From: an uncultured archaeon
Lineage (GTDB): Archaea > Altiarchaeota > Altiarchaeia > JAFGQM01
NCBI GenBank assembly: GCA_964613935.1
Contig: CAZTIX010000001.1
Span: 1 to 30,496, forward strand
Reading direction: 5' to 3'
DNA: 30,496 bases
In this document: piece after piece, positions 1 through 30,496 of the stretch
Numbering within the stretch: the first letter of the stretch is position 1
How the letters are laid out: the number at the start of each line of letters is the position of its first letter
Notes under the pieces: model-generated
What the model was told of the DNA's origin: nothing
The model's input: only the letters and a program-made list of their open reading frames with translations
Databases searched by the model: none
Program-made: the position numbers and the translations under genes

Positions 1-764
1 CCGGCCAGCCGCCTCAGGCGCCGGGCCACCTTCAGGCGCTGGGAGATGTCCAGGTATGAGGTGGGCTCGTCGAAGAAGTACGTCTCCACGTCCCGCAGCA
101 GGGCCACGGCGATGGCCAGCCTCTGCAGCTCCCCCCCGCTTAGGGCGCTAACGTCTCGCTCGAGGACCTTCTCCAGTTCAAGCTCCTCGGCAACCTTGCG
201 CCAGTGCTTGGAGGCCTTCTCCAGGGCATCGCTGACCCTGCCCCCCATCCTCGCCAGGGCGTCGACATACTGGGGCTTGTAAACCGCCCTGGCCTTCCCG
301 GCGGACAGGCCCTTCAGATAGTTCTGGACTTCGTTGCCCCTGTATTGCCCGATTATCTCGCGCCATTCCAGCCGCTCTTCCAGACGCCCCAGATTCGGCT
401 TTACCTGGCCGCTGAGAATCTTGGCCGCGGTGCTCTTTCCTATACCGTTGACTCCGATAACACCCACCACGCTCCCCTCTTTCGGCACAGGGAGGCCGTA
501 GAGCCGGAAGCCGTTCCTGCCGTACTGGTGAGTCAGGACGCCCGTCTCTTCCGGCGTGTTGGTAATAATTATCGCTCCGAAAGGGCACTTGCTGACGCAT
601 ATTCCGCAGCCGGCGCACAGGTCCTCCTGGATGATGGGCTTGCCGCTGTCCTCGTCGACGATTATGGTCTCGTCGCCGCTTCGCACCCTGGGGCACACCC
701 TCTGGCAGAGAAGCCCGCACGTCTTCGGCTTGCACTCCTCTTTGTCGATTACCGCTATGCGCAT
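1..764 (-). CDS. rli: ABCE1/RLI ribosome-recycling ATPase, N-terminal part (runs off the window at position 1)
   Basis: Translated by hand from the ATG at 764; it is absent from the ORF track because its stop lies outside the window. It reads MRIAVIDKEECKPKTCGLLCQRVCP...CAGCGICVSKCPFGAI (two 4Fe-4S motifs), YGRNGFRLYGLP, Walker A GVNGIGKS, ABC signature LSGGELQR and Walker B YFFDEPTSYLD. Confidence 0.97.
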   Translation of the reverse strand, partial: MRIAVIDKEECKPKTCGLLCQRVCPRVRSGDETIIVDEDSGKPIIQEDLCAGCGICVSKCPFGAIIITNTPEETGVLTHQYGRNGFRLYGLPVPKEGSVVGVIGVNGIGKSTAAKILSGQVKPNLGRLEERLEWREIIGQYRGNEVQNYLKGLSAGKARAVYKPQYVDALARMGGRVSDALEKASKHWRKVAEELELEKVLERDVSALSGGELQRLAIAVALLRDVETYFFDEPTSYLDISQRLKVARRLRRLA

Positions 765-789
765 CTTACTTATTTATACCTTGCCCTGC

Positions 790-799
790 TAAAATCCCG
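790..799 (-). promoter_or_regulatory. Putative BRE/TATA element (CGGGATTTTA on the minus strand) for rli
   Basis: TTTTA begins 30 nt upstream of the ATG at 764. An identical 10-mer lies upstream of the minus-strand epimerase at 12673-12682. Confidence 0.45.
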
Positions 800-815
800 T
801 AAATTTGACCCAGGC

Positions 816-825
816 GCAATTTAAA
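816..825 (+). promoter_or_regulatory. Putative BRE/TATA element (CGCAATTTAAA-like) for the HAD-aglB operon
   Basis: TTTAAA at 820-825 lies 25 nt before the ATG at 845 and is preceded by cgcaa. A similar cgcaatttatt occurs at 16439-16449 upstream of the deacetylase. Confidence 0.4.
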
Positions 826-844
826 CCCGCTTCGGGCGGACAGC

Positions 845-1489
845 ATGCACAACACATTTCTCTTCGACATGGACGGAACCCTTGTAGACACCTTCGACCT
901 AATTCACGAATCGTTCAACGCCGCCCTCGCCGAGAACAAGAAGGGGCCCATTACCAAGGAGGACTTCGACAAGAAGCTTTTCGGGAAGCCGGTGGATTCG
1001 ACGGTGATGAGGCTCCTGCGGATATCCGACGACAGGGAGTACGGGAAGGTCGTGAGGGACTTCCGCACCCATTGGCTGCGCAACCTGCAAAAGGTCGAGG
1101 TTTTTAAGAATGTTCCTCTAACTTTAGAGCGGCTCAGGAAGAGGGGCCACAAGCTCGGGGTGGTTAGCACGTCGCCCCGCGGGGTGATATCCGAGACCCT
1201 TCGCCAGACGGGGATATACGACTACTTCGATGTCCTCATAGGAGAGGAGGACGCAAAGAGGAAGAAGCCCCATCAGGAGCCTGTGGTCAACGCGCTCAAG
1301 CTTCTGGGAGCGAAGCCGGAGGAGACGGTCTTCGTGGGCGACACGATATACGACGTGCAGGCGGGCAAGAGAGCGGGTTGCCACACGGTATTCCTTCTCA
1401 ACCCCTACAACGCCGGAGTCCTGGAGGAATCCGAGCCGGACAGAGTCATAAAAAACGTTTCCGAATTGCTGGAAAATGGCGGAACCTGA
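845..1489 (+). CDS. HAD-superfamily hydrolase (PpaX pyrophosphatase / phosphoglycolate phosphatase-like), 214 aa
   Basis: Motif I FDMDGTLVDT, motif II GVVST, motif III KKPHQEP and motif IV FVGDTIYDVQAG. It overlaps the aglB start by 14 nt. Confidence 0.92.
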   Translation: MHNTFLFDMDGTLVDTFDLIHESFNAALAENKKGPITKEDFDKKLFGKPVDSTVMRLLRISDDREYGKVVRDFRTHWLRNLQKVEVFKNVPLTLERLRKRGHKLGVVSTSPRGVISETLRQTGIYDYFDVLIGEEDAKRKKPHQEPVVNALKLLGAKPEETVFVGDTIYDVQAGKRAGCHTVFLLNPYNAGVLEESEPDRVIKNVSELLENGGT

Positions 1490-4400
1490 GAAAAAGCGCA
1501 AGGCTGCGAAGGAGAGGCTGCTGGACCCGGACGCCCTGTCGTCCTCGCCGCAGACCATAGCCCTGATAGCCCTTCTGCTTTTTCTCCTGCTTTGGAGCCT
1601 GTTTCCCAACGGACCCACCACGGTCATGCTGGCCGCGGTGATAATCGGAGCCACCGGGATAAACCTGTACCTGACCACCTCCGACCTTATGGAGTCCGTG
1701 AAGAGCAAGTGGAGCATCCTGCCGGCCGCAATCGGACTGCTTCTGCTGGCGGTGCTTCTCCAGTCTCCCGGGCAGATGCTGCTGATAATACTCCTGGCGT
1801 CTTACGTGGCCCTCTCCATGGCGGTGGCCCTGGGCTTCATAAAAATCCAGACCGCAATAATAATGGGTCTCCTTCTGACCGCGGTGCTCTTCCGGGCATA
1901 TCCTGCGATGCCGGGCTCGGGCAGCTCGGCCGGCCACCTCATATCTATGGACGACCCCTATTTCCACTACAAGCAGACCGAGCGCCTCTACGAGCTGGGC
2001 GACGTGCCTGACAAGGACCTGACGATCTACCCGCCCGACGGCAGGGGCGCACCCCAGAAGTTCCCCTATTACTACAACACCTACCTCGCGCTCCTGACCA
2101 GCAACACGGTGCGCGACGTCATGCTCCTTTATCCCGTTCTTATAGCCGCGTTCGGCGCAATCGCGATGTTCCTCTTCCTCCGGGAGCTCACCGGCGACTG
2201 GAAGAGCGGCATGCTGGGCGGTTTCTTCTTCGCCACAATGCCGGCGGTTCTCAGCAAGTCCGTGGCAGGGGCAGTGGAGGAGGACCTGATGGGGATGGTC
2301 CTGGGCATATTCTCGCTTTATCTCCTGGCCAAGGCCTTCCGCACTTCGGGGCGGGAGAATCTCAAATATTCCCTCCTGTCCGGAGTCGCCTTCTTCATAA
2401 CCCTGATAAGCTGGAAGGGGGTCATATTCCTCTACGCGGTACCCTTCACCGCGCTCGCAATCTACGCCCTGGCGGGCATAATACTCAAACACGACATGTG
2501 GAACACCACCCGCTCCGCCCTTCTCGCCGGGATAATCCCGGTGGCGGGCAACCTGCTGTTCATAAACCCCGGCAGGCTCGACCTCACCCAGCTTGCGCCC
2601 TACGGGGCCCTGCTGTTCATGGGGCTTTGGGCCGAGGTCATAAGGGTCAGGTTATGGAAGGGGGAGGACCGCAAGACCGCTCCGGAGAAGAGATTCATAT
2701 TCCCGCTGGCGATTCTGGTGACTGCGGCCTTGCTGGCCATGGCCGCCTTTGCGGGAGTCGACAGGATAGTCGACATCCCTCAGAGGACCTACGAGAATTT
2801 CGCCGGCACCGGGGCGACCAACTATCTCGTGGACAAGACCATATCCGAGCAGGCAGCGTTCTCGCGGGGAGACCTCCTTCAGCGCCTCTCCATAGGCTAC
2901 GGCCGCTACAACATCGCCGAGGTCCTCACCCTCCTGATGGCCGCCCTCCTGCCCCTGGCAATCCTCTACCACTTTTTCAAGAAGGACAAGGACCGCCTGT
3001 TCGACCTCCTCAGAGCATATCTGATAGGGCTGGTCTTCTTCCTGGTGGCCATGCAGTTCGTTTGGCTGGAGTCGCGCCTGGTATTCTCCCAGTCTCTGGG
3101 CTTCCTGCTCCTGGGCGCAATGGTGGGGCTGATACTGCCGTCGAGCCGCGAGGAGCTGCCCACCTGGAAGGTGATTCCGCTTCTGATAATAATAGTGCTC
3201 ATCCCGTTCTCTACCTTTTACCCGTACAAGGGCCTGGACGCATGGGGGGACAGCCAGAGGGTCTCCGGGGTGCACCCCGCATGGTTCCTGGGGGTCGAGT
3301 GGCTCGACGAGAACATAGAGCCCGGATACTACACCGGCAACGAATACATAAACGGCGATTTCGTCCTCACCTGGTGGGACTACGGCCACTTCATAACCGC
3401 GTTGTCCGACTCCACGGTCATCGCCGACCCGCTACAGGCAAACGAGGAGTACATAATGCGAACAGCCAGGTTCTTCTACAACACCACCTCGGAGAAAGAG
3501 GCGATTGGGTGGCTCATGGAGCAGCCGTGGAACCCCAGGGACGAGACGGGCGAGTACAAGGTCAGGTACATAATCTTGGACGACACCCTCATAAACAAGG
3601 CGTCGGCCCTGGCCTTCCTCGGCACCAACCACTACGAGTATCCCAACGGTTACACGGCGGTCGACGGAGTCTGCGAGGTGGGGCAGGTCTGCCAGAACGT
3701 GGAGAACGGGCTGGAGGCGAGGAGGGTGGACGGCGACTACGTCTGCGATCGGGGCGAGGTTTGCGTGAGGGACCAGAGGGCGAGGACCGAGAAGAGGAGG
3801 TGCTGCGAGCCCGACCCCGCCCAGTGCTGCAACATGTCGCTGAGCTACAAGGTAATAAACCAGAAGAACGGCTCCGCCAGGCTGATGAGGGGGCCGGGAA
3901 CGCCCGTCTACGGCAGGTACACTCTGGAGACGGGGGGCGCGGCCTGCAGGCCGGAGTACGTCACATCCACCGAGCCGGTCTTCGTGGTTGAAGGGGGCGA
4001 GAGGAGGACGGTCACCCGGCGCTTCCTGTACACCGGCTTCAGCGGACTGCCCTACGCCGACGGGGGCCAATATCCCGCCTTCCTCATCATGACCTACGAG
4101 GACGGCACCCAGAGCCTCAAGTTCATAAGCCGCGACTGCTCCACCAAGGACGCCGAAGAGGTCCTGGCCGGGGGCGCCGACCTGCTGAAGAATCTCGGCT
4201 ACGGAAGGAGCATAGGAGATGGCATAAGAGCGCCGCAGATATTCGTCCACGCCCCGAGCAGATGGATGGACAGCATGTTCACGGAGCTCTATCTGAAGGA
4301 CGCCGCGAACTTGCAGCATTTCGAGATAATCGAGGACGCCTTCACTCAGGAGACTTCCGACGGGAAAGCCAACGTGTACCCGGCGGTCAAAATTTACAGG

Positions 4401-5021
4401 ATAACCTACCCCGACAAGATTCCGGAAGCTCCCGGCGGGGAGGAAGAGGCCGTCTCGGAGGAGCAGGAGCCCCAGGAGCAAGAGCCGCCGGCCAGCACAG
4501 TCGACGATACCGGCGAATCCGGAGAGGGCAGCGGCGAGGAGAGCATCCCGAACATGACCTTCGACCGCTATGACCCGGAGCTGCGCGAGGAATACGGCCT
4601 GACGCACTTCCCGGCCATCGTCTGGAACTGCGAGTTCAAGAAGCCCGGCAAGATGTCCAACACGACCTTCGAAGAAGAGGCCCTCTACAAGCTGGCCTGC
4701 ATAATGAACGACGCCGAGCCCCAGGAGCTGTGCCTGTCCCATGAGATATTCTACGATGAGAATGCCGGCAAGGTGAGCACCACCGACCAGGACATAGACG
4801 ACATCCTCAATGGCATAGCCAGGATAGAGAACTCCACAGCCTGCGGCCCGGAGGGCAGCGTCACAACGGTCCAGGTCTTCTACCCGCAGACATGCGAGTC
4901 CTGCGCGGAGCAAAAGCCCCTGCTGGACAAGCTAGAGCAGGATTTCGGCGAGCATCTGGACATATCCTACTACTGCGTAGGCGGCGAGGATTATTGCGTT
5001 CCCCGCCTCGGGGGAGCCTAA
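1476..5021 (+). CDS. aglB: Oligosaccharyltransferase AglB/STT3 with an N-terminal TM extension, a Cys-rich insert and a C-terminal thioredoxin-like appendage, 1181 aa
   Basis: Many TM segments, EL1 motif SMDDPYFH, VEEDLMG, EL5 TISE (TIXE motif), WWDYG at about 3372-3386, ADP, a DK-type helix DDTLINK and the terminal VKIY strand. Confidence 0.96.
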   Translation: MAEPEKKRKAAKERLLDPDALSSSPQTIALIALLLFLLLWSLFPNGPTTVMLAAVIIGATGINLYLTTSDLMESVKSKWSILPAAIGLLLLAVLLQSPGQMLLIILLASYVALSMAVALGFIKIQTAIIMGLLLTAVLFRAYPAMPGSGSSAGHLISMDDPYFHYKQTERLYELGDVPDKDLTIYPPDGRGAPQKFPYYYNTYLALLTSNTVRDVMLLYPVLIAAFGAIAMFLFLRELTGDWKSGMLGGFFFATMPAVLSKSVAGAVEEDLMGMVLGIFSLYLLAKAFRTSGRENLKYSLLSGVAFFITLISWKGVIFLYAVPFTALAIYALAGIILKHDMWNTTRSALLAGIIPVAGNLLFINPGRLDLTQLAPYGALLFMGLWAEVIRVRLWKGEDRKTAPEKRFIFPLAILVTAALLAMAAFAGVDRIVDIPQRTYENFAGTGATNYLVDKTISEQAAFSRGDLLQRLSIGYGRYNIAEVLTLLMAALLPLAILYHFFKKDKDRLFDLLRAYLIGLVFFLVAMQFVWLESRLVFSQSLGFLLLGAMVGLILPSSREELPTWKVIPLLIIIVLIPFSTFYPYKGLDAWGDSQRVSGVHPAWFLGVEWLDENIEPGYYTGNEYINGDFVLTWWDYGHFITALSDSTVIADPLQANEEYIMRTARFFYNTTSEKEAIGWLMEQPWNPRDETGEYKVRYIILDDTLINKASALAFLGTNHYEYPNGYTAVDGVCEVGQVCQNVENGLEARRVDGDYVCDRGEVCVRDQRARTEKRRCCEPDPAQCCNMSLSYKVINQKNGSARLMRGPGTPVYGRYTLETGGAACRPEYVTSTEPVFVVEGGERRTVTRRFLYTGFSGLPYADGGQYPAFLIMTYEDGTQSLKFISRDCSTKDAEEVLAGGADLLKNLGYGRSIGDGIRAPQIFVHAPSRWMDSMFTELYLKDAANLQHFEIIEDAFTQETSDGKANVYPAVKIYRITYPDKIPEAPGGEEEAVSEEQEPQEQEPPASTVDDTGESGEGSGEESIPNMTFDRYDPELREEYGLTHFPAIVWNCEFKKPGKMSNTTFEEEALYKLACIMNDAEPQELCLSHEIFYDENAGKVSTTDQDIDDILNGIARIENSTACGPEGSVTTVQVFYPQTCESCAEQKPLLDKLEQDFGEHLDISYYCVGGEDYCVPRLGGA

Positions 5022-5026
5022 CGGTC

Positions 5027-5032
5027 TTTTTT
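5027..5032 (+). terminator. Possible archaeal oligo-T terminator after aglB
   Basis: A T6 tract starts 6 nt after the aglB stop codon in a GC-rich context. Confidence 0.3.
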
Positions 5033-5057
5033 AGACTCTATCGTAAAATTCTAGAAA

Positions 5058-6041
5058 ATGCTTCTCATACTCGCAGTTTCCCTGACGGCCTTTCTGGTGA
5101 CGGTCGCGACGGTCCCCGTCCTCATAAGGAAGTTCGCCGATGCGGGCATAACCGGCAAGGATGTCCACAAACCGGGCGAGCCGGAGGTGCCCGAGATGGG
5201 AGGCCTGTCGGTCGTGGCCGGCTTCGCTTCCGGCGTCCTGCTGGCGGTGGCCGCGACAACGCTCTTCGCCAGCCACCTGTTCAACGGCGGAGCGGGATTC
5301 GATTTGACCGGCCTGACCCAGCTATTCGCCGCCCTGAGCACCATACTGATAATAACGATTGTCGGCATATTCGACGACCTGGTCAAGATGCGGCAGAGCG
5401 TCAAGGCCGTGCTGCCCGTCTTCGCCTCGCTGCCCCTGGTGGCAATAGCGGCCGGGCACCCCTACATAACTCTCCCCCTGCTTGGAAGGGCCTACCTGCC
5501 GATAATCTACCCCCTGATACTCATACCCCTGGCGGTCGCGGTAGTCTCGAACCTCACCAACATGCTGGCGGGATTCAACGGCCTCGAGAGCGGCATGGGG
5601 CTGATGGCCTGCATATCCCTGGGAACTGTCGCGGCGTTCCGGGGGAGAGCCGACGCGGCGATACTCCTCCTGTCGATGTCGGGCGCCCTGCTGGCATTCG
5701 CGCTGTTCAACAAATTTCCGGCGCGCATACTCCCTGGAGATGTGGGCACACTCAGCATAGGGGCGTGCGTGGCGTCGTCCCTCATCATAGGCAACTTCGA
5801 GACGGCCGGTCTTCTGGTGATGTCGCCCTACATCCTGGATTTCCTCATAAAGGCCAGAAACGGATTCCCCAAGGAGATTGACCTAACCTCGCTGAAGGGG
5901 GGAAAGCTGACCGCTAAGAAGGCAGTGGGGCTTCCCAGCCTGATAATGAGGGCCACCGGCGGCATAGCGGAGACCCGGCTGGTGACCCTCCTGGTGGGCG
6001 CGGAGGCGGCCCTGGGAATACTGGCGGTGCTGATATGGTAG
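5058..6041 (+). CDS. aglH: UDP-GlcNAc:polyprenyl-phosphate GlcNAc-1-phosphate transferase (AglH/DPAGT1-like, MraY/PNPT family), 327 aa
   Basis: Polytopic membrane protein with GKDVHK, PEMGGL, GIFDD, NLTNMLAGFNGLE and PGDVG. The NMLAGFNGLE motif is of the GPT/DPAGT1 type. Confidence 0.9.
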   Translation: MLLILAVSLTAFLVTVATVPVLIRKFADAGITGKDVHKPGEPEVPEMGGLSVVAGFASGVLLAVAATTLFASHLFNGGAGFDLTGLTQLFAALSTILIITIVGIFDDLVKMRQSVKAVLPVFASLPLVAIAAGHPYITLPLLGRAYLPIIYPLILIPLAVAVVSNLTNMLAGFNGLESGMGLMACISLGTVAAFRGRADAAILLLSMSGALLAFALFNKFPARILPGDVGTLSIGACVASSLIIGNFETAGLLVMSPYILDFLIKARNGFPKEIDLTSLKGGKLTAKKAVGLPSLIMRATGGIAETRLVTLLVGAEAALGILAVLIW

Positions 6042-6964
6042 ATTTAGTCACGGGTGGTGCCGGATTCGTGGGCTCCAACCTCGTCGAGGGGCTGGAGAAA
6101 GCGATGATACTGGACGATTTTTCCACCGCCAACCGCTACAGCAGCGAGTTCGCCAGAGCCTCGGACGCCCGCGTAATCGAGGGCAGCGTTGCCGATTATG
6201 AGACGGTCAGAAAGGCTCTCGAGGGCGTGAGGACAGTATACCATCAGGCCGCGGTTCCGAGCGTCCCGAGGAGCGTCAAAAACCCCCTGGCGACCAATCG
6301 GGCAAACGCCGGCGGGACCGTAACCCTTCTCAAGGCGTGCGCGGACGCGGGGGTCGAGAGCGTGGTTTATGCCTCTTCCTCCTCCGTCTACGGAGACACC
6401 CCGACCCTGCCCAAGACCGAGGACATGAAGCCTCGGCCGAAGAGCCCCTACGCGGTGTCCAAGCTCGCCGGAGAGCACTACATGCGCGTGTTCGGCGAGC
6501 TCTACGGCCTCAAGACGGCTTCCCTGCGCTACTTCAACGTATTCGGACCCCGCCAGAACCCGGACTCGCAGTACTCCGCGGTCATACCGAGATTCGTCAA
6601 GGCGGCCCTGAGCGGGCAGCCCCTGACCGTCTATGGTGACGGGGAGCAGACCAGGGACTTCACCTACGTCAGGGACGTGGTCGAAGCGAACAAGAAAGCG
6701 GCCGGCAAGAGCGGCGTCTACAACATAAGCGGGGGCAAGCAGACGACCGTGAACGAGCTTGCCGAACTCGTGATATCGCTGACCGATTCCAGCTCCAAGA
6801 TAGAGCGTGCCGGCGAGCGCAAGGGAGATGTGAGGCATTCCCTGGGCGATATCTCCAAGGCCCGGAAGGGGCTGGGATGGAAGCCGAAGAACTCCCTCGA
6901 GGAAGGCCTCAAGGAGTATATAATGCGCTTCCCAAAAACTAAAACTAAACAACTAAAACGATGA
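6035..6964 (+). CDS. NAD-dependent epimerase, WbpP/TviC-like UDP-GlcNAc(A) 4-epimerase, 309 aa
   Basis: TGGAGFVG, SVPRSVKNP, ASSSSVYG, YAVSK (YxxxK), RYFNVFGPRQNP and QTRDFTY. Confidence 0.9.
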   Translation: MVDLVTGGAGFVGSNLVEGLEKAMILDDFSTANRYSSEFARASDARVIEGSVADYETVRKALEGVRTVYHQAAVPSVPRSVKNPLATNRANAGGTVTLLKACADAGVESVVYASSSSVYGDTPTLPKTEDMKPRPKSPYAVSKLAGEHYMRVFGELYGLKTASLRYFNVFGPRQNPDSQYSAVIPRFVKAALSGQPLTVYGDGEQTRDFTYVRDVVEANKKAAGKSGVYNISGGKQTTVNELAELVISLTDSSSKIERAGERKGDVRHSLGDISKARKGLGWKPKNSLEEGLKEYIMRFPKTKTKQLKR

Positions 6965-8238
6965 TAAAGAGGATATGCGTGGTGGGCCTGGGCTACGTGG
7001 GTCTTCCTACGGCCCTCGCCTTCGCGGAGGCGGGATACGAGGTCACGGGCGCGGACATAGACGGAGAGCGGATTAAGAATTTGGGCTCTGGAAAGTCTCC
7101 GATACCGGATGTAGTCTCGGACGCGCGAATAAGAAAGGCCGGCGTTTCCTACACCACCAACACCCCCGAAGCGGTCAGCGGCTCGGACGCCGTGCTCATA
7201 ACGGTTCCCACCCCCGTCACGAAGGACAAAAAACCGGACCTGCGCGCAGTGAAGGCCGCGGCAGAGTCGGTGGCGGAGGGCATGGGCGGGGGAAAGCTCG
7301 TGGTCCTGGAGAGCACGGTATACCCGGGAGCGACGGAGGAGATAGTGCAGAAGGCCATAGAGGAGAAGACCCGCCTCAGGGCCGGCAGGGACTTCGGACT
7401 GGCCTACTGCCCCGAGCGCTACAATCCGGGGGACAAGCGCCACACGATAGGCAGCATAGAGAGGGTGGTGGGGGCAATCAATCAAAAGTGGCTGGACGCC
7501 GCCGCCGAGATGTATTCAAAGATAACCAAGCAACCAATCCTCAAGGTCAGCAGCATCAGGACTGCCGAGGCGGCGAAGATAATCGAAAACACGCAAAGGG
7601 ACCTGAACATCGGATTGATGAATGAGCTGGCCCTGATTTTCGACCGCATGGGAATCGACACCCGCGAGGTGATAAGGGCCGCGGCCACCAAGTGGAACTT
7701 CCACCTCTACTGGCCCGGACCGGGCGTGGGCGGGCATTGCCTTCCCTGCGACCCCTACTATCTGGTTCACAAATCGCGCCAGTTGGGATTCGACCCCAAA
7801 CTGATAACCGCCGCCAGGGATGTCAACGACGCCATGGCGCAGCACATCGTCGAGCTGGCGGAGCGTGCGGCGGGGGGGCTTAAGGGCAGGAAGGTCACAG
7901 TACTAGGGGCCGCCTACAAGGGCAACGTGGGGGACGCCAGGGAAAGCCCGGCCCGCCGGATTTGTGCGCAGCTCGGCGGTAAGGGGGCCGATGTGTTCAT
8001 CTGCGACCCCTTGGTCAAAAAGGAAGACCTGGCCGGTTGGGATGCAAAACCCGCAGGCTACGTGAATTCCATCCAACAGTCGGACTGCGTCATAATTCAC
8101 TCGGACCACGATGCCTTCAAGGGCCTGGACCTCGACTTTTTGGCAGCCTCCATGAGAACGAAAGCCATCGTGGACACGCGCGGATTCATTGAGCCGGACG
8201 AGGCCCGAAAGAAGGGATTCAGGCTGGAGCGTATTTGA
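6961..8238 (+). CDS. UDP-N-acetylhexosamine 6-dehydrogenase (WbpO/TviB/WecC family), 425 aa
   Basis: VGLGYVGLP, VPTP, ESTVYPG, PERYNPG, KIIENTQRDLNI, catalytic GPGVGGHCLPCD and GDARESP. Confidence 0.93.
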   Translation: MIKRICVVGLGYVGLPTALAFAEAGYEVTGADIDGERIKNLGSGKSPIPDVVSDARIRKAGVSYTTNTPEAVSGSDAVLITVPTPVTKDKKPDLRAVKAAAESVAEGMGGGKLVVLESTVYPGATEEIVQKAIEEKTRLRAGRDFGLAYCPERYNPGDKRHTIGSIERVVGAINQKWLDAAAEMYSKITKQPILKVSSIRTAEAAKIIENTQRDLNIGLMNELALIFDRMGIDTREVIRAAATKWNFHLYWPGPGVGGHCLPCDPYYLVHKSRQLGFDPKLITAARDVNDAMAQHIVELAERAAGGLKGRKVTVLGAAYKGNVGDARESPARRICAQLGGKGADVFICDPLVKKEDLAGWDAKPAGYVNSIQQSDCVIIHSDHDAFKGLDLDFLAASMRTKAIVDTRGFIEPDEARKKGFRLERI

Positions 8239-8304
8239 TTTCCTAGCCCAGAACCGCTTCAAACCGCCTCCTCGTTTCTTATGCGCGCATTTTCTAATAA
8301 GACC

Positions 8305-9474
8305 ATGAGAATCCTCTTCGTTTCTACAGATTTTCCCTACTCCTCGGGAGAGGGCTCGGTCACCCAAGGCGGCGGCGGAGCGTGCGTCGCGCAGCTTGCC
8401 GGGGAGCTGGCCGGGCGGGGCCATGACATAGAGGTGGTCACCCGCATGGAGCCGGAGCTGAAGAGCGAGCTGTTCGACTTCCCAGTACACCGCACCAAGT
8501 TCTACGACCTAGGGTTTCGCGAGAGCAGGATAACCCACTACTTTCCCGCGACCAGAGAGGGCAAGCGGCTGCTGAAGGAGAAGAGCTTCGACCTCGTCCA
8601 CACCCACAACCCCACGGCCGGCATGACCGGCTGCAGTCTTTCCAAGAAGTTCGGTCTCCCTCACCTCATGACGCTCCACGGCCCCTGGGCCAGCGTCCGG
8701 CAGAGGCTCTACACCCGTGCCATCGCCCGCATAATAGAGGGGCGCGCCGTCAAGTGCGCAGACATGGTGAGCTGCGACTCCCGCGCCCTCAGGCGCGAAG
8801 TCCTTGAACGGTATTCCCCTCCCGAAGAGAAGGTCGTCGCCATACCCAACGCCGTGGACACGGAAAAGTTCAAACCTGCCAGAAGCAAGTCTCGGGCCAG
8901 GAAGGGGATAGGGCTGGACGCGGACGGTCCCTTGGCTCTGTACACCGGCCGGTTCGTCGAGGAGAAGGGCCTCCCTCATCTTCTGGAAGCGTTCAAGAGC
9001 GTAGAGGGCGCGCATCTTCTCCTGCTGGGCGGAGGCTTCGACGAGCATCTGGTGAAGGACTGGCTTGCGCGCAACGGGAGCATGGCCGGGCGAATATCCG
9101 TCATACCCTATCTGCCCTACGAGAAGATGCCGGCGGCCTACAACGCCTGCGACGTCTTCGTCCTCCCCACCCTCGCCGAGGGGATGAGCCGCTCAGTCAT
9201 GGAGGCGATGTCATGCGGCAGGCCGGTGGTGGCGACGGATGTCGGCGGGAATCCGGAGCTGGTTGAAAACGGGAAGACCGGCCTGCTGGTGGAGCCGAAG
9301 GATTCAGGCTCTCTCTCGAAGGCGCTGGAAAGACTCCTTCAGAACTCCGGATTGCGCACGGGCATGGGCAAGGCGGCGAGGAGCTTCGCCGTCCGGGAGC
9401 TGGGAGTGAAAAAGCGGGTTGACGGGTTTATCGGGCTTTACGAAGAACTCCTTAAAAAGAGCAAAGAAAAATGA
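8305..9474 (+). CDS. GT4 (GT-B) glycosyltransferase
   Basis: The start is placed at MRILFVS (8305; the track ORF begins at 8281). Motifs: VHTHN, PNAVD, GRFVEEKG, EGMSRSVMEAM (EX7E) and TDVGGNPE. Confidence 0.92.
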   Translation: MRILFVSTDFPYSSGEGSVTQGGGGACVAQLAGELAGRGHDIEVVTRMEPELKSELFDFPVHRTKFYDLGFRESRITHYFPATREGKRLLKEKSFDLVHTHNPTAGMTGCSLSKKFGLPHLMTLHGPWASVRQRLYTRAIARIIEGRAVKCADMVSCDSRALRREVLERYSPPEEKVVAIPNAVDTEKFKPARSKSRARKGIGLDADGPLALYTGRFVEEKGLPHLLEAFKSVEGAHLLLLGGGFDEHLVKDWLARNGSMAGRISVIPYLPYEKMPAAYNACDVFVLPTLAEGMSRSVMEAMSCGRPVVATDVGGNPELVENGKTGLLVEPKDSGSLSKALERLLQNSGLRTGMGKAARSFAVRELGVKKRVDGFIGLYEELLKKSKEK

Positions 9475-10598
9475 AAATCTGCATGCTGTCGGCGTTCTAC
9501 GCCCCCATGACGGCCGGCTCCGAGGTCTTCACCGAGGAGATTTCCAAACGGCTGGCCGGCGACGGGCATGAGGTGGACGTCGTCACGGGCAGTTGGATGG
9601 AATTGCCGCGGAAGGAAACAATAAACGGCGTAACGGTACACCGGGTGCCGTCGGTGCGGCTGAGATACCTCGCGCTTCCAAGCGTCTTTCCGGGCATTCT
9701 TTTGAAGGGACTCTCCGTTTCAGGAGATTGCGACATAATCCACGCTCATCTGGCCTTTCCGCCCGGATTCGCCGGAGCCAAAATAAGTAGCATGACCGGC
9801 ACGCCGCTGGTTACCACAGTCCAGGGCGGGGACATGGGCATATACCCCGAGAGCGGTCTGGGCCGGTTCTTCCCCCTGGTCAGGCCTCTGATCTCTTGGG
9901 CCCTGAAGAGCTCGGACCGAGTCACCGCCATAAGCAATTTCCTGAAGAAGAAGGCGGAGTCCCTGGGGGCCGAGGACGTCGCCCTGGTGCGCAACGGGAC
10001 CGATATAAAGCTGTTCAACCCGCGCGGTTCGACCAAGAAGGTCAAAAAGAAATACGGCATAACAGGCTCTTCTGTCCTGCTGACGGCCTCGCGGCTGGTT
10101 CCCAAGAACGGGGTTGACGTTCTGATATCCGCTTTCAGAAGAATATCCCGAGAATTCCCTGACGCCCAACTGGTCATTGCTGGCGACGGTCCGGAGCGGG
10201 CCGCCCTGAAGAGGCAGGCCTCCGGGCTTCCGGTCAAGTTCCTCGGATACGCGCCCCGGGAGGACCTCCCCGCGCTAATGAATTCGGCCGACGCCTTCGC
10301 CCGGCTGTCGCTGGAAGAGGGGCTGGGCATAGTGTTCGCCGAAGCTATGGCGTGCAAGACGCCCGTCTTGGGGACGGACGTGGGAGGAATCCCCGACATG
10401 GTGGAGGACGGCAAAACGGGCCTTCTCGTGCCGCCCGGCGACGCAGAGGCCGCCGCCCAAGCCCTGGAGAGGCTGCTTTCGGATGCTAGATTGAGAAAAA
10501 AGTTAGCTGAAAACGGCCACAAACGGGTTAAGGGGGAATTCTCGTGGGAGTCTATCTACAAGCGAATGCTGGAGGTATATGGGGGGGTCCTGGAATGA
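9471..10598 (+). CDS. GT4 glycosyltransferase, 375 aa
   Basis: MKICML, IHAH, RNG, SRLVPKNG, EGLGIVFAEAM and TDVGGIPD. ATGA overlaps at both ends. Confidence 0.92.
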   Translation: MKICMLSAFYAPMTAGSEVFTEEISKRLAGDGHEVDVVTGSWMELPRKETINGVTVHRVPSVRLRYLALPSVFPGILLKGLSVSGDCDIIHAHLAFPPGFAGAKISSMTGTPLVTTVQGGDMGIYPESGLGRFFPLVRPLISWALKSSDRVTAISNFLKKKAESLGAEDVALVRNGTDIKLFNPRGSTKKVKKKYGITGSSVLLTASRLVPKNGVDVLISAFRRISREFPDAQLVIAGDGPERAALKRQASGLPVKFLGYAPREDLPALMNSADAFARLSLEEGLGIVFAEAMACKTPVLGTDVGGIPDMVEDGKTGLLVPPGDAEAAAQALERLLSDARLRKKLAENGHKRVKGEFSWESIYKRMLEVYGGVLE

Positions 10599-11713
10599 GA
10601 ATACTGGTAGTCACGTCCATCTTCCCGCCGGAGATAGGCGGGCCGGCCACATATGTGAAAGAGTTCGCCTCGCGGGCGAGAGACAGGGGCCACGAGGTCA
10701 GGATAGTGACCCTCTCGGACGCCAAGCCCGACGACCTTGAGGCCGTGGAGATAAGGTCCGTCAAGAGGGGCGGCAACAAGCTCCTGAGGCAGTCCGCCCT
10801 GCTGAAGCGGATAATGGAGTCGGCGAGGAAGTGCGACGTCATCTACGCCCAGAATCCTACGGCCATAGGGCTCCCTTCCGTCCTTGCCGGCAAGCTGCTG
10901 AGAAAGCCCGCGGTAATCAAATTCGTCGGAGACACCGCCTGGGAGAAGGCCTTCCGCGAAGGGAAGACAGAAAAGGGGCTGGAGGACTTCCTGAAGAAGC
11001 CGGACGCCAACAGGAAGATACTTCGCATAGAGCGCTCGGTCCTCAAGGGCGCCTCAAAGATAGTCACCCCCGGCCGGTTCTTGGCCAGAATCCTGAAAAA
11101 ATACCACAAGGTTCCCGGAGAGCGCATAGTGGTCATACCAAACGCCGTGGATGTGGGAAGCGTCAAGCCGAAGCCCCTCCGCCAGCGCGAGAACCGAATC
11201 ATAACCGTGGCCAGACTGGTGCCCTGGAAGGGCGTCCAGGACCTCATATCTGTCATGCCGGAGGTGCGCAAGGCGACTGGAGCCGAGCTCAGGATAGTGG
11301 GCGACGGCCCCTACAAAAGCGAGTTGGAGAAGCTGGCTTCCAAGGTCTCTCCCGACGGGGTTCGCTTCCTGGGCAGGCTTTCTCACGAGGAGGTCCTCCG
11401 GATAGTGGGCTCTTCAAAAGTATTCGCTCTGAACTCTCTTTACGAGGGGATGCCTCACGTTCTTCTGGAGGCCATGGCCCTGGGCACGCCGGTGGTCGCC
11501 ACAAACGTCTGCGGAAACCCGGAGCTGGTCGAGGACGGGAAGACGGGCGTCCTGGTGAAGCCGCGGGACAGGGGTTCTCTGAAGGATGCCCTGGTCAGCC
11601 TTCTACAAGACGAGAAGAAGCTGCGCTCCCTGTCCTCGGCTGCGAGGGATAAGGCCTCCGATTACAACTGGGAGTCTTTGATGTCCAGGACCCTGAAGGC
11701 CATCGGGCCCTAG
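10595..11713 (+). CDS. GT4 glycosyltransferase
   Basis: The start is placed at MRILVVT (ATGA overlap; the track ORF begins at 10544). Motifs: PPEIGGPATY, PNAVD, ARLVPWKG and EGMPHVLLEAM. Confidence 0.92.
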   Translation: MRILVVTSIFPPEIGGPATYVKEFASRARDRGHEVRIVTLSDAKPDDLEAVEIRSVKRGGNKLLRQSALLKRIMESARKCDVIYAQNPTAIGLPSVLAGKLLRKPAVIKFVGDTAWEKAFREGKTEKGLEDFLKKPDANRKILRIERSVLKGASKIVTPGRFLARILKKYHKVPGERIVVIPNAVDVGSVKPKPLRQRENRIITVARLVPWKGVQDLISVMPEVRKATGAELRIVGDGPYKSELEKLASKVSPDGVRFLGRLSHEEVLRIVGSSKVFALNSLYEGMPHVLLEAMALGTPVVATNVCGNPELVEDGKTGVLVKPRDRGSLKDALVSLLQDEKKLRSLSSAARDKASDYNWESLMSRTLKAIGP

Positions 11714-12639
11714 CCGCCCTTCATCTGTTCGACAAAGCGCTTCAGCCCCTCTTCTATACCTATCCTCGGCTTCCAGTCCAACTCTTTCGCGGCCTTGGAG
11801 ACGTCCGCGCGGGTGTGCTCCACGTCACCGGCCCTCTCGCCGGCGTGCACAATCCTGGAATCGCTGCCCGCAAGTCTCTTGATGCTTTCAGCCAGCTCCT
11901 CGATGCTGATTCGCCCGCCAGCCCCTATGTTGTAGGTGCCCCTCCCCTTCTTCATCAGGACGAGGTTTGCCCGAACGACGTCGTCTATGTGGGTGAAGTC
12001 CCGGGTCTTGTGGCCGTCGCCGAATATCTCCAGGGACCGGCCCTCGAGCGCGCGCCTTGCGAATATCGAGATGGCCAAATCGGGCCTCATTCGGGGGCCG
12101 TATACGGTGAAGTAGCGCAGGCTGGCCGTCTTCAGCCCGTAGACCTCCGAGAAGACGTTGCAGTAGTGCTCGGCAGCAAGCTTGGAGACGCCGTAAGGCG
12201 AGATGGGGCGGGTGGGATGCTTCTCATCAAAGGGCAGATACTCGATTTTGCCGTAGACGGAGGAAGAAGACGCGTTGATTACCTTTTTGACGCCGCAATC
12301 GGTCGCCGCCTTAAGGACGTTCAGCGTCCCCTCCACGTTGACCTCGTAGGGCTTTATAGGGTCTTCGACAGATATAGCGATTCCGGCCTGCGCGGCTTCA
12401 TGATAGACCAAATCCGCGTCTGCACAGAGTTCTTTGACCAGCTCGAAATTCCGGACATCCCCCTCGACCAGCTCAAAACCGCCTTCCGATTCCAGCCCCT
12501 TCGCGTTCTTCCTCTTGAGCTCCGGGTCGTAGTAGGGGTCGAAGTTGTCCAGGCAGACCACCGAGTGGCCCCTGCCGAGGAGCGCCTCGCAGATGTGACT
12601 GCCTATGAATCCGGCCCCGCCCGTCACAAGGATGCGCAT
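11710..12639 (-). CDS. NAD-dependent epimerase, UDP-glucuronate 4-epimerase-like, 309 aa
   Basis: TGGAGFIG, HEAAQAG, ASSSSVYG, YGVSK, RYFTVYGPRMRPDLA (GAE-like RPD[LM]A) and TRDFTH. Confidence 0.88.
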   Translation of the reverse strand: MRILVTGGAGFIGSHICEALLGRGHSVVCLDNFDPYYDPELKRKNAKGLESEGGFELVEGDVRNFELVKELCADADLVYHEAAQAGIAISVEDPIKPYEVNVEGTLNVLKAATDCGVKKVINASSSSVYGKIEYLPFDEKHPTRPISPYGVSKLAAEHYCNVFSEVYGLKTASLRYFTVYGPRMRPDLAISIFARRALEGRSLEIFGDGHKTRDFTHIDDVVRANLVLMKKGRGTYNIGAGGRISIEELAESIKRLAGSDSRIVHAGERAGDVEHTRADVSKAAKELDWKPRIGIEEGLKRFVEQMKGG

Positions 12640-12672
12640 ATTACCGCTTATTTGCCTTTTTCTTCACTTAAA

Positions 12673-12682
12673 TAAAATCCCG
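12673..12682 (-). promoter_or_regulatory. Putative BRE/TATA element (CGGGATTTTA) for the minus-strand epimerase
   Basis: Identical to 790-799. On the minus strand it continues as TTTTATTTAA, starting 38 nt upstream of the ATG at 12639. Confidence 0.45.
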
Positions 12683-12700
12683 CTAAAGATATCTGGCAGG

Positions 12701-13819
12701 ATGACCGCATATAGCAAAGGCAGGCTGAGGGTCCTCATGGTCAGCGGAGACTCTTCCCCTTTGGCCGACGAGAATTCATACTTCGCCAGGGTCCTCAGAG
12801 AACTTTCTGAATACTGGAGGATAGACGTCCTCTGCCCCCGGCGAAAGGGAGGAAAAGAGGCGCGCGTGGGCGACGTGAGAATCTTCTCCTCGATTGCCCC
12901 CAAGCCACTGTACATGCTGAACACTCTGCATCCGAAACTGAGGGGCAAGAGCTACGATCTGGTAGTCGCCCAGGATCCCGCCCTCTACGGCATGCTCGCG
13001 TGCAGAATAGCCCACAAGAAGACCACCAAGCTCATCTTCGAGCTGCACGGCTATTATCTTGACGACCCCCGCTGGCGGGCCGCAAGCTGGAAGAACCGCC
13101 TGCTCTCCTGGCTGGGTCGCAGGAACCTCGGCAAGGCGGATTTCATCCGCATTGTCAGCAAGGGCATAGCGGACATGCCGTCTCTCTCGAAGATTCCCGA
13201 ATCCAGGATACTCTACGTCCCCAGCAACTACGTGAACCTCGAAAAGTTCAAGCCGTCAAAAAAAGGGATGTTCGGCAAACCAACGGTGCTGTTCGTCGGA
13301 AGGCTGGTCCCCGGCAAGAGCCTGGAGACTCTCCTGGAGGCCTTCGGGGCCGTGCGCAGGGAGGCAGACGCCCAGCTCGTCATAGTCGGCAGGGGCCCGG
13401 AGGAGAAGCATCTCAGGAAGAGGGCTAGCGAGCTCGGCCTCTCCGAAAGCGTCCGCTTCCCGGGTTTCGTGCCCAACGAAGAGCTGCCCTCTTACTATTC
13501 TTCCGCCGAGCTCTTCGCCATGCCCTCACTCCACGAGGGCGGGCCCAGAGCGGTCTTCGAGGCGATGGCCTGCGGTACCCCGCCCGTCTCGACCCCTGTC
13601 GGCCAGGTCCCGGACGTGGTGGAGGACGGCGGGAGCGGCGTGGTGCTGAGCTCCTTCGAGCCCGGCCAGATGGCGGAGGCGCTGTCCGGCCTCCTTAAGG
13701 ACCAAAAGCGGCGGTCGAAGATGGGCCGGGCCGCTCGCAAGAGGGCGAGGGAGAAGTGCGAGTGGAGCAAGCTGATTCGCAACTACGCGAAGACTTACAT
13801 AAAGGCGGTGGGAAAATGA
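12701..13819 (+). CDS. GT4 glycosyltransferase
   Basis: The start is placed at ATG 12701; the track ORF at 12605 overlaps the divergent gene. Motifs: RVLMVSGD, AQDP, GRLVPGKS, EGGPRAVFEAM and TPVG. Confidence 0.9.
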   Translation: MTAYSKGRLRVLMVSGDSSPLADENSYFARVLRELSEYWRIDVLCPRRKGGKEARVGDVRIFSSIAPKPLYMLNTLHPKLRGKSYDLVVAQDPALYGMLACRIAHKKTTKLIFELHGYYLDDPRWRAASWKNRLLSWLGRRNLGKADFIRIVSKGIADMPSLSKIPESRILYVPSNYVNLEKFKPSKKGMFGKPTVLFVGRLVPGKSLETLLEAFGAVRREADAQLVIVGRGPEEKHLRKRASELGLSESVRFPGFVPNEELPSYYSSAELFAMPSLHEGGPRAVFEAMACGTPPVSTPVGQVPDVVEDGGSGVVLSSFEPGQMAEALSGLLKDQKRRSKMGRAARKRAREKCEWSKLIRNYAKTYIKAVGK

Positions 13820-14919
13820 GCGGGCCCAAATCAAGAAAAACGAACGTCCTGATGATAACCCAGAAGATGGACAAGGACGATGACATCCTGGGCTTCATGC
13901 ACAAGTGGGCGGAGAAGCTTGCGGAGCGCGTGGGAGAGCTGCACGTCACGGCCCTCTCCGTTGGGAGGCACGAGCTGCCCCCGAACGCGCATGTTCATTC
14001 TCTGGGGAAGGAGGAGGGGGCAGGCAAACTGAAGCGCCTTTTCAGGTTGTACTCCACGGCCCTCCGCCTCCTATCGCGCGGGAAAGCCGACGTTATCTTC
14101 GTGCACATGAACCAGATTTACGTCTTCTTGCTCTATCCGCTGGCCAAGCTCTTCGGCAAGCCGATTGTCCTTTGGAAGACTCATGGCAATCTGCCCTGGA
14201 GAGTCAGGGCCGCGGCCCGTCTCTGCGACGCGGTCGCCACGGCCTCCGAGGAGAGCTTCGCCGTCGAGACCTCCAAGCGGCGCGTGCTCGGCCACGGCAT
14301 AGACACCTCAGTTTTCAAGCCGCGCGGCAAGAAGAGAGGGAGCGGGGGGCCAGGCGAAGAGAAAACCATTCTCACGGCCGGCCGCATTTCTCCTGTGAAG
14401 GATTACGATTGCCTGACGGAAGCGATGGCCATTCTGGCCGGGAGAGAGGATGCGCCCAACCTCCGGCTGGACATAGCCGGCGGATCGGCCACTTCGGCCG
14501 ACAGGGAATATATGAAAGAGCTCCGCAAAAAGGTAGGAAAGCTGGAGCTGGATGAAAGGGTCAGGTTCTTAGGCTCGGTTCCCCATGCGGAAATGCCGGG
14601 ACTCTACCGGGGCTGCGACGCCTTCGTGAGCGCGAGCAGGACGGGCAGCATAGACAAGGCCGTTCTCGAGGCCATGGCCTGCGGCAGACCTGCTCTCACC
14701 TCCAACGATGCGTTCGGGCCGGTGCTGAAGGGTAGCGAAGAGCTGCTGATGTTCTCCGGCCCCGAGGACCTGGCCGTGAAGCTGGAGAGGGTTTTGAACC
14801 TCTCGCCCAAGGAGCGCGCCGAGCTCGGGAAGCGGCTGAGGGAGACGGTGGTGAAAGACCACAATCTGGATCGCCTGGCGAACCGCATTTGCGCGCTGTT
14901 CCGGGAGCTCTCTGGATGA
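13816..14919 (+). CDS. GT4 glycosyltransferase with a variant EX7E motif
   Basis: ATGA overlap start. Motifs: MITQKMDKDDDILGF, FVHMN, GHGID, GRISPVKD and TGSIDKAVLEAM. Confidence 0.9.
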   Translation: MSGPKSRKTNVLMITQKMDKDDDILGFMHKWAEKLAERVGELHVTALSVGRHELPPNAHVHSLGKEEGAGKLKRLFRLYSTALRLLSRGKADVIFVHMNQIYVFLLYPLAKLFGKPIVLWKTHGNLPWRVRAAARLCDAVATASEESFAVETSKRRVLGHGIDTSVFKPRGKKRGSGGPGEEKTILTAGRISPVKDYDCLTEAMAILAGREDAPNLRLDIAGGSATSADREYMKELRKKVGKLELDERVRFLGSVPHAEMPGLYRGCDAFVSASRTGSIDKAVLEAMACGRPALTSNDAFGPVLKGSEELLMFSGPEDLAVKLERVLNLSPKERAELGKRLRETVVKDHNLDRLANRICALFRELSG

Positions 14920-14979
14920 CTTCGCCAACCATCTCTTTTTCAACAAGCAACCTCAATTAAAGTTTTCCTGCGCACTAAC

Positions 14980-16410
14980 ATGAAGGTCTTTGTCATAGGT
15001 CTGGACGGATGCAACTGGGAGATTTTGGACAAGCTCATCAAAAAGGGAGACCTGCCGAACATAGCGCGCATAAAGAAGGAGGGAGCCCGGGGCAGTCTGG
15101 AGAGCTGCCTTCCGCCGGTGACGGCCCCCAACTGGAAGTGCTACTCGACCGGCAAGAACCCTGGCAAGCTGGGGGTCTTCTGGTGGGAGAGTATCGACTG
15201 CGCCAAGAAGAAGGTGAGCGTCCCCACGTCCTACTCCTTCAAGAGCGGGGAGATGTGGGACCGGATGAGCCGCGAGGGCAAGAGGGTCGCCGTCATCAAC
15301 ATGCCCACCACCTATCCGCCCAAGAGGATCAACGGCTTCATGATATCTGGAGGGCCGGACTCTCTAGAAAGCGGCTTCACCTATCCGAAAGAGCTCGAGG
15401 GCAGGCTAAAGAAGGAGTTCGGCTACCGCGCGCTGCCCAAGAGAGTCAGCCTCTTGGAGTCCGGCAACCGCGAGGTCATAGAGGAGGTTAGGGCGGCGAT
15501 AAGGACGAGGTTCGAGGTCGCCAAGGCCCTGCTGGCGGAGGCCGACTACGACTTCGCCCACCTGACCATCTATTTGATAAACGTGCTCCAGCACTTCTTC
15601 TGGGACGACGACTGCGTCAGGAAGGCCTGGAGGGACATAGACAGGGGCATAGGCGAGCTCATGGAGCAGTTCAAGGAAGCCGACTTCCTGTTCATGTCGG
15701 ACCACGGCTCCAACCGGATAAAGGTCAAGTTCAACATCAACACCTGGCTCGAGAAAGAAGGCTACCTGGCCCTCCGCAGCAAGCCGTCCAAGGGCCTCCT
15801 CCTGAGGCTGGGCCTGAACAAGGAGCGAGTGGTCCGGCTGCTCACCAGGCTGGGCCTGAAGGATTTCGCCAAGAGAGTCGTCGGCGGGCGGGCCAGCCTT
15901 CCCACCTCCGCGGGAGTCGTCCAGAGCGCCGGAAAGGAAGGGGCCGTAGACTGGGGGAAGACAAAGGTCGTCGCCAGCGGACAGGGACCCGTCTATTTGA
16001 ACATACCCAGGAAATCCCCGGAATACCGCCGGGTCAGGGACGAGATAATAGGAAAGCTAGAGAACCTCGAGCATCGGGGTATCAAAATCGCCAAGAAGGT
16101 CCACACGCGGGATGAGATATACTCGGGCCCATATCTCAAGAAGGCTCCCGACCTGATAATCGACCAGGGCGAGAACGTCCACATAACCGGCTCCCTGGGC
16201 TTTGAAAAGGTTTTCAGCAAACCCTCCAAATGGCGAGGCGAGAACTCCAAGTTCGGGGTGTTCATGGCCCGCGGACCCAGAATCAAGAAAGGCAAGGTCA
16301 AAAAGCCGCACATACTCGACCTGGCCCCCACCGCGCTCAAACTGATGGGCATGGAGCCGGGGAGAGGGTTGGACGGCAGAGCCTTGAATATAATCTCCTC
16401 GAGCAGCTGA
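14980..16410 (+). CDS. Alkaline phosphatase superfamily protein (nucleotide pyrophosphatase/phosphodiesterase-like), 476 aa
   Basis: IGLDG, PPVTAPNWKCYSTGKNPG (predicted nucleophile Thr48), DVLQH-like INVLQHFFW, SDHG, APDL and a C-terminal HILDLAPT. No signal peptide. Confidence 0.88.
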   Translation: MKVFVIGLDGCNWEILDKLIKKGDLPNIARIKKEGARGSLESCLPPVTAPNWKCYSTGKNPGKLGVFWWESIDCAKKKVSVPTSYSFKSGEMWDRMSREGKRVAVINMPTTYPPKRINGFMISGGPDSLESGFTYPKELEGRLKKEFGYRALPKRVSLLESGNREVIEEVRAAIRTRFEVAKALLAEADYDFAHLTIYLINVLQHFFWDDDCVRKAWRDIDRGIGELMEQFKEADFLFMSDHGSNRIKVKFNINTWLEKEGYLALRSKPSKGLLLRLGLNKERVVRLLTRLGLKDFAKRVVGGRASLPTSAGVVQSAGKEGAVDWGKTKVVASGQGPVYLNIPRKSPEYRRVRDEIIGKLENLEHRGIKIAKKVHTRDEIYSGPYLKKAPDLIIDQGENVHITGSLGFEKVFSKPSKWRGENSKFGVFMARGPRIKKGKVKKPHILDLAPTALKLMGMEPGRGLDGRALNIISSSS

Positions 16411-16466
16411 GACCCGAAATCACTTTTCAACCGTAAATCGCAATTTATTGGCTTGTTTCTTCCAAG

Positions 16467-17258
16467 ATGGACCTCAAAAAATCGCTCAGGCACGCCATGT
16501 TGGCTCTAATGCACGCCACGGGTATGCATCGCCTCTCTCGGAGCGACAGGAAAGGACTACTAGTCCTGGCCTTCCACAAGGTCCCCGACAGGGACGCTTT
16601 CGAGCGGAAGATGCTGATACTGAAGGAGCTCTGCGACATTGCGAGCGTTGGGGATTTCCTGGAGGGGAAGCTCGACCCGGAGCGCCTGAGCGCCGCCGTG
16701 ACCTTCGACGACGGCTTCGCCAGCGTGGCCGAGAACGCCCTTCCCGTTTTGAAGAAGCACTCGATGCCCGCCGTAATATTCCTCACCTCTGGTTTTCTGG
16801 ACTCGAGGGACAAGGGCCGCTTCTGCAGGGAGAATCTCGGGGTGCGGCCGGCCGAAAGCATGACGTGGGAACAGGCAAGGACGGTGAGCGAGGATTTTGA
16901 ATTGGGCGGCCACGGCCGGGGCCATGTGGATTTAGCTTCACTCTCTCCGGCGGACGCCTTGAAAGAGATTGCCGAGGACAGAGAGCGAATAAAGAAGAAG
17001 ACCGGCAAGAAGCCCCGCTATTTCGCCTACCCGCTCGGGGGTGCGAAAAACATAAGTGAGACGGCCAGAAAAGCGGCCGAGAGGGCAGGATATGAGGCCG
17101 CCTTCACCATACTCCCCGGAGTCAACCAGAAGGGCACCGACCGCTTCCTGCTGCGCCGCATATCGGTCGACCCCGGGATGTCCGACACCGCCTTCAAGTC
17201 CGCCGTCCTCGGCAACTACCGAAGGCTGAAAGCGGCCAAGGACGCTCTTGCAAGATGA
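16467..17258 (+). CDS. Polysaccharide deacetylase (CE4/NodB-like), 263 aa
   Basis: LAFHKV, VTFDDG, IFL, MTW, GGHGRGH (metal His pair), FAYPLG and LRRI. Confidence 0.88.
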   Translation: MDLKKSLRHAMLALMHATGMHRLSRSDRKGLLVLAFHKVPDRDAFERKMLILKELCDIASVGDFLEGKLDPERLSAAVTFDDGFASVAENALPVLKKHSMPAVIFLTSGFLDSRDKGRFCRENLGVRPAESMTWEQARTVSEDFELGGHGRGHVDLASLSPADALKEIAEDRERIKKKTGKKPRYFAYPLGGAKNISETARKAAERAGYEAAFTILPGVNQKGTDRFLLRRISVDPGMSDTAFKSAVLGNYRRLKAAKDALAR

Positions 17259-18595
17259 AGCCCCGACCCAACATCCTCTGGATAGTCATGGACGCGGCCA
17301 GGGCGGACCACCTCTCCTGCATGGGCCATTCCAGGAAAACCACGCCCAACGTCGACGCCTTGGCCGAGGAGGGCCTGCTCTTCGAGAACGCCTTCTCCAC
17401 CTCCGACTGGACTCCACCGAGCCACGCCTCCATGCTCACCGGCAAGCTGCCCTGCCGCCACGGCGTCTACGACAAGACGCGCTTCGACCAAATAAGAGAC
17501 AAGACCGTCGGCGAGCGCCTGCCTCCCGAGTACGAGAGCCTGTTCATCGACTCGATGCCACATCTCAGGGGCATCGGAGCCGACCGGGGCTTCAAGAAGA
17601 GGGTGTCCACGACCCTTGACGCGTCTCCCGGACAGCCCCTCTACTGGCAATCGCTCATGAGGGAAGTCCTGGGATTGGACAGTTGGGAGACCTTCTACAA
17701 AGCGGAGACCATAAAATCGTTCGCAGGCGGCGCGCTATCCAGGAAAAAGCCGTTCTTCGTGTTCGCGAACTTCGATGATGCCCACTTCCCCTACGACCCT
17801 CCAAGGAGGTTCGAGAGATTCACAGCCCCGGGCATGGATGGCGATGCGATGAGTAAACTGGCCGGCCGCAAAAGCCTTCTGCGAAATGTAGCTGAGAAGG
17901 TGACCGGCAGGCGAAAATCCGGCCTCCGGCAGACGCTCAGTCGAAAGAGCAAAGATCTCACATCAAAGGAAAAAGAGATTCTAAAGGCCCTCTATGACAG
18001 CGAGCTGCTTTATCTGGACAATGCGATCGGCAAGCTTGTCAATTTCTTGAAATCCAGAGGAATCTACGACAGCACGCTAATCATAATAACCTCGGACCAC
18101 GGAGAGCTCTTCGGCGAGCACGGCAGGGTAATGCACGGCCGGGGGAAGAGCCACAGCCTCTACTCCGCGGTTACGCGCGTGCCCTTGGTTATGAGAGGGC
18201 CGGGAGTCCCACGCAAGAGGGTCGCGGCTATGGTCTCTCTGGCCGACCTCGCCCCGACCGTCTGCTCGCTCCTGGGAATCGGATGCGGGAAGAGGCTTGA
18301 CGGAGTCCCGCTGGTCCCCCCTCGCCGCGAGTATCATGAGCATGTCGTCTCCGAGGCGGAGGGCGTGAAGAGCATAAGGACGAAGACCCGCCACCTCATC
18401 CGGTCGGAGGAGGGGGTTGAGCTCTACGACGTCCCGAAGGACCCCGAAGAGAGGAAAGACATATCGAAGACCGAGAAGAGGACTGCGAAGTCGCTTCTCG
18501 CCCACCTCTCGAAAAAAACCAAGCTCGGCCCCCGCCAGTCGCTGAGAAGCAAGATAACCCGCCTGAAGAAGTCGGGTCGCCCGGGCGGCTCCTGA
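17255..18595 (+). CDS. Sulfatase-like hydrolase/transferase (AP superfamily) lacking the formylglycine motif, 446 aa
   Basis: PNILWIVMDAARADH, TPNVD, WTPPSHASMLTG (Thr in place of C/SxPxR), DAHFPY, LYDSELLYLD, TSDHGE, VPLVM and ELYD. Confidence 0.9.
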   Translation: MKPRPNILWIVMDAARADHLSCMGHSRKTTPNVDALAEEGLLFENAFSTSDWTPPSHASMLTGKLPCRHGVYDKTRFDQIRDKTVGERLPPEYESLFIDSMPHLRGIGADRGFKKRVSTTLDASPGQPLYWQSLMREVLGLDSWETFYKAETIKSFAGGALSRKKPFFVFANFDDAHFPYDPPRRFERFTAPGMDGDAMSKLAGRKSLLRNVAEKVTGRRKSGLRQTLSRKSKDLTSKEKEILKALYDSELLYLDNAIGKLVNFLKSRGIYDSTLIIITSDHGELFGEHGRVMHGRGKSHSLYSAVTRVPLVMRGPGVPRKRVAAMVSLADLAPTVCSLLGIGCGKRLDGVPLVPPRREYHEHVVSEAEGVKSIRTKTRHLIRSEEGVELYDVPKDPEERKDISKTEKRTAKSLLAHLSKKTKLGPRQSLRSKITRLKKSGRPGGS

Positions 18596-18597
18596 GT

Positions 18598-18606
18598 GCT
18601 TTTTAT
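18598..18606 (+). promoter_or_regulatory. Putative internal TATA box (GCTTTTTAT) for the first RHH-LGY gene
   Basis: The AT-rich element starts about 38 nt before the ATG at 18638. The same 9-mer occurs at 22391-22399 upstream of the second RHH gene. It could also terminate the upstream gene. Confidence 0.35.
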
Positions 18607-18637
18607 TTTGCGCGCATGTAATTCCAAACCAGTCAAA

Positions 18638-18835
18638 ATGGCGGAAATAAATCTCGATTTGCCGGAAGACCTCCTCAAGAAGCTGGAGAAGAGCGCCAAG
18701 GATGCCGACTTCGATTCGGTCGAAGCCTACCTAAAGTACGTTCTGGAAGAGCTCGTGTCCGACGAAGCGGAAGTCAGCGAGGAGGACGAGAAGAAAATAA
18801 AGGAGCGCCTTGCGGACCTGGGCTACATGGACTGA
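18638..18835 (+). CDS. Small acidic ribbon-helix-helix (CopG-like) protein with a C-terminal ERLADLGYMD tail, 65 aa
   Basis: MAEINLDLPEDLLKKLEKSAKDADFDSVEAYLKYVLEELV has a strand-helix-turn-helix pattern and is a clear paralogue of 22483-22698. Start is AAA-ATG at 18638. Confidence 0.8.
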   Translation: MAEINLDLPEDLLKKLEKSAKDADFDSVEAYLKYVLEELVSDEAEVSEEDEKKIKERLADLGYMD

Positions 18836-18841
18836 TTGGCC

Positions 18842-19777
18842 ATGCCCAGTGAAGTCCCTTACTTAGTCGAAGGCGCTGAGAGGAAGTTAGCCGGAGAGGA
18901 CTGGGACGTTCTCATAATCCTAGATGCCTGCAGGTACGACTTCTTCAAACGCCTCTATTCAGAACACATAGGCGCAGAGCTCGGAAGGGCCGTCTCTCCA
19001 GCCACGTGCACCATGGAGTGGCTCAGCAAGGTTTTTCCCGGCCAGTACAAAGACACGGTTTACATATCCGCCAATCCCTACATAAACTCCAAGAAGGCCA
19101 GCAGAGACCGTCGCGGACACGTATATGACGGAAAGAAGCACTTCTTCAAGGTCATCGACTCCTGGCTGACCGGGTGGGACGATGCCATAAAGTCAGTGCC
19201 CCCGGAGAGGGTCACCGCCGCCTTCAGGAAGGCCCGTTTGAAATATCCCAAAAAGCGGATTGTCCTCCACTACATCCAGCCCCATTTCCCCTACATAGGC
19301 GAGTCCCATAGGCGCTATCTCGCAGGAGTCTCAAAAGAATCCATCCAACATCATTCCCTGCCTCCGAAAACATCGGAGAGGAGGAATACATCTAAAAAGG
19401 ACTTGCTTGCACCACTCAAGAAGCGCGCAATCAGCCTCATATTCCGATTCTTCGGCACAGCCGGCGTCTGGAGGACAGTGACCTTCCTCCACCCGAACCG
19501 CCGCGTCTCGCAGCAAGTCAAGATATACCTGAGCGAGGGCTGGGAGGGAATCAGAAAGGCTTACGAGGAGAACCTCAGAATCGTCCTGAAAGAGGCGTTC
19601 CGGGTTGCGAGCAGGAACGACCTCAACATCCTGATAACCTCCGACCACGGCGAGCTTTTGGGCGAGCACGGGTTGTTCGGGCATCGAGTTAACTCGCGAA
19701 AGCGAGAGAACACGGAGGTTCCCTGGCTTGTTATGAGAAAAGGCCCTCATGAAGAAAGCAGCAGGGCTGGCGATTAA
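18842..19777 (+). CDS. AP-superfamily (sulfatase-like) protein of the type found in archaeal glycosylation clusters
   Basis: LIILDACRYD, SPATCTMEW, SANP, HYIQPHFPY, ITSDHGELLGEHGLFGH and VPW. The start is placed at ATG 18842 (the track uses TTG 18836). Confidence 0.85.
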   Translation: MPSEVPYLVEGAERKLAGEDWDVLIILDACRYDFFKRLYSEHIGAELGRAVSPATCTMEWLSKVFPGQYKDTVYISANPYINSKKASRDRRGHVYDGKKHFFKVIDSWLTGWDDAIKSVPPERVTAAFRKARLKYPKKRIVLHYIQPHFPYIGESHRRYLAGVSKESIQHHSLPPKTSERRNTSKKDLLAPLKKRAISLIFRFFGTAGVWRTVTFLHPNRRVSQQVKIYLSEGWEGIRKAYEENLRIVLKEAFRVASRNDLNILITSDHGELLGEHGLFGHRVNSRKRENTEVPWLVMRKGPHEESSRAGD

Positions 19778-19794
19778 TTCCAGAACCCAAAGTC

Positions 19795-22230
19795 TCACGA
19801 GAGGGCTTCAAACACTTCGCGGTTGCTTATTTTTTTAACCCCGGATTCTATCTTCTGCGATTCATCCTCAAAGTTCTTGACAAGCGAATCGACCCGCCTG
19901 CGCAGGTCTGCTTTCCTGAAAGTCCCCTCCCCCTTTATCAAATAGTGCTCTTGCCCAAATCGCCCGAGGAGTTCCCCGTACTTTTCAGCCCAGCTGATGC
20001 TCAGCGCAGGCACTCCCTTGTTGTATGCGTGCACGATGCCGTGATATCTTGAGCTTACTATGAAATCCATTTGCCCCAAAATGAATTCCAAATCAATTGC
20101 TTCAATCTCCTGGGGAAAGTATTTTACCCCCGCGTCATCCTGATAAGCATGGGCCAGTTTTTCACAGAGCCACTTGTCCATTTCAGAGTATCTCAGAATC
20201 ATCACATTTTTTCCCAATCCCCGGACCCGATCTATTATCTGACGATATGCCTCAAGCAGGCTAGCCTCGCTCTTCTTGGACAGAACCCTGCTGTTCGGCA
20301 CCAGCGCCACAGACCCCTTCGCAACCCTTGCCTTCCCCTCCTCGGACGGCGATTTGTAGATGTTCCGCAGCTCGTATTTGCGCCTTCCCAAAACCAAGTC
20401 CGGTTTTTTCTCTACGTTTTTCCTTGTGAAAAACGCTAGGTCTTTCCGTCCTTGCTCCTCCCTCACGAATATTTTCCTAGGATATCTCAAATAGAGGAGC
20501 ATCAGGGGGTAAAGCAGCACTTTGTTAAGAATTCCATATTCAAAAGGCCCTATAGACTGCGGCAGGATGTAATAAGGCACGGAATATTTCTTAGCTAGCA
20601 TAATGTTCAACATGTATTTCAGGGAACCCCCGATGCCCGTCTGGGACGACAGGGCGAAGCCGCTTATGTCGACTATGAATCTCGCTCTCTTGACAGTCTC
20701 CTCGATTCTCTTCAATCCTGCCGGCCCTGTTTGACCTCCCAAAAGCCTAATCTGCGAATCAAAACTCCAAGGGACTGCTTCAAACGCGTATGCCCCCTTG
20801 TTCTTCCTCTTTGCAGCCCTGCTTGAGAACACATAAATCTTCGACTTCGGAAAGCGACGCTTCAGCTCGTCCACAGCAGTGAAAAGCATCGATTGAGACC
20901 CTTTGTTGGAGGGTTGAGCCCCCAGGATTACAATGTTCTCCCCCCCTTTTTGCCCCCTGCCTCTTTTCAATCCGTCCAAAAGTATTCTCAAGAAAAGAAT
21001 GCACAACTTTGCCATAATCTCAAAGGCCTTCTTTGCCTTCCTGCGAATGTCGGAAAGAAATAGCGACCTTGCAATCTTGCGATAGCGCCTCCCCCTTCCC
21101 ATCGAGATTTTGTTCCTGCGCTCCGACAGCTTCTTTTTCGCTTGTTTGACCCCTTCCGGGGCCGGTCGGCCGCTGATTTCGGCCTCCAAAATCCTCAGGC
21201 ATTCCCAGTTGAACCTCTTCTTTTTCATGCCCTGGGATTCCTGGATATCCCCTATGGAGCATTCCTCTGTCTCAAAGCAACTTTTGTGCTTTTGAAAGTA
21301 GCGCCTCCCCTTTTTGCTCCTTATGATGACGCTGGAGTCTCCGTTTCGGGAGGACTTCAGCGGAACATAGCAGTCGCCGAGGGATATGTCGGCTGAAGCG
21401 TTCAGCTTGTCCAGGCAGAACAGGCACCTTTCTAGCTGGAAGTAGTTCTTTAGCCGCATGCGCTCATTTCGCTCCACTATGAGCTCTCTCCCCGAATCAA
21501 ACACCAGCCTTACGTCTCCAGGCCACCCATTTTTCTTGTAGCGGTAGTCAAAAGACACGAGGCGTTCGTCATCCCGGCCGTATTTCTTCCTAAAGAAATC
21601 CACAAGGTTGAAATTCAGGGTTTTGTCACAGAAGAGCCCCAGGAAAAGGACTTTTTTGTCAGGAAGCCCCCCCCGCTCCATATATTTTTTGATTCCCGCT
21701 ATCTGGCAGGGAGTGCCGACTATCACACAATTCGGAGTTTCTGATTCCTTCATGTACTCTATTATCTCACTCATCGACGCCGGCAAATATTTGGATTTGG
21801 CAGCACTTCTCACTTTTGGGGGATCCCTCACCTCTTTTAATCTGGCAGGCCCCTCCTCAGAAGCGTCAAAGTCCAGAAGGAAGGCCCGTTCGAAATCCCC
21901 GCTTTCCAAAAGCCTCTCAACTAGCTTGCTGGCAATCCCGCCGCTGGTCGAAGCCATCCGACCCTCCAATTCCTTATCATGAGCTATATAACAGCCCATA
22001 TGATTTCCCGCCAGTAGGCTCTCATCAAAACTCTCGGGAACACAATCGACGTTCCATCCAGGGCACAGATTCAGGCAGAGACCGCAGTTGGTGCAGGCCT
22101 CCTCATCAACGCGCGGAAGGAACTGCCCGCCTTTAAACTCCATCGAAACTGCGCCGGCAGGACAGACGGCAGAGCACATGCCGCAGGATGTGCACAAATT
22201 GCGCTCCCTCGTCTTAAGAACATTGTCCAT
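19795..22230 (-). CDS. Fusion of a 2x[4Fe-4S] ferredoxin, an F420-hydrogenase beta subunit (FrhB/FdhB)-like domain and a polysaccharide pyruvyltransferase-like domain, 811 aa
   Basis: CTSCGMCSAVCP, CTNCGLCLNLCP, STSGG, SKY, VGTPCQI, GLFC, GWPG, CLFCLD and DISLGD, followed from about aa 432 by NKG, DISGFA, PQSIGPF, VRE, PDLV and SSRYHGIVHAYNKGVP. Confidence 0.85.
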   Translation of the reverse strand: MDNVLKTRERNLCTSCGMCSAVCPAGAVSMEFKGGQFLPRVDEEACTNCGLCLNLCPGWNVDCVPESFDESLLAGNHMGCYIAHDKELEGRMASTSGGIASKLVERLLESGDFERAFLLDFDASEEGPARLKEVRDPPKVRSAAKSKYLPASMSEIIEYMKESETPNCVIVGTPCQIAGIKKYMERGGLPDKKVLFLGLFCDKTLNFNLVDFFRKKYGRDDERLVSFDYRYKKNGWPGDVRLVFDSGRELIVERNERMRLKNYFQLERCLFCLDKLNASADISLGDCYVPLKSSRNGDSSVIIRSKKGRRYFQKHKSCFETEECSIGDIQESQGMKKKRFNWECLRILEAEISGRPAPEGVKQAKKKLSERRNKISMGRGRRYRKIARSLFLSDIRRKAKKAFEIMAKLCILFLRILLDGLKRGRGQKGGENIVILGAQPSNKGSQSMLFTAVDELKRRFPKSKIYVFSSRAAKRKNKGAYAFEAVPWSFDSQIRLLGGQTGPAGLKRIEETVKRARFIVDISGFALSSQTGIGGSLKYMLNIMLAKKYSVPYYILPQSIGPFEYGILNKVLLYPLMLLYLRYPRKIFVREEQGRKDLAFFTRKNVEKKPDLVLGRRKYELRNIYKSPSEEGKARVAKGSVALVPNSRVLSKKSEASLLEAYRQIIDRVRGLGKNVMILRYSEMDKWLCEKLAHAYQDDAGVKYFPQEIEAIDLEFILGQMDFIVSSRYHGIVHAYNKGVPALSISWAEKYGELLGRFGQEHYLIKGEGTFRKADLRRRVDSLVKNFEDESQKIESGVKKISNREVFEALS

Positions 22231-22419
22231 TTATTTCCGACTTTTAATATCTCTGATGCCGAACATCTCCGATGCTTTAACAGAGCCGAATCTTGCGCTT
22301 GCAAGCGTCTCTTGCCCCTCAAAAAGGCAAGTGCAGTATATTCAATAGCCAATGTAAAAAACAGGGCGCTTCGGCCCCAAACCCAAAAGCGCTTTTTATG
22401 CGCCCAATCAAAGGCGGCC

Positions 22420-22427
22420 TTTTTATA
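22420..22427 (+). promoter_or_regulatory. Putative TATA box (TTTTTATA) for the RHH-cysD-cysN operon
   Basis: Good archaeal TATA match in the 252-nt divergent intergenic region. A second TTTTTAT lies at 22393-22399. Confidence 0.45.
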
Positions 22428-22443
22428 GGCTCTATCCGAATAT

Positions 22444-22472
22444 ACACTCCAATAACACTCCAAATAGAGTGT
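22444..22472. repeat. ACACTC triple repeat (two direct, one inverted), candidate operator
   Basis: ACACTC at 22444-22449 and 22455-22460 (11-nt period; ACACTCCAA is repeated) and GAGTGT at 22467-22472, ending 10 nt before the RHH ATG. Confidence 0.6.
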
Positions 22473-22482
22473 CACGGCGAGA

Positions 22483-22698
22483 ATGACTGAAAAAGTCACC
22501 CTGAAAATTCCAAAGAACCTCTACAGGAAACTCAAGAGGCGGATAAGCGGCACTGGATTCAGCTCCGTCACGGAATTCGTTGTTTTTGTGATGAGGTCGG
22601 TTGCCTCCGCCCAGGCGGTTGAAGGCAGAGAGGACCTGACCGAAGAGGAAATAAGTCTGGTGCGAGAGAGGCTCAGACGCCTCGGCTACCTTGATTAA
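22483..22698 (+). CDS. Ribbon-helix-helix (CopG-family) protein with a C-terminal ERLRRLGYLD tail, 71 aa
   Basis: Strand KVTLKIP, helix KNLYRKLKRRI, turn GTGFSS and helix VTEFVVFVMR, then an acidic EEE linker and the LxxLGY tail. Confidence 0.85.
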   Translation: MTEKVTLKIPKNLYRKLKRRISGTGFSSVTEFVVFVMRSVASAQAVEGREDLTEEEISLVRERLRRLGYLD

Positions 22699-22742
22699 GA
22701 TTGACCCAAATGGAACCTGAGCTAGGGAAGCACTGCGTGGGC

Positions 22743-23540
22743 ATGAGCCATCTGGATGAGCTGGAGAGCAAGAGCGTCTTCATAATCCGGGAGGCCTACA
22801 AGCAGTTCAAGAACATAGCGATGCTGTGGTCCATCGGAAAGGATTCCAGCTGCCTCCTCTGGCTAGTCAGAAAGGCCTTCTACGGCCGCATACCCTTTCC
22901 TGTCATACACATAGACACCGGCTACCAGATACCCAAGATGATAGAATGGCGCGACAAGTACGCCAAGAAGTGGAACCTCAACCTGATAATCTCCCAGAAC
23001 AAGGAGGCCCTGGAGCGAGGCATGAACAACAAGAGCAAGCTGGCCTGCTGCACGGCTCTCAAGACCGACGCCCTGAAGCAGACGTTGGACGAGCACAAAT
23101 TTAGAGCTCTGCTGCTGGGAATCCGAAGGGACGAGCACGGTGTTAGGGCGAAGGAGAGGGTCTTCTCCCCCCGCAATCAGGACTTCAAGTGGGACTACAA
23201 GAACCAACCCCCCGAGCTCTGGGACCAGTACAAGGCCAAGGCCGAGGAGAAGGAGCACATCAGGGTCCACCCCCTCCTGCACTGGACCGAGGTCGACGTC
23301 TGGGAGTACATAAAGCGTGAGAGCATACCCCTCATACCCCTTTACTTCGCCAAGGACGGGAAGCGCTACCGGAGCCTGGGATGCGAGTGTTGCTGCGCCC
23401 CGGTGGACTCGGACGCAGACACAATCGACAAGGTCATAGGCGAGCTGAAGATGACTCGCCAGGGCGAGAGGGACGGCCGGGCCCAGGACAAGGAGGAGGC
23501 GAACGCAATGCAGAAGCTGAGGGCACTGGGCTACATGTGA
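22743..23540 (+). CDS. cysD: Sulfate adenylyltransferase subunit 2 (ATP sulfurylase small subunit)
   Basis: LDELESKSVFIIREA, PP-loop WSIGKDS, HIDTG, GIRRDE...RAKER, RVHPLLHWTE, RYRSLGC, ERDGRAQD and terminal LRALGYM. The start may instead be ATG 22710. Confidence 0.95.
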   Translation: MSHLDELESKSVFIIREAYKQFKNIAMLWSIGKDSSCLLWLVRKAFYGRIPFPVIHIDTGYQIPKMIEWRDKYAKKWNLNLIISQNKEALERGMNNKSKLACCTALKTDALKQTLDEHKFRALLLGIRRDEHGVRAKERVFSPRNQDFKWDYKNQPPELWDQYKAKAEEKEHIRVHPLLHWTEVDVWEYIKRESIPLIPLYFAKDGKRYRSLGCECCCAPVDSDADTIDKVIGELKMTRQGERDGRAQDKEEANAMQKLRALGYM

Positions 23541-23550
23541 CAAGCTAAAA

Positions 23551-24783
23551 ATGGAGGCAAGCGAGGAGTATCTTAGGCTGGTAATCGTAGGGCACGTGGA
23601 CCACGGGAAGTCGACGCTGATAGGCCGGCTTCTCTACGATACCGGCTCGCTTCCAGAGGGCAAGATAGAGGAGATAAAGAGCATCTGCAACGCCCTGGGC
23701 AAGGAGCTGGAGTTCGGCTATGTCATGGACAACCTAGAGGAGGAAAGAGACCAGAGCGTGACCATCGACACCGCCCAGATATTCTTCAAGACTGACAAGC
23801 GCCACTATGTGATAATCGACGCCCCCGGCCACGTGGAGTTTGTCAAGAACATGGTGACGGGCGCGTCCCAGGCCGAGGCGGCCGTCCTCATAGTTGACGC
23901 CGAGGAGGGGGTTCAGGAGCAGACCCGGCGCCATGCCTACATCCTCGGCATGCTCGGCCTGAAGCAGGTCGCGGTCGTGGTTAACAAGATGGACCTGGTC
24001 GGCTACTCCGAGGAGCGGTTCGACGAGGTTTCAAAGGACCTCAGGCAATTTCTGGGGAAAATAGGCATAGACCCCACCTACGTAATCCCCATATCCGCTC
24101 GCGAGGGCGATTTCGTGGCGGGGAAGACCGGCAGCATGCCCTGGCACGACGGCCCCACTGTCTTGGAGGCGCTCGATTCCTTCAAGCCTCGCGAGCCCCG
24201 CATGAGCAAGCCGCTGAGGTTCTCGGCGCAGGACGTCTACAAGCGGGACAAGCGGATAATCGTGGGCCGCGTGGAGAGCGGGACGCTCCGAAAGGGGGAG
24301 GAAGTCCTGGTGCTTCCTTCCGGAGAGAAGACCTCCGTCAGGAGCATCGAGGAGTGGCTCAAGGACGACGTCAGGGAGGCGGTGGCCGGCAAGGCCACGG
24401 GCCTCACTACCGAGGACAAGCTCTTCATAGACCGGGGCGACGTGCTGTGCGACCCCAAGAAACCGCCCACAGTGACCGACCGGTTTGAGGCGCAGCTTTT
24501 CTGGATGGACAAGGCCCCTCTGAAGAAGGGGGAGAGGATAATACTGAAATGCTCCACCCAGAAGGCCGTGTGCGAGGTCGAGGAGTTCAAGAGAGTGCTG
24601 GACTCCTCCACCCTGCGGGAGCTGGAGGGCAAAGAAGAGCTGGGCAACCGGGAGGTGGCCGATGCGGTGATAAAGACCGACAAGCCCATAGTCATCGAGG
24701 ATTTCAACAAGACGGAGGAGCTGGGCCGGTTCGTCCTGGAGCGGCTCAACACCTGCGCGGGGGGGATAATAACCGGAGCATGA
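23551..24783 (+). CDS. cysN: Sulfate adenylyltransferase subunit 1 (EF-Tu-like GTPase) without a fused APS-kinase domain, 410 aa
   Basis: GHVDHGKSTLIGRLLYDT, EERDQSVTID, DAPGH, MVTGASQA, QTRRH, NKMD, PISA and a terminal GRFVL...AGGII. It directly follows cysD. Confidence 0.95.
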   Translation: MEASEEYLRLVIVGHVDHGKSTLIGRLLYDTGSLPEGKIEEIKSICNALGKELEFGYVMDNLEEERDQSVTIDTAQIFFKTDKRHYVIIDAPGHVEFVKNMVTGASQAEAAVLIVDAEEGVQEQTRRHAYILGMLGLKQVAVVVNKMDLVGYSEERFDEVSKDLRQFLGKIGIDPTYVIPISAREGDFVAGKTGSMPWHDGPTVLEALDSFKPREPRMSKPLRFSAQDVYKRDKRIIVGRVESGTLRKGEEVLVLPSGEKTSVRSIEEWLKDDVREAVAGKATGLTTEDKLFIDRGDVLCDPKKPPTVTDRFEAQLFWMDKAPLKKGERIILKCSTQKAVCEVEEFKRVLDSSTLRELEGKEELGNREVADAVIKTDKPIVIEDFNKTEELGRFVLERLNTCAGGIITGA

Positions 24784-24811
24784 CGCCGGAGACAAGCGGG
24801 GTTGGTTCAAA

Positions 24812-25534
24812 ATGATCGCCGTCTACGCCATAGACGCCCTGGAGTTCAACAGGGTCGAGAAGTACGACACCAAGAATCTCAAGCAGGAGCACTACGGCAA
24901 GACCGACATAAGCGAGTTCTCCCAACCGCGCACCATGGTCCTTTGGAGCTCCTTCATGACCGGGGAGAACAAGGAGAAGGAGATTCTGGCCAAGGGCGAC
25001 AAGGAGATGTGGAACACCCGGATACCCCTTGAGAAGACCTTCTTCTCGCAGTTCGACAGCCCGAAAATCCTGGACCTGCCCGGCTACAACTACGACCTGG
25101 GGGTCCACGAGAAGTCCAGGAAACTGCTCAAGTCGTTCTTCGATGCGAAGAGCGACGCGGAGAAGGAGCGCATAAGAAAGGAGTACAACAAGGACGCCTT
25201 CGAGCACCACAAAACGGTCAGGAAGCGCTTCCTCGGGGCGCTCGGAGAGGACCGCGATTTCGTCCTGGGCTATTTCAGCGTTGCCGACGTGGTGGGACAC
25301 CTCAACTTCGGCAACGACCTGATGATGAAGATGATATACCGGGAGCTGGACGAGCTGGCGGCGAAGGTCAGGGAAACGGCCGACCGCGTCTTGGTTCTGT
25401 CGGACCACGGTATGAAGGCCATCGGCAGATTCGGCGACCATTCCGGATACGGCTTCTGGAGCACGAACTGGGATGCGGGGCTGGACAGCCCCAGAATTAC
25501 CGACATGAAGGACTCGATACTCGCATTGAAATAG
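24812..25534 (+). CDS. Minimal AP-superfamily protein (core fold only), 240 aa
   Basis: AIDALE, QPRTMVLWSSFMTG (predicted nucleophile Thr41), ADVVGH, LSDHG and GDHS. Confidence 0.8.
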   Translation: MIAVYAIDALEFNRVEKYDTKNLKQEHYGKTDISEFSQPRTMVLWSSFMTGENKEKEILAKGDKEMWNTRIPLEKTFFSQFDSPKILDLPGYNYDLGVHEKSRKLLKSFFDAKSDAEKERIRKEYNKDAFEHHKTVRKRFLGALGEDRDFVLGYFSVADVVGHLNFGNDLMMKMIYRELDELAAKVRETADRVLVLSDHGMKAIGRFGDHSGYGFWSTNWDAGLDSPRITDMKDSILALK

Positions 25535-25536
25535 CC

Positions 25537-26232
25537 ATGAGTCTTGAGAGAGTTAAGAGCGCCTACCGGGAGACCTATGAATCCAGAGGCCTGGACGACA
25601 TCGAGAAGAGAATAGATTCTCGCATAAAGCGCAAAAGGAGCAGACGCGCACTTTTCATCTTGCGGGAGCGCCTGGAGAATCTGGAGGAAAAAAAGGTCCT
25701 CGCGGTGGGCTGCGGAAAGGGAGAGCTCATAGTGACTTTCGGTCTCGAGGACATAGACATTTGCGGCGTCACGCCAGACCGGGGCGAGATAGAGGTGGCC
25801 GAATCCTGGCAGAGCCACTATGGACTGGAGAACAGGGCGGTTGAGGGGCGCGGAGAAGACCTCCCCTTTCCCGACGAATCCTTCGACTTGGTGATAGCCC
25901 ATGACGTCCTCGAGCACGTCCAGGACATGGAGAAGACGGTCAGCGAGATGGCCAGGGTGGCTAAAAGGGGCGGACACCTCTACATCCGGGCTCCCAACTA
26001 CCGGAAGCCCAGGGAGGGCCATTACGATCTGTTCTGGATTCCATTCATGCCGAAAGCGCTCGGCCGGCTCTACCTGCGTCTTTTGGGCAGGCCTACCTGT
26101 TTCCTGAACACAATCCACTACACCTCTCCCGGGAAAGTCCGGAAGAGCCTGGAAAAGCACGATTTAACAGTCTTTCCTCTAAATAAAGCGGGGTTTTTCT
26201 CACCCATCGAGCTGCTAGCCAGGAAGGACTGA
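25537..26232 (+). CDS. Class I SAM-dependent methyltransferase, 231 aa
   Basis: VLAVGCGKG, GEDLPFPDESFDLV, DVLEHV, RVAKRGG and PN...EGHY. Confidence 0.88.
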   Translation: MSLERVKSAYRETYESRGLDDIEKRIDSRIKRKRSRRALFILRERLENLEEKKVLAVGCGKGELIVTFGLEDIDICGVTPDRGEIEVAESWQSHYGLENRAVEGRGEDLPFPDESFDLVIAHDVLEHVQDMEKTVSEMARVAKRGGHLYIRAPNYRKPREGHYDLFWIPFMPKALGRLYLRLLGRPTCFLNTIHYTSPGKVRKSLEKHDLTVFPLNKAGFFSPIELLARKD

Positions 26233-26234
26233 AA

Positions 26235-27368
26235 ATGAAGCTGCTGTATGCCGCATATTCCCGCCTCCCTAGCAGGCGGGCGAATTCCATCCAGGTTGCC
26301 AGCACCTGCGACGCCCTCGCTCAGGCGGGCCATGACGTCACGCTCCTGCTGCCCAACCGGGGAAGCAACAGGAAATCGACGAGCAAAGGCATACGCAAGT
26401 ACTACAGACTGCGGGAACGCTTCGAGATAAAGCGGCTTCCCGTCCTAGACGTCCGCTTCCTGCACGATGCCGGCCTGCTGAAGCCCTGGTTTCTCATAGC
26501 CCACCTATCATTCACCCTCTCCTTTCTCAATTTCATTCGCGGGAGAGCGAGCCGCTATGACGCCGTCTACACGCGCCACGCCCCGACCGCCCTCATGTAC
26601 GGGAAGCTCAGGCGACTCTTTCCGCTCCTCCCAATCATCTTCGAGGCCCACAGATATGGTACCCTCAATGCCCTGGCGGCCGAGTGGGTGGACGGCGTTG
26701 TGGCGACCACCGGCAACGCGGCCTCGCTCTTCGCCTCCAAGTGCGGATGTCCGGTCGAGACCGTGCCTAACGGCATCCGCCTGGAGGATTTCGACATCGA
26801 CGAGTCCAAGGCATCCGCCAGAAAGAAGCTTGGGCTTTCTAAAAAGGCGGGCATAGCCCTCTACACCGGCAAACCCTACGGCTGGAAGGGCGTGGAAGTC
26901 CTGGAGGAAGCGGCCAAGCGCCTCCCCTCCGGCTCTATGGTCCTCTTCGTCGGGCCCGAGAAGAAGGGAGGGAAGTCCGGGCCCGGTAAGAAGCGCTATG
27001 CCGGCTACGTCCCCCACAAGGACATACCTCTCTACCTGAAGGCCGCCGACGTCCTGGTGCTCCCCAACGCCCCGCAAGGCGAATCAAGGCTCTTCACCTC
27101 TCCTCTCAAGATGTTCGAGTACATGGCCTCCAAGCGCCCCATCGTCGCATCCGATCTCAAGTCCATACGGGAGATTCTCTCGGAAGACGAGTGCTTCTTC
27201 GCCAAGGCCGGAGACCCGGACTCGCTGGCAAGCGCCATGACCAAGGCCCTCCATAGCCCCAAAGAGGCCGGCAGGAGGGCCGAAAAGGCTTATCTAAAGG
27301 CGCGCGATAACTATACTTGGAGCAAAAGAGCCGAGAAGATAGGCGAATTCATCGGAGGCGCAATCTGA
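26235..27368 (+). CDS. GT4 glycosyltransferase, 377 aa
   Basis: ANSIQV, FEAH, PNGI, YTG...WKG, GYVPH, ADVLVLP and TSPLKMFEYMAS. Confidence 0.92.
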   Translation: MKLLYAAYSRLPSRRANSIQVASTCDALAQAGHDVTLLLPNRGSNRKSTSKGIRKYYRLRERFEIKRLPVLDVRFLHDAGLLKPWFLIAHLSFTLSFLNFIRGRASRYDAVYTRHAPTALMYGKLRRLFPLLPIIFEAHRYGTLNALAAEWVDGVVATTGNAASLFASKCGCPVETVPNGIRLEDFDIDESKASARKKLGLSKKAGIALYTGKPYGWKGVEVLEEAAKRLPSGSMVLFVGPEKKGGKSGPGKKRYAGYVPHKDIPLYLKAADVLVLPNAPQGESRLFTSPLKMFEYMASKRPIVASDLKSIREILSEDECFFAKAGDPDSLASAMTKALHSPKEAGRRAEKAYLKARDNYTWSKRAEKIGEFIGGAI

Positions 27369-27369
27369 C

Positions 27370-28743
27370 ATGGCGACTTTCCTGAGGAGGGCATCATCCG
27401 GGCTGGCTTACGTGTCGGGAGGCAATCTCCTGGGGGCAGTCATCTCGTTTCTGGTGACCGTAACGCTCGCTCAGGCCTTGGGAGTGAAGGACTACGGCCT
27501 GATGCTGCTGGCCCTGTCCATCCCCTCGGCCATGGTGGTTTTCACCGAGTGGGGCCTGAGTAGCCTGCTCTCTGCGGATATAGCCGCCTACCGGCCGAAA
27601 GGCGAGCTGTCCAAAATAAAGAAACTCCTCAAGCAGACCCTCTTCATCAAGGTGGCAATCTCCCTTTCGCTGATGGCTCTGCTCTTCCTGATAAGCGACA
27701 GCGTAATCCCTCAGTTCTACAGCGCGCGCGTTTCCAGCCTGGTGAAGATAGTGGCCCTGATGCTGCCCCTCAACGTGCTCGAGGAGCAGCTGAGGGTGAT
27801 ATTCATAGGGTTTTCCAAGTTCAATGGCATAGCTTGGATGCGTATCTTCCAGCCCATCTTCCGGCTCTCCCTGCTAATTTTGTTCCTCCAAATGGCCACA
27901 CTCGACCTCATCACCGCAACACTCCTCTACCCACTTTCCCTTCTATTGTCCTCCCTATTGGTAATTCCGCTCCTGATAGGCGTTTTTCGAAAGCTGCGGA
28001 GCGTCGCATCCTCGAAGGAAAACGTGCTTAAGGAGACCATAAAGGAGCACGGGAAATATGCGATTATGATAGTCCCCGTCAAGAAGGGCATAGACAACCT
28101 GCCCCTATGGCTAGCCGGCTTCTTACTGGGTGCCCCCGCCGCGGCTTTGTTCGGCCTGGCCAACAAGTTCTACGGATTCATATCCCTGGCGGTGAAATCC
28201 ATCGAGCAAGTCTTCCTGCCTCTGATGGCCGAGCAGACTGTGAAGGGCATACAGCGCCTGGTCCTCCTCTTTAAGAAGGGACTCAAGTTCGGCTTTTTGC
28301 TCTCCCTGGTCGCGGTGGCGGCGTCCATCCCGCTTCTACCCGTTGTGATAGAAGGCCTCTCCCTCGACAAGTACGTGGCCGCAATACCCATAGCCCAAGT
28401 CCTAATGCTGAACATGATAAGGTGGTTCTCTTTCATGACGGTCAGGCCTATACTCGTGTCGACAAAGAACCAGAAATACCTGTTCCTGTTTTATCTCTCG
28501 AAGCTTGCGATACTTTCCTCTTTTGGCTATGTCTTCCTAATGCTCATGGGCCACCCGATAGGGCTTGCCTGGGCCACCATCCTTACAGGAATACTCCTGA
28601 CCGTAATACATTATTGGATACTTTTGAAAATAGACAAAGCATTCGCCGTGAACATTCGCCGCGACCTTCTGACGATAGACGAAAAGGACAAGAGCATATA
28701 CCGGCGGTCCATGAAGCAAATCAGGGCGCGGCTAGGATTCTAG
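27370..28743 (+). CDS. Wzx/AglR-like oligosaccharide flippase (polysaccharide biosynthesis family), 457 aa
   Basis: About 12 hydrophobic segments, [11 protein letters not shown] near the N-terminus, and a mid-protein D...L...L...ALFGLA pattern typical of Wzx/MOP exporters. Confidence 0.85.
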
Positions 28744-29667
28744 CTGCTCTTTGATCCAGTCGGCCGTTTTCCTGAGTCCGTCTTCCAAACCCACCTTCGG
28801 CTCCCATCCTAGCGCCTTCTTTGCCTTGGATATGTCCGGCTGCCTGGTCTTGGGGTCGTCGGTCGGGAGCGGCTTGCGGACAATACCGCTCCCGGAGCCG
28901 GTGACATCCAGAACAAGCTCTGCGAACTCCGCTATGGCCAGCTCATGCGGGTTGCCCAGGTTGACCGGGCCGTTCTCGTCCGAGAGCAGGAGACGATATA
29001 AACCTTCCACCATGTCGGATATGTAGCAGAAGCTCCGGGTCTGGCTACCCTCTCCGTAGACCGTCAGCGGTTCTCCGGTGAGGGCCTGCTTCAGGAAGTT
29101 GGGCACCACCCTCCCGTCGTCCATCCTCATCCCCGGGCCGTATGTGTTGAAGATGCGCGCTATCCTGGTGTCGATTCCGTGGACCCTGCGATAAGCCATG
29201 ACGAGGGCCTCGGCAAACCTCTTGGCCTCGTCGTAAACCCCCCTCGGACCTATCGGGTTGACGTTTCCCCAGTAGCTCTCCGGCTGCGGGCTCACCTGGG
29301 GGTCGCCGTAGACCTCGGACGTGGACGCCAGCAGGAATCTGGCTTTCTTGGCCTTCGCCAGCCCCAGGGCGTTGTGCGTCCCAAGGCTCCCCACCTTGAG
29401 GGTCTGTATCGGCATCTCCAGATAATCCACCGGACTGGCCGGGGAAGCGAAATGCAGGACCGCGTCCAGCCCTCCCCCAACCTCTATGAACTCGGTGACG
29501 TCGTGGTCGACGAACTCGAAGTCCGGGTTGTCCTGGAGTCGCTTGATGTTTTTGGAGGTCCCTGTGGAGAGGTTGTCCATGCAGATTACGCCGTGCCCCT
29601 CCCGAAGCAGCCGCTCGCAAAGGTGGCTCCCAAGGAAACCGGCCCCCCCGGTTATTAAAATTCTCAT
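28732..29667 (-). CDS. uxs: UDP-glucuronate decarboxylase (UDP-xylose synthase), 311 aa
   Basis: [63 protein letters not shown] and [10 protein letters not shown] are diagnostic UXS motifs. Confidence 0.93.
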
Positions 29668-30496
29668 CTTAAGTTTTCCAGAGTTTTCAGGTATTCCCTC
29701 AATTCTTCTGAAAGGTCCTCCCTCTCGAGCGCGAAGTCCACCGTCGCTCTCAGGTAATCCGGCTTGTCGCCGATGTCGTATCTGTCTCCCTCGAACTCCA
29801 TGGCGTAGACCTTCTCCTCTATCAGCAGCTTCTCGAGACCGTCGGTCAGCTGTATCTCGCCGCCCTTGCCCGGCTCGGTGGCCTCGAGAGCCTCGAATAT
29901 CCCCGGGGTGAGTATGTATCTCCCTATTATGCCCAAGTCCGAAGGCGCATCGCCGGGCTCGGGCTTCTCCACAAGCTTCTCAATCTCCAGAACTCCGTCG
30001 CCCGCTTTTTTGCCTCCCACTATGCCGTACTTGCCCAACTCTTTCCCGGCGACCTTTTCCACGGCCAGCACGCTGGCCCGCCGCCTTTCAAACAGCTCCG
30101 CCAGCTGCTTGGTGCACGGGACTTTGTTGCGCACGATTGTGTCGCCCAGCAGCACGGCGAAGGGTTCTTCCCCGATGTGCTTACTGGCGCAGAGTATGGC
30201 GTGCCCCAACCCGAGGGGCTCCTTCTGCCGGACGTAGTGCACGTCCCCCAAATCAGAGATTTTGCGCACCTCTCTCAGAAGTTCTTTCTTCCCCGAGCGC
30301 TCCAGATGCTTCTCCAACTCGACGTTATAGTCAAAGTAGTCCTCTATGGCCCGCTTTCCCCGGCCAGTTATTATCAGGATGTCGTCTATGCCCGACTCCA
30401 CGGCCTCCTCCACCACGTAGTGGATGGCCGGTTTGTCCACTATGGGCAGCATCTCCTTCGGCTGGGACTTGGTGGCCGGCAAGAATCTCGTCCCCA
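29664..30496 (-). CDS. galU: UTP--glucose-1-phosphate uridylyltransferase, partial (start lies beyond the window end)
   Basis: The frame stays open to the window edge as [17 protein letters not shown], so the track's TTG start is really Leu. Further motifs: [33 protein letters not shown] and YDIG. Confidence 0.96.

Follow-up and report, generated by a model that had tools for sequence, protein, structure and literature searches.

A portable CysD-CysN-AP240 cassette in an archaeal aglB locus and its probable part in glycan sulfation

Does one archaeal locus hold what is needed to build, sulfate and transfer an N-glycan, and from which donor would the sulfate come? The question is raised by a stretch of 30,496 nucleotides (the window) from an uncultured archaeon that joins aglB to genes for sulfate activation and to four soluble AP-superfamily proteins. 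In the aglB cluster of Halobacterium salinarum, the AP-fold, sulfatase-like proteins Agl30 and Agl31 are required for N-glycan sulfation, as shown by genetics, and either one, moved into Hfx. volcanii, led to sulfation of the glycan of that host (PMC11980604, 2025). This provides a genetic precedent for the proposal that Thr-type AP-fold proteins act as sulfotransferases. The same paper gives neither the sulfate donor nor a mechanism, so the view that the donor route in haloarchaea is unclear still stands (PMC11980604). The explanation to which we give slightly better than even chances is an aglB core followed by a variable glycan island with a portable sulfation cassette, in which AP enzymes would be fed by APS and a small RHH-like protein, RHH2, would repress its own gene. 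The cassette turns the sulfate donor of archaeal glycan sulfation into a testable question.

The aglB core and the genes for glycan assembly

Pfam and NCBIfam scans of the open reading frames recovered the entire predicted gene content at its predicted positions. The left end and the assembly genes are:

1-764, minus: ABCE1/Rli, N-terminal 254 aa (Fe-S and first ABC domain; translation, homologues named RLI), cut by the window start
845-1489, plus: HAD-family phosphatase, PpaX/phosphoglycolate-phosphatase-like (Pfam HAD_2, 2.5e-45; NCBIfam PpaX, 149.5 bits, under cut-off)
1476-5021, plus: AglB oligosaccharyltransferase, 1181 aa (Pfam STT3, 64.1 bits, and AglB core)
5058-6041, plus: GPT, polyprenyl/dolichyl-phosphate HexNAc-1-phosphate transferase (Pfam Glycos_transf_4, 2.9e-33)
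6035-6964, plus: SDR sugar-nucleotide epimerase, TviC-like (UDP-HexNAcA 4-epimerase-like; Pfam Epimerase, 3.2e-63; NCBIfam TviC, 7e-66, under cut-off)
6961-8238, plus: NDP-sugar 6-dehydrogenase (UDP-ManNAc/UDP-GlcNAc dehydrogenase-like; TIGR03026, 422 bits, cut-off 189.8)
8281-9474, plus: GT4 a (Pfam Glycos_transf_1 and Glyco_transf_4)
9471-10598, plus: GT4 b (Pfam)
10544-11713, plus: GT4 c (Pfam); judging from the N-terminal sequence, translation probably begins at the ATG at 10595
11710-12639, minus: SDR epimerase, GalE-like (Pfam Epimerase, 4.5e-66; NCBIfam GalE, 188 bits, under cut-off)
12605-13819, plus: GT4 d (Pfam)
13756-14919, plus: GT4 e (Pfam); true start probably near 13816
26235-27368, plus: GT4 f (Pfam)
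27370-28743, plus: Wzx/MOP-type flippase (Pfam Polysacc_synt, 1.2e-14)
28732-29667, minus: SDR, dTDP-glucose dehydratase/UDP-xylose-synthase-like (UXS/RmlB-like; Pfam GDP_Man_Dehyd, 5.2e-53; NCBIfam)
29664-30496, minus: GalU, UTP-glucose-1-phosphate uridylyltransferase (TIGR01099, 346.1 bits, cut-off 326.8), N-terminus cut by the window end

An open reading frame at 204-824 was rejected as spurious, the region left of 845 being occupied by the minus-strand N-terminus of ABCE1/Rli. This flanking housekeeping gene holds the same position in the related loci L063-L065 (73-76% identical), where the HAD phosphatase likewise adjoins aglB (60-65% identical); in the window the phosphatase gene overlaps the start of aglB by 14 nt. 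GPT adjoins aglB in L064-L067 (54-72% identical). AglB relatives have only ABCE1-HAD-AglB-GPT-SDR in common, and their downstream genes differ. The left end is a lineage-conserved core with ABCE1 as its left anchor, and the remainder of the window looks like a variable glycan island.

AglB carries the WWDYG motif at residues 633-637, ~13-14 TM segments (hydropathy) and a large C-terminal domain that is acidic and rich in Cys; ~9 TM segments are found in GPT and ~12-14 in the flippase (hydropathy). GPT is the initiating enzyme and, judging from the families present, would place HexNAc-1-P on dolichyl phosphate, after which the six GT4s would elongate the lipid-linked glycan on the cytoplasmic face to a predicted size of ~7 sugars. 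The UDP-sugars would come from GalU, the TviB/TviC-like pair and two more SDRs; the NDP-sugar 6-dehydrogenase is the uronic acid supplier. Export by the Wzx-type flippase would be followed by AglB transfer to Asn of surface proteins. Beside the AP proteins, three enzymes may decorate the glycan:

16467-17258, plus: polysaccharide (N-)deacetylase, soluble (Pfam Polysacc_deac_1, 3.6e-24)
19795-22230, minus: fusion of 2x[4Fe-4S] ferredoxin, FrhB-like and polysaccharide pyruvyltransferase domains, 811 aa (Pfam)
25537-26232, plus: SAM-dependent methyltransferase (Pfam Methyltransf_11, 6.4e-21)

The FrhB-like domain is of the flavin/F420-binding type, and the gene of this fusion is low in GC (0.50). 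None of the decorating enzymes of the window has a TM segment or signal peptide, which points to the cytoplasm, the compartment with available APS, as their site of action. There, soluble enzymes would remove N-acetyl groups from the lipid-linked glycan and add O-methyl, pyruvyl (through the Fe-S/FrhB-pyruvyltransferase fusion) and O-sulfate groups.

The overall interpretation is supported in part. An aglB-anchored glycan assembly locus is borne out, as is an archaeal, non-halophilic host: K+R exceeds D+E in most cytosolic proteins of the window, which fits a non-halophile. The listed glycan genes are present, but to call the pathway self-contained was an overstatement, since the window has no sulfate transporter, APS kinase, dolichol-synthesis or UDP-GlcNAc-synthesis genes.

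A CysDN-AP240 cassette and its recurrence

Sulfate activation is encoded in a compact group of genes:

22419-22472, plus: candidate promoter/operator region of RHH2 (shuffles; Methanothrix harundinacea comparison), with TATA-like CTTTTTATAGG (22419-22429), half-site ACACTCCAA (22444-22452) and palindrome ACACTCCAAATAGAGTGT (22455-22472)
22483-22698, plus: RHH2, 71-aa RHH-like protein, tail RERLRRLGYLD, 2 nt upstream of cysD
22701-23540, plus: CysD, ATP sulfurylase catalytic subunit (NF003587, 362.7 bits, cut-off 195)
23551-24783, plus: CysN, GTPase subunit, 410 aa (TIGR02034, 361.9 bits, cut-off 336.1)
24812-25534, plus: AP240, minimal NPP-like AP-fold enzyme, 240 residues (Pfam Phosphodiest, 1.6e-7)

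CysD matches PDB 1ZUN (3.5e-67) and ends in ...MQKLRALGYM. CysN has no CysC (APS kinase) domain, the window yields no APS kinase match, and neither cysH, sir nor cysC lies near the cassette. At the level of family membership, CysDN can be taken as shown to make APS.

AP240 adjoins CysN in every genomic context read and accompanies this CysDN clade as its conserved partner. Among its 571 homologues, the best 120 are 59-75% identical and carry names from several archaeal groups. Across the alignment the Thr and the complete bimetal ligand set are invariant (D8, R40-T41, H99, R103, K107, N126, H132-H133, D159/H163, D198-H199, D209-H210). The AF2 model (pLDDT 95.9) has NPP/ENPP as its closest PDB folds.

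Recurrence was assessed in 51 CysD-selected loci/genomes. The CysD-CysN-AP240 triad (core [RHH-LGY]-cysD-cysN-AP240) occurs in 17/51, most of them archaeal, and as a rule has glycan genes around it; small LGY proteins occur in 23/51. APS kinase is also found in 17 of the 51 and never together with the triad or the small LGY proteins; for AP240, this mutual exclusivity is confounded by phylogeny (archaea vs alphaproteobacteria). The cassette lies inside glycan clusters of MAGs labelled DPANN and CPR and on a complete 919-kb Woesearchaeota chromosome (CP070803.1). The syntenic relative L052 combines GT4s, FrhB-pyruvyltransferase, RHH, CysD, CysN, AP240 and methyltransferase; its pyruvyltransferase is the same fusion, immediately upstream of RHH-cysD, and the methyltransferase follows AP240 at the same position there and in L053. 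M. harundinacea has the order GPT, Wzz, RHH, CysD, TauE, CysN, AP240, RHH, sulfatase-like protein, flippase. In bacterial L061, the same AP families accompany Sat, APS kinase and a DHH phosphatase in a polysaccharide operon, and linkage of CysDN or Sat to AP-fold genes recurs across distant taxa. Failure of the module to recur had been named beforehand as a refuting outcome; the module was found in other genomes. What recurs is cysDN with AP and RHH-LGY genes; aglB is in none of the 51 CysD-selected loci, its linkage being seen solely in the present window. The cassette of RHH-LGY, CysD, CysN and AP240 is widely conserved and hitherto undescribed, and it probably supplies sulfate and transfers it to glycan.

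The missing aglB linkage would agree with a sulfated surface polymer other than an N-linked glycan (capsule, EPS, sheath or O-linked glycan), aglB being a mere neighbour of a variable polysaccharide island, as would the differing downstream genes of AglB relatives and the Wzz and Wzx-type genes that accompany the cassette in M. harundinacea and L061. We consider this quite improbable. Pfam found neither a Wzy polymerase nor a Wzz chain-length regulator in the window. Its set is limited to GPT, six GTs, one flippase and AglB; apart from four, the genes share a strand, and neighbours overlap or lie close together. Standard archaeal agl clusters likewise have GPT, GTs, flippase and AglB on one strand with tight junctions.

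The AP proteins and the sulfate donor

Beside AP240, the window encodes three larger AP proteins, one of them preceded by a second small RHH-like gene:

14980-16410, plus: AP476, NPP-type AP-superfamily, Thr nucleophile motif PPVTAPNW (Pfam Phosphodiest, 1.8e-36), 0 TM segments
17255-18595, plus: AP446, sulfatase-family, soluble (Pfam Sulfatase, 4.2e-42)
18638-18835, plus: RHH1, 65-aa RHH-like protein with acidic linker and tail KERLADLGYMD, the stop codon directly adjoining the AP313 start
18836-19777, plus: AP313, divergent sulfatase-like AP (ILDACRYD ... ITSDHGELLGEHG; Pfam Sulfatase 6e-4, below threshold)

AP-superfamily enzymes are for the most part hydrolases, and sulfatases need a formylglycine motif. 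In all four AP proteins the nucleophile position is occupied by Thr, and C/S-x-P-x-R is absent; in alignment to PDB sulfatases, AP446 has T-P-P-S-H at this place. AP476 homologues adjoin CysDN in many loci and Sat/APS kinase in L061, and the closest AP446 homologue (P0002) sits beside a CysD-CysN-AP240 triad. AP476 is a candidate position-specific sulfotransferase and AP446 a candidate Agl31-like one.

It is highly improbable that these proteins are ordinary hydrolases or phospho-group transferases and that CysDN serves sulfur assimilation, incidentally co-located. Pfam and NCBIfam do name them sulfatase and phosphodiesterase, and the Thr-nucleophile AP enzymes known to us (EptA, LtaS, NPP) transfer phosphoryl groups. 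The lack of cysH, sir and cysC nearby speaks against assimilation, however, as do the cassettes within DPANN and CPR glycan clusters and the linkage in distant taxa; the AP proteins are cytoplasmic, AP446 is without the formylglycine motif, and Agl30/Agl31 provide the genetic precedent (PMC11980604).

We infer that glycan is sulfated here, and with APS rather than PAPS as donor. CysDN would deliver APS, and the Thr-nucleophile enzymes would pass the sulfuryl group on to hydroxyls of sugars, AP240 as the conserved APS consumer and AP476, AP446 and AP313 as position-specific sulfuryl transferases. The chemistry would most likely run through a sulfo-Thr intermediate, covalent and derived from APS; PAPS would be the source if this genome encodes an APS kinase elsewhere, as may be the case. 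We know of no AP-fold sulfotransferase characterised as APS-dependent. It is rather unlikely that the large AP proteins are PAPS sulfotransferases served by an APS kinase outside the window, and AP240 only in a helper role, as a hydrolase that draws the unfavourable CysDN reaction forward or removes products such as PPi, AMP or pAp. AP240 is NPP-like, and the NPP family cleaves nucleotide pyrophosphate bonds; the very high conservation of AP240 is easier to reconcile with a universal small-molecule substrate than with variable glycans. In L061, APS kinase and a pAp-phosphatase-like DHH protein next to the AP enzymes indicate PAPS, and cysC accompanies CysDN in some archaea (PMC6286981). Yet APS kinase is absent from the window and from the 10 kb around each of the 25 AP240 loci read, and AP240 holds the post-cysN position. 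About half of the AP240 loci have no second AP enzyme within 10 kb, a point against the favoured reading; in the many loci where AP240 is the sole AP-fold enzyme near CysDN, however, some APS consumer must be there, which speaks against AP240 as an accessory hydrolase.

RHH proteins, the LGY tail and known systems

The two small LGY proteins of the window, ending in LGYMD and LGYLD, are termed RHH-like, a fold assignment that falls short of statistical significance. RHH2, whose family comprises 1611 cluster representatives, shows in its AF2 model a strand, two helices, a disordered linker and a tail helix. Palindrome ACACTCCAAATAGAGTGT, 10 nt before the RHH2 ATG, was matched in 0/100 shuffles. 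The same palindrome precedes the RHH gene of M. harundinacea, a position kept across lineages that strengthens the proposed regulator and operator; beyond this species, 90 loci gave no further match. RHH2 is a candidate autoregulator of the sulfation operon and would bind the palindrome ahead of its own gene as autorepressor.

CysD and the small RHH proteins share a KxRLRxLGY(L/M) tail, which AP enzymes of relatives carry as well. It occurs in 57 of the best 120 AP446 homologues, and L053 and L001 have it fused to enzymes resembling AP313, AP476 and AP446: the AP313 homologue of L053 (33% identical) ends in LGYF, and the AP476 homologue of L001 carries an RHH1-like module and the tail. The tail probably serves as a docking helix to bring CysD, RHH and AP proteins together on a common partner, for which CysN and an AP-fold protein are candidates. 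It is present also in places without nearby CysN.

Compared with known systems, AP476, AP446 and AP313 may be likened to Halobacterium Agl30/Agl31 as position-specific transferases. The slot of AP240 after cysN is that of APS kinase in assimilatory cysDNC operons (CysC in cysNC fusions). The proposed sulfo-Thr intermediate would have its parallel in the phospho-Thr intermediates of EptA/LtaS-type transferases.

Gene content and the conserved aglB core

The gene content originally predicted for the window was borne out by the ORF listing and by the Pfam and NCBIfam scans. Junctions between genes are short or overlapping, and no tRNA lies in the window. The AP-superfamily (alkaline-phosphatase-fold) proteins are named by their length in aa, and the genes occur in the following order:

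1-764, minus strand: N-terminus of ABCE1/Rli
After ABCE1: HAD phosphatase, AglB (1181 aa), HexNAc-1-phosphate transferase (GPT), TviC-like SDR, NDP-sugar dehydrogenase
After the NDP-sugar dehydrogenase: three GT4s, GalE-like SDR (minus), two GT4s
After the fifth GT4: AP476 (NPP-type), polysaccharide deacetylase, AP446 (sulfatase-family)
After AP446: RHH1 (65-aa ORF with an LGYMD end), AP313 (divergent, sulfatase-like)
19795-22230, minus strand: 2x[4Fe-4S]-FrhB-pyruvyltransferase fusion, followed by a 252-nt intergenic region
Candidate sulfation cassette: RHH2 (71-aa ORF with an LGYLD end), CysD, CysN (410 aa, without a CysC domain), AP240 (240 aa)
Right end: methyltransferase, sixth GT4, Wzx-type flippase, SDR (minus), GalU (minus)

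Two ORFs in other frames of the ABCE1 gene (204-824, plus; 178-735, minus) lack family matches and were discarded as spurious high-GC artefacts. The best named archaeal matches of ABCE1 itself reach about 50-55% identity and are spread over several phyla, with one fragment at 73%. In most soluble proteins of the window K+R exceeds D+E, which is consistent with the earlier remark that the lineage does not look halophilic.

AglB carries the motif WWDYG at residues 633-637 and MDDPYFHY within its first loop, and has about 13-14 TM segments, with about 14 hydrophobic segments before residue 590. It matches Pfam STT3 (PF02516) with 64.1 bits against a gathering score of 24.5 and falls below the archaeosortase-A-associated subfamily TIGR04154 (110 bits vs. 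450). A metagenome scan yielded five AglB relatives of 45-62% identity, in which the string ABCE1 (minus)-HAD-AglB-GPT-SDR1 (window 1-6964) is kept, with ABCE1 at 73-76% identity (L063-L067). The HAD phosphatase gene, a member of this string, overlaps the start of aglB. Over the next 10 kb downstream, the relatives have no detectable similarity to the GT4 or AP genes of the window. Because they share the left core and differ downstream, the window can be read as a variable glycan island attached to an aglB core that is conserved. The predicted recurrence of an aglB plus cysDN module is seen in part: the cassette does recur in other genomes, but the AglB relatives carry other genes downstream, over 10-kb flanks that end short of the 17.7-kb distance of cysD in the window.

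The GC content drops to 0.50-0.55 across RHH1, AP313, the pyruvyltransferase fusion and RHH2 (18638-22698), compared with about 0.60 elsewhere. A syntenic relative (L052) also places a Fer4 2x[4Fe-4S]-FrhB-pyruvyltransferase fusion beside its sulfation cassette (5088-7553); the two pyruvyltransferases are 39% identical, as against 82% for CysD. This contrast in identity and the GC drop are consistent with exchange or replacement of a cassette. One conceivable role of the redox half of the fusion is the reduction of an enolpyruvyl or ketal adduct, for instance to give a lactyl ether.

The CysDN cassette and the AP-fold enzymes

CysD (NF003587, 362.7 bits vs. a cut-off of 195) and CysN (TIGR02034, 361.9 vs. 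336.1) are encoded by genes 10 nt apart. APS kinase, a reductase for APS or PAPS, and sulfite reductase, any of which would mark an assimilatory sulfate reduction operon, are absent from the window and from the 10 kb around the AP240 loci read. Sulfotransfer_1-5 domains occur neither in the window ORFs nor in the Pfam-annotated related contexts, and no archaeal context read has an APS_kinase or Sulfotransfer-family match. Searched with the window CysD, a set of one genome per GTDB species gave 51 loci. The closest (65-83% identity) belong to uncultured archaea labelled Woesearchaeota, Nanoarchaeota, Thermoplasmata, Bathyarchaeia and 'Methanosarcinales', together with some CPR bacteria. In 17 of the 51 loci, an AP240 homologue of 40-73% identity comes after CysD-CysN. 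In 23 of the 51 the operon is flanked by one to three small LGY proteins, which have the C-terminus [KR]-L-[KR]-x-L-G-Y-[LIM] and are as a rule encoded immediately upstream of cysD. APS kinase is present in 17 of the 51, mostly alphaproteobacterial cysNC, and never together with AP240 (hypergeometric 1.6e-4) or a small LGY protein (1.5e-6), an exclusion that is confounded by phylogeny. Where AP240 is missing, a larger NPP-type AP protein or one of 254 aa adjoins CysDN instead. The gene orders of three loci, as annotated with Pfam, are given here:

L052: GT4s, SDR, GT4s, Fer4-FrhB-pyruvyltransferase, 70-aa ORF, CysD, CysN, AP240, methyltransferase
Methanothrix harundinacea (L054/L055): pyruvyltransferase, GPT, SDR, Wzz, 70-aa ORF, CysD, TauE, CysN, AP240, 70-aa ORF, sulfatase-like protein, flippase, GTs
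L061 (Chloroflexota MAG JALYSK010000133, 1022-14275): flippase, APH-like kinase, DHH/DHHA1, Sat, Phosphodiest, APS kinase (LGY tail), Phosphodiest, sulfatase-like protein (LGY tail), Wzz, GT2

Pfam-annotated contexts from four further sources have the core of the first two loci as well: a Woesearchaeota chromosome of 919 kb, an Altiarchaeota MAG, MSBL1 and a sediment contig. In M. harundinacea the gene between cysD and cysN (7451-8293) encodes a TauE/SafE-family anion transporter, which may import sulfate to supply the cassette; no transporter gene lies in the window. The MSBL1 CysD (L058, 6617-8755) contains an intein, with Intein_splicing and LAGLIDADG matches inside PAPS_reduct, and a 680-aa CysD ORF of L050 (9989-12031) may be similar.

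The four AP proteins, the deacetylase and the methyltransferase have no TM segments, which places them in the cytoplasm. The formylglycine motif C/S-x-P-x-R is missing from all of the AP proteins. In AP446 a T-P-P-S-H sequence aligns with the sulfatase nucleophile position, and AP476 has the nucleophile motif PVTAPNW. The Sulfatase domain (PF00884) is matched by AP446 at 4.2e-42 and by AP313 at 6e-4, under the cut-off. AP446 also has weak NCBIfam matches to EptA and LtaS; its best homologue (39% identity) adjoins AP240-CysN-CysD, and a haloarchaeal homologue (P0073) is 37% identical. Recent duplication as the origin of the four proteins was ruled out by pairwise BLAST, in which they are mutually very divergent.

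A word-indexed search returned 571 homologues of AP240. The best 120 of these are 232-259 aa long and 59-75% identical, and those that have a name are listed as 'alkaline phosphatase family protein' or as 'hypothetical'. In 33 aligned sequences D8, T41, D159/H163, D198/H199 and D209/H210 are invariant, which amounts to a Thr and a full set of bimetal ligands. The pair R40-T41 is invariant, as are the basic residues R40, H99, R103, K107, H132 and H133 around the Thr/metal site, a pattern that would fit a polyanionic nucleotide substrate such as APS. The AF2 model (pLDDT 95.9) has a pared-down AP core. Its nearest PDB structures are ENPP4/5/6 and Xac NPP (E ~3e-5, TM 0.45-0.55, 12-16% identity), so that the relation to NPP/ENPP is distant; a profile search of PDB sequences gave nothing significant for AP240. 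Conservation of AP240 is close to that of CysN. This conservation, the position of its gene directly after cysN and the mutual exclusion with APS kinase make AP240 the best candidate for an APS-consuming enzyme. Its candidate roles include sulfate transfer via a sulfo-Thr, hydrolysis of a by-product, or another activity. The main rival explanation retains the AP-fold proteins as sulfotransferases and takes PAPS as the donor. It is suggested by the Chloroflexota cluster, a bacterial polysaccharide operon (L061) whose gene set ties the same AP families to a PAPS-type activation set.

The LGY tail, the RHH-like proteins and the candidate operator

The C-terminal motif [KR]L[KR]xLGY[LIM], with the peptide form EEKVKERLRALGYLD, is present in CysD (23511-23540), RHH1 (18803-18835) and RHH2 (22666-22698), and is preceded by an acidic stretch outside CysD. 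The end of CysD in this clade, ...AMQKLRALGYM, is almost invariant; Pseudomonas syringae CysD (PDB 1ZUN) ends in ..EEKKRQGY in the alignment, one residue short of the chain end. The tail is also found in 57 of the best 120 AP446 homologues, including a haloarchaeal 'sulfatase' with the Thr nucleophile motif and bacterial proteins, and is fused to AP313-like (L053), AP446-like (L001) and AP476-like (L001) enzymes. In the last of these (L001, 12225-13802) the final 65 residues, tail included, match RHH1 with 36% identity; judged by sequence, this fusion is a Rosetta-stone link between small RHH1-type proteins and AP enzymes. Of the 4061 raw ORFs in the loci, 95 fit the regular expression of the tail, where about 0.1 would be expected by chance (our own estimate, from approximate residue frequencies).

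The tail is predicted by AF2 to form an amphipathic helix of its own, which follows a disordered linker, and it is read here as a putative docking peptide. CysN is an attractive candidate receptor because CysD carries the tail. As the sole receptor it is weakened by the Chloroflexota cluster, in which sulfatase-like proteins and an APS kinase bear the tail beside Sat, without CysN. Tailed sulfatase-like proteins also occur without nearby sulfate activation in three loci (L060, L062, L092). An APS kinase structure ending in ..LMELGYL (PDB 7YQ0) was set aside, as the match is weak (11 bits) and the segment is maybe a native C-terminal helix; no paper was found for this structure.

A profile built from RHH1 and RHH2 matches 1611 cluster representatives at E <= 1e-3, most of 63-110 aa, and a 109-aa subtype of these RHH-LGY proteins contains two RHH-like repeats. 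Pfam matches are sub-threshold and restricted to RHH1 (CopG_antitoxin 0.0048, RHH_5 0.11), and those in NCBIfam and PDB are likewise sub-threshold. The AF2 topology is compatible with strand-helix-helix, and the top Foldseek matches are RHH proteins (CdbA, VapB, FitA, ParD, PrpA), all non-significant at E > 1. A palindrome, ACACTCCAAATAGAGTGT (ACACTCC-N5-GAGTGT), is located 10 nt upstream of the RHH2 ATG and was matched in 0 of 100 shuffles. In front of it are another half-site and a TATA-like box (half-site to palindrome, 22444-22472). The same palindrome, ACACTCCAAACGGAGTGT, stands directly before the orthologous gene in M. harundinacea (6401-6418) and is absent from the other 88 of 90 loci (1.16 Mb in total). 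Retention of the palindrome at the gene's own promoter supports RHH2 as a candidate autoregulator. For the RHH1-type proteins, which follow AP240 or are part of a fusion with AP enzymes, a role as adaptors is possible instead.

A proposed sulfation branch and its relation to known systems

Sulfated N-glycans were the first prokaryotic N-glycans to be described. Their sulfotransferases were identified only in 2025 and proved, unexpectedly, to be sulfatase-like AP-fold proteins (PMC11980604). The original interpretation is supported in part: the family memberships, the motifs, the lack of TM segments, the recurrence of the cassette and the conserved palindrome are observed, and the best-supported reading of the window is a pathway for assembly and decoration of a probably N-linked glycan, with a putative sulfation branch. 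Sulfate would be converted by CysDN to APS, from which Thr-type AP-fold enzymes would sulfate the lipid-linked glycan, all on the cytoplasmic side; the decorated glycan would then be flipped and transferred by AglB. A more far-reaching version, which we regard as possible but rather unlikely, makes the cassette a PAPS-independent sulfation machine: AP240 would take the sulfuryl group from APS onto Thr41 and pass it to sugar acceptors or to the larger AP-fold transferases, while the KxRLRxLGY C-terminal helix on CysD, the small RHH adaptors/regulators and the transferases would join them in a channeling complex. If true, this would add to biological sulfotransferase chemistry a third class that has so far gone unrecognised, one with a wide distribution among archaea and MAGs with DPANN or CPR labels, and would name the missing donor for the haloarchaeal enzymes Agl30 and Agl31.

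The type of locus is already known, and the idea of AP-fold sulfotransferases has been published for haloarchaea. The activation/transfer cassette, its exclusivity with APS kinase, the shared LGY tail and the conserved operator appear undescribed, and a literature search found no published description of a CysDN-AP240-RHH-LGY cassette. The locus and its relatives tie AP-fold proteins to a dedicated sulfate-activation operon and link two large uncharacterised families, AP240 (>570 homologues) and RHH-LGY (~1600 cluster representatives). Archaeal cysDN has so far been read as assimilatory (PMC6286981); in many uncultured archaea these genes may be reinterpreted as serving glycan sulfation, which suggests that surface glycans bearing sulfate are common in many archaea other than halophiles. 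The cassette makes the donor, a putative sulfo-Thr intermediate, tail binding and the operator directly testable.

The closest known system is that of Halobacterium salinarum, in which Agl30 (VNG1056C, membrane) and Agl31 (VNG1057C, soluble) sulfate the N-glycan, as established by deletion and by expression in Haloferax volcanii (Zaretsky et al., 2025, PMC11980604). Both are AP-fold, sulfatase-like proteins encoded in the aglB cluster, and by this description they resemble the window in superfamily and in anchoring to aglB. They act on the dolichol-linked glycan, a further likeness, and the third AP-fold paralogue VNG1063H, for which no phenotype was seen (PMC11980604), parallels the several AP paralogues of the window. 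Agl31 is soluble like the window AP proteins, whereas Agl30 is membrane-bound, and the host, unlike the window organism, is a halophile. The words PAPS, donor, formylglycine, threonine and nucleophile do not occur in the paper, which mentions no cysDN, AP240 or RHH-LGY partners and gives neither a donor nor a mechanism. What the window has in addition is an operon for sulfate activation, together with a conserved AP enzyme of 240 aa. Other archaeal N-glycans bear sulfur through dedicated glycan-cluster genes (PMC3892788, PMC8674786). The Hfx. volcanii low-salt pathway (Agl5-Agl15) needs Agl7 for glycan sulfation (PMC3892788), and Sulfolobus Agl3, a UDP-sulfoquinovose synthase, makes a C-S bond on the nucleotide sugar, with sulfite as the sulfur source. 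An Agl3-like sulfur route was rejected for the window: its three SDRs, at 41.9-47.3 bits, lie below the cut-off of 575 of the UDP-sulfoquinovose synthase model.

The assimilatory and Nod-factor systems of sulfate activation, CysD-CysN(C)/NodPQ with the PAPS-dependent sulfotransferases NodH or Stf, share the heterodimeric, GTP-coupled ATP sulfurylase CysDN, have an APS-consuming enzyme directly after or fused to CysN and can serve glycoconjugate sulfation. In the window the slot after CysN is taken by an AP-fold enzyme rather than APS kinase, there is no Sulfotransfer-family protein, and the CysD tail reads KLRALGYM instead of KKRQGYF. The EptA/MCR phosphoethanolamine transferases, LtaS, OpgB and the NPP enzymes resemble the window AP proteins in their bimetal AP core with a Thr nucleophile, and work, as would the window proteins, by group transfer onto a glycoconjugate via a covalent Thr intermediate. 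However, those enzymes move phospho-groups that come from lipids or nucleotides, and they are anchored in the membrane with their catalytic domains outside the cytoplasm, whereas the window proteins are small, soluble, cytoplasmic and genomically tied to sulfate activation. The RHH-LGY proteins would share with ParD, FitA, VapB, CdbA and CopG an N-terminal RHH module that is followed by a flexible linker and, at the C-terminus, by a helix for partner binding, although the matches in sequence and fold are below significance. RHH antitoxins and regulators autoregulate via a palindrome at their own promoter, and the candidate operator is likewise placed at RHH2. In contrast to the antitoxins, the RHH-LGY proteins have no toxin gene beside them, and their C-terminal helix motif is common to CysD and the AP enzymes.

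Follow-up and report, generated by a model that had tools for sequence, protein, structure and literature searches.

A predicted circularly permuted thioredoxin-fold domain fused to the C-terminus of the oligosaccharyltransferase AglB in uncultured, Altiarchaeota-related archaea

The stretch of DNA analysed here, a window of 30,496 nucleotides from an uncultured archaeon, contains an aglB gene located between a gene for a HAD-family hydrolase and a gene for a GT4-family sugar-phosphate transferase (Table 1), an arrangement that is common to seven other loci with flanking sequence (L002-L008). The frame of aglB runs without interruption across 1181 amino acids to a TAA stop codon at 5019-5021. 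The match of its product to the Pfam STT3 family (PF02516) reached 64 bits (cutoff, 24.5), and that to TIGR04154, at the E-value given in Table 1, was below the subfamily cutoff of 450. When five AglBs were aligned (alignment A6), it was found that W633, W634, D635, Y636, G637 and H638 are invariant, as are D159 and D160 (SMDDPY), which by position only are a candidate for the DxD-type acidic motif of the first external loop. Judged by the Pfam STT3 match, the WWDYGH motif and the agl gene cluster, the gene is a real AglB/STT3, as the initial annotation of this DNA had proposed, and oligosaccharyltransferase (OST) catalysis is predicted for its product. It is similar to the characterised single-subunit AglBs of Archaeoglobus fulgidus, Pyrococcus furiosus and Haloferax volcanii in its STT3 membrane domain, its WWDYG motif, its external globular domain and its association with an agl glycan-assembly cluster. 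To our knowledge, the AglBs described so far end with the globular domain, and none carries a C-terminal FKBP or thioredoxin-fold domain; in the literature searched, on AglB with thioredoxin or FKBP/peptidyl-prolyl isomerases and on permuted thioredoxin folds in archaea, no such fusion was described. A scan for promoters and terminators around the junction with the C-terminal extension gave nothing that would split aglB, and no tRNA genes or Rfam families were found in the window.

Table 1. Features of the aglB locus, with positions counted from the first nucleotide of the window
Feature	Position	Strand	Basis
HAD-family hydrolase gene, conserved upstream neighbour	845..1489	+	Pfam HAD_2, 2.5e-45; synteny in L002-L008
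aglB, single 1181-aa ORF (STT3 membrane domain, external catalytic/globular domain, linker, predicted permuted thioredoxin-fold domain)	1476..5021	+	Pfam STT3, 2.2e-17; TIGR04154, 9e-32; full-length alignment with five-domain relatives
AglB membrane domain with multiple spans (residues 1 to ~590), Cys-free	1476..3245	+	Hydropathy scan; Pfam STT3 N-terminal match at residues 157-361
WWDYG catalytic motif (residues 633-637)	3372..3386	+	Invariant in alignment A6; STT3-PglB_core and AglB_core matches at 627-675
Cys-rich insertion of the external AglB domain (C733, C739, C757, C763, CC776/777, CC784/785)	3672..3830	+	Cys positions; largely conserved in P0002, P0007, P0012
Acidic Pro/Gly/Ser-rich linker, 44 aa (residues 980-1023)	4413..4544	+	Composition
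Predicted permuted fold, first half (domain residues 1-54): alpha2, cis-Pro loop, beta3, beta4, alpha3	4545..4706	+	AF2 H11-16, E24-27, E31-34, H40-54
Connector subdomain (domain residues 55-105): helix, beta-hairpin, helix; holds C1086 and C1123	4707..4859	+	AF2 H60-64, E68-71, E76-79, H84-89
Predicted permuted fold, second half (domain residues 106-158): beta1, CESC, alpha1, beta2, short C-terminal helix; holds C1167 and C1174	4860..5018	+	AF2 E107-114, H118-137, E138-145
GT4-family (AglH/WecA-like) sugar-phosphate transferase gene, conserved downstream neighbour	5058..6041	+	Pfam Glycos_transf_4, 2.9e-33; same gene after the tail in L001-L008

The last 609 nucleotides of aglB encode the linker and a Cys-rich domain of 158 residues (1024-1181), referred to below as the tail domain. 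The canonical STT3 end, PAVKIYRITYP, has its last residue (P979) encoded up to position 4412, and 13 Glu, 3 Asp, 5 Pro, 6 Gly and 5 Ser make up most of the 44 linker residues. The tail domain contains ELREEYGLTHFPAIV (residues 1034-1048), which includes P1046 of the putative cis-Pro loop (codon 4611-4613), and further downstream CESC (C1140-C1143) at 4893-4904, 38 residues before the end of the chain; an NMT sequon is present at N1026, in the first half of the predicted permuted fold. These positions agree with the initial annotation, which had placed the STT3 end, the acidic linker and the CESC at the same coordinates. It had also located the appendage outside the membrane on a flexible tether. 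Because TM-like segments in the hydropathy scan of the window AglB stop at about residue 587 and the 18 Cys of the protein all fall within residues 733-1174, the tail domain is assigned to the extracytoplasmic side, in agreement with that proposal. The number of Cys is even in each Cys-bearing domain, with 10 in the external domain of AglB (residues 733-888). In the tail domain, the six Cys besides the CxxC are invariant in 30 of 30 family sequences, and three invariant disulfides probably stabilise the domain, for which the fold suggests the pairs C1052-C1123, C1075-C1086 and C1167-C1174.

The profile matches to thioredoxins and the structural comparison of an AF2 model indicate that the tail domain is a thioredoxin fold in circularly permuted order. 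As a single sequence, the window domain reached no Pfam thioredoxin family, and a two-sequence alignment gave a model with a pLDDT of only 48; AF2 on 30 aligned sequences gave a model with a pLDDT of 93.5 and a pTM of 0.88. In this model, every element of the fold, a sheet of four strands flanked by helices (b-a-b / a / b-b-a), is present, in the order (a)bba-connector-bab(a). The CESC (domain residues C117-E-S-C120) comes right after the strand E107-114, at the start of the helix H118-137, and P23 of the domain, in the predicted cis-Pro loop before beta3, is invariant in all 30 and lines up with the VPT loop of the Methanocaldococcus jannaschii thioredoxin 1FO5. In the chain, the cis-Pro motif comes before the CxxC, which is the reverse of a normal thioredoxin, and the canonical order, with the CxxC half before the cis-Pro half, is absent from the tail domain. 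The connector, of some 50 residues, links alpha3, at the ancestral C-terminus, with beta1, at the ancestral N-terminus.

A Foldseek comparison, which had been suggested as a check on the initial annotation, found the thioredoxin fold: the sole significant match in the PDB was the permuted DsbA 1UN2 (E 9e-5, probability 1.0, 152 columns, TMq 0.54, 14% identity), ordinary thioredoxins aligned over only about 51 columns, and viral structures gave no match. 1UN2 (cpDsbA_Q100T99) was engineered from E. coli DsbA and contains a CPHC site and an inserted helical domain. Its new termini are at the same topological place as those of the tail domain, between beta2 and alpha2 of the thioredoxin fold, and therefore the cis-Pro half precedes the CxxC half. 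In contrast to this construct, the tail domain is natural, is smaller, has a helix-hairpin-helix connector and is fused to an OST. Membership of the DsbA family, which has a CPHC-type site and a helical domain within the thioredoxin fold, is possible: the only global structural match is a DsbA, but the site of the tail domain is CESC and its connector is at a different topological position. Thus, the earlier description of a CxxC thioredoxin-like appendage held for the fold, the CxxC and the cis-Pro loop, but the plain strand-CxxC-helix order that it implied gave way to a permuted one.

Sequence profiles gave similar results. The de-permuted profile of the tail domain (A4) matched 1FO5 in two colinear pieces (E 2.3e-9) and also matched 1NHO (4e-6); in natural order, profile positions 110-151 matched residues 2-43 of 1FO5 (E 3e-9), and the first half aligned with the YGIMAVPTIVIN region of 1FO5 and with the C-terminal part of DsbA chains. 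Pfam Thioredoxin_2 matched 14 of 23 de-permuted members, the Pfam matches on one member (P0030) came in swapped order, and the NCBIfam SaoT thioredoxin-like family matched weakly in the second half of the window domain. 1FO5 (MJ0307) and 1NHO (Mt0807), minimal archaeal thioredoxins/glutaredoxin-like proteins, are the relatives of known structure that match best in sequence; both their beta1-CxxC-alpha1-beta2 and their alpha2-cisPro-beta3-beta4 halves align with the tail domain, whereas they are cytoplasmic, 85 aa long and canonical in order, and lack its six extra cysteines and its connector. Membrane-anchored relatives of canonical order (P0026, P0032, P0033, P0035, P0038 and P0044; alignment A7) belong to the same family as the tail domain: de-permuted A4 aligned with A7 over 112 colinear columns (hhalign probability 99.8, E 2.5e-30), compared with only 61 columns in natural order. 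They share with the tail domain CxxCxxQ[KR], a YxC...C pair, GTP..[IV]NC and a Cys before beta1, and they differ from it in having the normal thioredoxin order and a single TM anchor, in lacking the connector and the C52-C63 pair (domain numbering), and in being unfused to AglB. These relatives bear classic CPYC/CPFC motifs.

A word-indexed homologue search with the tail yielded one relative (P0001), and an exhaustive HMMER search was then used, by which 25 relatives of the tail domain at E<1e-10 were found among 1.84 billion representative proteins; because of these relatives, the domain is more than a chance similarity. A scan of genome contigs with the whole-AglB alignment recovered further loci, and a pattern scan of contigs with the tail alignment (A5) gave 40 pattern matches, of which none was confirmed. 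From this survey of archaeal AglB C-termini, which the initial annotation had proposed, 16 distinct AglB-type tails were obtained, nine of them on full-length AglBs, the window included. In P0002, P0005, P0007, P0012 and L003-L008, the same tail follows a full-length AglB. The hosts are uncultured archaea, and one MAG among the tail carriers is labelled Altiarchaeota. Counting assemblies, the same fusion with conserved flanking genes was present in at least nine other independent ones; with its conserved tail and synteny, the fusion is not an artefact. The tail-type domain was also found in membrane-anchored paralogues and in stand-alone proteins without AglB.

In 10 relatives (P0002, P0005, P0006, P0007, P0012, L003, L004, L006, L007 and L008), a Pfam FKBP_C domain (1e-8 to 1e-26) is located between AglB and the tail, and the C-terminal motif of FKBP is visible in the fragments P0001 and P0003; an FKBP domain precedes 11 or 12 of the 16 tails. 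Neither the window AglB nor L005 had a Pfam match to FKBP_C (PF00254), and in alignment A6 the FKBP domain of P0002, P0005, P0007 and P0012 stands opposite the acidic linker of the window protein, suggesting that the window copy has lost or lacks it. The architecture AglB-[FKBP prolyl isomerase]-permuted thioredoxin is specific to a lineage of uncultured archaea related to Altiarchaeota. Because most orthologues carry an FKBP between AglB and the tail domain, a coupling of glycosylation and folding gains independent support. Furthermore, genomes of the tail-carrying group encode membrane-anchored DsbA-like proteins, and in two genomes, including the one with the AglB fusion L008, a paralogue with the same domain adjoins a gene for a membrane-anchored double DsbA-like protein (CPYC). 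It appears that in this lineage protein glycosylation and folding are joined in one chain. The initial annotation had gone further and proposed a coupling of N-glycosylation to oxidative folding, for which the FKBP and the DsbA-like proteins speak and in which redox catalysis is the part that we infer.

OST3/OST6 (yeast Ost3p/Ost6p; human TUSC3/MagT1; PF04756) is a separate OST subunit in which a thioredoxin domain of canonical order is followed by four TM helices. Like the tail domain, it is a CxxC thioredoxin fold that lies next to catalytic STT3 on the non-cytoplasmic side of the membrane, and it is plausibly placed to engage substrate cysteines before or around glycosylation. Unlike OST3/6, the tail domain is part of the AglB chain, at its C-terminus, has a circularly permuted order according to the model, lacks a TM anchor and has three extra invariant disulfides, as suggested by the pairs above. 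PF04756 did not match the whole window protein or the tail at E<=1, nor any of 23 de-permuted members at E<=0.1, and no chain of the OST3/6 family was named among the best 60 of 128 and the best 60 of 102 PDB matches of two profiles at E<=1. A reading of the tail domain as an OST3/6 homologue was rejected on the missing profile match, the missing TM helices and the permuted order. Because there is no PF04756 match, no PDB match of that name and no four-TM anchor, the echo of the STT3-OST3/6 partnership noted in the initial annotation stands as an analogy and not as a specific kinship, and the parallel would be one of analogy or convergence. Its premise that prokaryotic OSTs are single-subunit enzymes is dated: homologues of OST3/6 and OST1 have been reported in TACK and Asgard archaea, not in this lineage (PMC11417166).

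The CxxC is kept in 14 of the 16 distinct AglB-type tails, with a freely varying middle dipeptide, and is replaced by CxxxC in the two others (L005 and L006). Among 30 members of the wider family it is lost or half-lost (SxxS or one Cys) in 7, and because of this it is concluded that family members persist without the redox pair. P23, Q123, which is just after the CxxC, and the six other Cys are invariant in all 30, even in members without the CxxC, whose two residues are the least conserved Cys. The conservation of the CxxC, by which the first reading was to be judged, therefore holds for most AglB-type tails and partly fails in the wider family. The dipeptide ES of CESC is atypical for characterised oxidoreductases, and an invariant cis-Pro loop typically marks an active site; the predicted fold would place the CxxC next to the Pro1046 loop, as in thioredoxin folds. 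The redox partners DsbB, VKOR and CcdA were not seen within the 30-kb window. Because the CxxC is not strictly conserved, redox catalysis by the tail domain is something we infer only, plausible but unproven.

The best explanation, which we consider somewhat probable, is that AglB carries a tethered, permuted extracytoplasmic thioredoxin-fold domain that acts on newly translocated substrates by thiol-disulfide exchange. The acidic tether would let the tail domain reach newly translocated polypeptides beside the OST active site, and the domain would present C1140 and C1143 at the start of alpha1, beside the Pro1046 loop, from where the CxxC could engage substrate cysteines. It might then keep segments with Cys from folding until the sequons near them have been glycosylated, similar to OST3/6, or alternatively it might introduce disulfides right after glycosylation, similar to DsbA.

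Rather unlikely, in our judgement, is that the tail domain is instead a redox-inert, disulfide-stabilised module for peptide binding as a chaperone, or for protein-protein or cell-envelope docking, like the b/b' domains of PDI, with the CxxC as a structural disulfide or a relic. The altered or missing CxxC in 7 of 30 family members and in two tails, the invariance of the other Cys, P23 and Q123 even in SxxS members, and the lack of a redox partner gene in the window would be in line with such a module, but the exact CxxC at the N-terminus of a helix in 14 of 16 tails despite varying middle residues, the invariant cis-Pro loop, the CPYC/CPFC motifs of the canonical-order relatives and the paralogue that adjoins DsbA-like genes are not. 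A still less probable alternative is that the tail domain is an intramolecular foldase that makes or isomerises disulfides in the Cys-rich external domain of AglB itself and does not act on glycosylation substrates. The occurrence of the same domain in proteins without AglB argues against this, as do P0005, which keeps its tail though much of the Cys-rich insertion is gone, and the co-fused FKBP, which points to a general folding role, even though the tether favours intramolecular action and tail-bearing AglBs also have a conserved Cys-rich insertion with CC..CC pairs. That a missed stop, a frameshift or a chimeric contig fused a separate thioredoxin-like gene to aglB, for which one could cite the exact window protein not being on record in public assemblies and the single homologue of the word-indexed search, is effectively refuted by the conservation and synteny of the fusion in other assemblies, and the continuous frame and a GC content that is uniform across the AglB/tail junction also speak against it.

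With regard to the favoured explanation, that of a tethered domain acting by thiol-disulfide exchange, a more far-reaching form of it can be put forward tentatively: AglB of this lineage could be a single-chain machine for glycosylation plus folding, in which an active permuted oxidoreductase, usually together with an FKBP, works on the same nascent secreted proteins; this would be convergent with STT3-OST3/6 and a rare case of a redox-active thioredoxin permuted in nature. The OSTs of bacteria and of most archaea are regarded as bare catalytic subunits, and N-glycosylation coupled to oxidative folding is seen as a trait of the eukaryotic, and perhaps the Asgard/TACK, multi-subunit OST. A clade of AglBs with an attached FKBP and a CxxC thioredoxin fold would show that the same coupling arose independently by gene fusion, and the fused AglB would offer a simple, single-polypeptide system for the effects of a redox/chaperone module on sequon occupancy. 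The tail domain would also be a natural example of a CxxC thioredoxin fold that tolerates circular permutation at the site engineered in DsbA, and the uncultured, Altiarchaeota-related lineage would be flagged as having an elaborate extracytoplasmic disulfide system.

The tail of the window's AglB was first described as a CxxC thioredoxin-like appendage with a strand-CxxC-helix pattern. The thioredoxin fold was borne out by AF2, Foldseek and profile comparisons, but the order is not that of a plain thioredoxin, since the cis-Pro-type motif (YGLTHFPAIVWNC) comes ahead of the CxxC motif (VQVFYPQTCESC), which lies 38 residues from the protein end. The AF2 model, built with a 30-sequence alignment (pLDDT 93.5, pTM 0.88), has helix 11-16, strands 24-27 and 31-34 and helix 40-54 in its first half (domain numbering, starting at residue 1024), a connector with helix 60-64, hairpin 68-79 and helix 84-89, and strand 107-114, helix 118-137, strand 138-145 and helix 148-154 in its last half, a predicted order that reads as alpha2-beta3-beta4-alpha3, connector, beta1-alpha1-beta2. 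The sole significant Foldseek match in the PDB was 1UN2 (E 9e-5, probability 1.0, 152 columns, TMq 0.54), an engineered circularly permuted DsbA and the closest structure by topology; ordinary thioredoxins aligned over just ~51 columns. In natural order, profile positions 110-151 matched residues 2-43 of thioredoxin 1FO5 and positions 9-40 the C-terminal part of DsbA chains. When each sequence was cut before the conserved Cys100 and the halves were swapped, the profile matched 1FO5 (E 2.3e-9) as two colinear segments, and the later segment puts the invariant Pro on the VPT loop. Furthermore, the sequence family includes canonical-order members (P0026, P0032, P0033, P0035, P0038 and P0044), with which the de-permuted alignment was colinear over 112 columns (hhalign probability 99.8, E 2.5e-30) and the natural-order alignment over only 61. 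Thioredoxin_2 was matched by 14 of 23 de-permuted members, and in P0030, a stand-alone permuted protein, the Pfam order is swapped, with the DSBA C-terminal part at 50-106 and the Thioredoxin_2 N-terminal part at 162-188. Among solved structures, the nearest by sequence are 1FO5 and 1NHO, both minimal archaeal thioredoxins. These several independent results show the tail domain to be a complete but permuted thioredoxin fold, not two half-domains. The multi-domain proteins P0027, P0028, P0031 and P0034 contain tandem repeats of the thioredoxin-like unit, in which CxxC halves alternate with cis-Pro halves, and the permutation could plausibly have evolved from such arrays by the classical duplication-and-trimming route.

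The AglB/STT3 identity of the gene is given by Pfam STT3 (2.2e-17) and TIGR04154 (9e-32); residues 627-675 show weak STT3/AglB core matches, with WWDYGH at residues 633-638 invariant in the AglB alignment. On re-reading of the frame, the initial coordinates for the AglB end, linker and CESC proved exact, and GC content is level across the AglB/tail junction. The setting is a typical agl cluster, with a HAD hydrolase upstream, a GT4 sugar-phosphate transferase, epimerases, a UDP-sugar dehydrogenase and many GT1-family transferases downstream, and sulfate-activation, sulfatase-like, pyruvyl-transferase and methyltransferase genes farther along. A CysD/CysN-like pair and sulfatase-family genes near it hint at a sulfated glycan.

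Features of the aglB gene and the surrounding cluster (window coordinates)
Feature	Position	Strand	Remark
aglB ORF	1476-5021	+	single unbroken frame, 1181 aa
Cys-rich insertion	3672-3830		residues 733-785, external AglB domain
AglB end, PAVKIYRITYP	ends at 4412	+	read from ORF
Linker, 44 aa	4413-4544	+	13 E, 3 D, 5 P, 6 G, 5 S
Cys-rich domain, 158 aa	4545-5018	+	C-terminal part of aglB
NMT sequon	4551-4559		N1026, opens the domain
CESC	4893-4904	+	CxxC of Cys-rich domain
Stop codon	5019-5021	+	end of aglB
Sulfatase/phosphodiesterase-family genes (three)	14980-16410, 17255-18595, 24812-25534		near CysD/CysN-like pair
313-aa ORF	18836-19777		inside cluster; no Pfam match at E<=1e-4
811-aa protein	19795-22230	-	ferredoxin/FrhB-like (F420 hydrogenase beta) module fused to polysaccharide pyruvyl transferase domain
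CysD-like (PAPS_reduct) and CysN-like (EF-Tu GTPase) gene pair	22701-24783		within glycosylation cluster

P23 (P1046), Q123 and six Cys (C29, C52, C63, C100, C144 and C151) are invariant in the 30-sequence alignment. Because C52 and C63 are confined to permuted members, those with the connector, and C29/C100 and C144/C151 are found in canonical-order members too, we infer the structural disulfides C1052-C1123, C1075-C1086 and C1167-C1174. The CxxC is less conserved than these Cys: it is retained in 14 of 16 AglB-type tails, with freely varying middle residues (ES, DN, EQ, AT, AE, ED, EK, QA, PE, DS, AD, PV, SQ, GD), but is replaced by CxxxC in two (CAESC and CDASC, at loci L005 and L006 of other genomes) and 7 of 30 wider-family members have SxxS or retain only half of the pair. 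A motif similar to the CxxxC, SEAS/SQAS flanked by cysteines, occurs in CxxC-less paralogues. On balance, the tail is probably a tethered thiol-disulfide oxidoreductase/holdase acting on proteins emerging beside AglB, a reading favored by the fusion itself, the fold-expected CxxC/cis-Pro geometry, an FKBP partner and a DsbA neighborhood. The imperfect conservation of the CxxC counts against it, and a redox-inert binding or scaffold domain is a less likely alternative.

STT3/AglB proteins have their C-terminal globular domain outside the cytoplasm, and hydropathy of the window's AglB revealed no hydrophobic segment after residue ~587; therefore, the tail is outside the cell, as first proposed. 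All 18 Cys of the protein are extracytoplasmic and fall within residues 733-1174, the AglB globular domain having 10 and the tail 8, and the membrane domain has none. It is improbable that the tail serves instead as a foldase for the Cys-rich insertion of AglB itself. This insertion (C..C..C..C..CC..CC) is largely conserved in the AglBs P0002, P0007 and P0012. The tail contains three N-x-S/T sequons and may itself be glycosylated. The N1026 NMT position is kept in most AglB-type tails (P0001-P0004, P0006, L003, L005, L007 and L008; NIT in L004), and N-[ILV]-[ST] stands right before the YYC motif in many relatives.

A word-indexed search with the tail returned one relative, P0001 (45% identity), which keeps all eight tail Cys and has a GT4 gene downstream as in the window. 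An exhaustive HMMER search with the tail domain returned 44 proteins (25 at E<1e-10), which include AglBs of 1256-1367 aa that end in the domain (P0002, P0005, P0007 and P0012), several fragments of tail-bearing AglBs, ~15 membrane-anchored paralogues of 350-470 aa, and some small TM-anchored proteins consisting of the domain alone. A survey of AglB C-termini, in which the AglB alignment was scanned against one genome per GTDB species, agreed with the fusion first proposed: among 77 loci, the tail was confined to the six nearest (L003-L008, matched over their full length at 43-61% identity), L008 being labeled Candidatus Altiarchaeota archaeon PPR_0003 and the others "uncultured archaeon," and was absent from the next-best AglBs (22-29% identity, mostly Altiarchaeota). 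An artefactual fusion, whether from a missed stop codon or from contig chimerism, is extremely improbable and for practical purposes excluded, because the tail recurs across distinct AglBs (16 tails, no two of which reach 70% identity) with HAD-AglB-GT4 synteny preserved in 7 of the 7 loci having flanks.

Pfam FKBP_C (1e-8 to 1e-26) was found in P0002, P0005, P0006, P0007, P0012, L003, L004, L006, L007 and L008, following the AglB end (…VKIYK[IV]TYP) and preceding the permuted domain, ~150-250 residues before the C-terminus, and the FKBP C-terminal motif is visible in P0001 and P0003. Judging from these domain matches, the tail would be a two-enzyme folding cassette in most family members. FKBP_C is absent from the window and L005, where a low-complexity linker alone occupies that site; since the window's closest relatives, L003 (61%) and L004 (58%), carry the FKBP, it was probably lost in the window's lineage. 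The membrane-anchored paralogues align to the FKBP plus thioredoxin cassette of the AglBs, weakly over the FKBP part (hhalign), and one of them, P0010, shares an assembly with L008. Downstream of the paralogue gene, two genomes encode a membrane-anchored double DsbA-like protein with CPYC, and the presence of both genes argues for an extracytoplasmic thiol-disulfide system in these organisms. At loci L080 (1999-4742, from the assembly of L008) and L081 (6001-8818), the paralogue lies between gatB and the double DsbA-like gene and consists of a TM segment, an unknown N-domain, a possible degenerate FKBP-like region and the permuted thioredoxin domain.

The initial annotation saw in the tail an echo of the STT3-OST3/6 partnership, a likeness that would hold by analogy only. 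Homology to OST3/6 was rejected: the PF04756 (OST3/6) profile had no match in the window protein, the tail or 23 de-permuted members, and, unlike OST3/6, the tail has no four-helix anchor and is permuted in order; it is also covalently fused to AglB. The accompanying premise that prokaryotic OSTs are single-subunit enzymes needs qualifying, because separate OST3/6 homologues have been reported in TACK and Asgard archaea (PMC11417166). No description of an AglB fusion with an FKBP or a thioredoxin-fold domain was found in the literature searched, which left out most subscription journals, so that this absence is not proof.

The AglB architecture with a naturally permuted CxxC thioredoxin fold is thus real and conserved, and appears not to have been described before. 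As a tethered oxidoreductase/holdase, the tail could work like OST3/6, by keeping Cys-containing segments open for glycosylation, or like DsbA, by oxidizing them just after glycosylation. The proposed functional coupling of the tail to glycosylation is well motivated.

Follow-up and report, generated by a model that had tools for sequence, protein, structure and literature searches.

What are four relatives of sulfatases doing in an archaeal N-glycosylation locus that also activates sulfate, and do they remove sulfate from glycans or add it? The stretch of DNA analyzed here (30,496 nucleotides from an uncultured archaeon of the Altiarchaeota; hereafter, the window) is, by predicted gene content, an N-glycan biosynthesis cluster with its own sulfate-activation operon, comprising a ribbon-helix-helix (RHH) protein, CysD, CysN, and the enzyme P8. 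The N-glycosylation locus is anchored by the oligosaccharyltransferase AglB (positions 1476–5021, + strand; PF02516, with a WWDYGH motif in the translation) and also contains GPT, six GT4 glycosyltransferases, a flippase candidate of the polysaccharide-biosynthesis (Wzx/Agl15) type (27370–28743, +; PF01943, E 1.2e-14), and a SAM-dependent methyltransferase (25537–26232, same strand; PF08241, E 6.4e-21). The methyltransferase is a putative glycan-tailoring enzyme, as is a 2x[4Fe-4S] and FrhB/FdhB-like domain fusion to a polysaccharide pyruvyl transferase (19795–22230, − strand; Pfam), which lies in a low-GC stretch (GC 0.49–0.51 vs. 0.60 elsewhere) and has a homologue at the equivalent place 5' of cysD in another locus (L030). 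Genes for sulfate import (TauE/SafE; a PBP/ABC system) lie within or adjoin the sulfate-activation operon. Besides P8 in this operon, the window encodes three more Thr-type AP-superfamily enzymes of predicted cytoplasmic location (P1, P3, and P4), and the occurrence of four such paralogues in 10.5 kb, all inside an aglB-anchored glycan cluster, is not a chance arrangement.

A sequence-only reading of this DNA had described the four as signal-less enzymes with Thr nucleophiles that are not formylglycine sulfatases. All four were recovered as maximal ORFs with AP-superfamily matches, the codons of the proposed nucleophiles (positions 15121, 17411, 19010, and 24932) are exact, and each Thr is invariant within its own family, with the metal sites intact. 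Given Thr in place of formylglycine in all four, their sequences make identity as formylglycine sulfatases impossible, as had been claimed. In P1 and P8, a Thr nucleophile is no anomaly but the norm of the NPP family. Neither a signal peptide nor a TM anchor was found in any of the four by hydropathy, N-termini, or upstream in-frame stretches, again in line with the earlier claim. There was no TM-like Kyte-Doolittle 19-residue window in P1, P3, P4, or P8 (the lone value >1.6, 1.68 at residues 324–342 of P3, corresponds to a core strand of the sulfatase fold), their N-termini open directly with the first beta-strand bearing the metal Asp, and only a short, non-hydrophobic stretch lies in frame 5' of each start. 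These enzymes are predicted to be cytoplasmic and not exported. The broader idea of cytoplasmic group transferases stands with respect to this location and the setting within an N-glycosylation cluster, but the four enzymes are not equivalent. Their most likely role is glycan sulfation, not desulfation.

P3 (17255–18595, +) is a 446-aa soluble sulfatase-fold enzyme (PF00884, E 4.2e-42; SGSH_C, 2.9e-9) of the W-T-x-P-S-H clade. Its T53 (codon ACT, 17411–17413, context SDWTPPSHA) opens the segment T53-P-P-S-H57, which in alignments falls exactly on the (C/S)-x-P-x-R columns of solved sulfatases, and throughout this very large clade, by a motif census of the 150 nearest cluster representatives, both the FGly motif and the CxPxR Arg are replaced. 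A Halobacteria ‘sulfatase’ (P0064) within the clade has Thr at the nucleophile position together with the tail motif described below. P4 (18836–19777, +) is a 313-aa mini sulfatase/EptA-like enzyme with a weak PF00884 match (E 6e-4) and an AlphaFold model (pLDDT 90) whose best PDB matches are EptC, EptA, MCR-1, PMH, and sulfatases. Its nucleophile (codon ACC, 19010–19012) is T59 from the TTG start, previously numbered T57 from an ATG two codons downstream; in the model it occupies the N-terminal end of a helix, and it is one of the invariant residues in an alignment of 34 homologues (A1), with D30, R33, D35, Q148-P-H150, D270-H271, and H283. The P4 family (~1575 proteins, mostly archaeal) occurs in glycan clusters. 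Among five P4-homologue contexts, one contains cysDN, another has a CysD-like gene but lacks cysN within 10 kb, and cysDN is absent within 6–10 kb of 3/5. One locus (L024) repeats the module with P4-like, RHH, cysD, DUF2061, cysN, P8-like, and P3-like genes plus a C5-epimerase-like gene.

P1 (14980–16410, +) is a 476-aa, NPP-type enzyme (COG3379-like; PF01663, E 1.8e-36), predicted to be cytoplasmic. Its nucleophile T48 (codon ACG, 15121–15123, context CLPPVTAPNWK) aligns with the catalytic Thr of phosphonoacetate hydrolase (PhnA), which is the only PDB sequence match of P1, at the residue that distinguishes the T-to-A mutant entry 3t02 from 3szy. T48 is invariant in 29 homologues (family alignment A3), and N201/H205 and D241/H242 are invariant across the family. 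The adjacent polysaccharide deacetylase (CE4; 16467–17258, +; PF01522, E 3.6e-24) shares 4 bp at its 3' end with the start of P3, and the P1-deacetylase pair is conserved in L110, L111, L112, L113, and L114; L110, the closest relative, keeps P1, deacetylase, RHH, cysD, cysN, and P8. As worded, the proposal that P1 is a sulfate or phosphate transferase fed by CysDN is not supported: P1 is paired with a deacetylase everywhere, and cysDN is nearby in only 1/5 contexts and absent within 6–10 kb of 4/5 close P1 homologues. One of the pairs without cysDN belongs to a MAG of Pacebacteria, a group in which sulfate activation would not be expected.

The first gene of the sulfate-activation operon (22483–22698, +) encodes the 71-aa RHH-like protein, which ends in ...EEEISLVRERLRRLGYLD. 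A small ORF with the same tail lies upstream of cysD in 31/34 related cysD loci; RHH_1 matches 9/16 members of this small protein, and the top PDB match is the NikR RHH (E 0.12). CysD, the catalytic subunit of sulfate adenylyltransferase (22701–23540, +; NF003587, 362.7 bits with a cut-off of 195; PF01507), is followed by the 410-aa GTPase subunit CysN (23551–24783, +; TIGR02034, 361.9 bits with a cut-off of 336.1), which has no fused APS-kinase domain, the bifunctional CysNC model being matched over positions 21–430 of 632 only. When every substantial ORF in the window was scanned with Pfam and NCBIfam, no FGE or radical-SAM anSME was detected, as the sequence-only reading had stated, nor any APS kinase or Sulfotransfer domain. 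The Sulfotransfer domain was likewise missing in every Pfam-annotated homologue context, and APS kinase was absent in 79/80 P8 loci (887 kb scanned), the probe having picked up the one real copy, in L058. The predicted CysDN makes APS, and APS kinase is absent locally.

In bacteria, APS kinase occupies the operon slot downstream of cysN in which P8 is found here (24812–25534, +; PF01663, E 1.6e-7). P8, a mini-NPP of 240 aa, has all residues of the bimetal site (D8, T41, D159, H163, D198, H199, H210). T41 (codon ACC, 24932–24934, context SQPRTMVLW) is invariant with the metal-binding Asp and Asp-His residues in 30 homologues (alignment A2) and lies at a helix N-terminus in the model (pLDDT 96.5), for which NPP structures are the best matches. 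The family (571 members) maintains 60–75% identity across archaeal phyla, from DPANN to Methanothrix. P8 is translationally coupled to cysN; it is directly downstream of cysN in 46/48 metagenomic loci (median gap ~12 bp), and cysD is upstream in 29/30. These features mark P8 as the predicted third catalytic gene, conserved in position, of an archaeal cysD-cysN operon that is widespread and lacks APS kinase. Not only does P8 therefore misfit the proposed set of four transferases on different sugars, but its identity level and coupling to cysN point to a core component of sulfate activation rather than a sugar-specific tailoring enzyme. The proposed link to neighboring CysDN is firm for P8 and partial for the other enzymes (P4, 1/5 contexts; P1, 1/5 contexts), and 14 of the 35 cysDN-P8 loci that span 8 kb or more contain a further P1/P3/P4-type gene. 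The commonest other neighbors of cysDN-P8 loci are epimerases, GT4s, nucleotidyltransferases, and flippases.

A short ‘RL+xLGY’ motif is common to CysD, the small RHH protein upstream of cysD, the TauE transporter, and many Thr-type AP enzymes. The window CysD ends in ...MQKLRALGYM, and the tail KLR[AS]LGYM or a close variant is present in 44/46 CysD ORFs of related loci, in 31/34 RHH proteins, and, as a loop motif, in 12/16 TauE proteins. The tail occurs in 78–85 of the 150 nearest cluster representatives of the P3 clade, in 21/120 members of the P1 family, and in 19–20 of 120 members of the P4 family, compared to 12/446 other ORFs of the loci, mostly RHH-like or AP-like. It is absent from P8 and from the window's own P1 and P4, and P3 has a degenerate variant only, its C-terminus (...KITRLKKSGRPGGS) resembling the G-K-I variant, the existence of which implies that the motif Tyr is not essential. 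The peptide probably serves to dock its bearers onto a single shared partner, either CysN or P8, and a sulfation metabolon would result.

The reading we favor, at roughly even probability, is a PAPS-independent, APS-fed glycan sulfation system composed of the aglB cluster, CysDN-P8, and P1/P3/P4. CysDN would activate sulfate to APS. P8 would act directly on APS, taking the sulfuryl group onto Thr41 at the two-metal site with AMP leaving, and then hand it over, a relay that we propose tentatively. P3 and P4 would be glycan-specific ping-pong sulfotransferases whose substrate is the oligosaccharide while it is still dolichol-phosphate-linked and facing the cytoplasm, before the flippase step. 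Cys-to-Ser sulfatase mutants trap the sulfated intermediate, and Thr in place of formylglycine would likewise render the sulfo-enzyme resistant to hydrolysis, so that transfer to a sugar hydroxyl would be favored over hydrolysis. P1 would work together with the adjacent deacetylase, perhaps with N-deacetylation followed by sulfation. Counted against this reading are the missing cysDN near 3/5 P4 and 4/5 close P1 homologues and the state of the tails in the window (none in P1 and P4, a degenerate G-K-I variant in P3).

To our knowledge, every characterized Thr-type AP-superfamily enzyme (NPP, PhnA, EptA/MCR-1, LtaS) natively performs phosphoryl or phosphodiester transfer and not sulfuryl transfer. 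P1, P3, and P4 could accordingly work in the cytoplasm on intermediates that are nucleotide-activated or dolichol-(pyro)phosphate-linked, either hydrolyzing them or transferring phospho-groups (candidates being phosphoethanolamine, phosphoglycerol, sugar-phosphate, or pyrophosphate cleavage), with CysDN-P8 serving a separate step. The structural matches of P4 to EptC, EptA, and MCR-1, the PhnA match of P1, and the lack of nearby cysDN in most P1 and P4 homologue contexts, including the Pacebacteria MAG, agree with this explanation. Even so, we consider it unlikely: the enzymes have no membrane domain for reaching lipid donors, the window showed no genes for CDP-alcohol or phospho-donor synthesis, P3-like and P4-like genes recur adjoining cysDN-P8, CysD shares the tail motif, and in vivo the sulfatase-like Agl30/Agl31 act as sulfotransferases (PMC11980604). 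Hydrolytic sulfatases or editing enzymes without formylglycine, trimming or recycling sulfate on cytoplasmic intermediates, are very improbable. P3 does exceed the cut-offs for PF00884 and SGSH_C and matches sulfatase structures well, and weak, promiscuous sulfatase activity is known from Ser/Thr enzymes of the AP superfamily. Nevertheless, the replacement of the FGly motif and Arg spans the whole clade, a sulfo-Ser/Thr intermediate is a hydrolytic dead end, as in the Cys-to-Ser mutants, the genes lie in biosynthetic clusters adjoining sulfate activation and not in degradative loci, and deletion of Agl30 or Agl31 lowers sulfation (PMC11980604).

P8 might instead be an accessory hydrolase of ATP sulfurylase that removes a product or by-product (pyrophosphate-containing nucleotides, AMP-derived species, or stray APS) and thereby pulls or proofreads the unfavorable CysDN reaction, with P3/P4 using APS directly. 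The complete NPP-type site, the NPP structures as best matches, the extreme conservation and coupling to cysN expected of a subunit-like helper, and the lack of the tail borne by the putative transferases are all consistent with this role. It is nonetheless rather unlikely, given that APS formation is already driven by CysN GTP hydrolysis, that we know of no NPP hydrolyzing inorganic pyrophosphate, that destroying APS would be wasteful, and that the slot is that of the bacterial APS-consuming enzyme, with APS kinase missing in 79/80 loci. Regarding the sulfuryl relay, if an NPP site attacked APS at its phosphorus, activation would merely be reversed, and the conservation of P8 fits a housekeeping hydrolase serving CysDN equally well.

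Compared to known systems, the predicted APS-fed sulfation system differs from the bacterial cys operon, which has APS kinase after cysN where the archaeal operon has P8. N-deacetylation and sulfation are combined in heparan sulfate NDST, to which P1 and its deacetylase are possibly analogous; that this pair ends in sulfation is doubtful. The closest precedent is haloarchaeal, and the ties to glycan sulfation named in the sequence-only reading proved correct. Agl7 (HVO_2046) is tied to sulfation of DolP-hexose (PMC3892788), and Agl30 (VNG1056C) and Agl31 (VNG1057C) of Halobacterium salinarum are sulfatase-like AP-superfamily N-glycan sulfotransferases encoded in an aglB cluster (PMC11980604). 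Deletion of either gene resulted in lower, not higher, sulfation (PMC11980604), and the deletions together with transfer into Haloferax showed that the DolP-bound N-glycan is sulfated before flipping (PMC11980604, PMC12624080). By analogy to Agl30/Agl31, which act on the DolP-linked glycan before it is flipped, the same role is proposed for P3 and P4, whose assignment as glycan sulfotransferases we judge slightly better than even.

The window, which is 30.5 kb on a single metagenomic contig and apparently the whole of that 30,496-bp singleton, carries an archaeal N-glycosylation cluster anchored by aglB (1476-5021; 1181 aa, with a WWDYGH motif). On the 3' side of aglB are a GlcNAc-1-P-transferase-type GT, epimerases, a UDP-glucose dehydrogenase, and five GT4s, and then the region with four Thr-type AP-superfamily enzymes: P1 (14980-16410) and P8 (24812-25534), which are of NPP type, and P3 (17255-18595) and P4 (18836-19777), which are on the sulfatase-fold side. 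Downstream of this region lie a methyltransferase, a sixth GT4, a Wzx-type flippase, another epimerase, and a nucleotidyltransferase; no tRNA genes were found in the window. The encoded proteins are K/R-rich and not acidic, and therefore the host is not a haloarchaeon. AglB has a Cys-rich C-terminal extension (residues ~1040-1181; window ~4590-5018) with C-E-S-C (CxxC) and several further Cys, which looks thioredoxin-like; Pfam reports only the STT3 N-terminal domain there.

A sequence-only reading of this DNA had described the four proteins as signal-less enzymes with Thr nucleophiles and interpreted them as transferases fed by the neighboring CysDN. Its observations hold. All four ORFs belong to the AP superfamily (P1: PF01663, E 1.8e-36; P3: PF00884, E 4.2e-42; P4 and P8 by family alignments and structure prediction), and the Thr codons lie exactly at 15121, 17411, 19010, and 24932. 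The enzymes are cytoplasmic: P1, P3, P4, and P8 have no TM-like or signal-like segment, and no upstream extension of their ORFs is possible. The formylglycine signature is missing, with T53-P-P-S-H57 in P3 and T59 without Pro or Arg in P4, and no formylglycine maturase (FGE or anSME) was found when the substantial ORFs of the window were checked using Pfam/NCBIfam-type scans. APS kinase is likewise absent from the window, and no Sulfotransfer_1/2/3-type domain was matched by Pfam in the window ORFs or in the annotated contexts of P4 homologues (L024-L029) and P1 homologues (L110-L114).

The Thr-type active sites appear intact. T48 of P1 coincided in alignment with the Thr that is catalytic in phosphonoacetate hydrolase (PhnA), and T53-P-P-S-H57 of P3 aligned to the (C/S)-x-P-x-R of solved sulfatases, as did D12 and the SDHG motif to their counterparts. 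T59 in the P4 family and T41 in the P8 family never vary, nor do the metal ligands, and both Thr start a helix in the predicted models (P8: helix 41-50). P4 also has invariant D30 and D270-H271 together with a fold match. Profile comparison of P3 with the P4 family gave an alignment limited to the C-terminal SDHG region, and therefore the nucleophile of P4 is assigned from its invariance among homologues and from the predicted structure.

The tie of Agl30, Agl31, and Agl7 to glycan sulfation, which that reading had cited, was borne out by the literature. Agl30 (VNG1056C) and Agl31 (VNG1057C), sulfatase-like members of the AP superfamily from the Halobacterium aglB cluster, were reported as N-glycan sulfotransferases in 2025 (PMC11980604), and their deletion removes sulfate on the third and fourth sugars (PMC11980604; PMC12624080). 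When expressed in Haloferax, they lead to sulfation of the pentasaccharide, and their substrate is the glycan still bound to DolP on the cytoplasmic face, prior to flipping (PMC11980604; PMC12624080). Agl7 has been linked to sulfation of DolP-hexose (PMC3892788). Given these published genetics, the general idea that sulfatase-like proteins add glycan sulfate is not new, and the transferase reading largely agrees with it; however, the four enzymes in the window are not equivalent, and P8 is different in kind. The paper on Agl30/Agl31 mentions neither donor nor nucleophile, threonine, or formylglycine (PMC11980604), so it leaves unaddressed the means by which a sulfatase fold could attach sulfate and the donor that supplies it, and for both the window offers testable answers.

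Searching with P3 returned ~9,300 cluster representatives at E<=1e-30, a total unsorted by motif, and the census was taken on the nearest 150. Among these, 114 aligned domains had TxPxH, typically as W-T-[LP]-P-S-H-A-S, and 8 had CxPxR. The W-T-x-P-S-H signature, with Thr for formylglycine, marks out a very large clade, uncharacterised and now annotated as 'sulfatase', which includes a Halobacteria archaeon 'sulfatase' with Thr at the nucleophile column. TM-like segments are lacking in 70 of the 150 representatives and present in about half; the twelve long members examined have an N-terminal polytopic domain with 2 to 9 (mostly ~7) TM segments. These N-terminal extensions were considered as possible Rosetta-stone fusions, and this was rejected, given that they consist only of polytopic membrane domains without a Pfam match. 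A genome-collection scan with P3 returned relatives of <=31% identity only (long matches), from Chloroflexota and Verrucomicrobiota, and an exact look-up of the P3 sequence matched no record. In one related locus (L024, 14320-17974), a P3-like gene and a gene whose product faintly matches glucuronyl C5-epimerase (PF06662) are two genes apart.

The P4 family comprises ~1575 mostly archaeal proteins of 270-330 aa. The P4 model (pLDDT 90) has its best PDB matches in EptC, ICR-Mc, EptA, and MCR-1, and also matches phosphonate-monoester hydrolases and sulfatases. Its homologues always occur in glycan clusters, alongside flippases, GT4s, and methyltransferases (contexts L024-L029). The closest relative, L110, has P1 with its deacetylase, the small ORF, cysD, cysN, and P8 but lacks P3, P4, and the pyruvyl-transferase gene; P3 and P4 are therefore accessory, as glycan-specific tailoring enzymes would be. 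The pyruvyl-transferase gene of the window (19795-22230, minus strand) encodes an 811-aa fusion of a 2x[4Fe-4S]/FrhB-FdhB-like (F420-type) module with a polysaccharide pyruvyl transferase, and a homologue lies directly upstream of cysD in L030, which, like L110, is a metagenome contig among the nearest relatives. GC content is 0.49-0.54 across 19000-23000, which holds this gene, versus ~0.60 elsewhere, and the low-GC stretch may be an acquired insertion.

P1 is an NPP-type, COG3379-like protein that shares 45-52% identity with most of its bacterial and archaeal homologues and 67% with that of L110. An Asn (Asn201) is invariant in its family at the position of the NPP metal Asp, which puts the full two-metal ligand set (Asp, Asp-x3-His, Asp-His, His) of P1 in doubt, and profile comparison with the P8 family gave a weak match only. 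A CE4 polysaccharide deacetylase adjoins the P1-type gene in the window (14980-17258) and in all five homologue contexts (L110-L114), which include one Pacebacteria MAG (CPR) and one Korarchaeota contig, there beside an STT3 gene; the stop and start codons of the two genes often overlap. This pairing suggests that an N-acetylated sugar is modified in two steps.

P8 is one of 571 family members of ~240 aa, with 60-75% identity across Woesearchaeota, Altiarchaeales, Aenigmarchaeota, MSBL1, and Methanothrix. Its two-metal NPP site is complete and invariant (D8, D159, H163, D198, H199, and H210, with T41), and its model (pLDDT 96.5) has NPP enzymes as best structural matches. In the window, P8 follows the adjacent, co-oriented cysD (22701-23540) and cysN (23551-24783). 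CysD scored 362.7 bits against NF003587 (cut-off 195) and CysN 361.9 bits against TIGR02034 (cut-off 336.1); the match of the 410-aa CysN to the CysNC model is confined to the N-terminal two-thirds, and it has no fused APS kinase. A metagenome scan with the P8 alignment gave 80 loci, 48 of which had >1.3 kb of upstream sequence, and in 46 of these a co-oriented cysN lies directly upstream of P8, the median gap being ~12 bp. The coupling between P8 and cysN is tight, and cysD precedes the pair in 29/30 loci. A study of CysDN in ANME archaea makes no mention of any third gene.

A TauE/SafE-family membrane protein (PF01925; 16 loci) or a DUF2061 protein is often encoded between cysD and cysN. The commonest further neighbors of the operon are sugar epimerases, GT4s, nucleotidyltransferases, flippases, a PBP/ABC uptake system, and P1-/P3-type enzymes, and at least one additional P1/P3/P4-type gene is present in 14 of 35 cysDN-P8 loci of >=8 kb. 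L024 repeats the module of the window, in the order P4-like, small ORF, cysD, DUF2061, cysN, P8-like, and P3-like, plus the glucuronyl C5-epimerase-like gene. The cysD-cysN-P8 operon is embedded in glycan biosynthesis, not cysteine synthesis. A motif scan combined with tblastn, for which the probe was a reconstructed E. coli CysC sequence, detected APS kinase in one of 90 sequences; this copy, the sole one in 887 kb, lies beside a second, bacterial-type cysDN (L058). This locus (6300-20700) carries an archaeal-type cysD-cysN-P8, on the opposite strand a bacterial-like cysD-cysN followed by the APS kinase, and two P3-like genes. With P8 nearly always behind cysN and APS kinase missing from all but this locus, P8 therefore stands where bacteria place an APS-consuming enzyme. 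The gene content of the window predicts local APS synthesis without an APS kinase, and a cysD-cysN-miniNPP operon of this kind suggests that sulfate is drawn from APS rather than from PAPS.

Some loci depart from this order. In a few (L025/L026, 13195-15238; L049), no cysN separates a CysD-like gene from the P8-like gene immediately behind it, which suggests that P8 partners CysD instead of, or besides, CysN. In L054 (~1250-1716), the site between cysD and cysN is occupied not by TauE/DUF2061 but by a HIT-family-like ORF, so named from an HxHxH motif noticed by eye in its translation.

Several proteins of these loci share a tail motif at or near the C-terminus, consisting of an [ED]-rich linker followed by +RL+xLGY[LIFM]. 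In the window, CysD ends in KLRALGYM (23514-23537), and a 71-aa ribbon-helix-helix (RHH)-like ORF upstream of cysD (22483-22698) ends in RERLRRLGYLD. In related loci (L039 1056-1883 and others), the motif is present in CysD (44/46), the small RHH ORF (31/34), and a cytoplasmic loop of TauE/SafE (IVKRLGKLGYIP; 12/16). Preceded by an acidic linker, it ends 78-85 of the 150 P3-clade representatives as well as P1 (21/120) and P4 (19-20/120) homologues; none was detected among P8 homologues, and only 12 of 446 other ORFs of the loci carry it, mostly RHH-like or AP-like. A variant reads L-[KR]-x-[LM]-G-[KR]-I, which the P3 C-terminus in the window (KITRLKKSGRPGGS) resembles. The motif ties together transporter, regulator, sulfurylase, and putative transferases; on the simplest reading it probably serves to dock these proteins on one shared partner, either CysN or P8, and it suggests a physical sulfation complex. 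The tail Tyr was also considered as a sulfate carrier (a sulfotyrosine swinging arm), and this was down-weighted since the common variant ends in G-K-I and has no Tyr. A literature search on the role of the CysD C-terminus found nothing, and one paper among the hits was set aside because it deals with a PAPS-dependent system. One locus (L025) has two tandem ORFs of the RHH-tail type.

Taken together, we tentatively propose, as a possibility that we consider well below even, a PAPS-free route of glycan sulfation in many archaea. The operon (RHH protein, CysD, an optional TauE importer, CysN, and P8) would import sulfate and activate it to APS, and a Thr-linked covalent relay on P8 would pass the sulfuryl group to Thr-type transferases of sulfatase and NPP folds; the shared C-terminal 'RL+xLGY' docking peptide, a mimic of the CysD tail, would keep the components together. 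For the enzymes themselves, the mechanism that we favor, and rate about as likely as not, is narrower: P3 and P4 would be ping-pong sulfotransferases, and P8 would take APS directly, most likely in a sulfuryl relay. Cys-to-Ser sulfatase mutants trap a sulfated intermediate, and for this reason the sulfo-Thr of P3 and P4 may resist hydrolysis yet be resolvable by a sugar hydroxyl. P1 and its deacetylase partner would possibly carry out an NDST-like deacetylation followed by sulfation.

The same evidence has to be weighed under other assignments. P1, P3, and P4 may perform phosphoryl-type transfer, which would suit the Ept-type matches of P4 and the PhnA-like Thr of P1; set beside the genetics of Agl30/Agl31 and the recurrence of P3- and P4-like genes near cysDN-P8, we regard this as unlikely. 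P8 may instead be a helper hydrolase for CysDN. Its NPP-like structure and its tight coupling to cysN are consistent with such a role, and its position where bacteria place an APS-consuming enzyme speaks against it; the helper role is conceivable and we treat it as doubtful. Formylglycine-independent hydrolysis, as a sulfatase or in editing, would draw on the good match of P3 to sulfatase models and structures, and is very improbable for genes that lie in biosynthetic clusters next to sulfate activation.

If the proposed PAPS-free route is true, sulfo-Thr ping-pong in the AP superfamily would be a sulfotransferase mechanism of a new kind, and the sulfate donor would be supplied by a new route. 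Biological sulfation would then have a second enzymatic solution, and the mechanism would extend via the very large W-T-x-P-S-H clade into bacteria. This 'sulfatase' clade would then be re-annotated, and tools for PAPS-free enzymatic carbohydrate sulfation could follow. To the published genetics, the window adds a mechanistic signature, Thr replacing formylglycine, an undescribed cysD-cysN-miniNPP operon in place of the PAPS branch, and the shared tail motif.

Compared by description, Agl30 and Agl31 of Halobacterium salinarum (PMC11980604) resemble the enzymes of the window as sulfatase-like AP-superfamily proteins of an aglB-anchored cluster. Agl30 is membrane-bound and Agl31 soluble, which recalls the soluble and ~7-TM forms of the P3 clade, and the C5-epimerase-like gene near the P3-like gene in L024 parallels the arrangement of the Agl32 epimerase with Agl30/31. 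The window differs in its non-halophilic host, its four enzymes from two AP subfamilies, and its dedicated cysDN-P8 operon. P3 and P4 have the fold of type I formylglycine sulfatases (SulfAtlas S1; PF00884 hydrolases), as well as their N-terminal metal Asp and SDHG metal motif; they differ in having Thr for Cys/Ser-FGly and His or another residue for the motif Arg, no signal peptide, no maturase in the window, and a biosynthetic context. EptA/MCR-1/EptC, the top structural matches of P4, and LtaS use a Thr nucleophile and a ping-pong covalent intermediate for group transfer instead of hydrolysis; all of these have a polytopic membrane domain, extracytoplasmic action, and phospholipid donors, whereas P3 and P4 are soluble and cytoplasmic.

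P1 and P8 resemble NPP/PhnA enzymes (PF01663) in having a nucleophile helix of the P-x-T type and metal ligands of the DH/H type. Unlike NPPs, P8 is a minimal 240-aa core without nucleotide-binding insertions and is locked to cysN, and P1 has Asn201 for a metal Asp and an added C-terminal domain. NDST of heparan sulfate synthesis is a functional analogy to the P1-deacetylase pair, in that a deacetylase is coupled with a putative sulfate-adding enzyme, although the folds are unrelated and NDST uses PAPS. The bacterial cysDNC operon has the same bona fide CysD and CysN followed by a third gene; in bacteria this gene encodes APS kinase, whereas the operon in the window has a mini-NPP and an RHH protein, in related loci often with TauE/DUF2061, and its neighbors are glycan genes.

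Follow-up and report, generated by a model that had tools for sequence, protein, structure and literature searches.

A gene in the window, the 30,496-nt stretch of DNA analysed here, encodes an FrhB-like Fe-S flavoprotein fused to a polysaccharide pyruvyltransferase (PvT). We propose, with a probability of roughly 0.6, that the fusion protein forms a lactyl ether by enolpyruvyl transfer from phosphoenolpyruvate (PEP) followed by flavin-dependent reduction of the C=C bond. The odds are about even that it is the single-polypeptide version of a widespread and so far uncharacterised lactyl-ether (glycolactilic acid) route independent of MurA and MurB, in which a PF04230 enzyme would transfer enolpyruvyl onto a lipid-linked glycan and an interchangeable reductase would follow. 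The reductase would be FrhB-like (fused in either order or encoded adjacently) or of the nitroreductase family, and possibly a radical-SAM protein. The coordinates of the fusion gene, its parts and neighbouring features are given in Table 1.

Table 1. Fusion gene, domain boundaries and surrounding features in the window
Feature	Position (nt)	Strand	Residues	Remarks
Fusion gene, FrhB-like Fe-S flavoprotein + polysaccharide pyruvyltransferase	19795..22230	(-)	811 aa	Complete ORF, ATG start
2x[4Fe-4S] ferredoxin domain	22057..22206	(-)	9-58	Pfam above gathering score
FrhB_FdhB_N	21760..21990	(-)	81-157	Pfam 33.0 bits, cut-off 22
FrhB_FdhB_C	21262..21726	(-)	169-323	Pfam 88.8 bits, cut-off 23.3
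Helical module	20968..21255	(-)	326-421	Between FrhB_C and linker
Basic flexible linker KRGRGQKGG	20941..20967	(-)	422-430	pLDDT about 65
PS_pyruv_trans half	19798..20940	(-)	431-811 (Pfam 442-747)	GT-B fold
Divergent intergenic region	22231..22700			470 bp, GC 48%; between fusion gene (-) and cysD (+)
AglB/STT3 archaeal oligosaccharyltransferase	1476..5021	(+)	1181 aa	
Glycos_transf_4 initiating (AglH-like) transferase	5058..6041	(+)		
CysD + CysN sulfate adenylyltransferase subunits	22701..24783	(+)		Divergent from fusion gene
Polysacc_synt (Wzx-type) flippase	27370..28743	(+)		

The ORF listing of the window gave an 811-residue frame without interruption, and Pfam analysis agreed with the earlier note in finding a ferredoxin domain, FrhB N and C domains and a pyruvyltransferase-like domain within it. 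The note had placed the last of these from about nt 20937 down; the linker ends at nt 20941 and the transferase half starts at about nt 20940. Homologues align with the N-terminus of the fusion protein from residue 1-4, so the long start is correct. No database record was found for the exact 811-aa protein, and a 720-aa database copy (P0001), identical over query residues 92-811, represents a shorter start call. In three further runs of this microbial-mat study, at a depth of only about 3-4x, short Logan contigs showed 0 differences from the fusion gene, with the X3 pieces 20633-20987, 20959-21225 and 21226-21490 tiling the inter-domain region. The full-length AlphaFold model of the fusion protein had a pLDDT of 91.4 and a pTM of 0.85. 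The gene has a GC content of 50% compared with 60% in its neighbours, and thus looks horizontally acquired. This difference, the strand opposite to that of the neighbours and the low coverage in the source runs would also fit an assembly chimera or a broken gene, an artefact that the earlier note had listed as a possible refutation. Such an origin is ruled out, with a negligible residual chance, by the intact ORF, the independent contigs from three runs that tile the junction, the numerous full-length collinear homologues from unrelated assemblies and the confident single-protein model.

Both domains of the FrhB/FdhB family (PF04422 and PF04432) scored above threshold in the N-terminal half. 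The cofactor layout of the FrhB-type fold was taken from PMC10229431, according to which the F420 site is a positively charged cleft without residue markers. In the ferredoxin domain, which is placed like Fsr's N-terminal ferredoxin domain, C13/16/19/23 and C46/49/52/56 are invariant across 44 fusion proteins. The S96-G97-G98 motif of FrhB_FdhB_N is also invariant in this set, and its GG is matched in the alignment by that of 8rja_E and of Fsr, which would place it within the FAD-binding core. C175, C201, C269 and C272 of FrhB_FdhB_C align with cysteines of 8rja_E and Fsr, and presumably ligate a third [4Fe-4S] cluster beside the flavin. Overall, the 12 cluster cysteines and G97-G98 are invariant or nearly so across the 44 fusions. 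Structural comparison of the N half with 8rja_E, 8riu_B and FrhB (9r51_B) gave target-normalised TM-scores of 0.70-0.74.

The fusion protein fell below the NCBIfam equivalog cut-offs for FpoF (67.9 vs 475 bits) and frhB (34.9 vs 331.5 bits), and no hydrogenase, Fpo or sulfite-reductase genes were found within the window. A subunit of an F420-reducing hydrogenase or dehydrogenase was thus ruled out, in view of the missing partner modules and scores far under the equivalog cut-offs. To our knowledge, most lineages that carry the fusion or the gene pair are not known to make F420, and because of this spread the glycan substrate, and not F420, is the probable ligand of the flavin site.

Between the two halves, the helical module comprises helices at residues 326-332, 335-353, 362-379 and 383-421, the last being the most hydrophobic stretch of the fusion protein (FEIMAKLCILFLRILLDGL). 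Stand-alone FrhB-like relatives cover most or all of the module (to about residue 386-417), which is possibly a membrane-surface or docking element. A transmembrane linker was ruled out, as each half has to be in the cytoplasm and the stretch is moderately hydrophobic, to a degree that differs among homologues. The only clearly lower-confidence block between the halves in the AlphaFold model (residues 421-430, pLDDT 65) coincides with the linker KRGRGQKGG at residues 422-430, a stretch that the earlier note had already read from the sequence.

The C-terminal half matched PF04230 with 67.7 bits (cut-off 25.3) over profile positions 1-278 of 280. Invariant residues in this half are N442, G444, Q558, G561-P562, R590, D611, D685, R728, H730 and K750, of which R590, D611, R728 and H730 are invariant in both the 44 fusions and 31 PvT sequences. 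This Arg/Asp/Arg-x-His set matches the modelled PEP residues of Pvg1p (R217, D240, R337 and H339) by pattern and spacing only. An hhalign comparison with E. coli WcaK (97.3%, E 2.4e-11, 339 columns) showed that NKG, (Q/H)S-GPF, RE, D, R-x-H and K are common to both proteins. Since these motifs are also those of a ketal-forming enzyme, they give no sequence sign of a stop at the enol ether. The model of the C half alone (pLDDT 91.4, pTM 0.91) consists of two Rossmann-like lobes with a cleft, resembling GT-B, and Foldseek retrieved GT-B enzymes with query-normalised TM-scores of up to 0.60. The top 50 Foldseek matches were generic GT-B proteins and included no solved pyruvyltransferase; none was detected in sequence and profile searches of the PDB with the PvT half.

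A domain-architecture search, a check proposed in the earlier note, identified 79 same-order and 9 reverse-order fusions among the 150 best cluster representatives, one of which is a GT2-Fer4-FrhB-PvT triple fusion. Full-length collinear fusions of 790-855 aa with 31-42% identity account for dozens of the cluster representatives at 50% identity. A Rosetta-stone argument requires recurrence of this kind, here in either domain order and with GT2 as an extra domain, and the fusion can be read in this way, as the note had done. A genome scan with the single fusion protein as query gave no matches, while a 10-sequence alignment as query gave 61 genome loci in many archaeal and bacterial phyla. Hosts of the fusion or the gene pair belong to Bacteroidales, Clostridia, Patescibacteria, Omnitrophota, Paracoccus and Sinorhizobium, and annotation adds Klebsiella to this list; Diplocloster modestus and Paracoccus yeei are examples of cultured hosts. 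The note's statement that the two families are bacterial neighbours proved correct: overlapping FrhB-like/PvT genes lie on pYEE1 of Paracoccus yeei and pSMED01 of Sinorhizobium medicae, and several genome loci have split pairs. Fusions in both orders together with translationally overlapping pairs indicate tight coupling.

At three loci (L046, L050 and L051), a nitroreductase-family gene directly adjoins the gene of a close PvT homologue and there is no FrhB partner. In a crude tree, these PvTs are interleaved with the FrhB-partnered ones. Because a nitroreductase gene can replace FrhB beside PvT, the role of the partner looks like flavin-dependent reduction. The coupling is not universal, since four fairly close PvT homologues (L042, L048, L049 and L052) have no reductase within 10 kb, and two loci (L029 and L032) have a radical-SAM neighbour instead of a reductase.

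In a survey of 79 Klebsiella cps loci (1,515 CDS), with genes judged by published annotation and not by sequence, reductase genes were confined to K22/K37 (a nitroreductase) and K66 (a 'coenzyme F420 hydrogenase'). Each is listed next to a type-specific pyruvyltransferase (HG127 with WclZ in K22/K37, HG203 with WcqF in K66). The K22, K37 and K66 capsules are reported as not pyruvylated; K22/K37 carry 4-O-(1-carboxyethyl)-GlcA, and K66 is tabulated with beta-Glcp-O-lactyl, as read by column count in a tab-delimited table. In Klebsiella, these three are the capsules for which O-lactyl sugars are listed without a pyruvate ketal. By a hypergeometric estimate, the chance that all 3 lactyl types fall among the 4 non-pyruvylated types with a PvT gene (of 46) comes to about 3e-4; counting K22 and K37 once raises it to about 3e-3. 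In Campylobacter, a proposed glucolactilic acid sugar tracks pgl operons that include a gene for a pyruvyl transferase, and a frameshift in a single gene, wfeP, distinguishes E. coli O124 (lactyl-Glc) from O164 (Glc). The correlations in Klebsiella point to a lactyl ether, not a ketal, as the product. The lactyl-ether prediction of the earlier note, which had named known lactylated polysaccharides as a point of comparison, thus gains support from the K22/K37/K66 match and from the nitroreductase replacement, all of it correlation.

Clustering of STT3, an initiating glycosyltransferase, six further glycosyltransferase genes of family 1 (Pfam Glycos_transf_1) and a flippase identifies the surroundings as an archaeal Agl (N-glycosylation) locus, probably from Thermoplasmatota. 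The locus also contains genes for UDP-glucose dehydrogenase, sulfate activation and a methyltransferase, which suggest uronic-acid, sulfate and methyl groups on the glycan. Judging from its position, the fusion enzyme would act on the AglB substrate. The intergenic region upstream of the fusion gene is presumed to be a promoter region. No tRNA or Rfam features were found in the window.

We infer the following product, acceptor, donor and direction of electron flow for the fusion enzyme. In the first step, based on family membership, the PS_pyruv_trans half would place enolpyruvyl from PEP on a sugar hydroxyl. Since the characterised relatives WcfO and CsaB require lipid-linked acceptors, this hydroxyl most probably belongs to a dolichyl-(pyro)phosphate-linked oligosaccharide on the cytoplasmic side of the membrane. 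In the second step, suggested by the fusion and the correlations, the FrhB-like half would reduce the enol-ether C=C before a second hydroxyl closes the ketal. Electrons would pass from the two ferredoxin-type clusters through the core [4Fe-4S] cluster to FAD, followed by hydride transfer to C3 of the enolpyruvyl group. The predicted product is an O-(1-carboxyethyl) lactyl ether, which would add a further anionic group to the AglB-dependent glycan.

An ordinary ketal-forming pyruvyltransferase, with the FrhB half doing a separate redox job (such as keto-sugar reduction) or acting in redox sensing, is an unlikely alternative that accommodates several of these observations. The PEP-site motifs are common to the PvT half and WcaK, related PvTs occur without any reductase nearby, and fusions of PvT domains to GT2 or GT8 glycosyltransferases exist as well, so that a fusion can simply reflect a shared pathway. 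It leaves unexplained, however, why unrelated flavoreductases, those of the nitroreductase family, take the same place beside PvT. The tight coupling evident from both fusion orders and the overlapping pairs also speaks against it, as do the Klebsiella types with PvT and reductase genes, which lack pyruvate ketals and have lactyl ethers.

The same transfer and reduction could alternatively take place on a nucleotide sugar, with F420H2 reducing the flavin in a ping-pong reaction and the Fe-S clusters being vestigial or structural. In an E. coli review, wfeP is assigned to 'synthesis of UDP-D-GlcpLA', consistent with such an acceptor, but WcfO and CsaB need lipid-linked ones, and a location at the membrane surface would suit the hydrophobic helix that precedes the linker. 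As for F420, the closest structures to the N half are F420-dependent modules (8rja_E, 8riu_B, Fsr and FrhB). Some non-methanogenic archaea, including Thermoplasma, contain F420, which also counts in favour. The near-complete invariance of the 12 cluster cysteines in the 44 fusions nevertheless argues for a working electron relay, and the bacterial distribution of the fusion or pair described above likewise counts against F420. We consider this variant improbable, and retain enolpyruvyl transfer to a lipid-linked glycan followed by reduction through the Fe-S clusters as the preferred reading.

Lactyl ethers are found on rumen and cyanobacterial polysaccharides. In Klebsiella, E. coli and Shigella, lactyl (1-carboxyethyl) ethers also occur on capsules and O-antigens, lactyl-bearing O-antigen clusters being those of E. 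coli O58, O69, O124, O146 and O150 and of S. dysenteriae types 3 and 5; Campylobacter N-glycans probably carry such ethers too. They have an influence on antigenicity and, probably, on the specificity of phages and depolymerases. A 2019 review of pyruvylation recognises enol (MurA, NikO) and ketal forms alone and says nothing of reductase partners. Our literature searches found no paper that connects FrhB-like proteins or nitroreductases to pyruvyltransferases and lactyl ethers, and no description of lactyl-ether enzymes outside the cell-wall MurA/MurB pathway. If the proposal is true, lactylated glycans would become predictable from genomes, 'pyruvyltransferase' genes in loci with pyruvate-free products would be explained, and FrhB-type proteins would acquire a new class of substrates beyond energy metabolism and chlorophyll synthesis. 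We know of no lactyl ether in any archaeal glycan, and the fusion protein would predict the first lactylated archaeal N-glycan. The fused form also offers a convenient single protein for biochemistry.

Among known systems, the C half belongs to the same PF04230 family as WcaK (E. coli), WcfO (B. fragilis), CsaB (P. alvei) and Pvg1p (S. pombe). Like these ketal-pyruvyltransferases, a group whose proven members also include GumL, ExoV and PssM, the fusion sits in a glycan locus and is expected to use PEP as donor. Unlike them, it is covalently joined to an Fe-S flavoprotein, a crude tree puts its C half into a large PvT clade distant from WcaK, and its predicted product is a reduced lactyl ether instead of the cyclic ketal of WcaK-type enzymes. 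The proposed chemistry resembles that of MurA/MurB, in which a PEP-dependent enolpyruvyl ether is reduced by a flavin-dependent enzyme to a lactyl ether. The folds are unrelated (GT-B and FrhB in the fusion), and no Pfam match of the fusion protein at E up to 0.1 was to a MurA or MurB family. The fusion also differs in its probable lipid-linked acceptor and in a putative Fe-S relay instead of NADPH. The Klebsiella K66 and K22/K37 loci likewise combine a PF04230-type gene with a flavoreductase gene in a glycan locus, and their capsules are O-lactylated, although they are split genes in bacterial Wzx/Wzy loci, likened by annotation only.

With regard to the redox half, FpoF, the F420H2-oxidase half of Fsr, 8rja_E (F420-reducing Fwd) and 8riu_B (CODH) have the same order of a 2x[4Fe-4S] ferredoxin domain followed by the FrhB core, and their cluster cysteines and GG motif align with those of the fusion protein. 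In contrast to FrhB, FpoF and Fsr, the fusion has no electron-exchanging catalytic partner (hydrogenase, sulfite reductase, Fwd or Fpo). BciB and HCAR are FrhB-fold Fe-S flavoproteins that, as proposed for the N half, reduce an organic substrate; they differ in having tetrapyrrole substrates and no transferase partner, and HCAR is a weaker structural match (target-normalised TM-score about 0.5). The analogy of the redox half with these ferredoxin-dependent enzymes is plausible, and BciB (8-vinyl reductase), which reduces a vinyl C=C, is the closest chemical precedent.

The ORF listing recovered the single uninterrupted fusion frame reported in the earlier note, with an ATG start, and its ferredoxin, FrhB N and C and pyruvyltransferase (PF04230, here PvT) domains each exceeded the Pfam gathering score. 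The position claimed for the linker and the start of the transferase also proved accurate. The protein scored below the NCBIfam cut-offs for FpoF (67.9 bits against 475), FrhB (34.9 against 331.5) and CsaB (47.9 against 213), and is thus a member of both superfamilies but of none of these named equivalogs. It is basic (144 K+R against 100 D+E), indicating that the host is not a salt-in halophile.

Positions of the fusion gene, its domains and other features of the window
Feature	Residues (aa)	Window position (nt)	Strand	Basis or remark
Fusion ORF	811 in total	19795-22230	-	ORF listing
Two 4Fe-4S motifs	9-58		-	Pfam
FrhB_FdhB_N	81-157		-	Pfam
FrhB_FdhB_C	169-323		-	Pfam
Linker KRGRGQKGG	422-430	20941-20967	-	Sequence
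PS_pyruv_trans	442-747		-	Pfam
Putative opposite-strand ORF		178-735		Overlaps the next, of similar length
Putative ORF	206 in total	204-824		Left edge of window
AglB/STT3 homologue	1181 in total	1476-5021		
Alkaline-phosphatase-superfamily protein		14980-16410		
Alkaline-phosphatase-superfamily protein		17255-18595		
Alkaline-phosphatase-superfamily protein		18836-19777		
Intergenic region, fusion gene to cysD		22231-22700		470 bp, 48% GC
CysD and CysN		22701-24783		
Alkaline-phosphatase-superfamily protein		24812-25534		
Methyltransferase		25537-26232		

The window derives from a microbial-mat metagenome, and the fusion is not an assembly artefact. Short contigs from separate assemblies of three other runs of the same mat study showed 0 differences to the fusion gene, and three such contigs tile the region between the two halves (20633-21490), at a depth of only ~3-4x. 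Stronger evidence came from HMMER: scanned exhaustively, 1.84 billion cluster representatives yielded 1,044 homologous proteins at E <= 1e-30, and the domain-architecture search that had been proposed as a check revealed many homologous fusions. The best 150 of the 1,044 comprise 79 same-order fusions (many collinear over 790-855 aa, with 31-42% identity), 9 reverse-order fusions with PvT first (representative P0056 being confirmed by Pfam), 26 FrhB-like-only and 36 PvT-only proteins. One of these 150 representatives, P0143 (977 aa), combines GT2, Fer4, FrhB_C and PvT, and three more (P0098, P0109 and P0103) join GT2 or GT8 to PvT, which suggests that the glycosyltransferase adding the acceptor sugar may work directly with the pyruvyltransferase. 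An AlphaFold2 model of the whole chain, built from a 44-sequence alignment, has a mean pLDDT of 91.4 and pTM of 0.85, with residues 421-430 as the sole clearly lower-confidence block between the halves.

Conservation was read from 44 aligned fusions. Invariant or nearly so are the ferredoxin-cluster cysteines (C13/16/19/23 and C46/49/52/56), the FrhB core (S96-G97-G98, C175, C201, C269 and C272) and, in the PvT half, N442, G444, Q558, G561-P562, R590, D611, D685, R728, H730 and K750. Aligned end to end, the N-terminal half shares its four core cysteines and GG motif with both the FrhB-type subunit 8rja_E and the F420H2-oxidase half of Fsr. Foldseek ranked 8rja_E, 8riu_B, Fsr and FrhB at the top, with target-normalised TM scores of 0.70-0.74 for 8rja_E, 8riu_B and FrhB 9r51_B, and ~0.5 for HCAR. 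The inter-half region consists of three long helices (335-353, 362-379 and 383-421), the protein's hydrophobicity being highest in the last; stand-alone FrhB-like relatives cover most or all of this stretch, up to residue ~386-417. The predicted C-terminal half adopts a GT-B enzyme fold by Foldseek, and sequence and profile searches detected no relative of it among solved structures. It aligns with WcaK of E. coli K-12 by hhalign (97.3%, 339 columns), sharing with this characterised ketal-pyruvyltransferase the NKG/NRG, (Q/H)S-GPF, RE, D, R-x-H and K motifs. The modelled PEP-contact residues of Pvg1p (R217, D240, R337 and H339) fit the same pattern (PMC6801904). From these folds and conserved cofactor- and PEP-type motifs, both halves look catalytically competent.

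The genome scan yielded 61 loci, whose arrangements were sorted with our own domain HMMs. At about 30, a single frame encodes FrhB followed by PvT; the hosts are Thermoplasmatota, Asgard archaea, Omnitrophota, Patescibacteria, Thermodesulfobacteriota, Actinomycetota, Bacteroidales and a Pseudomonadales MAG. This order is kept in Desulfoscipio (locus L025), with the halves in separate reading frames. At six loci (L027, L031, L035, L041, L053 and L054), from archaea (two Promethearchaeota), Spirochaetaceae, Planctomycetota and Eubacteriales, PvT comes before FrhB, fused or abutting. Other loci, such as those of Ruminococcus and Diplocloster modestus, hold separate nearby genes. The adjacency in bacteria mentioned in the earlier note was found in Paracoccus yeei pYEE1, where genes annotated 'polysaccharide pyruvyl transferase' and 'Coenzyme F420 hydrogenase/dehydrogenase beta subunit C-terminal domain' overlap by 4 nt, and in Sinorhizobium medicae pSMED01, where a FrhB_N/FrhB_C ORF comes after, and overlaps, one matching PF04230. 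Most lineages with the fusion or gene pair are not known to make F420, so that the module is unlikely to depend on F420 in general.

At some fusion loci a further FrhB-like gene, or a second pair in reverse order, lies within a few kb (L005 12787-13857, L013 16810-18888 and L024 869-1942), which suggests that such glycans may bear more than one such modification. In L013 the copy scoring best with the PvT model has FrhB first, and the second pair is reversed and fused in one frame. In the cultured isolate D. modestus ASD4241 (L043), two PvT genes in tandem and then a FrhB-like gene lie at 9986-13720, with a second FrhB-like gene ~4 kb downstream (17338-18369); the module could be tested in this cultivable strain.

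By our HMMs, several PvT homologues among the 61 loci lack a FrhB-like gene within 10 kb. A nitroreductase-family protein is the direct neighbour of PvT in Marinilabiliaceae (L046), Saccharicrinis (L051) and Enterococcus (L050). A radical-SAM protein of ~320-337 aa, for which NCBIfam gave no name, directly precedes PvT in Thermodesulfobacteriota and Omnitrophota MAGs (L029 8843-9856 and L032 8934-9899), the best-scoring PvT-only loci (E ~1e-150 with our PvT HMM). In L042, L048 and L052, L049 being left out, the direct neighbours of PvT are glycan-assembly genes only. A crude neighbour-joining tree of PvT domains, built without bootstrap, grouped all these PvTs in a single large clade, well apart from WcaK and with partner types interleaved. 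The replacement of one flavoreductase family by an unrelated one at this position points to reduction as the role of the partner.

Known lactylated polysaccharides, suggested earlier as a point of comparison, correlate with this pairing. Across 79 surveyed Klebsiella capsule loci, four non-pyruvylated types (K8, K22, K37 and K66) have pyruvyltransferase genes, and the 1,515 CDS include only three reductase genes, two 'nitroreductase' and one 'coenzyme F420 hydrogenase' (PMC4616057). In its listing, nitroreductase group HG127 adjoins pyruvyl transferase WclZ, both K22/K37-specific, and coenzyme_F420_hydrogenase group HG203 adjoins pyruvyltransferase WcqF, both K66-specific (PMC4616057 Table S2). 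Parolis et al. 1988, by its title as cited in PMC3857182, places 4-O-[(S)-1-carboxyethyl]-glucuronic acid in K22 and K37; a 2025 preprint describes it in both, with related K25 lacking the lactyl group. In the composition table of PMC6856556, with columns assigned by tab counting, K37 falls under alpha-Glcp and beta-GlcpA-Olac, K66 under beta-Glcp-Olac, and K8 is listed with pyruvylated galactose. Together, PvT plus a reductase occurs in the three lactyl-bearing types and in no other of the surveyed types, the reductase being FrhB-type in one by published annotation. Two further cases hint in the same direction: in Campylobacter a proposed glucolactilic acid sugar tracks pgl operons holding a pyruvyl transferase gene, and E. 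coli O124 (lactyl-Glc) and O164 (Glc) differ by a frameshift in one gene, wfeP.

The window is an archaeal-type glycan-assembly locus, encoding AglB/STT3, a Glycos_transf_4 initiating enzyme, six family-1 glycosyltransferases (Pfam Glycos_transf_1), two epimerases, a further epimerase/dehydratase-family protein, UDP-glucose dehydrogenase, a nucleotidyltransferase, a polysaccharide deacetylase, a methyltransferase, a Wzx-type flippase, CysD and CysN. The AglB/STT3 protein is longer than usual and falls below the cut-off of the archaeosortase-A-associated STT3 subfamily model (110 bits against 450). Neither Pfam nor NCBIfam matched the putative left-edge ORF. The four alkaline-phosphatase-superfamily proteins around CysD/CysN were assigned by Pfam sulfatase or type I phosphodiesterase matches, one only weak, and no APS kinase or recognisable sulfotransferase was seen in the annotated ORFs of the window; these proteins might act not as hydrolases but as sulfate or phospho-group transferases of the glycan pathway.

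The fusion gene is the sole minus-strand gene in its neighbourhood, and its composition (GC 50.4%, GC3 61.7%, against ~60% and ~78% for its neighbours) suggests a recent, horizontally acquired insertion into the Agl locus. Its nearest full-length relatives (39-42% identity) come from Thermoplasmatota MAGs, Saliniplasma and Natronoplasma among them. Beside its own fusion gene, the unclassified archaeal MAG L011 carries sugar-nucleotide genes 64-70% identical to those of the window. From such relatives, the host was judged probably to belong to Thermoplasmatota. Immediately downstream of the L011 fusion gene (12366 onward) lies a methyltransferase 52% identical to that of the window, then a flippase; across the two loci the methyltransferase may be functionally associated with the fusion enzyme.

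The fusion is already in public sequence data, its halves routinely annotated. We found no statement of its function in the searchable literature, outside which lie subscription papers on glycolactilic-acid O-antigens, nor any discussion of the FrhB-like/PvT pairing in searchable papers mentioning both pyruvyl and F420. The main pyruvylation review distinguishes two forms only, enol (MurA, NikO) and ketal (PMC6801904). The fusion couples an orthodox-looking PF04230 transferase to a reductase, and its predicted product is new. The acceptor is probably a dolichol-linked glycan, given that WcfO depends on a lipid-phosphate carrier and that lipid-bound intermediates are described as receiving pyruvate in Rhizobium and Xanthomonas (PMC6801904). 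The PvT half would attach an enolpyruvyl unit, taken from PEP, to a hydroxyl group on a sugar, and the FrhB-like half would reduce the enol ether to a lactyl ether. As the protein has no other redox module, electrons would be expected to run inward from an external low-potential donor through the two ferredoxin clusters, the core cluster and FAD to the substrate. Where FrhB and Fsr bind F420 in a positively charged cleft, the equivalent cleft would instead hold the anionic glycan substrate. We infer product, acceptor, donor and stereochemistry alike. The hypothesis is specific and testable with one protein and, if true, would account for a class of sugar modifications known for a long time. 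BciB, a FrhB homologue, reduces a vinyl group with ferredoxin and is the nearest chemical precedent for the proposed reduction; for the proposed transfer plus reduction, the nearest functional precedent is MurA/MurB.

Follow-up and report, generated by a model that had tools for sequence, protein, structure and literature searches.

The locus described here, and the gene module at its centre, point to an undescribed route that would sulfate sugars directly from APS. The window (the whole stretch analysed, 30,496 nucleotides of contig CAZTIX010000001.1 from an uncultured archaeon of the Altiarchaeota, assembly GCA_964613935.1) is, at slightly better than even odds in our judgement, an archaeal aglB-anchored N-glycan (surface glycan) cluster with its own sulfation system, one that does not run via PAPS. 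The best reading, to which we assign a probability of roughly 0.55, is that glycan sulfation is fed by APS without PAPS; we infer this from the locus and from the module's occurrence in other genomes. The universal sulfate donor for sugars, lipids and proteins is taken to be PAPS, and here a sulfate-activating pair of genes is tied to a phosphatase-fold enzyme, not to a PAPS-forming kinase, across many archaeal and several bacterial phyla.

Genomic organization of the cluster

The 25 ORFs of the window were scanned against Pfam (Table 1). The AglB anchor scored 110 bits against TIGR04154 (archaeo_STT3), which is below that model's cut-off. The glycan assembly genes that follow it comprise a GT4 AglH-like phosphosugar transferase, two epimerases/dehydratases, a UDP-glucose dehydrogenase and five GT1 glycosyltransferases. 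Three alkaline-phosphatase-fold (AP) proteins, AP1, AP2 and AP3, are encoded 10-15 kb downstream of aglB among glycosyltransferase genes, and all AP genes of the MAG lie inside this window. The fusion gene beyond them is a low-GC stretch (0.49-0.51, against about 0.60 in its flanks) and is divergent from the cysD operon.

Table 1. Features of the window, with positions counted from its first nucleotide.
Feature	Coordinates	Strand	Evidence
AglB oligosaccharyltransferase (STT3 family), cluster anchor	1476..5021	+	PF02516, 64.1 bits
Glycan assembly genes	5058..14919	.	Pfam scan
AP1, 476-aa Phosphodiest-family AP-fold protein, Thr nucleophile (PPVT48APNW)	14980..16410	+	PF01663, 126.9 bits
AP2, 446-aa sulfatase-family protein	17255..18595	+	PF00884, 144.9 bits
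Second small RHH-like protein, ending ...KERLADLGYMD	18638..18835	+	weak CopG_antitoxin match
AP3, roughly 311-aa divergent AP-fold protein (SDHGE; Thr in ATCT57MEW)	18842..19777	+	weak PF00884, 19.6 bits
Fer4 + FrhB/FdhB-like domain + polysaccharide pyruvyl transferase fusion	19795..22230	-	Pfam scan
71-aa RHH-like protein, ending ...RERLRRLGYLD	22483..22698	+	directly upstream of cysD
cysD, catalytic subunit of heterodimeric ATP sulfurylase	22743..23540	+	PF01507, 154.6 bits; NF003587
cysN, GTPase subunit, short form, 410 aa	23551..24783	+	GTP_EFTU, domain 2, C-terminal domain
AP4, 240-aa minimal NPP-like alkaline-phosphatase-fold enzyme, Thr41 nucleophile	24812..25534	+	PF01663, 31.7 bits (cut-off 23)
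Class I SAM methyltransferase	25537..26232	+	Methyltransf_11, 75.2 bits
GT4-family (GT1-fold) glycosyltransferase	26235..27368	+	Pfam scan
Wzx-type oligosaccharide flippase	27370..28743	+	Polysacc_synt, 54.9 bits

An earlier sequence-only reading of this DNA had described cysD-cysN as co-oriented and tightly packed with an AP enzyme, a methyltransferase, a glycosyltransferase and a flippase. The operon has exactly this form: a small ORF, cysD, cysN, AP4, methyltransferase, GT1 and flippase follow one another on the forward strand, with gaps of 10 nt between cysD and cysN, 28 nt between cysN and AP4, 2 nt on either side of the methyltransferase gene and 1 nt between GT1 and flippase. The placement of cysD-cysN with an AP gene inside a glycosylation locus also stands, except that the window holds four AP-superfamily genes and not one. 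That reading had overlooked the small conserved ORF just upstream of cysD and had not recognised the entire window as an aglB (oligosaccharyltransferase) cluster.

Homology identifies CysD and CysN as the two subunits of a heterodimeric ATP sulfurylase. CysD scored 362.7 bits against the NCBIfam CysD subfamily model NF003587 (cut-off 195) and fell below the equivalog models NF009214 and TIGR02039; it aligns with P. syringae CysD (1ZUN_A) over its full length, including the C-terminal GY, and ends in ...MQKLRALGYM. The listed ORF opens at a TTG at 22701, and homologues begin MSHLDELES, which corresponds to the ATG used in Table 1. CysN scored 361.9 bits against TIGR02034 (cut-off 336.1), and its G1-G4 motifs are readable, including GHVDHGKS, DAPGH and NKMD. 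It is distinct from the housekeeping EF1A, a separate paralogue on contig C57 with 40% identity to it. The Pfam scan found no APS-kinase domain on CysN; as had been noted from the sequence, the protein stops at ...AGGIITGA, with nothing beyond its C-terminal domain.

Search for PAPS and assimilation genes

None of the 25 window ORFs matched APS kinase, CysH, sulfite reductase or P-loop sulfotransferase families in Pfam, in agreement with the sequence-only reading. That reading had proposed a genome-wide search for cysC, cysH and sir, and these genes were found neither in the MAG (63% complete) nor in a same-genus genome. Because the MAG is incomplete, absences in it alone are weak. No APS kinase (PF01583) was found in the MAG; one weak match on contig C136 was rejected as the SRP receptor FtsY. 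Full-length APS kinase was also lacking from eight genomes of the family (63-87% complete), from the same-genus genome that bears the locus, and from the five nearest MAGs with the module, namely the window's own and G001-G004. Among 40 genomes with a module of cysDN and an AP gene, a count also proposed earlier, 32 had no APS kinase; the other 8 had one, so having the module does not preclude PAPS synthesis.

In the MAG and in the same-genus G042, CysD is the sole member of the PAPS_reduct family (PF01507), with no APS/PAPS reductase, and 23 of the 40 module genomes have no PAPS_reduct member besides CysD. A single-contig, 2.27-Mb Planctomycetota chromosome that carries the module (G032, CP070728) has neither an APS kinase nor a PAPS_reduct protein other than CysD. 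Sulfite reductase (NIR_SIR) was represented in the MAG only by a partial 18-bit match below cut-off; no match above cut-off was found in 11 of 13 further genomes. G041, G042 and G001-G004 had none.

Members of the Sulfotransfer_1/3 families are missing from the window; in the MAG, contig C3 encodes one classical P-loop sulfotransferase (192 aa; PF13469, 42.8 bits) with intact 5'-PSB and 3'-PB (3'-phosphate-binding) motifs. At 46% GC, contig C3 is an outlier in the MAG (58.6 ± 3.4%). It also encodes a phage SU10 adaptor domain, and no homologue of this sulfotransferase was found in 30 relatives. The contig may be foreign to the MAG.

AP4 is an NPP-like protein

AP4, the third gene of the module, has 571 homologues of about 240 aa. 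Residues D8, T41, D159, H163, D198, H199 and H210 are invariant in 35 aligned sequences and make up a complete NPP-type two-metal site and a Thr nucleophile. In the AF2 model (pLDDT 96.5), T41 opens helix 41-50. A profile search against PDB sequences returned only marginal similarity to NPP7, so a fold search was needed; the top Foldseek matches were NPP1, NPP3 and snake-venom PDE, each with a probability of 1.00 (E about 3e-5, TM about 0.45-0.5), and the best of them, NPP1/NPP3, are structures with AMP. With the core fold and the metal site both present in sequence and predicted structure, AP4 belongs to the NPP-like branch of the alkaline-phosphatase superfamily.

AP4 shares its two-metal site and Thr nucleophile with these closest structural matches (ENPP1, ENPP3 and snake-venom PDE), but differs in being a stripped core of 240 aa with 11-16% identity to them, located in the cytoplasm and linked to cysDN. 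The usual target of NPPs is phosphorus and not sulfur, and they hydrolyse their substrates. By that analogy AP4 would be an APS hydrolase, which counts against the APS-sulfotransfer reading; for AP4 we propose sulfuryl transfer. AP4 is 56-73% identical across phyla, about the same as CysD and CysN, whereas homologues of AP1-3 are only 24-31% identical.

Distribution of the module

In loci of at least 12 kb, AP4 directly follows cysD-cysN in 17 of 19 archaeal cases, and a 425-aa relative directly follows cysN in 31 of 37 bacterial ones. An hhalign comparison relates the two forms to each other (probability 89.7%), and many bacterial loci have no AP gene besides the 425-aa form. The same architecture is found in a MAG labelled Methanothrix harundinacea. 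The module also occurs in DPANN-size genomes of 0.6-0.8 Mb, and the Methanoperedens genomes that have it carry CysC, CysH-like proteins and sulfite reductases as well. In several genomes the cysD-cysN-AP4 trio stands alone, away from glycan genes, so the acceptor need not be a glycan. A kinase hidden between cysD and cysN in other loci was looked for and rejected: the inserts are TauE/TSUP permeases and an ABC transporter, and one locus has a HIT protein together with DUF2061. Where an ORF separates cysN from the AP gene in other loci, it encodes an HTH-nucleotidyltransferase or belongs to no family.

AP1, AP2 and AP3

Sequence inspection found that all four AP proteins of the window lack the C/SxPxR formylglycine motif, with a Thr in its place in AP1-3 as well as in AP4, and that AP1 and AP2 have no signal peptide. 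AP2 matches the Pfam Sulfatase family, but differs from type I formylglycine sulfatases in that Thr53-Pro-Pro-Ser-His (W-T-P-P-S-H) stands in place of Cys-x-Pro-x-Arg. Many of its 120 closest homologues share a T/S-x-P-S-H-A-S motif, and 51 of the 120 end in an LGY tail; AP2 also has weak EptA and LtaS matches.

A published precedent is Agl30 (VNG1056C) and Agl31 (VNG1057C) of Halobacterium salinarum, sulfatase-like proteins of the AP superfamily encoded in an aglB-anchored cluster, which by deletion and heterologous expression sulfate N-glycan sugars; expressed in Haloferax volcanii, they sulfate that organism's glycan (PMC11980604). The same study is silent on the sulfate donor (PMC11980604). 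The present AP proteins likewise belong to the AP superfamily and lie in an aglB-anchored cluster, a likeness drawn from description and gene context, but the Halobacterium cluster is not reported to hold cysDN or an AP4-like gene. On this analogy AP1 and AP2 are candidate glycan sulfotransferases, and the locus, said earlier to have no classical sulfotransferase, is better described as one whose sulfotransferases are probably its AP-fold proteins.

Small upstream proteins and a shared tail

The 71-aa protein has no Pfam match, and its C-terminal tail resembles the CysD C-terminus. In 21 of 24 archaeal loci a homologue of it immediately precedes cysD. Across the loci the tail, ...RLxxLGY followed by a hydrophobic residue, occurs on 74 CysD proteins, some 50 small proteins and 17 or more AP proteins. 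In the MAG it is found in 3 of 6896 ORFs, all 3 in the window; AP1-3 lack it, which counts against the overall reading. We rejected the idea of an RHH-like domain fused to AP proteins, as only the tail of roughly 25 residues is common. Its occurrence on CysD, on small cysD-adjacent proteins and on many sulfatase-like proteins elsewhere suggests a common docking site, most likely on CysN, within a complex where APS might be handed over.

Proposed route and alternatives

In the proposed route, CysD and CysN would make APS from sulfate, ATP and GTP. This APS would be neither phosphorylated to PAPS nor reduced, because the lineage lacks the kinase and the reductase (within the completeness of the MAG, and in many module genomes). 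AP4, the invariant partner encoded right after cysN, would consume it: Thr41 may take the sulfuryl group and release AMP, and AP4 would then pass the group to a conserved acceptor directly or on to acceptor-specific enzymes. AP4's nearest solved relatives bind AMP-type nucleotides. The cytoplasmic, Thr-type AP1, AP2 and AP3 would be position-specific sulfotransferases for the lipid-linked glycan, as Agl30/Agl31 are in Halobacterium, and the methyltransferase, glycosyltransferase and flippase would finish and export it. Given the absence of kinase and reductase from the MAG, its relatives and module genomes, comparative genomics gives good support both to independence from PAPS and to biosynthetic rather than assimilatory use, the latter already favoured in the sequence-only reading. 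The role of APS itself as the donor we infer.

APS could also be the donor with AP4 in a supporting role to the CysDN complex, as a hydrolase or a regulator. It might, for instance, be a pyrophosphatase or an enzyme processing APS/AMP, and so pull the unfavourable sulfurylase reaction forward or proofread it, while AP1-3 or their equivalents take sulfate from APS directly. The phosphorus-attacking nucleotide pyrophosphatases closest to AP4 in fold suit such a role, as do a conservation equal to that of CysD and CysN, which fits work on universal metabolites and not on variable glycans, and the trios that stand without glycan genes nearby. We nevertheless think it unlikely, since a hydrolase that destroys APS beside its producer would be futile, AP4 is the sole candidate APS consumer within about 10 kb in the stand-alone trios, and the bacterial 425-aa form is frequently alone in its locus. 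Lower still we rank ordinary PAPS-dependent sulfation, with an APS kinase that either falls in the 37% of the MAG that is lacking or is of a type not recognised, and with the C3 sulfotransferase or the AP proteins using PAPS. The incompleteness of the MAG, the 3'-phosphate-binding motif on C3 and the 8 module genomes with APS kinase speak for it, but no full-length kinase turned up in the family genomes, the closest module MAGs or the single-contig Planctomycetota chromosome, and GC content, phage domain and lack of homologues set C3 apart.

The AP-fold proteins might instead be phosphoryl or phosphodiester transferases or hydrolases acting on a glycan or lipid carrier, with APS used by something unrecognised. 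Both the Phosphodiest and Sulfatase families of Pfam include Thr-nucleophile phosphoethanolamine and phosphoglycerol transferases, and AP2's weak matches lie in that direction, but this would leave unexplained the near-obligate adjacency of cysN and AP genes across two domains of life and the CysD-like tail on sulfatase-like proteins, and would ignore the published sulfotransferase function of Agl30/31 (PMC11980604); we regard it as very improbable. Least credible of all is that cysDN serves assimilatory sulfate reduction and sits in a glycan cluster by chance. Archaeal CysDN (ANME, Methanoperedens) has been interpreted as assimilatory before (PMC6286981), and the Methanoperedens module genomes do hold the assimilatory genes listed above, but the MAG and its same-genus relative have no APS/PAPS reductase or sulfite reductase, cysDN shares an operon with AP4, methyltransferase, glycosyltransferase and flippase, its adjacency to AP genes is conserved, and the module occurs in DPANN-size genomes.

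Extending sulfation from APS beyond this cluster, we tentatively propose, at somewhat less than even odds, that Thr-nucleophile AP-fold enzymes constitute a second, PAPS-independent class of sulfotransferases that act directly from APS, are recruited to CysN by their tail and are widespread. The class would comprise the AP4 family of 240-aa proteins, the 425-aa counterpart in bacteria and the sulfatase-like proteins with a T/S-x-P-S-H motif, and would extend over archaea and over Planctomycetota, Omnitrophota and related bacteria, the tail mimicking the CysD C-terminus to form a sulfation complex. Our literature search found no APS-dependent sulfotransferase, nor an AP-fold sulfotransferase that uses APS. 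Direct use of APS would amount to a new enzyme class and a cheaper pathway, with one ATP saved and no PAP by-product, and would name the donor for the AP-fold sulfotransferases that recent work demonstrated in Halobacterium. It would also mean that cysDN in anaerobic archaea and DPANN genomes signals surface sulfation and not sulfur assimilation, would turn thousands of cytoplasmic proteins now annotated as "sulfatase" into probable transferases, and would offer simple PAPS-free enzymes for making sulfated glycans.

Relation to known sulfation systems

The pair is similar to the CysDN/CysDNC complexes of E. coli, P. syringae (1ZUN) and M. tuberculosis insofar as it combines a CysD PP-loop subunit with a CysN EF-Tu-like GTPase encoded by adjacent, probably co-translated genes. 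It differs in having no CysC, fused or separate, with an AP-fold gene after cysN instead of a kinase. Both subunits fall below equivalog cut-offs (NF009214, NF003478), and CysN is as near to archaeal EF1A as to 1ZUN_B of the P. syringae complex. Rhizobia use NodP/NodQ and NodH for Nod-factor sulfation, with a second, biosynthetic cysDN-type copy inside a glycoconjugate-modification locus; there the APS kinase is part of NodQ, and NodH is a PAPS-using sulfotransferase of the P-loop type. Dedicated sulfate activation within a glycoconjugate-modification locus would be common to both, but here the locus has no APS kinase or P-loop sulfotransferase, and the kinase is absent from the lineage. The bacterial aryl-sulfate sulfotransferase (ASST) is the only established PAPS-independent sulfotransferase class (PMC11625862); unlike the proteins described here, it is a periplasmic beta-propeller that uses phenolic sulfate ester donors and has no link to ATP sulfurylase.

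One haloarchaeon, Ca. Halobonum tyrrellensis, has no CysN near its CysD-like genes and no APS kinase. It encodes a tail-bearing, Thr-type sulfatase-like protein and, in tandem, two divergent CysD-like proteins that share this tail, and this single genome is suggestive of a bridge to Agl30/31.

ATP sulfurylase genes within a surface-glycan cluster

Pfam and NCBIfam scans describe the window as an archaeal surface-glycan cluster of 30.5 kb and about 59% GC, and by homology its genes are predicted to build and flip a lipid-linked glycan. The pyruvyl transferase fusion lies in a low-GC stretch (~0.49-0.51) divergent from the cysD operon; besides sulfation and methylation, the window glycan may carry pyruvylation.

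Features of the window, with the basis or family of each assignment
Feature	Coordinates	Basis or description
STT3/AglB oligosaccharyltransferase	1476-5021	Pfam/NCBIfam scan
GT4 AglH-like phosphosugar transferase		Pfam/NCBIfam scan
NAD-dependent epimerases/dehydratases (3)		Pfam/NCBIfam scan
UDP-glucose dehydrogenase		Pfam/NCBIfam scan
GT1-fold glycosyltransferases (6)		Pfam/NCBIfam scan
Polysaccharide deacetylase		Pfam/NCBIfam scan
Nucleotidyltransferase		Pfam/NCBIfam scan
Wzx flippase		Pfam/NCBIfam scan
Methyltransferase		Pfam/NCBIfam scan
Alkaline-phosphatase (AP) superfamily proteins (4)		Pfam/NCBIfam scan
AP1	14980-16410 (+)	476 aa, Phosphodiest family
AP2	17255-18595 (+)	446 aa, Sulfatase family
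Small RHH-like tail-bearing protein	18638-18835	no Pfam family
AP3	18842-19777 (+)	divergent AP-fold protein
811-aa fusion: two 4Fe-4S motifs, FrhB/FdhB-like domain, polysaccharide pyruvyl transferase	19795-22230 (-)	
Small RHH-like tail-bearing protein	22483-22698	no Pfam family
cysD-cysN	22743 (cysD ATG); 23551-24783 (cysN)	Pfam/NCBIfam scan
AP4	24812-25534	240 aa

The sequence-only reading had placed cysD and cysN correctly. The cysD start is the ATG, where homologues open with MDHLDELE; a start at TTG 22701 was rejected as an ORF-listing artefact. CysD scores 362.7 bits against an NCBIfam CysD subfamily cut-off of 195 and aligns over its full length with Pseudomonas syringae CysD (1ZUN_A). 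CysN has intact G motifs, exceeds the TIGR02034 cut-off (361.9 versus 336.1 bits) and consists of three EF-Tu-type domains with nothing further. Because a separate EF1A with 40% identity to CysN is encoded on another contig of the metagenome-assembled genome (MAG), cysN is a dedicated paralogue. Searching PDB sequences with the window CysN gave 285 bits for archaeal EF1A and slightly less, 272 bits, for P. syringae CysN, and the clade appears to lie between EF1A and bacterial CysN. Together CysD and CysN are predicted, by homology, to make APS. Intergenic gaps of 44, 10, 28, 2, 2 and 1 nt across 22483-28743 suggest a single operon.

The four AP-fold proteins are, by homology, cytoplasmic enzymes of the threonine type. 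AP1, AP2 and AP3 each have threonine at the nucleophile position, AP2 carrying W-T-P-P-S-H where true sulfatases have C-x-P-x-R, and all three lack both the formylglycine motif and any recognisable signal peptide. AP4, encoded directly after cysN, has 571 database homologues, almost all close to 240 aa in length and annotated as 'hypothetical' or 'alkaline phosphatase family protein'. Residues D8, T41, D159, H163, D198, H199 and H210, invariant in a 35-sequence alignment, make up the complete two-metal site and nucleophilic threonine of nucleotide pyrophosphatase/phosphodiesterases. AlphaFold models AP4 with confidence (pLDDT 96.5), and the solved structures nearest to the model are those of ENPP1, ENPP3 and snake-venom phosphodiesterase, several of them as AMP complexes; such ENPP-type relatives are barely detectable by sequence search alone.

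A conserved cysD-cysN-AP module

Comparative genomics shows AP4, or a longer form of it, to be a near-obligate neighbour of cysN. A CysN query returned 80 loci, and in those of at least 12 kb an AP-superfamily gene directly follows cysD-cysN in 17/19 archaeal and 31/37 bacterial cases. The archaeal module gene is of the 240-aa AP4 type and occurs in Methanoperedens and other Halobacteriota, Hadarchaeota, Methanomassiliicoccales, Bathyarchaeota and Altiarchaeales, as well as in DPANN archaea of the Woese-, Pace-, Aenigm- and Diapherotrites types. Planctomycetota, Omnitrophota and their relatives have in its place a 425-aa member of the Phosphodiest family, whose relationship to AP4 spans the catalytic core (hhalign probability 89.7%). 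Identity across archaeal phyla is 56-73% for AP4, 60-83% for CysD and 54-74% for CysN, but only 24-31% for the homologues of AP1-3. Since AP4 is conserved about as strongly as CysD and CysN, it behaves as core activation machinery rather than as a glycan-specific tailoring enzyme.

The module is self-contained. Stand-alone units of small protein, cysD, cysN and AP4, with the surrounding 5 kb or so free of glycan genes, occur in Hadarchaeota, Methanomassiliicoccales and Methanoperedens (loci L016, L017, L006 and L022). Many loci (L007-L012, L014, L018, L024, L029, L037, L043, L061 and L106) encode between cysD and cysN a TauE/SafE (TSUP) permease (~275 aa) that may import sulfate; this interval holds an ABC transporter in L039 and a DUF2061 protein with a HIT-family protein in L025. 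No kinase is inserted within the module in the loci examined. The layout recurs in a MAG labelled Methanothrix harundinacea, where the order is small protein, cysD, TauE, cysN, AP4, small protein, sulfatase-like gene and flippase. In L097, from a genome of the same family (G046), and in L094 (G062), cysD adjoins an AP1-like Phosphodiest gene with no adjacent cysN.

Fate of APS and alternative explanations

The sequence-only reading had noted cysDN in a glycan cluster without APS kinase, reductase or classical sulfotransferase, and had proposed APS itself as the donor. Family scans bear out the observation: none of the 25 window ORFs scanned encodes an APS kinase, a CysH, a sulfite reductase or a P-loop sulfotransferase. 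The host MAG (906 kb, 163 contigs, 63% complete; kinship places it in a class that includes a MAG labelled Candidatus Altiarchaeales) has no detectable APS kinase, its sole 17.5-bit match being FtsY and rejected as a kinase; its PAPS_reduct family is represented only by CysD, and its only NIR_SIR match is an 18-bit fragment below cut-off. Because this MAG is incomplete, the tests were widened to relatives. Full-length APS kinase was found in 0/8 genomes of the host family (63-87% complete), and CysH and sulfite reductase were likewise not found in the same-genus genome, an 'uncultured archaeon' MAG (80% complete), that has the same locus. Full-length APS kinase occurs in only 8/40 module genomes, seven Methanoperedens-like and one Altiarchaeales, and CysD is the sole PAPS_reduct-family protein in 23/40. 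On CP070728, a Planctomycetota chromosome assembled as a single contig of 2.27 Mb, the module is accompanied by neither APS kinase nor CysH-type reductase. The lineage and most carriers lack APS kinase and APS/PAPS reductase, and in many of these genomes the neighbouring AP enzyme is the only visible fate of APS.

Biosynthetic, PAPS-independent use fits the tests run better than any other reading, and the sequence-only interpretation is partly supported; we infer that APS is the sulfuryl donor. Thr41 of AP4 would accept the sulfuryl group from APS with release of AMP and then pass it on, and AP1-3 would act as position-specific glycan sulfotransferases. Agl30 and Agl31, AP-superfamily, sulfatase-like proteins from the aglB cluster of Halobacterium salinarum, sulfate an N-linked tetrasaccharide, as shown by deletion and Haloferax expression in a study that nowhere mentions the sulfate donor (Zaretsky et al. 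2025, PMC11980604); given this precedent for the fold, it is improbable that the window's AP enzymes act as phosphotransferases with no connection to sulfate. Assimilation, the interpretation given to archaeal CysDN by Yu et al. 2018 (PMC6286981), is the least credible alternative in view of the missing reductases. AP4 could instead be a hydrolase or regulator, as its ENPP-type structural neighbours might lead one to expect; we consider this unlikely, though the most serious of the competing explanations.

Ordinary PAPS chemistry with an undetected APS kinase is rather less plausible. It draws on the one result that went against the sequence-only reading: classical sulfotransferases are absent from the window, whereas contig C3 of the MAG (locus L096) encodes one at 10453-11031 (192 aa, Sulfotransfer_3 at 42.8 bits) with intact PAPS-binding motifs, P-loop GRSGTK and 3'-phosphate-binding RNPIDTISS. 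C3 is possibly viral or mis-binned, since it has a GC content of 46%, where the MAG stands at 58.6 ± 3.4%, includes a gene for a phage SU10-adaptor-domain protein (11908-12645), and carries a sulfotransferase without any homologue among 30 relatives. Glycosyltransferase genes surround the sulfotransferase.

A 2024 review of polysaccharide sulfotransferases recognises none beyond those using PAPS and the aryl-sulfate ASST class (PMC11625862), and our literature search found no APS-using or cysDN-linked AP-fold sulfotransferase. Compared with CysDNC, NodPQ/NodH and Agl30/31, the window system is a new variant; with APS as donor, it would represent a new enzyme class.

A shared C-terminal tail

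CysD ends in ...MQKLR(A/S)LGYM in 74/74 proteins of the clade, and the terminal ...KKRQGY of P. syringae CysD aligns to this end. A similar tail, (K/R)L(K/R)xLGY(I/L/M)(D/E), or at greater length (K/R)ERL(K/R)xLGY(L/I/M)(D/E), ends the small RHH-like family of about 70 aa (window and loci L002-L081), a member of which lies immediately upstream of cysD in 21/24 archaeal loci; a second copy often follows AP4. The tail also ends at least 17 accessory sulfatase-like or Phosphodiest-like proteins within cysDN loci and 51 of the 120 closest AP2 homologues in the database. A T/S-x-P-S-H-A-S nucleophile motif is present in many of these 120 and in most of the tail-bearing ones. An RHH-like domain common to the AP proteins was ruled out, the tail alone being shared. 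Many tail-bearing cytoplasmic 'sulfatase-like' proteins, in which Thr/Ser-x-Pro-Ser-His replaces Cys-x-Pro-x-Arg as the nucleophile motif, occur in L002, L013, L034, L038, L047, L063, L076, L079 and others (P0124-P0236). The window's MAG has 6896 ORFs that reach 60 aa, and only 3 of them carry the tail: CysD and the two small proteins.

The tail may mark a docking site that these proteins share, for which CysN, as the binding partner of CysD, is the simplest candidate; the tail would thereby organise a complex and place the AP-fold enzymes at the source of APS.

Candidatus Halobonum tyrrellensis has a tail-bearing Thr-type 'sulfatase', and its locus L105 contains tandem divergent CysD-like genes (9701-10669 and 10836-11843), both ending ...RLRDLGYM and with 25% identity to the window CysD. 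No cysN gene lies closer to them than 20 kb, and that genome has no APS kinase; haloarchaeal sulfate activation may rely on the CysD-like pair and a different GTPase.
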